This document shows, piece by piece, positions 1-42,769 of a stretch of DNA of 42,769 nucleotides. The notes beneath the pieces were generated by a model. That model searched no databases and had not been told where the DNA came from. It saw only the letters and a list, made by a program, of their open reading frames with translations. Origin of the DNA: Anaerolineae bacterium. GTDB taxonomy: Bacteria > Chloroflexota > Anaerolineae > Epilineales > Epilineaceae. Positions within the stretch are counted from its first letter, which is position 1, and each line of letters starts with the position of its first letter. The DNA is taken from assembly GCA_029262755.1 (NCBI GenBank), contig JAJCYU010000237.1, positions 1 through 42,769 of the forward strand. Direction: 5' to 3'. Made by a program: the position numbers and the translations under genes.

Positions 1-436
1 CGAAGGGGTTGGCGCTGGGCGCGGCGATCGGCAGGCCGGCCGCGGCCAGCAGCGCCCGCGCCACCGGGTGGCTCGGCGCGCGTACGGCAACGCTACCGCG
101 CCCGGCGGTCACCACGTCCGGCACCACGGCCGCTTTAGGCACGATCAGGGTCAAGGGGCCCGGCCAAAGCGCCCGCGCAAGCAGCCTTGCGCTCGCGGGC
201 ATCCGGCTCGCCAAGCGGTCGAGCTCCGCTTCGCCCAGCACATGGACGATGATCGGATCGGCGAAGGGGCGGCCCTTGGCGGCGAAGATGCGGCGAACCG
301 CGGCCTCGTCGAAGGCGTGCGCACCGAGGCCGTATACGGTCTCCGTCGGGAACGCGACGAGCCCGCCGGCGCGCAGGACGGCGGCGGCGCGGGCGATCGA
401 ATCGGGATCCGGCCTTTGTGGATCGACGGTCAGCAT
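1..436 (-). CDS. tsaC: L-threonylcarbamoyladenylate synthase (Sua5/TsaC/YrdC family), 3' end outside the window
   Basis: Absent from the ORF track because it runs off the edge. Manual minus-strand translation from ATG at 436: MLTVDPQRPDPDSIARAAAVLRAGGLVAFPTETVYGLGA...IFAAKGRP..DPIIVHV...WPGPLTLIV...VAVRAPSHPVA...PIAAPSANPF. These are the PTETVYGL, KGRP, WPGPLT and APSAN hallmarks. An in-frame TGA at 443-445 fixes the start. Confidence 0.93.
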   Translation of the reverse strand, partial: MLTVDPQRPDPDSIARAAAVLRAGGLVAFPTETVYGLGAHAFDEAAVRRIFAAKGRPFADPIIVHVLGEAELDRLASRMPASARLLARALWPGPLTLIVPKAAVVPDVVTAGRGSVAVRAPSHPVARALLAAAGLPIAAPSANPF

Positions 437-462
437 GGTCGATCATGCTATCATCGCGCGCC
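437..462. promoter_or_regulatory. Overlapping divergent extended -10 promoters (bidirectional, probably leaderless transcripts)
   Basis: Plus strand: TGcTATCAT (446-454), 8 nt, then GTG at 463. Minus strand: TGaTAGCAT (453-445), 8 nt, then ATG at 436. Neither gene has a Shine-Dalgarno sequence. Confidence 0.6.
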
Positions 463-1068
463 GTGAACGAGACACCGCGCAGGAGACGAAAGGGGTGGCT
501 GGCGCTGGGGGGGCTGTTCGCCCTCGGCGTGCTCTGGCTGGCCATGAGCCCCGGCGGCGGCCGGGGACTGGGGCGATCCGCCGCCTGGACCGTCGGGCGC
601 GCGGAGCTGGGCGATGGGTGGCAGCGCGTGCCGCCTCCCATCGATCTCGACACGGTGGCGCGCTATGCACGGGGAATCCCTGGGCTCGCGGTCCCCACGG
701 ACCGCTTCGGCGCCGCGTGGCGCGACGGGGACACCGGTGCCGTCGTGACCTCGATCACATTGGTCTACGACGATCCGGCGGAGGCCCAGAGCCTGATGAC
801 CGGGCGCGCGGTGGGCCTTCTCGCGTCCTCGTTTCAGCTGGAAACCGAGCCCGTCGCCCTTGCGGAGGCCGACGAGGCGGTCGGCTGGCGCTCGCCGGCC
901 TACCACGCGGTCGCATTTCGACGAGGCGCGTACGTGGTTTTCCTCGGCACGACGCTGCCGCCCGCCTCTCCGCTCGCCGCTCCAGCGACGCTCGCCGAGG
1001 CGCTGCTCGCGCGTCCGCAGCCGACGCTCGTATCGCCTTCACCGGCGCACGGAACGGGCCTAAGGTAG
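463..1068 (+). CDS. Hypothetical membrane-anchored or secreted protein (~201 aa)
   Basis: Lies in ORF 418..1068. GTG at 463 is preferred because it avoids overlap with tsaC and sits 8 nt after an extended -10. The N-terminus has basic RRRRK followed by hydrophobic GWLALGGLFALGVLWLAM. No family recognised. Confidence 0.65.
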   Translation: MNETPRRRRKGWLALGGLFALGVLWLAMSPGGGRGLGRSAAWTVGRAELGDGWQRVPPPIDLDTVARYARGIPGLAVPTDRFGAAWRDGDTGAVVTSITLVYDDPAEAQSLMTGRAVGLLASSFQLETEPVALAEADEAVGWRSPAYHAVAFRRGAYVVFLGTTLPPASPLAAPATLAEALLARPQPTLVSPSPAHGTGLR

Positions 1069-1108
1069 GCGCTCCGGGGGCTGCTGGCAGCGTGCGGGGC
1101 CACCGGGG

Positions 1109-1114
1109 TATACT
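1109..1114 (+). promoter_or_regulatory. Putative -10 element (TATACT) upstream of fusA
   Basis: TATACT in a GC-rich intergenic region ~165 nt upstream of the fusA ATG. No convincing -35. Confidence 0.4.
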
Positions 1115-1279
1115 GGCGATCTGCGCCTAGAAAGCGGTTGCGCGGCCGAGGTCGCGCAACCACATCGGAGTCGGGCACACTCAATTTCCGCGCGGCCCGT
1201 CGACGGCTGACCGTCATGGCCATGACCATGACCGACGTTGCGACGCGCCGCCTTGTCGTCCCAGGAGGTCGTACGAGCC

Positions 1280-3346
1280 ATGAAGGAGTACTCCGCGGAC
1301 AAGATCCGCAACATCGCCCTCGTTGGGCATAGCGGCGCTGGAAAGACCGCCCTCGCGGAAGCGATGCACTACCTGACGGGCGCCAGCACACGCATGGGCA
1401 CCACGCAGGACGGCAATACGGTGTCCGACTACGACGAGGAAGAGGTCCGGCGCGGCATCTCGATCCACACCGGCGTCCTGCCCGTCGAGCATGACGGCAC
1501 GAAGATCAACGTGATCGACACGCCCGGCTACGCCGACTTCATCGGGGACGTGATCAGCGGACTGCAGGTGTCCGACATGGCCGTGGTGGTGGTGGACAGT
1601 GTTGCCGGCGTGGAGGTCGGCACCGAGATCGCTTGGCAGGAGCTCGACCGGCTGAACCAGCCGCGCGTGGTCGTGATCAACAAGATGGACCGCGATACGG
1701 CCCGTTGGGAGCGGGTGCTGGCCGACCTACGGGAGAGCTTCGACGCACGCTTCGTCCCCTTGCAGCTGCCGATGGGTCAGGGCGATGACTTTCAGGGCAT
1801 CTACCGCCTGATCGGTGAGAAGGCCAGCCTAGGCGAGAAGGGCAAGAACGGCGACATCCCCGCGGAGGTCCTGGCCAAGGCCGACACGATGCGCGAGGCG
1901 ATCGTCGAGGCGGCGGCGGAGTCGGACGACGAGTTCATCATGAAGTTTCTCGACGGCGAGGAGCTCACCAACGACGAGATTCGCCACGGGCTCGAGGTCG
2001 GGGCCGGGCGCGGCAAGTACGTGCCCGTGTTCTTCACGTCGGCCACGAAGGCGCTGGGCGTGAAGGCGTTGATGGATTCGTTGCTCGTGCAGGCGCCCAC
2101 GGCGGCGGATGCGAAGCCGCGTTCTGGCGAGATGGGCGGCGACGAGGTCGCGCTGGCCGCGGACACGTCGGGGCCGCTCGTGGCACGGATCTTCAAGACG
2201 CAAGCCGACCCCTATGTCGGCAAGCTGCAATACCTGCGCGTGTACTCCGGCATCCTGGAGGCCGACTCGCGCGCGTTCAACGTCACGCGAGACGAAGAAG
2301 AGCGCATCGGCCCCGTCTACCACGTGCGCGGCAAGGAGCAGATGACCACGGGACGCATCGTGGCCGGCGACATCGGCGCCGTGGCCAAGCTGAACGAGAC
2401 ACAGACCTTCGACTGTCTGGTCGATCGCGATCAAGCCATCACGATGCCGGATGTCACCCTCCCACAGCCCGTGTTCTCCGTGGCGCTGACCCCGGCAACC
2501 CCGCTGGACGCACCCAAGCTCGGCCAAGCCCTGCAACGCCTGCTCGAGGAGGATCCGACCTTCCGCAGCGAGTTCGTCGGCTCCACTCGGCAGTTGGTCC
2601 TATCCGGTATGGGTGACGCCCACATCGACGTCGCTGTGCACGCGCTCAAAGATAAATTCGGGGTGGCCGTCGAAACCGCGTTGCCGCGCGTGCCCTACCA
2701 AGAGACGGTTACGAAGCGCGCCCAGGCCGTGTACCGCCACAAGAAGCAGTCGGGCGGCTCCGGCCAGTTCGCGGAGGTCCATCTTCGCGTCGAGCCGGTA
2801 CCCCGAGGCGATGGTTTCAGCTACACGAGCGAGGTGCGGGGCGGAAGCATCAGCTCCACGTACATTCCGTCGATCGAAAAAGGCATCCGCCAAGTGCTCA
2901 CCGAGGGCGTGATCGCCAACTGCGAGGTGGTCGACACGAAAGCCATTGTGTTCGACGGCAAAGAGCATCCGGTCGATTCGAAGGACATCGCCTTCCAGAT
3001 TGCAGGTCGGGAAGCATTCAAGCAGGCCATGCGCGATGCCGGACCGGCTCTGCTCGAGCCCGTATACGACATCACCGTGGTGGTGCCGTCGGCACAGATG
3101 GGCGATGTTCTCGGTGATATGAACGGGCGTCGCGGCATGGTGCAGGGCACGGAGCAGGTCGGACAACGAGCCATCGTGAAGGGACAGGTTCCCTTGGCGG
3201 AGATCCAGCGCTACGCGACCGATCTACGCTCGATGACCCAGGGCCGGGGCCACTACACGGCGGAATTCTCTCACTATTCACCGGTGCCGCACAACGTGCA
3301 GCAGGAGATCATTGCGGCGCAGGTAGCGGGTGAGGAAAGCGAGTAG
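1280..3346 (+). CDS. fusA: Elongation factor G, EF-G2-type paralogue (688 aa)
   Basis: GHSGAGKT P-loop, RGISI, DTPGYADF, NKMD, GMGDAHIDV, HKKQSGGSGQFA, HPVDS, LLEP and YATDLRSMTQGRG motifs. AGGAGG at 1263-1268 precedes ATG 1280. It is not next to rpsL/rpsG/tuf, and RGISI plus DTPGY (versus RGITI and DTPGH) indicate EF-G2. Confidence 0.95.
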   Translation: MKEYSADKIRNIALVGHSGAGKTALAEAMHYLTGASTRMGTTQDGNTVSDYDEEEVRRGISIHTGVLPVEHDGTKINVIDTPGYADFIGDVISGLQVSDMAVVVVDSVAGVEVGTEIAWQELDRLNQPRVVVINKMDRDTARWERVLADLRESFDARFVPLQLPMGQGDDFQGIYRLIGEKASLGEKGKNGDIPAEVLAKADTMREAIVEAAAESDDEFIMKFLDGEELTNDEIRHGLEVGAGRGKYVPVFFTSATKALGVKALMDSLLVQAPTAADAKPRSGEMGGDEVALAADTSGPLVARIFKTQADPYVGKLQYLRVYSGILEADSRAFNVTRDEEERIGPVYHVRGKEQMTTGRIVAGDIGAVAKLNETQTFDCLVDRDQAITMPDVTLPQPVFSVALTPATPLDAPKLGQALQRLLEEDPTFRSEFVGSTRQLVLSGMGDAHIDVAVHALKDKFGVAVETALPRVPYQETVTKRAQAVYRHKKQSGGSGQFAEVHLRVEPVPRGDGFSYTSEVRGGSISSTYIPSIEKGIRQVLTEGVIANCEVVDTKAIVFDGKEHPVDSKDIAFQIAGREAFKQAMRDAGPALLEPVYDITVVVPSAQMGDVLGDMNGRRGMVQGTEQVGQRAIVKGQVPLAEIQRYATDLRSMTQGRGHYTAEFSHYSPVPHNVQQEIIAAQVAGEESE

Positions 3347-3427
3347 GCGCGCATATCCAGCGTTTGGGCGATGCGCGTTGAAGCAACCGGAAGGGCCAAG
3401 GGATACGGATCAATTCGAACAACAGTA

Positions 3428-3459
3428 AAGAGGGGCCGAGCAATCGCTCGGCCCCTCTT
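3428..3459. terminator. Intrinsic terminator hairpin between convergent genes
   Basis: AAGAGGGGCCGAGC-aatc-GCTCGGCCCCTCTT is a perfect 14-bp stem. On the minus strand it ends in TTTACTGTTGTT, and on the plus strand in TTCGTACTT. Confidence 0.8.
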
Positions 3460-3584
3460 CGTACTTCCGCTCTCGCGATTCGCACCTCGAGTACGTCCTG
3501 CTTCCTGATCTACTCCATGCTTCCTGTTCCCAGGGTGACCGCTAAGGCTCGTCCCGCTCGGCGTCCAAGCACCGGTCCTTCCAG

Positions 3585-4139
3585 CTACGCGTAGATCAGA
3601 TCCCGCGTCTCGCGCGCCACGGCCTCGGCCACGTCGCCGAGCGACTCGATGTCGTCGGCCAGCTCGCGTGCCACAACAGGGCTCACGGCCTTGGTAATCT
3701 CGCGCAGTACCGGCTTGAGCTGATCGACGTGCGTCTTGCACAGGTCGCAGGTAGCCTGGCTGCCCAGCGCACGGCCCGTCGCGTCCAGCATCTGGTAGCT
3801 GATCGCCGACTGGTTCAGGGCCGCGAAGTCGTCGCGCAGCATCTTGGAAACCTGCTGCGTTCGGTTGCGACCGATGACGCCGGCCACGAAACCCGAGACC
3901 TCGGCGACCGCGTCCTTCACCGGCGACAGACCGTCGCCGCCGATCGAATCCAGGTGCTGCTCGAGATCCTCGAACTGGCGCTTCACAACGCGCTCCGCGG
4001 AGCGGATCGCCGCCGCGGCCTCGGCGTGGCCCTGCACGTCCTCGTCGTCGGCCTGCGTCTCGAGCGCCTCGTGAACGTGACGCTGCAGGGCACACATGTC
4101 GCTCACGTACTGCTGAAGTTGGTCTCGTGGGTCAGCCAT
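3585..4139 (-). CDS. Ferritin-like helical-bundle stress protein (DUF892/YciE-YciF-like)
   Basis: 184 aa, all helical. Pattern YVSDMCALQRH..EALE.Q ... LE.HL..IGG..SPVKDAV ... SKMLRDD...L....ISY.ML.ATG.ALG. GGAGG lies 9 nt before the ATG. Confidence 0.7.
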   Translation of the reverse strand: MADPRDQLQQYVSDMCALQRHVHEALETQADDEDVQGHAEAAAAIRSAERVVKRQFEDLEQHLDSIGGDGLSPVKDAVAEVSGFVAGVIGRNRTQQVSKMLRDDFAALNQSAISYQMLDATGRALGSQATCDLCKTHVDQLKPVLREITKAVSPVVARELADDIESLGDVAEAVARETRDLIYA

Positions 4140-4391
4140 GATGTAGTACCTCCAAATGGGTTGAAAGGGGGTTTTTCCAAAAGGCCCTTACCGCCGTGGG
4201 GCGGGGCGTCGAGCCTATGCACCAAGCGTACCCGCCAGGCGATCCGACCAACACCTCGGGATCGACAGGAGCAGCGTTCCATTTTGTGCAGTGGTCACAC
4301 TGGCGAAGGCGACAGGTTCCGGCTGCGCGGCACACGAGACGTTACGTGCAACCCATGTAGATCGTGCCGCCTAGTCGTGCGTGGCTAGCCC

Positions 4392-4997
4392 TCAGAGGCT
4401 CGCCATCCAGCCCATCTGCAGAGGGCAGAGCGCGATCGCAACGGCGTCGGCCGCATCGTCCGGACGCGGCGCCTCGGCCAGGCGCAGGAGCATCCGCACC
4501 ATCTCCTGCATCTGCCGCTTGTCGGCGCCGCCATAGCCGCTCACCGCCTGCTTGACGACGTTCGGCTTGTACTCCGCCACCGGCAAGCCCGCGCTTGCCG
4601 CCGCGAGCAGGATCACGCCCCGCGCCTGACCGACGCTGATCGCCGTCGTGACGTTGGCGGAGAAAAAGAGCTCCTCGACGGCTACCGCATCCGGACGAAG
4701 TTCCTCGATGAGCTGGCAGAGCGCTTCGTGGATCTGCACCAGACGCTGCGGCATCGGTACGCCGGCCTTCGTGCGGATCACCCCGCAGTCCACGAGGGTC
4801 GGCTCGTCGGCGCCGCCGCCCACCCGACCCTCGACGACCAACGCGAAGCCGGTCGTGGCCGTACCGGGGTCGATGCCAAGCACGCGCAGGGGCGCAGCGG
4901 ACGATACGCGCGCGGCGGGCGTCGGCGCCGCGGACGGGGATCTCGCCGGGCCCTTGGATTTGGAAGAGCGCGGGGATTCCGGATTGTTGCGCGTCAT
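4392..4997 (-). CDS. ruvC: Holliday junction resolvase RuvC (start uncertain: 4997 or 5051)
   Basis: RVLGIDPGTATTGF, AVEELFFSANVTTAISVGQARGV, VKQAVSGYGGADKRQMQEMV and PDDAADAVAIA motifs. Sits directly downstream of yebC. Confidence 0.93.
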   Translation of the reverse strand: MTRNNPESPRSSKSKGPARSPSAAPTPAARVSSAAPLRVLGIDPGTATTGFALVVEGRVGGGADEPTLVDCGVIRTKAGVPMPQRLVQIHEALCQLIEELRPDAVAVEELFFSANVTTAISVGQARGVILLAAASAGLPVAEYKPNVVKQAVSGYGGADKRQMQEMVRMLLRLAEAPRPDDAADAVAIALCPLQMGWMASL

Positions 4998-5088
4998 GAC
5001 CGCTGCAACGGGTCGAGCGAAGCGATCGAGGACGGGGTCATCGACGGCCATCCCAACGCGGCTGAAGGGCTGATCGGGCGGGGCCGGA

Positions 5089-5844
5089 TCAGTCCTCCTC
5101 GCCGTAGGCCATCGCGGCCTCATCGGTGATGTCGATGTTCGTCCACACCTTGTCGACGTCGTCGAGCTCCTCGAGCTTGTCGACGAACTTCAGAACCTGA
5201 ACGGTCTTTTTGGCATCCAGCTCGACAGGCGTGGTCGGGATCATCGCGAGCTCCGCGTCGTCGGTCGCGTAACCCGCATCGGCGAGCGCGCCCTTGACCC
5301 GCGCAAAGTCCACGACCTCCGTGTACACCGTCACGGTCTCGGCGTCGACCTCCACGTCGACCGCGCCCTTGTCGATGGCCTCGAGCGCAAGATCGTCTGG
5401 GTCGATGCCTTCGGCGGGAACCAGGATCATGCCTCGCTGCTCGAACTGCCAGGCGACGCTGCCGTCCTGGCCGAGATTGCCGCCGTTCTTGGCGAACATA
5501 TTGCGCACTTCGCCGACCGTACGGTTGCGGTTGTCCGTCGTGACCTCGACGATGATGGCGGAACTCGCCGGCCCGTAGCCCTCGTACACGATCCGCTCGA
5601 CCTGCTCGTCACCGCCCTCGCCGGTGCCCCTGGCGATCGCACGCTCGATGTTGTCGTTGGGCATATTGCCGGCACGGGCCTTGTCCACGGCCAGGCGCAG
5701 CGCGAAGTTCATCTCCGGGTCGCCACCACCTTCCCGCGCTGCGACGCTGACCGCCCGCGCGAGCTTGGTGAAGCTCTTGCCGCGCTTGGCGTCCTGCCGC
5801 TCCTTGCGGTGCTTGATGTTGGCCCACTTGGAGTGACCGGCCAT
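5089..5844 (-). CDS. yebC: YebC/PmpR family protein
   Basis: MAGHSKWANIKHRK, NMPNDNIERAI, YEGYGP, TDNRNRT and LEELDDVDKVWTN motifs. AGGGAG-like RBS upstream. Confidence 0.96.
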   Translation of the reverse strand: MAGHSKWANIKHRKERQDAKRGKSFTKLARAVSVAAREGGGDPEMNFALRLAVDKARAGNMPNDNIERAIARGTGEGGDEQVERIVYEGYGPASSAIIVEVTTDNRNRTVGEVRNMFAKNGGNLGQDGSVAWQFEQRGMILVPAEGIDPDDLALEAIDKGAVDVEVDAETVTVYTEVVDFARVKGALADAGYATDDAELAMIPTTPVELDAKKTVQVLKFVDKLEELDDVDKVWTNIDITDEAAMAYGEED

Positions 5845-5894
5845 TGCTCTCTCCCTATACGTCCCGATGCGATGTTTGCGCCACGCGCGGGCGG

Positions 5895-5900
5895 ATTATA
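5895..5900 (-). promoter_or_regulatory. -10 element TATAAT for yebC-ruvC
   Basis: Perfect TATAAT on the minus strand followed by CCGC, ~50 nt upstream of the yebC ATG. Confidence 0.6.
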
Positions 5901-5945
5901 CCGGGCCGCCTCGGCCCTCCGAAACCTCCGCACCCATTTGCCGGC

Positions 5946-8687
5946 TCAGGAGCTGAACTCCGAATCGACCCACGACATGTCGCCGCCCTCGTCGTCGTCG
6001 CTCTCGCCGTTCTCGCTCTCGCCGTTCTCGCCGTTCTCGCCGGTGTCGTCGTCGACGTCGTTCTCGTTCTCGCCGTTCTCGACATCGTCATCCTTCCCTA
6101 CTTCGTTCGTAATAGCGCTTGCGCCGGCATCGGCGGTGCTGTTCGCTCCGGCGCGGGGTTCGTCGGTGCGGGGTTTGTCGGCACCGGTCTCGCCGGCGCC
6201 GGATTCGGCGGTGCCAGGTTCGGTAGCGCCGCGTTCGGCTACGGTGGGTGGCGCGTCTGCTATGGCATCCGGGGTCGTCCGTATACGGGCGACCGGCTCC
6301 CAGCCCTCGTCGACCTCAGGGGAGGACGCGCCGGCCATCGCTTCCCAGTCTTCGTCCTGCGCGGGGGGTGTCGCTTCCTCGGCGGCCGGCTGATTCACCA
6401 CGTTGCCCTCGGGCTTCGACGGCTCCTCCGGCGCAGGATCCCAGCTGCGCACCTCCTCCGGGTCCGGGCCGCGGTCCGGCTTGCCCTCGTCGTCCACGAG
6501 GCCCTCGCGCTGCATGCGGTCGAAGAGCGCGCGGGCGCGGCCGTAGCCGAGCTTCAGCCGCCGTTGCAGTAGTGATGCGCTCACGCGGGACACCGTCAGG
6601 GCGACGGCAACCGCCTCCTCGTAGAGCGCTTCTTCGGGATCATCGGGCGGGATCAGATCGTCCCACGGTGGCAATCGGGGCGGGGGCGCCCACGGGGAGT
6701 CCTTCCAGAATGCGATGAGCCGTTCCAGCTCGCCGTCGCTGACGAACGCGCCTTGCAGACGGCGAGCGTTGGGAGCGTCCGGCGGCTGGAAGAGCATGTC
6801 GCCGCTGCCGAGCAAGGCTTCTGCGCCCGGTCGGTCGAGGATCACGCGCGAGTCCGTGGAGCTCGAAACCGCGAAAGCGATGCGCGCCGGGAAGTTCGCC
6901 TTGATCAGACCCGTGATCACGTCCGTCGATGGACGCTGCGTGGCCACGATCAGGTGGATGCCCGTGGCGCGGGCCAGCTGCGCCAGACGCGTCAACAAGG
7001 GCTCCGTTTCCCCGGGCGCTTGCAGCATGAGATCGGCCAGCTCGTCGATGACCACCACGATGCGCGGCAGCGCGGGCTCGCCGGTGGGCAGCTTGCGATT
7101 GTAGGTCTTCAGGTCGCGCGCGCCGCGCTCTGCGAAGGCCTTGTAGCGGCGGTCCATCTCCGCCGCCGCCCAGCGCAAAGCGCCTACGACCTCCACGACG
7201 TCTGTCACCACGGGCGCAACCAGATGCGGCAGGCGCTTGAACTGCGAGAGCTCCACCCGCTTCGGATCCACGAGCACCAAGCGCAGCATATCGGGCGTGT
7301 TCTGGAAGAGCAGGCTGGCCAGGATCGTGTTGAGGCAGACGCTCTTGCCGCTGCCCGTTGCCCCTGCAATCAACAGATGCGGCATCTTCGCCAGGTCGGC
7401 CGCGGCTACACCGCCGGAGACGTCCCGCCCGAGAGCCAACGTCAGCCCGCTCTTGGCGGCCGACGCACGGAAGCGCCGATCGCGCAGCAACCCGGCCAGA
7501 CCGACCGCGGCTGTCTCCGGATTGGGGATCTCGATGCCCACCATGGCTTTGCCGGGGACGGGCGCCTCGATGCGAATCGAGGGTGCGGAAAGGGCCAACG
7601 CCAGATCGTCGCGCAACGCGGTGATCCGCGCGACCTTGACGCGCCGGGTCTCGCCGGCGCGCTCGAACGTGCCCGGCACGAGCCCAAACCGCGTGACGGT
7701 GGGCCCGTGCTCGATCTCGACTACTTGGGTGGGCACGCCGAAGCCCTCGAGCGTCTGCTCGATGCGCTCAGCGATCGCGCGCAAGCCCTCGCTATCGAGC
7801 GCGCCGACCTCGTCCTCGCCCAGGAGCGCGATCTCCGGCAGCGCCGTTGCACGCCCGACGCGGCGTGCGGTGGACGCACGGCCGCGCGCCAGACGTAGGG
7901 GAGGCGCGTGTCCGGGCGCAAGCGAGGGTCGGGCGGGCAGCGCCGGCGCGGGAGCATCGCTTGTCGCGGAATCCGTGGGGGCGCCGGGCTGAGGCGCCTG
8001 GCTCTGTGCCTGCCCACCGGATTCCGCGGCGCCGGGTCGGGTACCGGCGTTGCGCGCGAGCAACTCCTGCGCCCGCACCGCGCGGCCGCCCGCTTGATCC
8101 GCCGCCGGCGCATGCGTGCCGGAACCTCTCGGACTGCGCGCCCGGGCAGAAGCGGTGGTTGGCATGTCCTGGCGCGCCCCGCCGTCTTCGCCCTGCGGAT
8201 CGCCTGAGCCGGCCGGCTCGTCCAACGCTGTCGCCACGGATTCGAACCAGGCGGCCAGCCGGTCCGTCCCGATGCGGAAGGTCAGCAGTGCGCCCACGAT
8301 ACCGGCCGTTGCCCACACGACCACGGCACCGAATGCGCCCACCGCCTGCCGGGAAGACTCGGCCAGTGCCCAACCCACCCGTCCGCCGGCATCGAGTGAC
8401 AGGGCGAGCAAGGCTACGGCGCCCACCACGACGACCTCCACCGCGAGCGCTCGCCCCCACGGCAAGCGCCATGGATCCTGATTCCCCTGTGCGAGCCAAA
8501 CGCCGAGCCACGCGCCGACCACCAACAACCCCGCAGCCAGCGGAGCCTGCAACCACCCAAAGAGCAAGCTCCAGCCCGCCGCCAAGGGCGCGAGCAACGC
8601 GGCACCGGCCATGCCGAGCAAGGGCAGCCCGCCCGTCAGAACCAGGAGCGCGCACAAGCCCCAGAGGAGGCGCGTCGCGCCTCTCAC
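5946..8687 (-). CDS. ftsK: DNA translocase FtsK/SpoIIIE with a long acidic C-terminal extension
   Basis: N-terminal TM helices, then GPTVTRF, IRIEAPVPGK, MPHLLIAGATGSGKS (Walker A), DPKRVEL, IVVVIDELADLM (Walker B), ATQRPS, GAEALLGSGDMLF and a gamma domain (SASLLQRRLKLGYGRA). The GTG start is uncertain. Confidence 0.95.
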   Translation of the reverse strand: MRGATRLLWGLCALLVLTGGLPLLGMAGAALLAPLAAGWSLLFGWLQAPLAAGLLVVGAWLGVWLAQGNQDPWRLPWGRALAVEVVVVGAVALLALSLDAGGRVGWALAESSRQAVGAFGAVVVWATAGIVGALLTFRIGTDRLAAWFESVATALDEPAGSGDPQGEDGGARQDMPTTASARARSPRGSGTHAPAADQAGGRAVRAQELLARNAGTRPGAAESGGQAQSQAPQPGAPTDSATSDAPAPALPARPSLAPGHAPPLRLARGRASTARRVGRATALPEIALLGEDEVGALDSEGLRAIAERIEQTLEGFGVPTQVVEIEHGPTVTRFGLVPGTFERAGETRRVKVARITALRDDLALALSAPSIRIEAPVPGKAMVGIEIPNPETAAVGLAGLLRDRRFRASAAKSGLTLALGRDVSGGVAAADLAKMPHLLIAGATGSGKSVCLNTILASLLFQNTPDMLRLVLVDPKRVELSQFKRLPHLVAPVVTDVVEVVGALRWAAAEMDRRYKAFAERGARDLKTYNRKLPTGEPALPRIVVVIDELADLMLQAPGETEPLLTRLAQLARATGIHLIVATQRPSTDVITGLIKANFPARIAFAVSSSTDSRVILDRPGAEALLGSGDMLFQPPDAPNARRLQGAFVSDGELERLIAFWKDSPWAPPPRLPPWDDLIPPDDPEEALYEEAVAVALTVSRVSASLLQRRLKLGYGRARALFDRMQREGLVDDEGKPDRGPDPEEVRSWDPAPEEPSKPEGNVVNQPAAEEATPPAQDEDWEAMAGASSPEVDEGWEPVARIRTTPDAIADAPPTVAERGATEPGTAESGAGETGADKPRTDEPRAGANSTADAGASAITNEVGKDDDVENGENENDVDDDTGENGENGESENGESDDDEGGDMSWVDSEFSS

Positions 8688-8722
8688 GCGGGCACTCGCT
8701 GCACGGCCGGTGCGACGGCCGT

Positions 8723-8830
8723 GCGAGCAGCGTGGGTCGCGCCGGTCGCAGGAGCAGCGTGGTTCGGGCGAGCAGCGTGGGTCGCGCCGGCCGTACGAGA
8801 AGCGCCGGTCGCACGACCAGCGCCGGCCGC
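8723..8830. repeat. Degenerate tandem repeat upstream of ftsK
   Basis: GCGAGCAGCGTGGGTCGCGCCGG occurs exactly at 8723-8745 and 8768-8790. Partial copies (GAGCAGCGTGG, AGCGCCGG) lie between and after them. Confidence 0.7.
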
Positions 8831-9111
8831 GCCGATCCCGCCGCGCTCGCTGCCGGCATGGCGACCGTGAGGCGACGGTCGATCACACAGCACGGGCTCC
8901 GATCGTGGCCACGCGCGCAGAAGTGACGTCCGCCCTTGGCCGCACAGGCCCGTGGGGCCTGAGGGGCCCGTGGTGGCGGGCAGGGATTGATCAGCGTGCG
9001 CGTTGACCCGCGATCCGATCAAGGGTGACATGGAGCGACCAGGGTGATCCTCCGAGTTGCTACGGACGGCCAATGCATGCGCTCGATGGTACACCGGGCC
9101 TGCTACCCCCG

Positions 9112-10725
9112 TCAGTCGAGCAGGAAGAACATGCGGGCGAGCGCTCGGTCGAAGGGCCCTGCGAGCCATTGGGGTGCGAATCCTGCCGCCACCAGGAGAC
9201 CCAGGAGCACCCAGACCGCCCGCTGCGCGCCGAGGTCGACGTCGGCCGGCGCGTCTTCGGGCGGCACGTCTTCGGCCGGCGCGGTGATTTGGTCCGCGCC
9301 CGTGCCGGCGGCGGTGTCCTTGGGATGGGCGCTACGCGCGGTAGCGGTCGAATCCTCCGCAGGACCGTCTCCTGCCATCGACTCCGGCGCAGGACCACGT
9401 TCGGCGACGCGATCCGGATCGTGTTCGGCGTGCGCGGCTGACGGGGCGCGCGCATCGGAACCATCCGCTTCGACCGCAGCATCGTTGCCACTTGCGGTGC
9501 CGGCGGCGCCGTCGGGCGCTGCTTCGGCGGACTCGATTCCGGCCAGGGGATCGCGCCAGCGGCGAAGGGCCGTGGCGAACAGCAGCCCGCTCGCGGCAAG
9601 GATGGCAAGGGGCACCCATTGCTTGCCGGGCAGCGGCGGCAGCTCGTCGGACGTTTCGAGTAGACGCCGCAGGACCAGCCACAGGCCGGGGAAGCCGGCC
9701 AAACCGGGGGTGCCGGCCAATGCCATGGTTGCGCCGGCCACCGCGATCCGTCGTTGGGTTCCCGACACGCGGGGCGCGACGGCCAGCAACAAGATGGCGA
9801 GGACGCGCGCGAAGAGCAGTAGGGTCACGCCGACCGCAGCAGCGCGCGACTGCGTGCCAAGGCCCACCATCATCATCCCGCTGTGAGCGACCAAGGCATA
9901 CACGAGCCAGTCATCCGGGTCCTGGCGCCGGGCGGAGACCGCGAGCCAGCCGCCGACCAGGGCGGAGAACGCGCCGCCTAGGATCAGGGGTGCGCCCGCC
10001 TGTGCCGTCAGCCAAGGGTGTTCTTCGAAGGTGCGTAGCAGCAGCACGAAACCGGCTGTCTGAACGATGCCGGTGACCCCGAGCAGCATCTCCCGCGGCG
10101 CGCCGCTTGCCACGCTGATCGTCCAGGCGTGTAGGGGCAGCAGGCCGAGCACGAGGGCGAAGCCCGGCACCGCGAGCGCCAACACGATGCGTTCGAGTTC
10201 GGGTGTAGACACGGTGCGTTGCGCGGCCAACCGGTAGGCCGGCAACAACAAGGGGACCGCGAGGGCCAACAAGGCCGTGTAGCGCAGCACCGCACCGGAG
10301 GAGGCACGACGTTCCTCCGGAGGCAGACCGAAGGCCCACAACATGCCGGCTGCGACGAAGCCGAGCAGGGCGAGCGGCAGCGCGCTGACCAGCAGCGATA
10401 GCACCAGCCCACCTAGAGATAGCCAGGCGACGGGCAGCCAATGCCCGATCACCGATGCGGACCGGCCATTGAGCGCCATCACCCAACCGAGCATGACCAA
10501 CGCGAGCAGCTGGATGCCCATCTGCGCGATGGGCGACATGCGTAGGGAGCGTCCGGCGAGCAAGGGCAACTCGACGTCCGTGACCGCGATGGAGGCGAGC
10601 ACGACGAGCGCTAGGGCCGCGATTGTGGAGAGCGGCAAGCCCCGCCTCGGTCCGAAGCGCGCGCACGCGGCGGAAACCGCGACGGGCAGAATGACGATGG
10701 CCGCGAGGACCGCCAGGCCGATCAT
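9112..10725 (-). CDS. Proton-conducting transporter family membrane protein (NuoN/MrpD/HyfF-like), divergent
   Basis: Many TM segments, with LLPLHAW (PxHxW), LVYALVAHSGMMMVGLG and LAGTPGLAGF motifs. ATGA overlap with the upstream gene. Confidence 0.7.
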   Translation of the reverse strand: MIGLAVLAAIVILPVAVSAACARFGPRRGLPLSTIAALALVVLASIAVTDVELPLLAGRSLRMSPIAQMGIQLLALVMLGWVMALNGRSASVIGHWLPVAWLSLGGLVLSLLVSALPLALLGFVAAGMLWAFGLPPEERRASSGAVLRYTALLALAVPLLLPAYRLAAQRTVSTPELERIVLALAVPGFALVLGLLPLHAWTISVASGAPREMLLGVTGIVQTAGFVLLLRTFEEHPWLTAQAGAPLILGGAFSALVGGWLAVSARRQDPDDWLVYALVAHSGMMMVGLGTQSRAAAVGVTLLLFARVLAILLLAVAPRVSGTQRRIAVAGATMALAGTPGLAGFPGLWLVLRRLLETSDELPPLPGKQWVPLAILAASGLLFATALRRWRDPLAGIESAEAAPDGAAGTASGNDAAVEADGSDARAPSAAHAEHDPDRVAERGPAPESMAGDGPAEDSTATARSAHPKDTAAGTGADQITAPAEDVPPEDAPADVDLGAQRAVWVLLGLLVAAGFAPQWLAGPFDRALARMFFLLD

Positions 10726-13142
10726 GGCACCTCCGGCTGCACGTCGGGCATGGCTTCGGCTGGGTCGTCCCCAGTGCTCGAGCCGCTGCTGACCACCACG
10801 GTTGGGCTGCTGCCGACAAACGCGGAGGCGACCACGGCGAACAGCAGCTGGACGACGGCGAGCACTCCGGTGACGAGCAGTCCGGCATCGACGAGGCCGT
10901 AGATCGCCTCGAAGCCGGTCAGGGACAGGAGCACGCCGGCCGAGAGCTCAAGAACACCCCGCGCGAACAGCACGGCGAGCAGCCCTCCCATGAGGAGCAC
11001 GATGGCCGGTGCAAGCTCGCGTCCGGCCAGGCCCGCAATATGGGTGGATTGGGGCATGCCGATGGCCACGCTGACGGCCATGGCCAGGGCGAGCACGAGC
11101 GTGAGCCGCTCGCCGTGGCGCTCTGCCAGCGCGGCGTTGGGGGCGAGCCCCCGCGCACGCAGGGCGCGCAGGCGCCGCGCCGCTTCGGCCAGCCGTCGAT
11201 CGACCGGCGCCTGCATCACGCTGATGGCCAACATGCCCGCAGCGAGCACGCCGACGAGCAGCTGCACGGCGGCCACAAAGATGGGGGCGCCGGAGAGAGC
11301 AAGGTGGAGCGCAGCCACCACATGGCCGAGCACGATCGCCCCAAGCGTCCACAGCCGGGCACGCATCAGGAGCAGCGCGCCGGTCGCGAGCGCGGCCAGC
11401 ACGATCAGCGGCCACGCGCCAATGGCCGGCCACGATCCGCCCGCCTGTGCCGGCGGCCCGAGCAACGCGGCAGCGAGCACGGCGGCGCCGAGGAGCGTGA
11501 TCGCCATGGCCCTGCGCCCCTCGACAAGCCCCGAGCGCAGTTGGGCTACGGCGCCGATTCGCAGCGTCGCCTGCAGCAGCAATTCGAATGCAGGTGCGAT
11601 CGTGAGCCCGGCACGCAGGACGCGCGGCACGGCGGTGCGGCGGGCGATGATCCGTCGCAGGGCCCAGCCAACCAAGGGCGCGATGCCGATCAACAGCAGT
11701 CGGAGCAGAACCTCGCCGACGGGACGAAGGGCATCGAGCCCCGACGCGGCGTCCTCACCAAACGGAAGCACGAGCCCGGACGCGAGCAGGCCGAGCGGGT
11801 GGGGCAACCGGCTGGCCCCGGTAGCCTGTGCGATCCAACTGATCGCGGGAAAGCCGATGCCCAACGCAAGCTCGGCCACCGCAACGCCGAGCAGCAGACC
11901 CGCCAGGGCCTTGCCGGCGCGGCGCGGCGCGGGAGCAGGCCGCCATTGCGGGCGCGCGGGCGCGGCCAGCAGCGCGGCGCCGACGACGGCGACGGCCAAC
12001 GCGGCGAGCGCCGAACGCTGACCGCGGGCGAGCAGGTTGTCGTAGAGCAGCCACCGCGCGCAGAAGCCCAACGTGGGCGGAATGCCCACGAGCGCCGCCG
12101 CAGTGAGGCGCGAGGCGAGCCGCCCGGTCTGTTGCCCGGCCAGTCCCTCTGCGCCGTGACGCACGATGCCGTTGAGTACCTGTGCAACGAGGAGCGTCAC
12201 TGCGATCGCACGCCCGATCGGATCGTTCAGGCTGAGGGCCAAGAGCACGAGACCCGCTTGCGCGGTGGTGGTCCACTCCAGGGAGCGGCTCCGATCCTTG
12301 GCCAGGAAGGCATGGGCGGCGCCGAACGCTACTGCGACCATGCCGGCGACCAGGGTCGCGCGATCGATGCCGGCGCCGCGGCGCAAGCCTTCTCCCGCAA
12401 CGAACGCCAGGTGGAGGCCCGCGATCGTAGCGGGCAGGCGGACGCCGAGAGCACGCCACGGACGGCCCTCACCACAACGGGGGACCGACCACGAGAGCGG
12501 ATACAGGCCGGCGCGGACGGCGCCGGCTGCCACGAGGTAGGCGCGTCCCGCACCGGTCAGCCCTGCCAGCGCAAGGAACAGCCCGATTTGCCCACCGAGC
12601 AGAGAGCGACGTCCCCCCTTTGCCGGCCCAGCAAGGGCAAGGTCGAACACGATCCACGCCAGCGCGAGGCCGAGCGGGGACCGGGACGCGGCGACGAACA
12701 ATGCGGCTGCGGCGGAGACGGCCAACGATGCGCGCAAGCCCCCTTCGCGGTTCGCCTCCTGTGGAGCGCGATCCGTGGCAACCGCGTCGTCCGAATCGTA
12801 CGCAAGCACGCTCTCCGCGACAGGGCCTTCGCCGATGCCGCGCAAAACCGCGACGAGCGCAGAGAGGCCAATGAGAAACAGGCACAAGGCGCTCAGGGCA
12901 TCGACACGCAGCTCTGGGCGCGCGTCAAAGACCGCACCCGACCACGGAGAGAGCGGCAACACGGCGCTCTCGCCTCCGCCCAACACCAGGGCGATGCCGA
13001 GAGCCGCCGCGCTCGCGACGGCGAGCAACGCGGCAACGGCCGGAGCCGCCACGCGCCAGCGGCGCGGCAAACGCGCGACAAGGCGAGGCCAAGATCCGAG
13101 AAACAGCAGGGCCGCCGGCGCGGCGGTCAAGGCGGCGAGCAT
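10722..13142 (-). CDS. Large polytopic membrane protein, NuoL/MrpA/HyfB-like, with an extra C-terminal membrane module (~806 aa)
   Basis: LRVDALSAL, RAGLYPL, AQAGLVLL and LVGIPPTLGF motifs resemble antiporter-like subunits. The start is moved from 13346 to ATG 13142, which removes the overlap with the upstream gene and sits 8 nt after TGcTACAAT. Confidence 0.65.
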   Translation of the reverse strand: MLAALTAAPAALLFLGSWPRLVARLPRRWRVAAPAVAALLAVASAAALGIALVLGGGESAVLPLSPWSGAVFDARPELRVDALSALCLFLIGLSALVAVLRGIGEGPVAESVLAYDSDDAVATDRAPQEANREGGLRASLAVSAAAALFVAASRSPLGLALAWIVFDLALAGPAKGGRRSLLGGQIGLFLALAGLTGAGRAYLVAAGAVRAGLYPLSWSVPRCGEGRPWRALGVRLPATIAGLHLAFVAGEGLRRGAGIDRATLVAGMVAVAFGAAHAFLAKDRSRSLEWTTTAQAGLVLLALSLNDPIGRAIAVTLLVAQVLNGIVRHGAEGLAGQQTGRLASRLTAAALVGIPPTLGFCARWLLYDNLLARGQRSALAALAVAVVGAALLAAPARPQWRPAPAPRRAGKALAGLLLGVAVAELALGIGFPAISWIAQATGASRLPHPLGLLASGLVLPFGEDAASGLDALRPVGEVLLRLLLIGIAPLVGWALRRIIARRTAVPRVLRAGLTIAPAFELLLQATLRIGAVAQLRSGLVEGRRAMAITLLGAAVLAAALLGPPAQAGGSWPAIGAWPLIVLAALATGALLLMRARLWTLGAIVLGHVVAALHLALSGAPIFVAAVQLLVGVLAAGMLAISVMQAPVDRRLAEAARRLRALRARGLAPNAALAERHGERLTLVLALAMAVSVAIGMPQSTHIAGLAGRELAPAIVLLMGGLLAVLFARGVLELSAGVLLSLTGFEAIYGLVDAGLLVTGVLAVVQLLFAVVASAFVGSSPTVVVSSGSSTGDDPAEAMPDVQPEVP

Positions 13143-13150
13143 GGCGGCGG

Positions 13151-13159
13151 ATTGTAGCA
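13151..13159 (-). promoter_or_regulatory. Extended -10 (TGcTACAAT), probable leaderless transcript
   Basis: TGCTACAAT-ccgccgcc-ATG. Same 8-nt spacing as at 436 and 463, and no Shine-Dalgarno sequence. Confidence 0.6.
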
Positions 13160-13182
13160 GCCCCCGCGCCGGCGGGCGTGGG

Positions 13183-14208
13183 TCAGCGGGTGCGGTTGGC
13201 CCACAAGAGGCGCAGGTCGGCCGACGATACGGTCCCGTCACCGTCGAGATCCGCGCCCCATCCACCGCCCACGGACTTGCGCCTGCGCAGCCACGTCCAT
13301 GCGTCGCGCGTGCCGATCCGTTCATCCCCGTCGAGATCACCGGCACGCAACGGGGTGACGCCGCCTGCGGAGAAATCGACGATCGCCACCCCGCTTCCGA
13401 GCTCGACGCCGAGCGCGCGTGCGGGCAAGAAGCCCGGCACGCGAAGCGTCACGTCGAATCGCCCGGAGAGTCCCGGCGGCAAACGCAGCGGGGGCGCGAT
13501 GCCGTCCGGCTCCGTATGGCCGATCAACGGCACGAGCGGCCGGCCGGGTTGCTCAAGCGCCACGGTGAACGCCGTCTGGTGAACGCGGCGCGTTCCGAGG
13601 CGCAGCACGACTGCCAAACCAGGTTCCGTGGCGCCTGCGACCAAACGGGCGTCCGCCTCGTTGCGTAGGGCCGCCCGCTCTTCGTCGGTCGCATCGTCCG
13701 TTCCTTCGACCAGCGCCGGGCGCACATCATCCGCGCCGGCACCCGCCGTCCCGGCGTACGCTCCCGTGAACGCGTTCGCTCCTTCCGCTTCGAACACTCC
13801 GCGCCCATTCTCTGCCGCCGCGCGATGCGCCCTGCCCTCGCGTAGGAGCGCGATCCCCGCCAAAGCCACGAACGCGGCGAGCACGGCGCGACCCACCCAA
13901 CGACGAAGCGTGGACTGGATCGCCGCTGCATGCCCATAGACGGATGTGCGGTCGGCAACGAACAGCGACGAGAGCAGCCAGATAGCGCGGCGCGCCCACC
14001 GCGGATCCGCCGGACGGTCCGAACTCTCCTCCGGCCATGGGTCGATCCATGACTGAGACCGTCTCTCGGATCGACGATCGGCTGGTCGATGGGAAGGACC
14101 GTCGAAAGGACCATCGGTCCACGATTCGGCTCGCTGGGCAGTTGGGCGAACGGCCCATCGTTCGGGTCGCCCGGCATCGCTGCGATCGGGTGGACGGGCG
14201 GGAGCCAT
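13183..14208 (-). CDS. Membrane-anchored protein with C-terminal X-module/dockerin-like domain (341 aa)
   Basis: AAGGAG lies 9 nt before the ATG. TM segment WVGRAVLAAFVALAGIALL. The C-terminus has two Ca-loop-like repeats, LRAGDLDGDERIGTRD and ADLDGDGTVSSADL, preceded by GRFDVTLRVPGFL. Confidence 0.7.
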   Translation of the reverse strand: MAPARPPDRSDAGRPERWAVRPTAQRAESWTDGPFDGPSHRPADRRSERRSQSWIDPWPEESSDRPADPRWARRAIWLLSSLFVADRTSVYGHAAAIQSTLRRWVGRAVLAAFVALAGIALLREGRAHRAAAENGRGVFEAEGANAFTGAYAGTAGAGADDVRPALVEGTDDATDEERAALRNEADARLVAGATEPGLAVVLRLGTRRVHQTAFTVALEQPGRPLVPLIGHTEPDGIAPPLRLPPGLSGRFDVTLRVPGFLPARALGVELGSGVAIVDFSAGGVTPLRAGDLDGDERIGTRDAWTWLRRRKSVGGGWGADLDGDGTVSSADLRLLWANRTR

Positions 14209-14262
14209 GGTGGCGCGCTCCTTGCGGGATTCGGCGCGGTGGTGGTCGGGTCAGACGAACCG

Positions 14263-14291
14263 AGTATAGAACATCTGTTCTGCTCTCGCAA
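14263..14291 (-). promoter_or_regulatory. Sigma70-type promoter with an embedded LexA (SOS) box
   Basis: Minus strand TTGCGA (14291-14286)-N17-TATACT (14268-14263). The perfect palindrome AGAAC-ATCT-GTTCT at 14268-14281 covers the spacer and the first base of the -10. GAAC-N4-GTTC is the LexA box of Bacillota, Actinomycetota and Chloroflexota. Confidence 0.75.
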
Positions 14292-14525
14292 TCCCATTTG
14301 TCTTCCGCTTGACATGCACCTTGACCGTGGCCTTTGCCGCCGCGCATCATGGCTCCCACCCTGGTTGCATACCGAGGCGCGAGTCGCCGACCAAACCGGC
14401 CCTTCGCGATGACGCCAGCCCGCGACCGCGACATCCGTCGTCCCAATCCCACCCACCGTCGACAGACGCCGAGGCCGCGAGGGCCGACGGTATGGGCGAC
14501 GGAACACGAACCCAGGAGGCCGCGC

Positions 14526-16496
14526 ATGAATGCCCGCCGAAACGTGGAGCGACGTGGTGGCCAGCCCGGAGGAATCGGCCGACTCGCGAAGCGCATCGCG
14601 CTCACAGCCGCCGTACTCTTCGGCCTTGTTGCGCCGCGAGGTGCGGCCCTTGGTGCATTGCCACCGGTAGCGGAACATGGTTTACCGACATGGACGGTGC
14701 ACTACGGTGGCTTCCGCAGCCTCCAGGACCTGGTGGCCGTTTCACCGGAGGAAGCATGGGGGCTGGACGCCATCGAGGTGTCGCTTGCGCCTGGGAGGCA
14801 GCAGCAGACGGCCTTCGTGCATGTGAAGGACGGCGTATGGCGTGCGGTGTCTTTCGTCTCAGGCCTGCGGCTGCGCGCTCTCGATCTCAGCGGCCCCGGC
14901 CATGGCATCGCGGTCGGGGAGGACGGCAAGCAGTGGGGCTTTGATGGCCGGGAGTGGAACGACGCGGGCACGATCGGCGACGAAGACCTGCTCGATATCG
15001 ACCTTTGGAGCGCGGAAGCCGGTTGGGCCGTCGGTGAGATCGCGAGCATATACCGATGGGACGGCACGTTCTGGTCGAAGGAGACGTTGCCGCGTGCGGT
15101 TGGGGCATCGCGCATTTTGTCCGTGAGCGCCGTCTCCCCGACGGAAGCGTGGGCGGCGACGGCCAACGGCCAGCTGCTCCACAGAACGGCGCAGGGTTGG
15201 ACCATCGACGAGAGCGCCCCCGAAACCCGTTCTTGGGAGGATGTTTCCTTCCTCACCCCGAATCATGGTTTGGCTGCAGGGCGCGTATTGGCCGAATATC
15301 GGGACGGCACGTGGCGTGAGATCGGCTCGGTGGACGTACGGTATCGCTCTCTGGCCTGGCTGGGCGACACGGCGGTGGTGCTCGGCAACGACCGACCGCT
15401 GCGCGTGCGTGACGGCGCGCTTGAGACGGTCGGGTTCGAGGCGGGCCCGTTGGGGGAGGACCTCGGCGGCCTCGTGTATCGCTGGCTTAGCGCCGTTTCC
15501 CCAACCGAAGCCTGGGTGTTCGGGCCAGGCACTACAGTGACCTCGGCGCCTTCGAGCGGGCCCGGCGCTTGGGTGTGGCCGCCCGTCAAGCAGCTGACCA
15601 CCGTCGACGCGGTTGTCGAGGGTCAGGGCTGGGCCGGCGGCATTGCGATTCGCGACGGGTTTGTCGGTGGCGACATCGAGGGCGCGTGGACCCGCAGCCT
15701 GGCCCAAGAACCGGGCACGATCGTCGAGGACATCGATCTGCTCAGCCCTGAATCGGGCTGGGCGGTCGGGCAGTTCGCCCCCCCCGGCGATCCGCTCGGC
15801 GCCGAAGGCCGGATGTGGCGTTGGCAAGGCGAGACGTGGACGCCGTATCCCATCAACAAACTATGGCGGATGACGCGCATCCAGATGCTCTCCGAGGACG
15901 AAGGGTGGGCCTCCGGCGACAACGTCATCGTCCGTTGGGACGGCGCCGAGTGGAGCCAAGTCGGCGGCGCCCCGCCCGAAGCGGCCCACGGCGATTTCTC
16001 CATCGTGCGTGGTGGCGACGAGGCCCTCGGGTTTTTCGGCGGCGACGGCCTTGTGTTCCGCATGACGGGTGACGTGTGGCAGAGCTGGTCCTTCAACGTC
16101 GCCGAGCTCATCCACGCCGTGACCGCGCCGGAAGAGGACGAAGCGTGGGCGCTTTCGCGCAACACCTTATATCGCTATGACGGTGCGTCCTGGGTCGACG
16201 CGACGCCGCGGTTGCCGCGCGGTACGATCCTGGCCGATATCGACGCGGCGGGACCAAATGACGTCTGGCTGCTCACGGAGCCGCCGGAGCTTCGTCACTG
16301 GAATGGCGCACGGTGGATCACCCACGATCTCTCGCCGTTGGGGCATCTTTCCACGCCGTTCCGACTACGCGCCCTGCGGCTCGAAGAGGACAGCCCCGCC
16401 ACCGACATCTGGCTCGCCGGCGAACCGCCCATGGTCGCGCGCTTCCATCTCAGCAAGGTCGTCTCGACGCTCTCCCTACCGTGGCTTACCCGCTGA
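14526..16496 (+). CDS. Secreted Trp-rich beta-propeller repeat protein with a C-terminal LPWLTR motif (~656 aa)
   Basis: AGGAGG precedes ATG 14526. Signal-like KRIALTAAVLFGLVA. Repeated ~40-45-aa blades of the form 'L.DID..S..(E/G)(A/G)WAVG....I.RWDG..W'. Ends STLSLPWLTR. Confidence 0.75.
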   Translation: MNARRNVERRGGQPGGIGRLAKRIALTAAVLFGLVAPRGAALGALPPVAEHGLPTWTVHYGGFRSLQDLVAVSPEEAWGLDAIEVSLAPGRQQQTAFVHVKDGVWRAVSFVSGLRLRALDLSGPGHGIAVGEDGKQWGFDGREWNDAGTIGDEDLLDIDLWSAEAGWAVGEIASIYRWDGTFWSKETLPRAVGASRILSVSAVSPTEAWAATANGQLLHRTAQGWTIDESAPETRSWEDVSFLTPNHGLAAGRVLAEYRDGTWREIGSVDVRYRSLAWLGDTAVVLGNDRPLRVRDGALETVGFEAGPLGEDLGGLVYRWLSAVSPTEAWVFGPGTTVTSAPSSGPGAWVWPPVKQLTTVDAVVEGQGWAGGIAIRDGFVGGDIEGAWTRSLAQEPGTIVEDIDLLSPESGWAVGQFAPPGDPLGAEGRMWRWQGETWTPYPINKLWRMTRIQMLSEDEGWASGDNVIVRWDGAEWSQVGGAPPEAAHGDFSIVRGGDEALGFFGGDGLVFRMTGDVWQSWSFNVAELIHAVTAPEEDEAWALSRNTLYRYDGASWVDATPRLPRGTILADIDAAGPNDVWLLTEPPELRHWNGARWITHDLSPLGHLSTPFRLRALRLEEDSPATDIWLAGEPPMVARFHLSKVVSTLSLPWLTR

Positions 16497-16503
16497 CCGA
16501 CAC

Positions 16504-17556
16504 CTACGCGCGCGGCTCCTCCGAATCAGACCCTCTCGGTGCATTCGATCCGGTCCCGTCCGTGGATGGTCCGCGCTGCGGTCCCGGCCGACGGCTCTCG
16601 GCTGCGCTCCGCCGCGGGCCCGCCTCCGACCACTCGACGTGTTGCGTAGGCCACGCGATGCGCAGGCTGTCGTGTGCTTCGAACGCTTCGAGGATCGCTT
16701 GCCACATGCGATGGGTGGCGCCGCGGCGTTGGCGCGGGTGCACGAGGTGGCGAACGGTGAGCACGATGCCACGGTCCTCCACGGCGGTGTACACCGCGGG
16801 GGTCAGCGTGCGATAGAAGATCAGGTAATCGTCCTCGGCGCCTTGCTCGATAAAGGGCTGAGCCTCCGCGAGCACCTCTTGGGCCTGCTCGTCTGCGATG
16901 CGCTTGAGGATGTCCTGGGCCGCCCGCCAGTCGCTGTCCATGCTCAGCGGAACCCGCACCTCGTTCCAGATGAAGGCGAAGCCGCGCGTGTAGTTGGCTA
17001 GCTCCCGGCTAAAGACGAGCTGGTTGGGCACATGTACGACGCGGCCCGTGCTCTGGTCGGCCTCCACCCAATTGCCGATCTCGTTGAGCGAGAACTCGAA
17101 GAGCCGCATGTCCACCACGTCACCGGCCGTCGTCCCGATCTCCACGCGGTCGCCGATGCCGAAGGGGCGCCGCCAGACGAGATAGGCCCAGCCGACCAGG
17201 TTGGCGATCGGGTCGCGCAACGCGATCGCGACGCCGGCGGATAGCAGCCCGAAGTAGGTGGCCAGGTTCTCGAAGTGCGGAAACCATATCTCGAGCACGA
17301 GGAAGGCGGCTAGGCCGACGAAGGTGTACTGCGTGACCCTTCGCCAACGGTAGCGAGCACGTGCCTCTTCGATCTTGGGCAGCACCAGGCGCAAGAGCAA
17401 CAGCCGGATCAACCACAGGCTGGCGAAGACCACGATCGAAACGAGCAACTTCTGGTCGGGGGGCATCGGACCGAGCGACTCGCCGCCGCCCCGGGCGAAG
17501 AACCAGTCACTGAGGGCGCGCGGGCCACCGCGCAGATCGGGTATCAGGGGGTCCAC
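16504..17556 (-). CDS. mscS: Small-conductance mechanosensitive channel, MscS family (start uncertain: 17592, 17556 or 17466)
   Basis: GLLSAGVAIALRDPIANLVGW, RPFGIGDRVEIG..GDVVD and VPNQLVFSRELANY motifs, preceded by three TM segments. Confidence 0.88.
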   Translation of the reverse strand: MDPLIPDLRGGPRALSDWFFARGGGESLGPMPPDQKLLVSIVVFASLWLIRLLLLRLVLPKIEEARARYRWRRVTQYTFVGLAAFLVLEIWFPHFENLATYFGLLSAGVAIALRDPIANLVGWAYLVWRRPFGIGDRVEIGTTAGDVVDMRLFEFSLNEIGNWVEADQSTGRVVHVPNQLVFSRELANYTRGFAFIWNEVRVPLSMDSDWRAAQDILKRIADEQAQEVLAEAQPFIEQGAEDDYLIFYRTLTPAVYTAVEDRGIVLTVRHLVHPRQRRGATHRMWQAILEAFEAHDSLRIAWPTQHVEWSEAGPRRSAAESRRPGPQRGPSTDGTGSNAPRGSDSEEPRA

Positions 17557-18137
17557 GCGCTCGCCGGTTCGTAGGCCATCTCCAGCTCCCAATGACTGCC
17601 GTGCTCGAAGGAGAAGCGCTTGAGCTGCCGCACCGACACGAAGCCCGCCGCTTCAAAGGCACGCTGGGCGCGCACGTTGTCCGGATAGGTGTACAAGCAC
17701 ACTTTGGCGAGGCCCAGCTCTTCCACGCCGTAGTCGCGCAACAACGCGACCGCCTCGCGCCCGTAGCCGCGGCCCCACCGGTCTCGCTCGCCGATCACGA
17801 TGCCGAGTTCCGCCGTGGCCGCCACCGCGTCGATCCGGAACAGCCCACCACGGCCGATCGCTGCCCCGTTCTCGTCGAGCACGAGGAAGAGTTGCTCACG
17901 GGGCCCATTGTGACGCGGCAGCTGCATCAAGAACAGTTCGCGGAATCGTGGATAGGGCATCTCGACGGGCCGCCCCCCGGAAAGAGAGAGCAACTCCTCA
18001 TCGCGCGACCACCGATAGAGGGCCCGCAGCTCGTCGTCCTGGAAGCCCGTTCGATAGGGGCGCAGCCGTAGGCGCTCCCCCACGAGGGTCGGCGTGGGAG
18101 GCGGTGCAGCGGCGGGAAGCGAGACAGCGTTGGCCAT
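17544..18137 (-). CDS. GNAT acetyltransferase, RimJ/RimL family (~197 aa)
   Basis: GERLRLRP, AELGIVIGERDRWGRGYGREA and YPDNVRAQRAFEAAGF motifs. ATG 18137 avoids overlap with gcvT. Confidence 0.85.
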   Translation of the reverse strand: MANAVSLPAAAPPPTPTLVGERLRLRPYRTGFQDDELRALYRWSRDEELLSLSGGRPVEMPYPRFRELFLMQLPRHNGPREQLFLVLDENGAAIGRGGLFRIDAVAATAELGIVIGERDRWGRGYGREAVALLRDYGVEELGLAKVCLYTYPDNVRAQRAFEAAGFVSVRQLKRFSFEHGSHWELEMAYEPASAWTP

Positions 18138-18180
18138 GATCGGCTCGGAGCGGGGGCGCCGGTAGCGGCGGCGCCTGCGC

Positions 18181-19278
18181 TCAACGCGGGCGGCGGTAGA
18201 AGGGGCGGCGAACAACCCGCGCCGGCACCGGGCGTCCCCGCACATCGACCTCGACGGCCGTGTCGAGCTTGCCGTGCGCGGGATCCACGTAGGCTAGCGC
18301 AATGGCTCGATCCAGCGTCGGCGACATCGTGCCGGAGGTCACCGCGCCGACCACCTCACCTCCGACGGACACCGCGAAACCCTGGCGCGGAATGCCGCGC
18401 CCCTCGATCGCGAGCCCGACGAGCTTGCGTGGCGCGCCGTTCTCGAGCTCGGCGCGGAAGCGGTCCTGGCCGACCATCGGTACTTCGAGACCCGGCTTCT
18501 CCATCTCGACGAAACGCTTCAGCCCGCACTCGATCGCGCTCGTCTCTTCGTCCAGCTCGTGACCGTAGAGCGGCATCGCCGATTCCAGGCGAAGGCTATC
18601 GCGTGCACCGAGGCCGCAGGGTTGGATATCGTGCTCCGCCCCGGCCGCCATCAGCGCGTCCCAAAGCTCCGGCGCATCTTCCGGCTCGCACATGATCTCA
18701 AAGCCGTCTTCGCCGGTGTATCCCGTGCGCGAGACCATCGTCTGGCAACCCGCCACCGTGCCGCGGCCGAAGTGGTAGTAGTCCATCGTCCATATCGGCA
18801 GGCGCGTCAGCGGGGCAAGCGTCGTTGCCGCGAGCGGACCCTGCAATGCAAGCAGCGCCTTGTCGTCCGAGCGATCGTGGAGCGTCACGCGGCCTTCCAG
18901 CCGGCCTTCGAGCCAGGCACGGTCCTTGTCGATATTGCTCGCGTTGACCACGAGCAGGAAGGCCTGCTCATCCAGGCGGTAGACCAACAGATCGTCCACC
19001 GTCCCACCCTGCTCGTTGGGCAGGAGGGTGTATTGCGCCTGGCCGTCGGCAAGTTCCGCGACATCGTTGGTCAGCAGTCGGCGCAGCTCGCGCTCGGCGT
19101 GGTCGCCGAAGATCACGAACTCGCCCATGTGGCTGACGTCGAACAACCCGACTCGGGTTCGCACGGCTTCATGCTCGGCCTTGATGCCCGCGTACCACGT
19201 GGGCATTTCCCAGCCGCCGAAATCGGTCAGACGTGCGCCGGCGGCGCGGTGCTGCTCGTAGAGCGGGGTGCGCTTCAC
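18181..19278 (-). CDS. gcvT: Glycine cleavage system aminomethyltransferase T
   Basis: KRTPLY, DFGGWEMP, EHEAVR..VGLFDVSHMGE, SRTGYTGEDGFEI, GLGARDSLRLE and PLYGHEL motifs. Confidence 0.96.
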   Translation of the reverse strand: MKRTPLYEQHRAAGARLTDFGGWEMPTWYAGIKAEHEAVRTRVGLFDVSHMGEFVIFGDHAERELRRLLTNDVAELADGQAQYTLLPNEQGGTVDDLLVYRLDEQAFLLVVNASNIDKDRAWLEGRLEGRVTLHDRSDDKALLALQGPLAATTLAPLTRLPIWTMDYYHFGRGTVAGCQTMVSRTGYTGEDGFEIMCEPEDAPELWDALMAAGAEHDIQPCGLGARDSLRLESAMPLYGHELDEETSAIECGLKRFVEMEKPGLEVPMVGQDRFRAELENGAPRKLVGLAIEGRGIPRQGFAVSVGGEVVGAVTSGTMSPTLDRAIALAYVDPAHGKLDTAVEVDVRGRPVPARVVRRPFYRRPR

Positions 19279-19401
19279 GGATCATCGTCCCTGGGGCGTG
19301 CGCCCGACGGCGATCGGTGCGCGGGGCGTGCGCCTTACGCGGCAGGCTGCGGCCGGCGCGCGAGGCTCGCGAACGGGCGGCTCGACGGCTGCCCGTCGCG
19401 G

Positions 19402-19410
19402 ATTGTAGCA
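19402..19410 (-). promoter_or_regulatory. Extended -10 (TGcTACAAT) for gcvT-GNAT-mscS
   Basis: TGCTACAATCCGC is identical over 13 nt to the element at 13147-13159, and lies ~125 nt upstream of the gcvT GTG. Confidence 0.55.
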
Positions 19411-19455
19411 TGCCCCGCACGCCGTCGGGACGCGGGAGCCGGGGACCCTACACCC

Positions 19456-22400
19456 CTACCACGAACGCGGTGCGATGTAGTCCAGCCAGGCCGCGACGAG
19501 CAGGAGATCCGCCTTTCCGACACGGCCGTCTCCATCGAGATCGGCCAGCCGGTCGACCGGAGCCCGGCCGAATCGCGCCGCGACGCGGACGAGGTCCACG
19601 ACGTCGATCCGTCCGTCCCCGTTGTGGTCGCCCGCCGGCAGAACGGCCGTCGGCAGTTCGGCCGTGCTGCCCGCGCCCAGCGCGGGGCGGGCCTCTACGC
19701 GCAACCAGCCTTCGCGGAAGGCGGATACGACGCGCACACCGGGCGGTAGGCCGCACAACTGGAACGCGCCCGAAGGTGCCGTGCGCTCCAGCGGCAACCC
19801 GTCCACGGCCAGCCATGCCCCATGCCTCCCACGGCCCGGCAAGCGCACCTGGCCATCCACGCACGCGGTTTCGGACCGGGACCGCGCATCGATGTGCAAC
19901 GAACGCCCGGCCGCGGCAAGCACCTCACCTTCGGCGCCGCGTGCGATGACGCGGAACGCATAGTCGCGACCGGCCGGCAGCGGTCCGGAGAGCCATTGTC
20001 GGACATCGCCGGTCGAAGCGCCGTCGCCGGGTGGCACAACGGCAAGCGGCGCGAAGGGTGCCGAGCCGCCGCGGCCTTCGATGAGGTAGTCGGTCTCACC
20101 TTCGACCACATCTTCCCAGGTGAGGAAGGCCTGGCCGTCCCCAAAGGCGGTCGCGCTCATCGGGACATTGACCGGTAGCACCTCGACGAAGGCGAAGCCC
20201 GTGTTGTTGTCGAGCTGCAGGTCCGGCGTGTCGGAATCGACGATGACCGTGTTGGTAAAATGCAGCGCGGGTTGACCGGCGCCCGGCACGGAGAGCAGCT
20301 GGCCGGTCACCTCGTAGTCCACCCGGCCACCGCTCGGAATGTCGCCCAGCGCACAATTGATTCGAAAGTCGTCCAACCGCACGCACCCTGCAACGAGCGT
20401 CGTGCTGATCAGCCGCACCGCCGCGGGGTCCGTCGACGTGAGGGTATCGCTGACCACCGTGTTTAGGGCCGGGATCGGGCCGTTGTTGATCACCGTAACC
20501 GTGTAGGTGATCAACTCGCCCGCGATGGGCAGCGTTTCCGTAATGCTCTTTTTGATGAACAGATCGGCGGTGAAGGCCGGATCCACGATGCGCACGGACG
20601 CCTCATCCGTGTCGTTGGACGGATCGGGGTCATGCCCGCCGTTGGGCTGGCTGCTCGTGGCGGTGTTGGTCAAGACGCTACCGAAAAAGCCGCCGTCGAC
20701 GACGGCCACGATATCGAAGGCCGCGCTTGCTCCGGGCAGGATATTGCCGAGGTCGCATGCGAGGGTGCCGACCGGGCCCTGTACACAAGAGTCGGTGTCG
20801 GACAGGTAGCTCAGGCCGGCGGGCAGCGTGTCGGTCACGCGCACATCGCGCGCTAGGGCCGGACCGTCGTTGACCACCTCGAGGGCAAAGGTGACCGCAT
20901 CGCCCGTGGTCGCGTACGGCGGTGCGCCGTCCTTGGTCAGCGCAAGGTCCGCGGGGGCGTCGACATCGGTGACGTGCGTGCTCGTGTTGTTCGCGACGTC
21001 GACCTCTGCTTGGTCCGCGGCGACGTCCGCCCGGTTCACCAACTGGCTGCCCGCGGGCGCGTCCGCGTCCACGTCGACCACCACGGTCAGGGCCGTCGAT
21101 GCACCGCCGCCCAGGTCGCCGAGGTCGCAGGCGAGCAGGGGTAGCCCGGAGGTGTCGCAGCCCGCGCTATCGGTGACGTAGGTCACGCTGACGGGCAAGG
21201 TGTCGCTGATGGCCACGTTGGTGGCGGTCAGCAGACCGGTGTTGGTGATCGCGAGCGTCCAGGTCATGCGCAGGCCCGCGCTCACGCGATCGGCGAACAA
21301 GGCCACGCCGGGCGGGGAGCCGTCCGTCACGACCTCGCCGACGCCGGTCTTGTGAATCGCAAGATCGACCCCGACCCCTACCGCAACCTCGGCGCTGTCG
21401 GCGTTGTTGGACGGATCGGGATCGGGCGTGTCCGACGCGGTGCGCGCCACGTTGAGCGCAACCTGTCCCGTGAGGGTCAATGTGGCCGTGGCGTAGATCT
21501 CGACCACCGCCGTGCCGGCGGCCGCTAGATCGCCGAGCGCGCAAACGAGTATCGGCAGGCCGCTCGTATCGCAGACCGGCGAGGAGCCATCGAAGCTCAT
21601 CCCGGCCGGCAACGTGTCGGTCACTACCACGGACCGTGCCGTGGACGGGCCGTTGTTCGTGATCGCGAGGGTGAAGGTCACGGCCTCGCTCGCCGCGACG
21701 GACGTGGGATCCACGCGTTTGCTGAGCTCGAGATCGGCCCACCGGCCCACCGTGGTCTGTTGCTCGGCCGTGTTGTTGCTCGGATCGGGATCGGGCTCGA
21801 GGCCCCGCACGCCCGTGCTGTTGGTCAGCACGGTGCCCGCGTCCAGATCCCCATCGACGTCGACGACCACGATCACCGCGGCGCCTGCGCCGTTGGCGAG
21901 GTCCCCCACCGTGCAGGAGAGCTGCGGCAGGCCGCTCGTATCGCAGGCCGCATCATCGCTTACGTACAAAGTCCCCGCGGGCAGGGAATCGCTCACCACA
22001 ACGCCCGTGGCGTCGTCGGGGCCGTCGTTGATGACGCTCAGCGTATAGGTCAGGCGAGCACCGGCCGTGACCTGATCCGGTATGACCACGACCAGCGGCG
22101 GGCTACCCGCCGCGGTGACCGCGCCGGCGCCGCTCTTGGTGATGCGCAGATCCACGTCGGGCAGCTCGTCGACCACGTCCACGGAAGCGGTATCCGTGTT
22201 GTTGCTCGGATCGGGATCGCCGCCGCCGGTCAGTACGGCCGTCGCACCGTTGGTCACCGTCTCGCCGGCGGCCCCCGTGGCACGCGCGACGAGCTGGAAG
22301 CTCGCCGTGCCGCCCACCGCAATATCGCCCAGCTCGCAGCTGAGCACGGGTAGGCCGGTCGTGTCGCAGCCTGCGTCGTCGGACTCGTAGGTCAGGCCGG

Positions 22401-25400
22401 CGGGCAGGGTGTCGAGCACGCGCACGCCGCGCCCGAGCGACGGGCCGAGGTTGTCGACACGGATGCTGAAGGTAATGAGCTCGCCCTGCTCGACCACCCC
22501 GAACTCCGCGGTCTTGGTCAGCGCGAGATCGGCGAGTTCGGAAACCGTGGTGCTCTGGCTGGCCTCGTCATTGCCCGGATTGTCGTCGGGCTGGTCACCG
22601 CCGACGGTGACGTCGTTCTGGAGCACGCTGCCGCCCGCAACGCCCGGCGCGACGTCCACCAAGAGCGTGACGACCGCGTTACCGCCGCCGGCCACCGCAC
22701 CGACCGTGCACACGATGATCGGCGCTCCGCTGGTATCGCAAGGTACGTCGGCGCTGACGAAGGTGGTGCCCGCGGGCAACGTGTCCGTGACCACCACCCC
22801 GCTCGCGGCGAGCACACCGGCGTTGGAGACGCTGAGCGTGTATGTCAGGCGGTTGCCTGCCGTTACCTGGTCGGCCACCACGGCGACACCCGGCGGGGAG
22901 CCGGGCTGTGTGACGGCGCCGGCGCCCGTTTTGTCGATCGCCAGATCCACGCGATCTCCGGCGGCGCTCATGTCGACATCCACGTCCGCGCTATCGGTGT
23001 CGTTGGCCGGGTCCGGGTCCGTCCCGCCACCGGTCAGCTGGACTTCGGCTTCGTTGGTGAGGGTCTGACCGGCCGTCCCTGGCGCGGCCGTCGCCATGAT
23101 GCGAATGACGGCGCTTGCCCCGGGCGCCAGATCGCCCGCGTCGCAAAGAATCGTCGGCAAGGCGCTCGTGTCGCAGGCGCCGTCGTCGGAGGTGTAGGTC
23201 AGACCCGCGGGCAGCGTGTCGGAGACCACGACGTCTCCGCCGAGCGAAGGGCCGAGGTTGGTCGCGGTGAGCACGAAGGTCACCGCGGCGCCTTCGTCGA
23301 TGACGCCCGGCTCGGCCGTCTTCGTGACGGCCAGGTCAGCGGAGACGAACACGACCGTGTCCTGCGCAGCCTCGTTGTTGCCCGGGTTCTCGTCCGGCTG
23401 CTCCGCATCGACGCGGGCTTCGTTGTGCAGCACGTGGAAGTGCACAACGTCGGGTGAAACATCGACCGACACCGCCACCGTGGCCATCGCGCCGGGGCCG
23501 AGGTTGGGCGCGTCACACAAGATCACCGGCGCACCGGAGATGTCGCAAACCGTGCTCGCCGCGACGAAGGTCACACCGGCGGGCAAGGTGTCGGAGATGC
23601 GAATGCCCGTTGCCGCGACCGCGCCTTCGTTGCGTACGGTCAGGGTGTAGGTCAGGCGCCTACCGGCCGTCACGATGCCGGGGACGATGGCAAGCCCCGG
23701 GGGCGTGCTGCTGGTGACGAACTCACCCGCCCCGGTCTTGTCGATGCTGAGGTCCACCGGCGTGACGCTTTCGCGGATCTCGACGGTATCGCTGTCGCTG
23801 TTGTTGGACGGATCCGGATCGCTGCCGCCGCCGAGGTCGACGGTGGCCGTGTTGATCCAGGCCGTGTCGGTCGCGCCCGTGGCCGTGGCCACGATGCGCA
23901 GCTGGTCGAAGGCGCCCGGTCCAAGGTCCGCCACACCACAGGTCAGGGTCGGCAGACCGGTCGCGTCACAACCCGCGTCGTCCGAGACGTAGGTCAGGCC
24001 GGCCGGGATGACGTCCGTCACGGCGATACCACGGGCCACGGAGGGCCCGAGGTTCGTCACGCGCAACGTGAACGTCGTGGCGTCGCCGGGCGCAAGGATG
24101 CGCGGATCCGCCGTCTTGGTAATCACGAGATCGGCGACGGCGCCCACCACCGTACGGTGCGTGGCGCTGTCGTTGCTCGGGTTGCCGTCCGGCGTCGACC
24201 CGCCGACGACGGCCATGTTGTCGAGCACGCTGCCGTCCAGCAGGTCGGCGTCCGTGTCGGCCACGATCTGGAAGGAGGTGTTGGCGCCCGCCGCGAGGTT
24301 GGGCAGCGCGCAGACCAGCACCGGCAGCGCGGAGGTGTCGCAGCCCGCGCTATCCGAGACGTAGCTCGTGCCGGCCGGCAGCGTGTCGGTCACGGTGACG
24401 CCGGTGGCGCCTGCCGGACCCGCGTTGCTCACGAAGAGCGTCCAGGTTAGGCGCCGACCGGCGGACACCGCGTCCGGCGTGACGACCACGGTCGGTGGGC
24501 TGCCCGGCGTGACGACCTCGCCTTCGCCGGTCTTGTCGATCGCAAGGTCGGCCTCGCCCGGATCGGGCTCGCGCACGACCACGATCGCGTCGTCGGTATC
24601 GTTGGACGGATCCGGATCGCTGCCGCCACCGGTCAACTGCACGGTCGCGGTGTTCGTCGCGCTCCGGCCGGCAAGCCCGGCCTCCACCGTGGCGGTAATG
24701 TCGAAGGAGGTGCTCGCGCCGGCTGCCAGATCGCCGAGCATGCAGCTAAGCGTTGGCAGGCCGGACGTGTCGCAGCCCGCGGAATCGGAGACATACGTCA
24801 ACGAGATGGGCAGCGTATCCTCGACCACGACGTCACGCGCCAAACTCGGCCCGTTGTTGGTTACGTCCATGGTGAAGACCACCTGTTGGCCTTCGACGGC
24901 AACGCTCGGGTCGGCGGTCTTCACGATGGCCAGATCGGCCGCCACGAGGACGGTCGTGGTCTGTTGCGCATCGTTGTTGTCGGTGTCGGGATCGTCCTCG
25001 ACGGCCGTGACGAGCACGGTGTTGATCCGCTGCGCACCGTCGGCCAATCCGGAGTCCACTTGGACGCGCACCACGACGCTGGCGGAAGATCCGACGGCAA
25101 GACCACCGATCGCGCAGACAACCAGCGGCGGCGCGCTTGCGTCGCAGCCGGCGTCGTCGGACAGGTGGGTCATACCCGATGGCAGGGTGTCGGTGAACAC
25201 GATGCCGCTTGCGCTACTCGGGCCGCCGTTGATCACCGTGAGGGTGTAGCTGAGCACCCGGCCGGCCGTGACCGTGTCCGATTGAAGCGTGACGATGGGC
25301 GGCGACCCCTGGCCGACGACCTCGCCTTCGCCCGATTTCACGATCCGTAGATCGGCCTGCGGAATCACCGTCGTCGTCGCCGTGTCTGTGTCGTTCGAGG

Positions 25401-28400
25401 GATCCGGATCGTCGGTGTCGGCACCGACCGTCGCGCTGTTGGTCAGCGACGCGCCGGGCGCGGCCGTCAGGTCGACCTGCACCACGATCTCGATCGAGGT
25501 CGAGGCGCCGGCAGCTAGGCTGCCCACGCTACAAACGACCGTGGGCAACGCGCTCGTGTCGCAGCCGCCATCGTCGGAGACATAGGTGGTGTCGGCGGGC
25601 AGGGTGTCGGTCACCACGACGCCATCGGCATCGCTCGGCCCGAGGTTCTGGATCAGCAAGGTGTAGGTAACGAGCCCGAGCGGCGCCTGGTCGTCGGGCG
25701 TGGCGGTCTTGGTGATGGCGATGTCGGCGGACGCAGAGACGTCGGTCTCCTGGCTCACCGTGTTGTCGCTAGGGTCGGCGTCGGCTTCGTCCGCACGCAC
25801 GCCGGCCAGGTTGGTCAGCAGCGTACCGTCGGGCACATCGGCGTCCACATCGACCACGACAACGACGACGGCCATGCCGCCCGCGGAGAGGTCCGGCAGG
25901 TTGCACACCAAGGTCGGCAAACCGACGGTGTTGCACGAGGCGCCGCCGGCGGAGACGAAGCTCACACCCGAAGGCAGGGTATCGGTCAGGACGACGTTCG
26001 TGGCCGTGGACGGGCCCACGTTGCTTGCGGTCAAGGTATAGGTCAGCCGTCGCCCCGCCGTTACGGAGTTCGGCAGGATGGAGGTGCCGGGCGGCGAGCC
26101 GGGTACGACCACCTCGCCCGCGCCGGCCTTGGCCACCGATAGATCCACAAGCGGTCGGATGCCGACCGTGGCATCGTCTTCGTCGTTGGACGGATCGGGA
26201 TCGGCCCCGTCGGACAGTGCGACACGCGCGGTGTTCGTCACGGTCTGGTCCGCGCCGCTCGCTTCGGCCCGTGCAGCGAGCTCGACGACGGCGACAGCGC
26301 CGGACGGCATGTCGCCCAGGGCGCACACCACCAACGGCAAGCCGGACGTGTCGCAGCCCGCGTCATCGGATTCATAGAGCAATCCGGCGGGCAGCGTGTC
26401 GGTCAGCACGACCCCGAAGGCCGTGCTCGGGCCGCCGTTGGCCACCGTGATCGTGAAGGTCACGAGCTCGCCGACGCCGACCGTGGTCGGATCGGCGATC
26501 TTGACCACGGCCAGGTCCGCGAAGCCGGACACGATCGTGGTTTGATCATCGCTGTTGTTGCTCGGATCGGGATCGATCTCGTTCGCGCCGACCTCGGCCG
26601 TGTTGAGCAGGCTGGAACCGTCGGCGACATCGGGCGCGACATCCACGACGATCACGACCGACGTGGCCGCGCCGGCGGCAAGGCTGCCGACCGCGCAAAC
26701 GATCACCGGTGCAGCAGAGGCGTCGCAGCCCGCGCCGCTCACGAAGCTCGTGCCCGCGGGCAGGGTGTCGGTCACGACAACCGCCGTGGCCGGCGACGGA
26801 CCCGTGTTGGTGATGAGCAGCGTGTAGGTCAGGCGCTCGCCGGCCGTCACTGCATTCGGCGTCTGTACCAGCCCGGGCGGGCTGCCCGCAACGACGACCG
26901 CACCCTCGCCCGTCTTGCGCAGCGCGAGATCGGCCTCTGCGACGACATCGAAGCCGTCGGTGTCTTGGTCGTTCGACGGATTGGGATCCGTCCCGCCGCC
27001 CGTCAGCTGCACGGATGCCGTGTTGCTCACCGATTGGCCGGCAAGCCCGGCTTCCACCGTGGCGGTGATGTCGAAGCCCGTGCTTGCGCCGGGCGCGAGA
27101 TCGCCGAGGAGGCAACTCAGGGTCGGCAGGCCGGAGGTATCGCAGCCCGCGGAGTCGCTGACGTAGGTCAAGGACATGGGCAGCGTGTCCTCCACCAGCA
27201 CATCGCGCGCCAAGCTCGGGCCGTAGTTGGTCACGGTGATCGAGAAGACCACGGGATCGCCCGTGGTCACCTGCGAGGGCGATGCGACCTTCTCGATGCC
27301 CAAATCGGCTGCGACCAAGACGAGGGTCGTCTGGTCGTCGTCGTTGTTGCCCAGGTTGGGGTCCGGGTCGTCGCCGCCGACGACCACGGTGTTGATCAGC
27401 GATGCGAAGGGCACTACATCGGCGTCCACATCAACGCCGATGGTGATGATCACCGTGGAACCTGCGGCGAGCGCGCCGATGTCGCAGCGCAAGGCGGGCA
27501 GGCCGAAGGTGTCGCAGCCCGCGTCGTCGTTCGCGTAGCTGACTCCGGCGGGCAGGGTGTCCGTGACGGTGACGCCGGTCGCGTCGGTCGGGCCGCCATT
27601 GGTCACGCTGAGCGTGTAGGTCAGCCTACGGCCCGCCGTCACCGCGTTGGGCGTGACCGTCACATCATCCGGCGCCGGTCCCGTGACGACCTCGCCCGCG
27701 CCGCTCTTGAGCACGCGCAGGTCCGCCAAGGTCGTGACGACGGTACGCGCTTCGTCCTCGTTGTTGCTCGGATCCGGATCGGGATTGTCGCCGCCGACCT
27801 CGGCCACGTTGTCCAACAACGTGCCGGCCGCAGCGCCTGGATCGACCTGCACTACGATGGTGACGACCACCGTCGCACCCGCGGCCAGGTTGCCGAGCGT
27901 GCAGGAAATCGTCGGTTCGCCCGACGCGTCGCATCCGGCGTCGTCCGAGACGTAGCTCGTGCCCGCGGGCAGCGTGTCGGTCACCAAGACGCCGGTAGTG
28001 TCGCTCGGTCCAAGGTTGTTCACGGTCAGCGTGTAGGTCAGCGGTCCGCCGGGCACCTGCTCATCGCGCGAGACATCCTTGCTGATGGCCAGATCGGCCA
28101 CGCGCTCTACGTCGGTCTCGAGGCTGTCGTCGTTGTTGTCCGGTTCGGGATCGTCTTCGTTGCCGCCCACGACCACGGTATTGGTGAGCGTGGCGCCATC
28201 GGCGGCGCCTGCGCCGACGCGTACCACGATCTCGATCAGGGTGCTCGCGCCGGAGGACAGCGGACCCACCGTGCACACGAGCACCGGCAGACCGCTTGCG
28301 TCGCAGCCGCCGCCGTCGCTCAGATAGCTCACGCCGGCCGGCAGGGTGTCGGTCACGACAACGCCGGTTGCGTCGCTCGGACCCAGGTTCTCAACCAGCA

Positions 28401-31400
28401 AGCCGTAGGTCAGCAGCGCACCCGCCGCGACCGGGTTCTCGCTACCGGTCTTGGTCACGGCCAGATCGACCCGCGGCACGATCGTCACATCGGCCGTGTC
28501 CGTGTTGTTGCCTGGGTTCGGATCGGGTACGTCGGAGCCGGTGGTGGCCGTGTTGGTCAAGACGGCGCCCGCGGGTGCGTCATCGTCCACGCGCACGGTG
28601 ATCGTGAAGCTGGCGAAGGCGCCGGCCATGAGATCGGGCAGACTACAAACAAGCGTCCCGACCGGCCCCTGCACGCAGGAGTCGCTATCGAATTGGTAGC
28701 TCACACCGGCCGGCAAGGTGTCGGTCACAACGACGCCCGTCGCGGTGCGCGGACCATCGTTGAAGACCATGATGCGGTAGCTGAAGAAGGTGCCTGCGCC
28801 GGGTGTGGCTTCCAGGGAATCCTTGGTCAGGCGTAGATCGGCCTCGAAGCGGGGATCGACGGTCGTCTGCGCCTCGTCCTCGTTGTTGCCGGATTCAGGG
28901 TCAGGTGTGTCCGAGCCGACCAGCGCGATATTTCGCAGCACGCCACCCGCCGGAGCATCGCTGTCCACGACGACCACGATGTTGAAGGCCGTCACAGCCA
29001 TGGCGCCCAGGTCGCCCAGATCGCAGGTTATCGTGCCCGTGGGCGCCTCGACACAGCTTGCGCCCACGGCCATCACGAAGGTCACGCTGACGGGCAGCGT
29101 GTCGGTGACCACGACGTTCACGGCGTCGGATGGCCCGTTGTTGGTCACGGTCAGACCGTAGGCGATCTGCTCATCGGGTTCGGCCATCGCCGGCGCGGAC
29201 TTCTCCACGGCCAGGTCGGCGGATGCGGCGACCACCACTGTATCGTCGTCGCTGTTGTTCGACGGATCGGGATCGTCCGCGCCGGAGTCGACGACGGCCG
29301 TGTTGGTGATCAGCGTGCCGTCCGCGACATCCGCCGCGACGGTGACGACCACGGAAAAGCTCGTCGTGCTACCGGCCGGTAGCAGGCCGAGGTTGCACGT
29401 CAACGTGCCGGCCGGCGCCTCGAGGCAGCCGCCCGTGTTGTTCAGGTGCGTCAGGCCCGCCGGCAGCACGTCCACCACGACCACGTCCGGCGCCGCGGAC
29501 GGCCCCGTGTTCGTGACCACGATGGTATAGGCGAAGTTCTCGCCTGCAACGACGGGGCTCTGCGAAGCGCGCTTCTCGATTGCCAGATCCGCCTCGGCCA
29601 CGACCGTGGTCGACTCGCTGTCGCTGTTGTTGCCGGGGCTGGGATCGGGCTCGTCCGAGTCCACCGTCGCCTGGTTGACGAGCATGTCCCCGCCGGGCAC
29701 ATCGGAATCGACGAGCACGTCGACGGTGAAGGCCGTCGTCGCGCCGGCGGCGAGGGTGCCCAATCCGCAACGGATCGTGCCCGAGGGCGCCTCGACGCAG
29801 CCGATGCTGGAGCCCTGGAAGCTCGTGTTGGCCGGCAAGACATCAACCACCTCAACGTTGGCGGCGTCGCTCGGGCCGTCGTTGGTCACGGTGAGCGTGT
29901 AGCGCAGGGTCGTCCCGGCCACCACCGGATCGGGGCCGTCGACCTTGGCGATGCGAAGGTCGGCCAGACGCGCCACGGTAACCGACTCGTCGTCGGTGTT
30001 GTTGCTCAGGTCGGGATCGGGGGTCGTCGCGCCGACGCCCGCGCGGTTCAACAGCACCGTGCCGGCGGCGAGGTCCGCGTCCAAGCTGACCGTAATGACG
30101 ACCGTCGCCATCCCGGCCGGCAGGATATCGGGCAGCGCACAGGAAAGCGCGCCGCTGGCCGGTGGCGCTTCGACACAGGCGGGGTCACTGCCCGTGAAGC
30201 TCATGCCCGCCGGCAGCGTGTCTGTGACGAGCACACCGGTGGCGGTCGACGGTCCGGCGTTCGAAATGGTGAGCTCGAAGGCCATGCTTCCACCGGCAAC
30301 CGCCGGGTCGAGCGAGTCCTTGATGATCGCCAGGTCCGCACGCACGCGCACCGTGATGGTGTCCGTCGCGTCGTTGTTCCCCGAATCTGGGTCCGGCGTG
30401 TCCGCGCCGACCACAGCGTCGTTCGTCAGCACCGTGCCGTCGGAAAGGCCGTCATCGACGCGCAGCCGCACCACGACGTCGGCGCTCGCGCCTACGGCGA
30501 GCGGGCCCACCGCGCAAACAAGCGTTCCCGTGCCGCCGGGGGCGACGCCGCCACAGGCAGCGCCCGAGGCAGATACGTAGGTCGTGCCGGCCGGAATCGT
30601 GTCCGAGATGACCACGCCGACCGCGTCGCTCGGACCGCCGTTGAAGACCGTGACCGTCCAGTCGAACTCCGTACCGGGGAAGACCTCGTCGGGCCCGTCC
30701 TTCGTCAGGCTCAAGTCGGCGGCAGCGATGACATCCACCACTGCATCGTCCGTGTTGTTGCCGGGATCCGGATCCGTGGTGCCGGGCGCGGAGACCGTGC
30801 CCTCGTTGGTGATCTGCGATCCGGCCGGCACGTCGGCATCGACGTCGACCAGGATCGCAAAGGGAACGCTGCCCCCCGCGGGAACCGCACCGACCTGGCA
30901 GGTCAACGTGCCCGTGCCGCCGTTCGCGACGCCGGAACAAGCGGCCCCTACGGAGCCGACAAAGGTCACGCCTGCGGGCAAGGTATCGACCACCTGTGCG
31001 TTCCCGACATCGCTCGGGCCGAGATTGCTCACCACGAAGTTGAAGGTGAGGCTCTCGCCGGCGGTCACCGGATTGGGTTCGGCGTCCTTGCTTAGAGCAA
31101 GATCCGCCTCGGCCACGACGATCACGTCCGCGTCGTCCTCGTCGTTGGTTGGGTCCGGATCAGGGCGGCTGCCCTCGACCGTGACATCGTTCTCAAGTAA
31201 CGTGCCGGCCGGCACGTTCGGCGGCACATCGACGGTGACGTCGACGGTAACCGCCGCGCCGGCCGCGAGATCGCCCACGGTGCATACGAGGGTGGTGCCG
31301 CCGAAGAGCGTGCACAAGTCGGGGCGGCTGCTTGAAACGAAGGCGGCCTCCGGTGGCAGCTCGTCCGTCATCACGACGTCCGTTGCCGACGAGGGACCGC

Positions 31401-34400
31401 CGTTGATCACGGTCAGCTGGTAGGTCAGGCTCGTTCCGGCCACGACCGTGGACGCCGGCGCGCTCTTCGTGACACGCAGATCGGCCTCGAACACGGGCGT
31501 CACCACGGCATCATCCGTGTCGTTGTCCGGGTTCGGATCCAGGGCGCCCGGCACCGTGACCGTGGCGACGTTGACCAAGGTGGTGCCCGGCGGGAAGTCC
31601 TCGTCCAGTAGCACCGTGATCTGGAAGCTCTCGCTGCCGCCGCTCGGGATGAGCCCCACGCTGCAGGTGAGGACATCGGGGTCGCTGCCGGCCGGCACGC
31701 AGCCGTCCGTGTCGCTGACGTAGCTCACGCCGGGCGGCAGCATGTCGACCACCGTGGCCGCGGGAATGTCGTCGGGGCCGTTGTTGCTGACCTCGATGGT
31801 GTAGGTGAGCGGGCCTCCCGCCACGGGCGTGAGATTGCCGGCCGTCTTCTCGATGGCCGCGTCGAGGTCTAGGAACGGCAGATCGACCGGCCGCTTGTTG
31901 ACGTAGAGGTCGTCGTCCTCGGTGGGGTCGTAGAAGAGCTTGACGCGCACGGTTTCTGTGACGCTACAGCGGGCGTCGAAGAAGGGTGCGTAATCCGGGA
32001 TACCGTTGCCGTTCTCATCCAGGAAGGGCGGATCGAAGCGGTTCACCGGCGGGATCAGCGCCGTGTCCCACGTTGCGCCCGCGGCCGCCACCTCGCTGTG
32101 CGATAGGCCCGGCAGGTCGTTCTCGTCGTCGAAGGGGCCCGGATCCGCGCGCGTGCAGCCGTAGAAGGCCAATCGGCTGACCGGGCTGCGCCAGTTGAGC
32201 GTCAGCAGATAGCGCTCGCCCTCCGGCAGCGCGATCTCGGTGTAGTCGCCCGGCGTCACCGCCTGCTGGTGCGTCTCCCACCCGTCCTCCGCGAATTGGT
32301 CGTCCGTGCCGCTGCCCGGCCTGTAGGTTTCGCGCAGCTCGTGCGCGAAGCGCTCCTCCGGCTCTTCCTCCGTGATTCGCTGCTCCTGCGGGCCCGCCGC
32401 CGCCAGCTCCCCGACGCAGGCGTCGTAAAAGTTTTGGTTTGCAAACTCCGCTTCTTCCATCCGCTCCACGTCCACCGCGATCGTGTGGTCCGCGTTGTAG
32501 GGCGGCATCACCGACATCTGCGGCGGCAATTCGTCCAGGAAGTAGCCCTGCTGGAACAACGAGTCCTGCGGGTTGAAGTAGTTGCCCTTCGGCACCGGCG
32601 TCCGGATCGTCAAGAAGGCGAAGCGGTCGTTGCACTCGGCCGGATCGCTCGGATCACCGTCCGGCGCCGTGCGCGTCATCAACGCCACCACGTTGTACTC
32701 GTGGCCGTCCACGTAGAAGCGCTTCAGGTACCACGGGTCTCCGGGCGTCAGGTCGTGGCGGCCCGCCCCGTCGTCGATCGCGGAATGCGTCGCGCCCAGC
32801 GCGCGGCCGAGCGTCAACGTCACCCGCTCGCCGTCCTCCGAAACGCTCTCCACGAACACGAACCAAGCGCCGTCGGTCATCCCCGCGTTCGTCTCGCCCG
32901 GCTCGATCACCGTCACCGAGTCCTGGAAGCGGTCCACGACCGCCACAGAGCCCACGTTCAGCGTCCGCGTGCCGCCCACCTGCTCCGGCACCGCGCTCCC
33001 GATCGTCCCGCCCGTGAAGTAGAAGCGCAGCTGCGCCCGCGGGTTCGTCCCGCTCGTCACGTTCTCCACCGTCACCAGGTGGTCCAGCATCATCGCCGCA
33101 TGGCCGAAGGCCGGATCTCCGGCCTCCGCGTCCAGGACGATGCTCTCCACCGTCAGCACCACCATCTCGTTGCCGTTGAGGCTCACGCAGTCTGCGTCCA
33201 GGGTGTCGGTCAGCAGCCCGTCGCCGTCGAAGTCCACCATTGCGCCCGGCAACGGGATCACGGGCACCCCGATCGGCGGCTGCGGGCGGTTCGCGGCGAA
33301 CGTGCTCGAGAAGTATTCGTTGGCCGACGCCTCCGTGTGCAGCCCCACCGCGTCAGGGAAGCCGTCCCAATCCGCGTCGAAGCCCGTCAGCCCGTAGCCG
33401 AAGCCGCCGCCCGCCGGCAGCGTGCCGCCGAGGTTCGGACGCGGCAACTCCGCCGCGCCCACCGCGATCGGGAAGGCCATCCGGCTGCCGGGCACCGGCA
33501 CGCTCACCGGGTTGTCGGTCGTGTCCATCATCAGGTACGTGAATTCCTGCATCACCGCGGGGAACACCAGATCCGCGTCGCAGTCGTCCGTCTCGCGCAG
33601 CTTCGTCACGTATTCCGGCTGGTACCACGTGCGCTGGTACACCTTCTGCCGCGCGTTCATCCCCGCGTTGCTGATCTGCTGGTAGAGCAGCCGCAGCGCC
33701 TCGCCGAAGTTGCGGAACTCGTCCATGTAGGCCGGGTTGAAGGTCAGCAGGTCCCCGCGCGGCGCATCCGGAGCCTGCGGGTTGAAGGGCGCGAAAGGGT
33801 CCGTATACGGCGGCACTTCCACCGGCAGGCCGGCCGGATCCGTCGCAAGCACGTCGCCCGCGCCGAAGACGATGTCCGGACGTGAGGATGCGTCCGTGCA
33901 ATCGCCATCCGGACAGCGCGGATAGCCGCCGTGCAGCCGCAGCCCGTCATCGTTGGTGTAGACCGGGTCCATCCGGTCGGGGTCGTATACGAAGCCCGCA
34001 CGCTGCGGCGCTCCGTATTGCCCCGTGCCCTCGTCGAACTGTGCGTTGTCTACCACCAGGTCGGGCGGCGTGGGAGGAACGTTGTCCGGCACGTCATCGT
34101 CCGGCTGGCTCCACAGCCGTCCGCGCGACGTGGGGTTGGTGAAGCCGGTCGTGACGTGATAGGCGTCCGGTTCGCATAGCTCCGAGAACCCGCTCTGGTT
34201 CGGCAGGTAGAACTCCGTGTAGTTCCACGGCCGCGTCCACATCTGCTCGTTGAAGAAGAAGGGCTCCTGGCCGCTCGCACCGGCTGCCAGCGGGTCCTCC
34301 GCGCCGTACTTCTCGCGCAATTGTCCCAACATCTGCGGGTTGACGTCTTCGTCGACATAGAACCAGCGACTAGCAAAGAAGAAGTCGGCGCCCTGGTAGG

Positions 34401-36216
34401 GGCCAACCGGCGCATTCGGATCACGGCCCATGTAGCGGTTGCCGTCCACGTCCGAAAGAATGGGTGGCACCGGGCCGACAGGGCCGCCCATGTACAGGAT
34501 CTCCGGGCGCGGTTGCGGGTCGAATAGGTTCGGCGATGCGCCTTCCACCGGGCACGGTCCGATCTGGTCGTCCGCCACCACGACCACGTCCTCCAGGATT
34601 GTGTGCTCGTGGTTGAAGGGCGGCGGCAGCACCAACGGGTCCAGCTCCGCGTACGGCTCCAGCCGCACCGAATGCTGCTCGATGGTCACCGGCACTTTCG
34701 GCAGCGGTGCGCGCAGCGTCAGGTACTGCAGCTCCGTCGATGAACAAGTCTGAATCGCCACCACGTTGTACTCGTGCCCGTCCACGTAGAAGCGCTTTAG
34801 GAACCACGGCGCGCCCGGTGAGAGGTTGGCGGTGTTCGGCCCGTCCTCCATCGACGCGCAGGGCGCGCCCAACGCGCGCCCGACCATCACCGTCGCCGTG
34901 TTGTCGCCCGCATCCGTCGCATCCAGGTACACGAACCACGAGCCACGCGGTACCGTACCCAGGTTGTCCCCGCCCGGGCCGATCCGGTCCTGCACGGGGA
35001 TCGGGCCCACGTCACCCGCCAGCGCCGCGCTGCCCTGGCCGAGGCTGATCGTCGCCACGAGTCGCGGCTGCAGGTCACCGCTGTACCAGATCTCCAGGCT
35101 CGCCGAACTCCCCGACGCCGAGCGCAGGCGCACGAAATGGTCCAGGAACTGCAGCATTTCGCCCGCTTCCAGGATCTCCGTATCCGTATGCATCACCACC
35201 ATCGCGTCACACGAGAGCGGGCCGGCCGGGTCCAGGTCGTCCACCACCCCATCGCCGTCGAAGTCGATCGTCAGACCCAGGTCCGCGGCCAGCTCGCGCT
35301 CGCTCGTCACGTTGATCATGTCGATGTCGCCGTCGAAGTCCGCGTCCAGGCTCGTGAGCCCCTGGCCCTCCGCCGGCGCCAATGGATCCGTTGCCGGCGC
35401 GAACGTACCTACAGGGAACACCCAGCGCGTCGCCCCCGCCGCGCCGCAGGTCGGCCGCGGCGCCTGGTCGTCCACCTCGTCGCCCGTCGGTCCTGCGATC
35501 GGTAGCTCGTTCTCCGTCAGGAGGTAGGTCAGCTCCGTCATGATCGCCGGGTACCACTCGTCGTCATTGGATGGGGTCGGGTTCACGGGCGCATCCGGCT
35601 GCCCGTCGAAGTCATTGTCCGTCAGGCAGTCGTCCGCGTTCAGATCCTTGTCCAGGTGCGTCGGCTCGTACCAATGCCGCAGCCAGACCTTCTCCGCGCC
35701 GTTTACGCCCCCCGCCCGGATGTTGCTGGCCGCGCTGACCTCGTCGATGCCGTTGGCGCAGTCCCAATCCGCGGCCACGCTCGGCTCCCCCAGCCGCTCG
35801 CTGATCCACGCCGGATCCCACGTTACGAAATCGAAATTCGGTGCCTCGGGAGAGAGCGGACTGAACGGACCGCGGGGGTCCGTATACGGCGGATCTTCGG
35901 GCACGCGCCCCGTGTTCGGGTCGGTCACCGTATCCGATCCCGCCGTCGCCGGGCGATTCGCTTGCCCCACGATGCACCCGTCGCATACAACGCTGTCGCC
36001 GTAGAGGCGCAGCGTGGTCAATTCGGGTAGCCCTGCCTGCGTGTTCGGCGCGGCGACGGGAGCACCCGTCGGTGCCACCGTAGGCGCAGCGGCAACGGTC
36101 CCCGCCCATAGCCCGGCCCCGCCGAAGACGGCCAGCAGCAAGGCGGCAAGTGGGATACGCGGACCAAGGCGCGTCGCGGGTGAGCGCGCACCGAGCTCGG
36201 GGCGGTTGGTGTCCAT
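19456..36216 (-). CDS. Giant secreted surface protein (5586 aa): signal peptide, duplicated head domain, 30 DUF11-type repeats, Fn3-like domain, X-module/dockerin-like end
   Basis: Uninterrupted 16.8-kb ORF with AGGAGG before the ATG. Signal peptide RIPLAALLLAVFGGAGLWAGTVAAA. Repeat consensus ADL.I.K...G..LTYTL.V.N.GPS.A..V.VTDTLP.G..Y......C........C..G.L..G.......V.V.......N.A.V....DPDPSNN.D. C-terminal GDHNGDGRIDVVD and ADLDGDGRVGKAD. Confidence 0.9.
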   Translation of the reverse strand: MDTNRPELGARSPATRLGPRIPLAALLLAVFGGAGLWAGTVAAAPTVAPTGAPVAAPNTQAGLPELTTLRLYGDSVVCDGCIVGQANRPATAGSDTVTDPNTGRVPEDPPYTDPRGPFSPLSPEAPNFDFVTWDPAWISERLGEPSVAADWDCANGIDEVSAASNIRAGGVNGAEKVWLRHWYEPTHLDKDLNADDCLTDNDFDGQPDAPVNPTPSNDDEWYPAIMTELTYLLTENELPIAGPTGDEVDDQAPRPTCGAAGATRWVFPVGTFAPATDPLAPAEGQGLTSLDADFDGDIDMINVTSERELAADLGLTIDFDGDGVVDDLDPAGPLSCDAMVVMHTDTEILEAGEMLQFLDHFVRLRSASGSSASLEIWYSGDLQPRLVATISLGQGSAALAGDVGPIPVQDRIGPGGDNLGTVPRGSWFVYLDATDAGDNTATVMVGRALGAPCASMEDGPNTANLSPGAPWFLKRFYVDGHEYNVVAIQTCSSTELQYLTLRAPLPKVPVTIEQHSVRLEPYAELDPLVLPPPFNHEHTILEDVVVVADDQIGPCPVEGASPNLFDPQPRPEILYMGGPVGPVPPILSDVDGNRYMGRDPNAPVGPYQGADFFFASRWFYVDEDVNPQMLGQLREKYGAEDPLAAGASGQEPFFFNEQMWTRPWNYTEFYLPNQSGFSELCEPDAYHVTTGFTNPTSRGRLWSQPDDDVPDNVPPTPPDLVVDNAQFDEGTGQYGAPQRAGFVYDPDRMDPVYTNDDGLRLHGGYPRCPDGDCTDASSRPDIVFGAGDVLATDPAGLPVEVPPYTDPFAPFNPQAPDAPRGDLLTFNPAYMDEFRNFGEALRLLYQQISNAGMNARQKVYQRTWYQPEYVTKLRETDDCDADLVFPAVMQEFTYLMMDTTDNPVSVPVPGSRMAFPIAVGAAELPRPNLGGTLPAGGGFGYGLTGFDADWDGFPDAVGLHTEASANEYFSSTFAANRPQPPIGVPVIPLPGAMVDFDGDGLLTDTLDADCVSLNGNEMVVLTVESIVLDAEAGDPAFGHAAMMLDHLVTVENVTSGTNPRAQLRFYFTGGTIGSAVPEQVGGTRTLNVGSVAVVDRFQDSVTVIEPGETNAGMTDGAWFVFVESVSEDGERVTLTLGRALGATHSAIDDGAGRHDLTPGDPWYLKRFYVDGHEYNVVALMTRTAPDGDPSDPAECNDRFAFLTIRTPVPKGNYFNPQDSLFQQGYFLDELPPQMSVMPPYNADHTIAVDVERMEEAEFANQNFYDACVGELAAAGPQEQRITEEEPEERFAHELRETYRPGSGTDDQFAEDGWETHQQAVTPGDYTEIALPEGERYLLTLNWRSPVSRLAFYGCTRADPGPFDDENDLPGLSHSEVAAAGATWDTALIPPVNRFDPPFLDENGNGIPDYAPFFDARCSVTETVRVKLFYDPTEDDDLYVNKRPVDLPFLDLDAAIEKTAGNLTPVAGGPLTYTIEVSNNGPDDIPAATVVDMLPPGVSYVSDTDGCVPAGSDPDVLTCSVGLIPSGGSESFQITVLLDEDFPPGTTLVNVATVTVPGALDPNPDNDTDDAVVTPVFEADLRVTKSAPASTVVAGTSLTYQLTVINGGPSSATDVVMTDELPPEAAFVSSSRPDLCTLFGGTTLVCTVGDLAAGAAVTVDVTVDVPPNVPAGTLLENDVTVEGSRPDPDPTNDEDDADVIVVAEADLALSKDAEPNPVTAGESLTFNFVVSNLGPSDVGNAQVVDTLPAGVTFVGSVGAACSGVANGGTGTLTCQVGAVPAGGSVPFAILVDVDADVPAGSQITNEGTVSAPGTTDPDPGNNTDDAVVDVIAAADLSLTKDGPDEVFPGTEFDWTVTVFNGGPSDAVGVVISDTIPAGTTYVSASGAACGGVAPGGTGTLVCAVGPLAVGASADVVVRLRVDDGLSDGTVLTNDAVVGADTPDPDSGNNDATDTITVRVRADLAIIKDSLDPAVAGGSMAFELTISNAGPSTATGVLVTDTLPAGMSFTGSDPACVEAPPASGALSCALPDILPAGMATVVITVSLDADLAAGTVLLNRAGVGATTPDPDLSNNTDDESVTVARLADLRIAKVDGPDPVVAGTTLRYTLTVTNDGPSDAANVEVVDVLPANTSFQGSSIGCVEAPSGTIRCGLGTLAAGATTAFTVDVLVDSDVPGGDMLVNQATVDSDEPDPSPGNNSDSESTTVVAEADLAIEKRASQSPVVAGENFAYTIVVTNTGPSAAPDVVVVDVLPAGLTHLNNTGGCLEAPAGTLTCNLGLLPAGSTTSFSVVVTVAADVADGTLITNTAVVDSGADDPDPSNNSDDDTVVVAASADLAVEKSAPAMAEPDEQIAYGLTVTNNGPSDAVNVVVTDTLPVSVTFVMAVGASCVEAPTGTITCDLGDLGAMAVTAFNIVVVVDSDAPAGGVLRNIALVGSDTPDPESGNNEDEAQTTVDPRFEADLRLTKDSLEATPGAGTFFSYRIMVFNDGPRTATGVVVTDTLPAGVSYQFDSDSCVQGPVGTLVCSLPDLMAGAFASFTITVRVDDDAPAGAVLTNTATTGSDVPDPNPGNNTDTADVTIVPRVDLAVTKTGSENPVAAGALLTYGLLVENLGPSDATGVVVTDTLPAGVSYLSDGGGCDASGLPVLVCTVGPLSSGASTLIEIVVRVGAGAADGATLTNTVVVGGNEDDPEPDNNDDSLETDVERVADLAISKDVSRDEQVPGGPLTYTLTVNNLGPSDTTGVLVTDTLPAGTSYVSDDAGCDASGEPTISCTLGNLAAGATVVVTIVVQVDPGAAAGTLLDNVAEVGGDNPDPDPSNNEDEARTVVTTLADLRVLKSGAGEVVTGPAPDDVTVTPNAVTAGRRLTYTLSVTNGGPTDATGVTVTDTLPAGVSYANDDAGCDTFGLPALRCDIGALAAGSTVIITIGVDVDADVVPFASLINTVVVGGDDPDPNLGNNDDDQTTLVLVAADLGIEKVASPSQVTTGDPVVFSITVTNYGPSLARDVLVEDTLPMSLTYVSDSAGCDTSGLPTLSCLLGDLAPGASTGFDITATVEAGLAGQSVSNTASVQLTGGGTDPNPSNDQDTDGFDVVAEADLALRKTGEGAVVVAGSPPGLVQTPNAVTAGERLTYTLLITNTGPSPATAVVVTDTLPAGTSFVSGAGCDASAAPVIVCAVGSLAAGAATSVVIVVDVAPDVADGSSLLNTAEVGANEIDPDPSNNSDDQTTIVSGFADLAVVKIADPTTVGVGELVTFTITVANGGPSTAFGVVLTDTLPAGLLYESDDAGCDTSGLPLVVCALGDMPSGAVAVVELAARAEASGADQTVTNTARVALSDGADPDPSNDEDDATVGIRPLVDLSVAKAGAGEVVVPGSPPGTSILPNSVTAGRRLTYTLTASNVGPSTATNVVLTDTLPSGVSFVSAGGASCNTVGLPTLVCNLPDLSAGGMAVVVVVVDVDADVPDGTLLTNLAGVRADEADADPSDNTVSQETDVSASADIAITKTATPDDQAPLGLVTYTLLIQNLGPSDADGVVVTDTLPADTTYVSDDGGCDTSALPTVVCSVGSLAAGASTSIEIVVQVDLTAAPGASLTNSATVGADTDDPDPSNDTDTATTTVIPQADLRIVKSGEGEVVGQGSPPIVTLQSDTVTAGRVLSYTLTVINGGPSSASGIVFTDTLPSGMTHLSDDAGCDASAPPLVVCAIGGLAVGSSASVVVRVQVDSGLADGAQRINTVLVTAVEDDPDTDNNDAQQTTTVLVAADLAIVKTADPSVAVEGQQVVFTMDVTNNGPSLARDVVVEDTLPISLTYVSDSAGCDTSGLPTLSCMLGDLAAGASTSFDITATVEAGLAGRSATNTATVQLTGGGSDPDPSNDTDDAIVVVREPDPGEADLAIDKTGEGEVVTPGSPPTVVVTPDAVSAGRRLTWTLFVSNAGPAGATGVTVTDTLPAGTSYVSDSAGCDTSALPVLVCALPNLAAGANTSFQIVADTDADLLDGSVLDNMAVVGGSTPDGNPSNDSATHRTVVGAVADLVITKTADPRILAPGDATTFTLRVTNLGPSVARGIAVTDVIPAGLTYVSDDAGCDATGLPTLTCGVADLGPGAFDQLRIVATATGATDTAWINTATVDLGGGSDPDPSNNSDSDTVEIRESVTPVDLSIDKTGAGEFVTSSTPPGLAIVPGIVTAGRRLTYTLTVRNEGAVAATGIRISDTLPAGVTFVAASTVCDISGAPVILCDAPNLGPGAMATVAVSVDVSPDVVHFHVLHNEARVDAEQPDENPGNNEAAQDTVVFVSADLAVTKTAEPGVIDEGAAVTFVLTATNLGPSLGGDVVVSDTLPAGLTYTSDDGACDTSALPTILCDAGDLAPGASAVIRIMATAAPGTAGQTLTNEAEVQLTGGGTDPDPANDTDSADVDVDMSAAGDRVDLAIDKTGAGAVTQPGSPPGVAVVADQVTAGNRLTYTLSVSNAGVLAASGVVVTDTLPAGTTFVSADVPCDTSGAPIIVCTVGAVAGGGNAVVTLLVDVAPGVAGGSVLQNDVTVGGDQPDDNPGNDEASQSTTVSELADLALTKTAEFGVVEQGELITFSIRVDNLGPSLGRGVRVLDTLPAGLTYESDDAGCDTTGLPVLSCELGDIAVGGTASFQLVARATGAAGETVTNGATAVLTGGGDPDPSNNTDTASVDVVDELPDVDLRITKSGAGAVTAAGSPPLVVVIPDQVTAGARLTYTLSVINDGPDDATGVVVSDSLPAGTLYVSDDAACDTSGLPQLSCTVGDLANGAGAAVIVVVDVDGDLDAGTVLTNSTGVRGLEPDPDPSNNTAEQQTTVGRWADLELSKRVDPTSVAASEAVTFTLAITNNGPSTARSVVVTDTLPAGMSFDGSSPVCDTSGLPILVCALGDLAAAGTAVVEIYATATLTLTGQVALNVARTASDTPDPDPSNNADSAEVAVGVGVDLAIHKTGVGEVVTDGSPPGVALFADRVSAGLRMTWTLAITNTGLLTATNVAISDTLPVSVTYVTDSAGCDTSGLPLLACDLGDLGGGASTALTVVVDVDADAPAGSQLVNRADVAADQAEVDVANNTSTHVTDVDAPADLALTKDGAPPYATTGDAVTFALEVVNDGPALARDVRVTDTLPAGLSYLSDTDSCVQGPVGTLACDLGNILPGASAAFDIVAVVDGGFFGSVLTNTATSSQPNGGHDPDPSNDTDEASVRIVDPAFTADLFIKKSITETLPIAGELITYTVTVINNGPIPALNTVVSDTLTSTDPAAVRLISTTLVAGCVRLDDFRINCALGDIPSGGRVDYEVTGQLLSVPGAGQPALHFTNTVIVDSDTPDLQLDNNTGFAFVEVLPVNVPMSATAFGDGQAFLTWEDVVEGETDYLIEGRGGSAPFAPLAVVPPGDGASTGDVRQWLSGPLPAGRDYAFRVIARGAEGEVLAAAGRSLHIDARSRSETACVDGQVRLPGRGRHGAWLAVDGLPLERTAPSGAFQLCGLPPGVRVVSAFREGWLRVEARPALGAGSTAELPTAVLPAGDHNGDGRIDVVDLVRVAARFGRAPVDRLADLDGDGRVGKADLLLVAAWLDYIAPRSW
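20175..31872 (-). repeat. Array of 30 DUF11-type (Ig-like, ~120-140 aa) domains within the giant CDS
   Basis: Hand count of 30 'D(L/A/I)xxxK' starts, each followed by an N.GP...(V/I).D.LP-type segment and a DP.P.N-type end. Confidence 0.85.
31890..36018 (-). repeat. Internal tandem duplication of a ~690-aa head domain
   Basis: Paired motifs in the same order: LRLYG/LRLHG, PPYTDP, EKVWLRHWYEP/QKVYQRTWYQP, YPAIMTELTYLL/FPAVMQEFTYLM, GRALGA, LKRFYVDGHEYNVVA (copies 2073 nt apart) and LTLRAPLPK/LTIRTPVPK. Confidence 0.9.
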
Positions 36217-36396
36217 GGGGCCTCCTCGGCCTTGTCGTGCGACGCCTCGGATAGCGGTACGAGGGGGAGCAGGCGTCGCCGGTACTACATTCGCTGTACT
36301 CTTTAAGAGACGGGCGGAGCGACCGGCCCGAGCACGTGTGTGGAACTACGCAAATCGCCGTCCGTTCTCCAGGATGCCCGAGGAACGGGGGCGCGC

Positions 36397-36405
36397 ATGA
36401 TACCA
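36397..36405 (-). promoter_or_regulatory. Extended -10 (TGgTATCAT) for the 5586-aa gene
   Basis: TGGTATCAT in a locally AT-rich patch ~180 nt upstream of the ATG. Confidence 0.5.
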
Positions 36406-36787
36406 AATTGATCCGTGCAGCAGACATGCACGGCAACCGCACCGCCAACACGACAGACCGACGCCACTCAAGAGCGAGCAACACGGGGCAACACGAGGCG
36501 ATGCGCATCGTCGCGCAGATGCACCTGGCGGCCGGCGCGGCGATGCACCCTCGCGATGCTACTGCCTGTGACGCTGCATCGTGTCCGATCGTCACGCTCA
36601 GGTTGCAGGCAGCCACCCTAGGAGACGGCGCGACACGCCCTAGGTTACAAATTGGTTTCAGCGTAGCTCTGTGCGATTCGAAACGGCCCGCCTACATCGG
36701 CTCGGCGATCCAATGGCCGCGAAATTTCGAAGTCCGGTGCCTGGGCAAAGCGAATACCGAGCGCGCGGATGGACGAAACGCCCCAGC

Positions 36788-36842
36788 GCGGCCCTGCATG
36801 CGGCCCTGCATGGGGCCCTACGCTTTAGTCCGCCCTGCATGC
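36788..36842. repeat. Short 12-nt tandem repeat in the intergenic region
   Basis: GCGGCCCTGCAT occurs twice (36788-36811), followed by a degenerate third unit and GCCCTGCATGC at 36832-36842. Confidence 0.6.
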
Positions 36843-36913
36843 CGGGCGTGGTGGTGCTCCAACCGTAGCGCCCAGCGGCACTCGATTCACCGGAGCAATC
36901 TTTCCGTTCGCCC

Positions 36914-39900
36914 CTACCGCTGCACCAGCGGCAAGAAGATAGTCTGCGCATCGTGCCCACCGGTCTCGTCCGGAATCAGCTCGATGCCCTCGACCCGCAC
37001 GGGAATCTCACCCGCTCGCGGGTCCAGCAACCGCACGAGCTCCACCGAGAGCGCTTCCTCGGGCGCGGTTTCGTCGCCGACCGCCTCCAGCACCGCCGTA
37101 GCAAGCACCAGGTCACCGCGCATCGCCGGCGCGGGCCGAGCCCTGGTGGCGGCGAAGCGCAGCGATGCGCCGTCGCGCGTGGCCAGGTTGCGCGCCACGA
37201 AGGCGGCGTCGTCGCCACCCGTCCACCACGACGCGCCTGTGCCCAGCTGCGCGCCCGGCTCGTAGGCGTCCAGATCGACCCACCGCGCACGCGTCGGATC
37301 GAGCACGAGGCGTAGGTCCGCGCCGTAGACATCGCGCACATTGCGCACGGCGACGCGGACCACACGGCGGCCGTCGTCCTGCGCCGCCGCCTGGAACGTC
37401 AAGCTCGCCGCGCCCGAACCGGCATCGGATCCGCCCGCGACCCCCACCATCACCTCGGGCAGCTGCGCCTCGGACCACCATGGCAGCGGCCCGACGCTAT
37501 CGAGGCTGCCCGATACCATCACGATATCGAAGCGATCCACGCGGCCGTCCGCGTTGACGTCCGTCGCCGCGGGTCGCGGCTCGCCGTCAAGGGCTGCGCC
37601 GACGAGCACGAGGTCGGCCAAATCGACGCGACCATCGCTGTTGACGTCGCCGCCCGGCAGCGCCGACCACGGCAACTCGGTCTCGCGACCGGCCGCCACG
37701 GAGGTCATCGCCGCGATCGCAAGGTAGCCCGGCTGCCACGTGGCCAAGGCGTGCAGCCCCGGTGTGGCCCCGCACAAGCGGAAGCTGCCGCTGCGGTCGG
37801 TACGCGCCGCCGGGATCCCGTCGATGCGTACGATGGCGCCGTCGTGGCGCGAACGGCCGTCCAACGCGAGCTGGCCGACATAGCACCCGCGCGTCGCGGC
37901 CGGCGCCGAAGGCACGTTCGCGAAGCGCCCCATGGACGCGCGTGGCTCCATGGCATTCGTGACCGGATCGTGCACGACCACGCGGAATGCGGTGTACGAG
38001 CCTGCGGGAAGGGCCGGCGACGTCCAGGTGTACCGGTCGCCCGTGTCGATCGTCGAGCGGCTCGGCAGCGCCGCAACGGGCACCCACCCGGAGCCCGCGC
38101 CCATGGCTTGGATCTGGAACTCGCTCTCCGTGGTCGTATCGTCGATCCACGCCAGGCTCATGCGGCCATCCCCGCCCAGCGAGGAGCCCACCATGAAGCT
38201 GCCGCCGATGATCTCGAACCACGCGAATCCGCTGTTGTTGTCCAGGTTGAGATCCGGCGTCTGCGAGATAATCTCCACCGTATTGGTGACGAAGTGACTG
38301 CCCGTCGGCGGCACGAAGTTCAAGCGCCCGTTCACGAGGAACTCGATACTCGAACCCGAAGGAATGTCGCCCAGCGCGCAGGTGATCACCGTCGCACTGT
38401 CTACCGAGCACCCAGGATAGGTCGTGCTCTCGAGCGTGACGATGCCGTCCGTGGTCATCTCGAGCACGTCCGTAATCATCACGCCGACGGCTGTGATCGG
38501 ACCGCCGTTCGCGGCCGTCACCGTGTAGGTGATCAGCTCGCCGGCGGAGGACATGGTCTCGGTGATACCCTTCTTGACCGTAAGGTCAGCCGTCAGATTG
38601 GGATCGACAACGTCGACCTCGGCCTGATCCTCGTCGTTGTCCGGATTGGGATCATCGCCGGGCGCCGGCAGGGCGACACGTGCCGTGTTGGTGGCCGTGG
38701 TGCCTTCCAGCCCTGCCTCGACGCGCGCGACGATCTCGAAGGTGGTCATATCGCCCGCTGCGATATCGCCCGCCTCGCAGCGAAGCACACCGCTGGCCGG
38801 CGGGATCTCGGAGCACGAATCCGTGTCCGATACGTACGTAAGCGACATCGGAAGGGTGTCTGTCACCACGACGTCCCGCGCAAACGAAGCGCCGTTGTTG
38901 AGCACCGTGATCTCGTAGGTGACCTCTTCGTTCGTGGTCACCCACGGCGGATCCGCTCGCTTCTCGATCGCGAGATCGGCCTGCTCCCGTACGAGCGTGT
39001 CGTGCGTGGCGGTGTTGTCGCCGGTGAGCATCTCCGGCTGGTCGGAGCCGACGACCACCGTGTTGGTCAACACGGTGCCTTCCGTCTCGACGCTACGGAC
39101 AAGCCCAACCAAGGTCACCGTAGTCGATGCGCCCGCCCCGAGGGAGCCGAGGCTGCACACGATCTCCGGCATACCGCTGATGTCGCAACTCGCGTCGTCG
39201 GAGACGTGCATCACGCCGGGCGGCAACGTATCCGTGATGACCACGCCCGTTGCCGTCGAGACGCCTGCATTCGTGATGGTGAGCGTCCACGTGATGAGCA
39301 TTCCGGCCGTCACCTCGCCCTCGACGAGGGCGACGCCCGGCGGATCGCCGGCGGTCATGACCTCGCCGACCCCGGTCTTGGCCACCGCGAGGTCGACGGG
39401 GATGCTGACCCCGAAGTCGACCTCGTCGTGGTTGTTGCTCGGATCGGGATCGTCCGTGTCGCTGCTGACGTCCGCCATGTTCGTCACGATCATCTCTTCG
39501 AGAGCCGCGGTCGGTTCCGCCGTGATCTGTAGCGTGACGACCGCGCCAGGGCCCATGTCCCCCAAGGTGCACACGATCACCGGCGCACCCGAGACATCAC
39601 ACTCCGGATCCGCCGCGACGTTCGTCATACCGGTGGGCAACGTGTCGGTGACCACGACGCCGAGCGCCGTGGACGGACCCAGGTTGCGGACCGTGAGCGT
39701 GAAGGTGATGGTGTCGCCGCTCGCGACGCTCGACGGATCGGCGTCCTTCTCAACCGAGACATCGGCCGATGCGTCGACGTCTGTTTCCTGGGTCGCGGTG
39801 TTGTCGGCCGGGTTCGCCTCGTCTTCAATGGCGTAGGCTTCCGCGGTGTTCGTCAGGACGGAGCCGTCGGCCACATCGTCATCGACATCGACGACGATGC

Positions 39901-42769
39901 GAACGACCACGCTGGCGCCGGAGGCAAGGTCCGGCAGGTCGCACACGATGTTGGGCGACGCGTCGACGCAGCTCGCGCCGTTGGACGACACGAAGCTTAC
40001 GCCCGCGGGCAGGGTGTCGGTCAGCACGATCCCCGTCGCCAAGGACGGGCCCGCGTTGTTGACGGTCAGCGTGTAGGTCACGCGTCGACCGGCCGTCACC
40101 AGGTTGGGCAGCAACGCAATCGCGGGCGGGCTGCCCGGCACGACGACCTCGCCGACGCCGGACTTCGTCACGCCAAGGTCAACGCGCGGCGGGATGGTGA
40201 TCGTCTCGTCATCATCGTTGTCGGAAGGATCCGGATCCTCGCCCTCGGTCAGCCCGACGATCACCGTGTTGGTGAGCATCGAGTCCTCGAAGCCGGGCAG
40301 AACCTCGGCCACGATGCGCACGGAGGCCATCGCACCCGGCGATAGATCCCCGAGCCCGCACACAATCTGCGGAAGAGCGCCGATGTCACAGCCCCCGTCA
40401 TCCGAGACATAGGCCAGGCCCGCGGGCAGGGTGTCGGTCAGGGTAACGCCCGTTGCGACAGATGGCCCCGCGTTCGCGGCGGTCAATGTGAAGGTCACTT
40501 GCTCGCCGGTCCCGACCACGCTTGGGTCGGCCGACTTCAGCACAGCGACGTCGGCTGCCTGGTCGACGATGGTCGTCTGCGACGCATCGTTGTCGGACGG
40601 ATTCTCCTCGACCTGATCCGCGCCGACGGTGGCCGTGTTGACCAACGTCGCGCCGTGTGGAACATCCGCGGCGACATCCACGATGATGATGATGCTCGCC
40701 GTGCTGCTGGCGACCATATCGGGGAGCCCGCAGACCAACTGCGGCAGCCCGGAGGTGTCGCAGACCGGATCCGAGGCTACAAAGCTCGTCCCCGCCGGCA
40801 GGGTGTCCGTCACGTATACACCCGTGGCCGTCGCCGGCCCGGCGTTGGTGATCGCGAGGGTGTAGGTCAGGCGGCGCCCGGCCGTCACGCGGTCGGGCAG
40901 CACGGTCACGCCCGGCGGATCGCCGGCCGTGACGACTTCGCCCGCGCCGCTCTTGCCGATCGAAAGATCGAGCGTTCGTTCGACGTCGACCTCGTCGTCG
41001 TCTTCGTTGTCGCTTGGATCGGGATCCTCGTCATCGTGGCCGACCACGGCCGTATTGGTGAGGGTCAGCCCTTCCGTGCCGGCGTCGACGCTGACCACGA
41101 TACGCACGCTCGCCGACGAACCGGCTGTCAGGGTGCCGAGATCGCATACGACGACGGGAAGGCCACTCGTGTCGCAACCCCCGTCGTCGGAAACGTAGGT
41201 GACACCGGCGGGCAACGTGTCCGTCACGGTCACGCCGCTCGCGTCGCTTGGTCCGTCGTTGGTGACGGTCAACGTGTGGGTGACCGACGAGCCGACGGCC
41301 ACGATGGCCGGTCGCGCGGTCTTGATCAACGACAGGTCCGAGACGGAGCCTACCGTGGTCGTCTGGTCGTCGTCGTTGTTCGTATCGTCCGGATCGGCTT
41401 CGTTGCCGCCGACCTCGACCGTGTTGAGCAACAACGTACCGTCGGCAAGCCCCGCGTCCACATCCACCGCGACGGTGATCATCACCGTCGTCCCGCTTGT
41501 CATGGCGCCGATGGAGCATACGAGCGTCGGCAGACCGCTGCTGTCGCAGCCGCCGTCGTCCGACACGTAGGTCACGCCGGCGGGCAGCGTATCCGTGATC
41601 GTCACGCCGGTCGCATCGCTCGGGCCGCCGTTCGTCACGCTCAAGGTGTAGGTCAGGCGGCGCCCGGCCGTCACGGCATCCAGCACGATGGCCGTGCCCG
41701 GCGGATCACCGGCCGTGGTCACCTCGCCGGCGCCGCTCTTGGCAACGCGCAGATCCGCCAGGGCCGTAATCTCGGTGTCCGTAGAGTCGTCGTCGTTGCT
41801 GTCATCCGGATCCGGATCGTCGCCACCGACCACGACCGTGTTGGTGAGGATGGAACCGGCTGCGACGTCGAGATCGACGCGGGTCACGATGGTGATCACG
41901 GTCGAGCCGCCGGCCGCCAGGTTGCCCACGGAGCACACGATCTGCGGCAAGCTGCTGGTATCGCAGCCCGCGTCGTCCGACTCGTAGCTGAGCCCGCTCG
42001 GCAACGTGTCCGTGACGGTCACGCCCGTTGCGTTGCTCGGGCCGAGGTTATCAACCGTCAAGATGAAGGTCAGCAACTGCCCCGGCGCTCGCTGGTCATG
42101 CGAGGCCTGCTTCGCAACTCCCAGGTCCGTGCTGCGCTCGACGGTGACCGTCGTGTCGTCGTCGTTGTTGCCGTCATCTGGGTCGGGCTGGTCGCCGCCC
42201 GTTGTCGCGCCATTGGTCAGCAACGTGCCGGCGGCAAGGCCACCGTTCACGCGCACCACGACCACGACGCTCGTGCTCGCGCCATCCGGCAACGAACCCA
42301 GATTGCAAACGATCTGCGGCAGACCGCTCGTATCGCAGAACGCATCGTCCGACACGTAGCTCACGCCGGCGGGCAGCGTGTCGGTCACGGTCACACCCGT
42401 GGCGTCCGAAGGTCCGTTGTTGGTCACCTGCAGGGTGTAGGTAAGCAGCGCGCCGGCGACGACCGGATTGTCGCTGGCCGTCTTGACCAGCGCCAGGTCC
42501 ACCCGCGGCTGCAGCGTGACATCCACGGTATCGGTGTTGTTCGTCTCGTCGGGATCCGGGATGTCGGAGCTGGTCACGGCCGTGTTTGTCAGCACGGAGC
42601 CGGCCGGGGTCGCCTCATCCGCCCGCACGGTGATCGTGAAGCTGTAGGAGCCGCCGGAGATCAGGTTGGGCGCGCTGCACACCAGCGTGCCTACAGGGCC
42701 CTGGACGCAGGAGTCGCTGTCGAACTGATAGGTCACACCGGCGGGCAGCGTGTCGGTGACGAGCACGCC
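36914..42769 (-). CDS. Second giant DUF11-repeat surface protein, 5' part outside the window: at least 12 DUF11 repeats, Fn3-like, X/dockerin-like, cohesin-like, FLPLVQR C-terminal motif
   Basis: The frame is open to the window edge and the repeats are collinear with the 5586-aa protein. Dockerin-like GDVNSDGRVDLAD and TDVNADGRVDRFD. Cohesin-like VRVAVRNVRDVYGADLRLVLDP...FVARN....G.LRFAAT...PAMRGDLVLAT. Ends TIFLPLVQR. Confidence 0.9.
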   Translation of the reverse strand, partial: GVLVTDTLPAGVTYQFDSDSCVQGPVGTLVCSAPNLISGGSYSFTITVRADEATPAGSVLTNTAVTSSDIPDPDETNNTDTVDVTLQPRVDLALVKTASDNPVVAGALLTYTLQVTNNGPSDATGVTVTDTLPAGVSYVSDDAFCDTSGLPQIVCNLGSLPDGASTSVVVVVRVNGGLAAGTLLTNGATTGGDQPDPDDGNNDDDTTVTVERSTDLGVAKQASHDQRAPGQLLTFILTVDNLGPSNATGVTVTDTLPSGLSYESDDAGCDTSSLPQIVCSVGNLAAGGSTVITIVTRVDLDVAAGSILTNTVVVGGDDPDPDDSNDDDSTDTEITALADLRVAKSGAGEVTTAGDPPGTAIVLDAVTAGRRLTYTLSVTNGGPSDATGVTITDTLPAGVTYVSDDGGCDSSGLPTLVCSIGAMTSGTTVMITVAVDVDAGLADGTLLLNTVEVGGNEADPDDTNNDDDQTTTVGSVSDLSLIKTARPAIVAVGSSVTHTLTVTNDGPSDASGVTVTDTLPAGVTYVSDDGGCDTSGLPVVVCDLGTLTAGSSASVRIVVSVDAGTEGLTLTNTAVVGHDDEDPDPSDNEDDDEVDVERTLDLSIGKSGAGEVVTAGDPPGVTVLPDRVTAGRRLTYTLAITNAGPATATGVYVTDTLPAGTSFVASDPVCDTSGLPQLVCGLPDMVASSTASIIIIVDVAADVPHGATLVNTATVGADQVEENPSDNDASQTTIVDQAADVAVLKSADPSVVGTGEQVTFTLTAANAGPSVATGVTLTDTLPAGLAYVSDDGGCDIGALPQIVCGLGDLSPGAMASVRIVAEVLPGFEDSMLTNTVIVGLTEGEDPDPSDNDDDETITIPPRVDLGVTKSGVGEVVVPGSPPAIALLPNLVTAGRRVTYTLTVNNAGPSLATGIVLTDTLPAGVSFVSSNGASCVDASPNIVCDLPDLASGASVVVRIVVDVDDDVADGSVLTNTAEAYAIEDEANPADNTATQETDVDASADVSVEKDADPSSVASGDTITFTLTVRNLGPSTALGVVVTDTLPTGMTNVAADPECDVSGAPVIVCTLGDMGPGAVVTLQITAEPTAALEEMIVTNMADVSSDTDDPDPSNNHDEVDFGVSIPVDLAVAKTGVGEVMTAGDPPGVALVEGEVTAGMLITWTLTITNAGVSTATGVVITDTLPPGVMHVSDDASCDISGMPEIVCSLGSLGAGASTTVTLVGLVRSVETEGTVLTNTVVVGSDQPEMLTGDNTATHDTLVREQADLAIEKRADPPWVTTNEEVTYEITVLNNGASFARDVVVTDTLPMSLTYVSDTDSCSEIPPASGVLRCEAGDIAAGDMTTFEIVARVEAGLEGTTATNTARVALPAPGDDPNPDNDEDQAEVDVVDPNLTADLTVKKGITETMSSAGELITYTVTAANGGPITAVGVMITDVLEMTTDGIVTLESTTYPGCSVDSATVITCALGDIPSGSSIEFLVNGRLNFVPPTGSHFVTNTVEIISQTPDLNLDNNSGFAWFEIIGGSFMVGSSLGGDGRMSLAWIDDTTTESEFQIQAMGAGSGWVPVAALPSRSTIDTGDRYTWTSPALPAGSYTAFRVVVHDPVTNAMEPRASMGRFANVPSAPAATRGCYVGQLALDGRSRHDGAIVRIDGIPAARTDRSGSFRLCGATPGLHALATWQPGYLAIAAMTSVAAGRETELPWSALPGGDVNSDGRVDLADLVLVGAALDGEPRPAATDVNADGRVDRFDIVMVSGSLDSVGPLPWWSEAQLPEVMVGVAGGSDAGSGAASLTFQAAAQDDGRRVVRVAVRNVRDVYGADLRLVLDPTRARWVDLDAYEPGAQLGTGASWWTGGDDAAFVARNLATRDGASLRFAATRARPAPAMRGDLVLATAVLEAVGDETAPEEALSVELVRLLDPRAGEIPVRVEGIELIPDETGGHDAQTIFLPLVQR

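Follow-up and report, generated by a model that had tools for sequence, protein, structure and literature searches.

Giant DUF11 fibre proteins of an Anaerolineae bacterium carry X-dockerin-like dyads and a predicted divergent cohesin

Two neighbouring genes of an Anaerolineae bacterium, here called A and B, encode giant fibre proteins that are probably able to attach to one another or to the surface of the cell, and we describe their locus as a variant of the non-cellulosomal cohesin-dockerin systems. The window, that is, the whole stretch of DNA that was analysed (42,769 nt), is the entire contig C237 of a metagenome-assembled genome (84% complete, 428 contigs). Because the contig ends within gene B, this gene is truncated at its 5′ end and its N-terminus is missing; further giant genes of the genome are likewise interrupted by contig ends. 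The ORF list, the translations and the domain scans agree with the original prediction that both open reading frames exist and that each C-terminus consists of an Fn3-like domain, a beta module and a dockerin. The features are as follows.

19456-36216, minus strand: gene A, 5586 aa, a secreted giant with signal peptide, two-repeat head, 30 DUF11, Fn3, X-module and dockerin
36088-36216, minus strand: signal-peptide-like segment of A (about aa 1-43), a basic stretch and a hydrophobic core, then ...VAA/AP
31867-36039, minus strand: head of A, about 1400 aa, two repeats
20182-31866, minus strand: DUF11 (Ig-like) stalk of A, 30 matched stretches, boundaries approximate
19867-20160, minus strand: Fn3-like domain of A, from profile A4 against solved Fn3 domains, boundaries approximate
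19636-19863, minus strand: X-module-like (CarboxypepD_reg-like) beta module of A, with a conserved Cys pair
19492-19635, minus strand: dockerin of A, two Ca-loop/helix halves
36914-42769, minus strand: gene B, at least 1951 aa, with at least 12 DUF11, Fn3, X-module, dockerin, linker, cohesin and YLP-box tail
37898-38215, minus strand: Fn3-like domain of B, from profile A4, boundaries approximate
37655-37897, minus strand: X-module-like beta module of B, from family profile A5 and weak CarboxypepD_reg matches
37508-37651, minus strand: dockerin of B, Pfam Dockerin_1
37409-37507, minus strand: linker of B between dockerin and cohesin, about 33 aa, low confidence (pLDDT 47-51)
36992-37408, minus strand: predicted divergent cohesin of B (about aa 1785-1930 of the visible frame), fold closest to type II cohesins
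36917-36943, minus strand: YLP-box ultrashort C-terminal motif of B, ...TIFLPLVQR, then stop

A and B are collinear paralogues. Their C-terminal parts are 43% identical over 527 columns, and in the alignment the end of A coincides exactly with the start of the linker that leads to the cohesin of B, A having neither a cohesin nor a YLP tail. (A relic cohesin 3′ of A was excluded, since only 177 nt lie between the stop codon of A and gcvT.) Pfam matches DUF11 over 30 stretches in A and over 12 in as much of B as the contig contains. Judged by eye, the N-terminus of A has a single hydrophobic stretch resembling a Sec signal peptide with an A-x-A-like site at its end, a layout shared with paralogues on contigs C296 and C57. 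A scan of the 697-bp spacer between A and B for promoters and terminators returned 0 sites of either kind, which is uninformative on co-transcription.

The modules at the C-terminal ends of the two proteins were identified largely through family profiles. Pfam makes no call on the Fn3-like domain of A or B; profile A4, made from 18 family members, matches solved Fn3 domains, among them those of DCC (E 5e-7, profile positions 6-105) and titin (E 1.4e-11). For the beta module of B, Pfam gives weak CarboxypepD_reg matches (E 0.007-0.026). Profile A5, made from 20 family segments spanning X-module and dockerin, was searched against PDB sequences and matched the type II X-dockerin chains 4wi0_B (6.5e-11), 4u3s_B (1.8e-10), 2b59_B of CipA (9.5e-10), 3kcp_A (3.8e-9), and 5k39_B and 5g5d_B (both 1.7e-8), the alignments covering profile positions 29-135, which correspond to the C-terminal part of the X-module together with the dockerin. 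Type I dockerins were matched at 1e-5 to 1e-2 and over the dockerin part only. Judged by these profile matches, the beta module and the dockerin together are a homologue of the CipA/ScaA type II X-dockerin dyad, and the predicted likeness to the X-module and type II dockerin of CipA is borne out.

Against a cut-off of 22.9 bits for Dockerin_1 (PF00404), the dockerin of B scores 34.8-35.5 bits and that of A 23.5-24.3 bits, the latter barely over the cut-off. A six-frame search of the genome with the same model places the two dockerins at 37508-37651 and 19492-19635, and each shows both of the Ca-loop-plus-helix halves of PF00404, with Gly at position 9 of the second loop in A. Three dockerins had been assumed at the outset; Pfam finds two in the window. 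The DFDGDG-type loops in the N-terminal head of A drew no Pfam dockerin call, residues 1-1450 being free of any family.

Of the Pfam models named in the original prediction, Dockerin_1 and DUF11 match both genes, and Cohesin fails on the tail of B when applied to it directly: the last 197 aa of B gave no PF00963 match even at E≤10, and a six-frame search of the genome with PF00963 did not list this tail. Homology was therefore shown through relatives. By phmmer, the tail of B matches a Pfam-positive cohesin of the same genome (aa 76-183 of a protein encoded on contig C8, a stretch that Pfam scores at 36.2 bits), and a search of 1.84 billion representatives gave it 278 homologues at E≤1e-3. When the 107 homologues of up to 520 aa among the best 150 were scanned, PF00963 was found at E≤1e-3 in 75, and 63 were at or above the cut-off. 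The AF2 model of the 197-aa tail (pLDDT 80.5, with 90-96 in the core) has its strands in residues 34-172, equivalent to 36992-37408 of the window, in agreement with the cohesin-like segment that had been predicted at about 37410-36990. Foldseek returned 58 PDB matches to this model at E≤1e-3 with cohesins, at probability 1.00, in all the top ranks; type II cohesins come first (1.5e-7 to 1e-6, including 4u3s_A at 1.5e-7 and SdbA, 2bm3, at 3.5e-7) and type I cohesins after them (5e-5 to 4e-4). The cohesin of B is 9-16% identical to solved cohesins. Type II cohesins are set apart from type I by an extra helix and beta-flaps, and the model contains two short helices. Both the fold and transitive homology identify the tail of B as a cohesin.

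Complex modelling, as the original prediction had proposed, was carried out for one pair, the cohesin of B with the dockerin of A (run on small alignments of our own), in a genome that has roughly nine other cohesin-bearing ORFs besides B. This pair passed its controls, the model having an ipSAE of 0.61 (0.59, 0.61 and 0.62 in the individual runs) vs 0.00 for the best of three controls; among solved complexes 116 of 157 reach the ipSAE mark applied, and among mismatched pairs 2 of 215. Between runs, at least 96% of the contacts agree, with a partner pLDDT of 56-59. In the modelled interface both dockerin helices (residues 24-37 and 54-64) meet one sheet of the cohesin (residues 61-64, 100-106, 119-125 and 159-166). 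These findings support, in silico only, the idea that the dockerin of A fits the cohesin of B. (Note that the model may owe this pass to its memory of the many cohesin-dockerin complexes already solved.)

B ends in FLPLVQR, which the translation confirms as the true C-terminus, as had been read from the sequence at the outset. We take this end to be an instance of what NCBIfam calls a 'YLP-box putative sorting motif' (NF053834 and NF050076); the sequence ...IFLPLVQR lies at the extreme C-terminus, in keeping with 'ultrashort_CTERM' in the model name. The isolated 197-aa tail of B scores 13.3 bits with NF053834 (cut-off 10), a match seen only when the tail is searched alone and missed in a 700-aa piece, and in a six-frame scan no other site of the genome scores higher than the tail of B (16.1 bits). 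The NCBIfam YLP models are only 10-11 positions long, and away from C-termini the six-frame scan is non-specific, with matches in 10 of 14 control genomes; a positional count was therefore used instead. The core motif occurs 192 times in the 26,518 ORFs of at least 100 aa in the genome, and in 40 of these occurrences it is followed by no more than nine residues, vs a calculated expectation of about 7; it is thus concentrated at C-termini. At least 20 exoprotein-like ORFs of the genome carry the YLP tail, and the 17 YLP-tailed ORFs that were scanned include S8, M14, VWA, NHL, SBBP and beta-helix proteins, all of them typical exoproteins. The best 150 cohesin homologues include 49 with [FYWH]LP within the last 22 aa and 19 that end instead in a TM helix and a basic tail, and the two kinds of end are mutually exclusive (0 carry both). 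The NCBIfam YLP models reported nothing at E≤1 on 20 other YLP-tailed or cohesin proteins, a result that we consider uninformative because the tail of B was itself missed within a 700-aa query.

The YLP-box may serve as a putative sorting motif that anchors B at the surface; as we found no paper on it, or on such a C-terminal sorting signal in Chloroflexota, we infer this role rather than assert it. Read directly, neither C-terminus shows the LPXTG arrangement, in which a TM helix and a basic tail come after the motif (the genome has two sortase homologues above the cut-off), and SLH domains (PF00395) were found neither in A and B nor anywhere else in the 84%-complete genome. Unlike LPXTG, PEP-CTERM and PGF-CTERM signals, the YLP motif has no TM helix or basic anchor after it, and we know of no processing enzyme for it.

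B had been cast as a distinct, anchored receptor for A, and this part of the original prediction did not hold. The head of A recurs at 42 loci in 30 Anaerolineae, Ardenticatenales or Caldilineae assemblies, relatives labelled as wastewater-sludge MAGs among them, and 17 of the 33 head-bearing ORFs that reach a stop (in Anaerolineae MAGs) end in dockerin and cohesin, most with a YLP-like tail. In the same genome, an ORF on C57 combines head, X-dockerin and cohesin in a single 3003-aa frame, and C296 repeats the tandem order, with the end of a cohesin-YLP gene followed by a head gene. Because of these 17 relatives with the same head and the single-frame architecture on C57, B is the canonical form of the fibre family and A a tail-less variant.

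The head has two repeats (aa 71-544 and 761-1250) that are 30% identical. It matched no family in Pfam or NCBIfam, no PDB sequence at E≤1 and nothing in the ESM Atlas, and its model had no Foldseek PDB match at E≤1e-3. The best VIA-align wide match (Z 6.8; class II fusion-protein-like and Methanosarcina S-layer DUF1608 domains, residues ~215-390) lies, according to the program's own note, within the range of chance arrangements, and for this reason no fold is assigned. As a conserved part of 1400 residues, the head is the obvious candidate for the binding part of the fibre.

The explanation of the whole that we favour, with confidence a little above even, is that paralogous secreted fibres are joined by Ca2+-dependent X-dockerin-cohesin binding between chains and are retained through the YLP-box. 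Each fibre runs from a distal head through a long stalk of Ig-like DUF11 domains and an Fn3 domain to a C-terminal X-module-plus-dockerin dyad, and B, as the canonical member, continues into a type-II-like cohesin and the YLP-box tail. The most likely mechanism would be a Ca2+-dependent bond to which one chain contributes the X-dockerin and another the cohesin; the presence of an X-module leads one to expect that such a pair would be mechanically very stable. Because plug and socket are both C-terminal, chaining would bundle the C-termini and leave the heads outward, and A, which has the plug and lacks the socket, would therefore join a bundle and be unable to extend it. The YLP-box would serve to hold chains with a cohesin at the cell surface, or to sort them there, and the assembly would have an adhesive or structural role.

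The other parts found in the genome bear on which cohesin receives which dockerin. Dockerin-bearing ORFs were found for both fibres, for one peptidase (M28/PA), for one protein with a CAP domain, for a protein on C251 without an enzyme domain and for a protein on C94 that, read by eye, is CAP-like; X-dockerins or dockerins also lie on C296, C57 and C266, and cohesins, besides that of B, on C296, C266, C57, C8, C61, C60, C194 and C284. It is possible, though we give it a minor share of our belief, that A and the other dockerin proteins dock mainly on small anchoring cohesins, such as those encoded on C8 and C61, and that the cohesin of B serves other cargo. This would follow the classical logic of anchoring scaffoldins, and candidates for dedicated receptors exist. 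C8_40056_41366 combines a signal peptide, a cohesin (33.3 bits) and three LysM stretches (134.2 bits with the LysM model), LysM being a peptidoglycan-binding module. A small cohesin-YLP protein on C61 (Cohesin 33.5 bits, ending in ...IYLPIGLRTAALP) is encoded 866 nt upstream of the gene for a CAP domain and dockerin; on C42 the dockerin-bearing M28/PA peptidase gene is followed within ~10 nt by a gene whose small YLP-tailed product weakly resembles a cohesin (18.6 bits; E 0.006); and small cohesin proteins adjoin head genes at seven loci (L048, L049, L050, L054, L056, L057 and L058). Against dedicated receptors, the only pair modelled, the cohesin of B with the dockerin of A, passed its controls, and the conservation of the dockerin-cohesin-YLP cassette on fibres argues that the fibre-borne cohesin is in use. 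The two readings are, moreover, compatible.

We consider it unlikely that in B-type chains the dockerin instead binds the cohesin of its own chain, as a clasp that stabilises or masks the C-terminal end, in which case no polymer would form and A would be released or otherwise held. In the cassette these modules always lie next to each other, and the ~33-residue linker between them, with its low pLDDT, appears flexible. However, there are tail-less X-dockerin proteins (A, the CAP-domain protein on C94 and the protein on C251), and these, having no cohesin of their own, need one on another chain. In addition, for Amy4 of Ruminococcus bromii, whose own dockerin binds its own cohesin in experiments, the authors infer multimerisation, with bands above 250 kDa (PMC4611034). 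Least probable of all, and very improbable in our judgement, is that the modules do not pair and are Ca2+-stabilised structural or glycan-binding parts of adhesins with a cellulosomal likeness due to ancestry only, a reading that the strong divergence of the cohesin and the marginal Pfam score of the dockerin of A would suit but that sits poorly with the co-occurrence of both modules in cassettes and gene pairs in many genomes and with a complex model that sets one cohesin sheet against both dockerin helices.

Among the closest known counterparts of the locus is the type II pair that fixes cellulosomal scaffoldins to the cell, namely the X-dockerin of C. thermocellum CipA with cohesins of SdbA, OlpB or ScaF, and that of A. 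cellulolyticus ScaA with the ScaB cohesin Coh3 (PDB entries of type II cohesin/X-dockerin pairs include 2b59, 4u3s, 4wi0 and 3kcp). As in those systems, a beta module lies directly N-terminal to the dockerin and aligns with it as X-module plus dockerin, the dyad sits C-terminally on a very large protein that is itself non-catalytic, and the cohesin model of B matches type II cohesins first. The differences are that the host belongs to the Chloroflexota rather than the Bacillota; that a DUF11 fibre with a head takes the place of a scaffoldin with type I cohesins and a CBM; that dockerin and cohesin share one chain; and that the cohesin carriers end in a YLP-box, or have LysM on C8, instead of SLH or sortase signals. 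As anticipated at the outset, no glycoside hydrolase was recognised, and no CBM either, in any dockerin protein scanned in this 84%-complete MAG, so the locus falls outside the cellulosome class of dockerin-tagged glycoside hydrolases on a CBM-bearing scaffoldin.

Cohesin and dockerin modules outside plant-cell-wall degradation were reportedly surveyed in bacteria and archaea by Peer et al. in 2009, and the cohesin of Archaeoglobus fulgidus (2xdh) is among the fold matches of the cohesin of B (E 3.1e-5). What sets the present locus apart from such modules is the conserved X-dockerin-cohesin-YLP cassette, its place on fibres of several thousand residues and a genome-wide set of partners. The R. 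bromii amylosome is likewise non-cellulolytic, and Amy4, like B, carries both modules on one polypeptide; dockerins of other proteins share the same cohesins, and the anchoring protein Sca2 is described as like the cell-wall-anchoring ScaE (PMC4611034). Unlike B, Amy4 is a GH13 enzyme of ordinary size, described there without a giant stalk or YLP tail. The literature on cohesin and dockerin in Chloroflexi consists, judged by titles and abstracts, of metagenomic CAZyme surveys, and a survey of huge proteins names DUF11 and dockerin separately (PMC11573180).

A broader reading, which we offer tentatively and hold to be rather less probable than not, is that the Anaerolineae possess a general non-cellulosomal display system in which a type-II-like cohesin fused to the YLP-box, a hitherto unstudied signal, would be the universal receptor and the X-dockerin a cargo tag, with fibres self-assembling C-terminally into brushes of new-fold heads and A-like chains ending the chain. 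Such a system would take cargo of all sizes between small proteins with a CAP domain or peptidase activity and fibres that exceed 5000 residues.

Nearly all that is understood of the pairing of cohesin with dockerin concerns its role as the glue of Bacillota cellulosomes. Here the anchoring type of that glue, an X-dockerin with a type-II-like cohesin, appears on giant Ig-repeat fibres of Chloroflexota. If the pairing holds, protein engineering would gain a set of orthogonal cohesin-dockerin pairs, the unstudied YLP-box tail would acquire a definite and testable role, and the pairing would explain how the fibres are held or bundled on the cell without SLH domains.

Two paralogous giant genes, A and B, encode stalks of DUF11 repeats in the window.

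19456-36216, minus strand: gene A, an ORF of 5586 aa
31867-36039, minus strand: the head, about 1400 aa at the fibre N-terminus, made of two ~690-aa repeats
36914-42769, minus strand: gene B, an ORF with 1951 aa visible, its 5' end truncated by the contig end

Pfam recognized 30 DUF11 stretches in gene A and 12 in the visible part of gene B, and the codon-position GC of both ORFs (GC3 0.86-0.87) is consistent with genuine coding sequence. Downstream of gene A on the same strand lie gcvT, a GNAT gene and an MscS-like gene, beyond which the window holds ftsK, yebC, ruvC and, on the plus strand, fusA; none of these neighbours has an obvious connection to fibres. (Two minus-strand ORFs at 9112-13346, of 537 and 874 aa with a 4-nt overlap and about 12 and 17 hydrophobic segments, respectively, are polytopic membrane proteins whose sole family match is a weak one to Proton_antipo_M, on the first ORF.) The window spans the entire contig C237 of the MAG (5.06 Mb, 428 contigs, 84% complete). 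Besides C209:3622-38286 (minus strand), about 45 further ORFs in this MAG are 1500 aa or longer, the longest frame being 11,555 aa. Because contig ends interrupt many of these giant ORFs, we regard giant-gene families as one of the chief reasons why the assembly is fragmented.

The last 520 residues of gene A are 43% identical to gene B over 527 columns, and in this alignment the stop codon of gene A falls exactly where the linker of gene B to its following domain starts. Since only 177 nt separate that stop from gcvT, gene A has no hidden tail. As predicted, Dockerin_1 was found in both proteins alongside DUF11, at 23.5-24.3 bits in gene A and 34.8-35.5 bits in gene B (cut-off 22.9), and two Ca-loop/helix halves are readable in each dockerin. 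The Fn3-like segment received no Pfam call; a profile of 18 family members matched the solved Fn3 domains of DCC (5e-7, profile positions 6-105) and titin (1.4e-11). The beta-rich module of gene B matched CarboxypepD_reg weakly (E 0.007-0.026), and the homologues P0087 and P0141 match this family above cut-off at the equivalent position.

A profile of 20 family segments comprising the beta-rich module and dockerin was searched against the sequences of solved structures. It matched the X-module-dockerin (XDoc) chains of A. cellulolyticus ScaA (4wi0_B, 6.5e-11; 4u3s_B, 1.8e-10) and C. thermocellum CipA (2b59_B, 9.5e-10; 3kcp_A, 3.8e-9; 5g5d_B, 1.7e-8) and the type II X-dockerin chain 5k39_B (1.7e-8), in alignments that start inside the X-module and extend through the dockerin, whereas type I dockerins matched only at 1e-5 to 1e-2 and within the dockerin part. 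Thus, the comparison with the X-module and type II dockerin of CipA is backed by sequence homology, and the dyad at the fibre C-terminus is homologous to that of the solved cellulosome anchoring complexes of ScaA and CipA. (Two cysteines of the X-module-like domain, which lies at 19636-19863 and 37655-37897 on the minus strand, are invariant in 20 of 20 profile members, at positions 5 and 42 of the gene B segment; they suggest a disulfide, a feature not seen in the aligned cellulosomal X-modules.)

The domain that follows the dockerin in gene B had been proposed to be cohesin-like. Pfam Cohesin gave no direct match in the last 197 residues even at E≤10; the proposal stands instead on homologues and fold. 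With phmmer, the gene B tail matched C296_8017_10062 (9e-18), C57_350_9358 (5e-9), C8_40056_41366 (4.5e-7) and C60_7009_11148 (5e-7) in its own genome, and in the C8 protein the alignment covers the very stretch with a Pfam Cohesin score of 36.2 bits. A search of 1.84 billion representative proteins gave 278 matches at E≤1e-3; 31 of them reached E≤1e-10, and no match reached E≤1e-30. We scanned with PF00963 the 107 homologues of at most 520 aa among the best 150 of these 278 (43 longer ones were left out): 75 matched at E≤1e-3 and 63 were at or above the cut-off, with no cohesin call in the other 32. An AlphaFold model from a 38-sequence alignment had a mean pLDDT of 80.5 and a pTM of 0.74, with core blocks at 90-96 and the first 30 and last 20 residues poorly defined. 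Foldseek returned 58 PDB matches at E≤1e-3 for it, the top ranks all cohesins and led by type II (4u3s_A, Coh3 of ScaB, 1.5e-7; SdbA 2bm3, 3.5e-7), with the non-cellulosomal cohesin of A. fulgidus (2xdh) at 3.1e-5 and type I CipA cohesins at about 1e-4. The model strands span 36992-37408, where the original prediction had placed the domain. Together, the phmmer links, the Pfam-positive homologues and the predicted fold identify the domain as a cohesin. This subfamily occurs in 11 of 301 sampled genomes of the phylum, the present one included, usually in several copies.

A census of the genome with family-specific HMMs found X-dockerin plus cohesin in four proteins (gene B and those on C296 and C266, all with a YLP-like end, and on C57, in a frame ending inside the cohesin), X-dockerin only in three (gene A, C94, which is CAP-like by eye, and C251) and cohesin only in five (C8, C60, C61, C194 and C284). 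Other candidate partners are as follows.

C8:40056-41366 (equal to 1057-2367 of locus L016), plus strand: signal peptide, cohesin and three LysM repeats
C61:2294-4826, plus strand: a small protein with signal peptide, cohesin and ...IYLPIGLRTAALP, and a CAP-domain plus dockerin gene
C42:5323-8289, plus strand: an M28/PA peptidase with dockerin and, about 10 nt further on, a small YLP-tailed protein

By homology, the C8 protein appears to be a peptidoglycan-binding anchoring protein and cohesin receptor. (Similar cohesin-LysM proteins, P0077 and P0025, occur among the metagenomic homologues.) The small cohesin gene on C61 lies 866 nt upstream of its CAP-domain neighbour; the small C42 protein has a weak cohesin likeness (18.6 bits; E 0.006) and no Pfam match at 1e-4. 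None of the dockerin proteins scanned carries a recognizable glycoside hydrolase, as had been anticipated. Gene A and gene B lack an LPXTG-type end and the genome, at 84% completeness, has no SLH domain; two sortase homologues scored above cut-off.

The first 1450 residues of gene A matched no Pfam or NCBIfam family. The two head repeats (aa 71-544 and 761-1250) are 30% identical (E 8e-51). Acidic loops of the DFDGDG type are invariant in the head, which also contains a ...KRFYVDGHEYNVVA... motif. No PDB relative was found; the AF2 model is confident (pLDDT 76.5, pTM 0.83), with no convincing structural neighbour (best VIA, Z 6.8). The head recurs in three further giant ORFs of the genome, C296_3_7727 (minus), C236_21724_30378 (plus) and C57_350_9358 (plus). 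It is also present, at 35-60% identity, at 42 loci from 30 assemblies that carry the label Anaerolineae, Anaerolineales, Ardenticatenales, Caldilineae (including 'Ca. Epilinea brevis') or Chloroflexota. Of the 33 head-bearing ORFs with a stop codon at those loci, 17 terminate in a cohesin, and most of these have a YLP-like tail; another domain (...MYLDDVSVQVCY) closes 7, a YLP tail lacking a cohesin closes 3, and the remaining 6 have other or garbled ends. Among ORFs short enough for the 10-kb flank, none stops directly after the dockerin as gene A does. On contig C296, too, a head-bearing gene follows the terminal part of a cohesin-YLP fibre gene. The original prediction had cast gene B as the anchored receptor; given the family ends, the census and the C296 order, we instead regard B as the ordinary fibre form and A as the variant, which appears to have retained the X-module and dockerin, with cohesin and tail lost or never present.

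(In more distant head proteins, at loci L042, L044, L045, L047, L052 and L055, a conserved ...KTAMYLDDVSVQVCY domain replaces the dockerin-cohesin-YLP end; it may be of the InhA-like MAM type, as in the C3 carboxypeptidase, and the cohesin-bearing C60_7009_11148 (minus) ends similarly, in ...AWMFLDDTEVSFCP. In three related MAGs an ORF with a head module, at L021:2-6112, L023:1-4869 and L025:2-6745, ends about 35 aa past the head without a stalk, and a canonical head-stalk-cohesin gene follows directly; the ORF would be a paralogue that has only the head, or else the result of a frameshift in the assembly.)

The isolated gene B tail matched NF053834, the NCBIfam model 'ultrashort_CTERM, YLP-box putative sorting motif', at 13.3 bits (cut-off 10), and its sister NF050076 at 12.1 bits, under the cut-off of 15. 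NF053834 is 10 positions long, matched in 10 of 14 control genomes in six-frame scans, gave no match in a 700-aa piece containing the tail and was not reported in 20 other candidate proteins. Because the model is thus short, non-specific and missed in longer queries, we counted motif positions instead. Across the genome's 26,518 six-frame ORFs of 100 aa or more, we counted the core [FYW]LP[LIVM][LIVMA] 192 times, followed by at least 30 residues in 130 cases, at most 9 in 40 and at most 4 in 22; the internal rate predicts ~7 in the ten C-terminal positions, against the 40 observed. Scanning 17 motif-ending ORFs revealed two S8 subtilases, an M14 carboxypeptidase, two VWA and two NHL-repeat proteins, and SBBP, beta-helix, LTD and DUF4397 proteins, with no family found in four. 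Exoproteins of such types carry sorting signals in other systems, and the YLP-tailed ORFs look like an exoprotein set. (About 20 exoprotein-like ORFs genome-wide, such as C1_4052_5767, C3_3399_6746, C196_1824_3845, C253_2_1552 and C330_9250_12480, end in [IV][FYW]LP[LIVM][LIVA]x(0-4)-stop with no TM helix after it.) We found no processing enzyme for the YLP-box and, in the literature searched, no publication on it. Of the 150 top-ranking cohesin homologues, 49 carry [FYWH]LP in the last 22 residues, 19 instead a C-terminal TM helix with basic tail and four a dockerin end. YLP-like and TM tails are never combined in these 150, which is indirect evidence consistent with a retention role for the YLP tail.

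The domain assignments in the two fibres are solid; their binding, anchoring and function we infer. For the one pair modelled, the gene B cohesin (tail residues 28-182, with the cohesin alignment) and the last 72 residues of gene A (with an alignment of seven dockerins of the genome), the complex passed, with an ipSAE of 0.61 (runs 0.59, 0.61 and 0.62) against 0.00 for the best of three controls, a mark that 116 of 157 solved complexes attained, as did 2 of 215 mismatched pairs. Runs agreed in at least 96% of contacts, partner pLDDT was at least 56, and both dockerin helices lie against one cohesin sheet. Many cohesin-dockerin complexes have been solved, so the pass may reflect family memory. 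The two modules look like a working pair in the model, which demonstrates neither binding nor a preference of A for B; A may dock instead on the small LysM- or YLP-bearing cohesin proteins. Alternatively, gene B may form an intramolecular clasp. That the modules do not pair at all may also hold, against the modelled interface.

Most support goes to a non-cellulosomal cohesin-dockerin system that is of the anchoring kind, type II-like and X-module-assisted. Non-cellulosomal cohesins and dockerins are known, as is their presence on a single chain. The literature searched contained no description of a type II-like X-dockerin-cohesin cassette as the standard end of giant DUF11 fibres in Anaerolineae, of its coupling to the YLP-box or of the conserved head; a survey has recorded DUF11 or Dockerin_1 in very large proteins of bacteria (PMC11573180). 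In R. bromii Amy4, experiments showed that the dockerin binds the cohesin of the same protein, and multimers were inferred (PMC4611034). Because X-dockerin and cohesin lie side by side at the canonical fibre C-terminus, dockerin-to-cohesin chaining would tie C-termini together, and stalks and heads would radiate outward from the joined ends. Gene A could enter such a bundle, not extend it.
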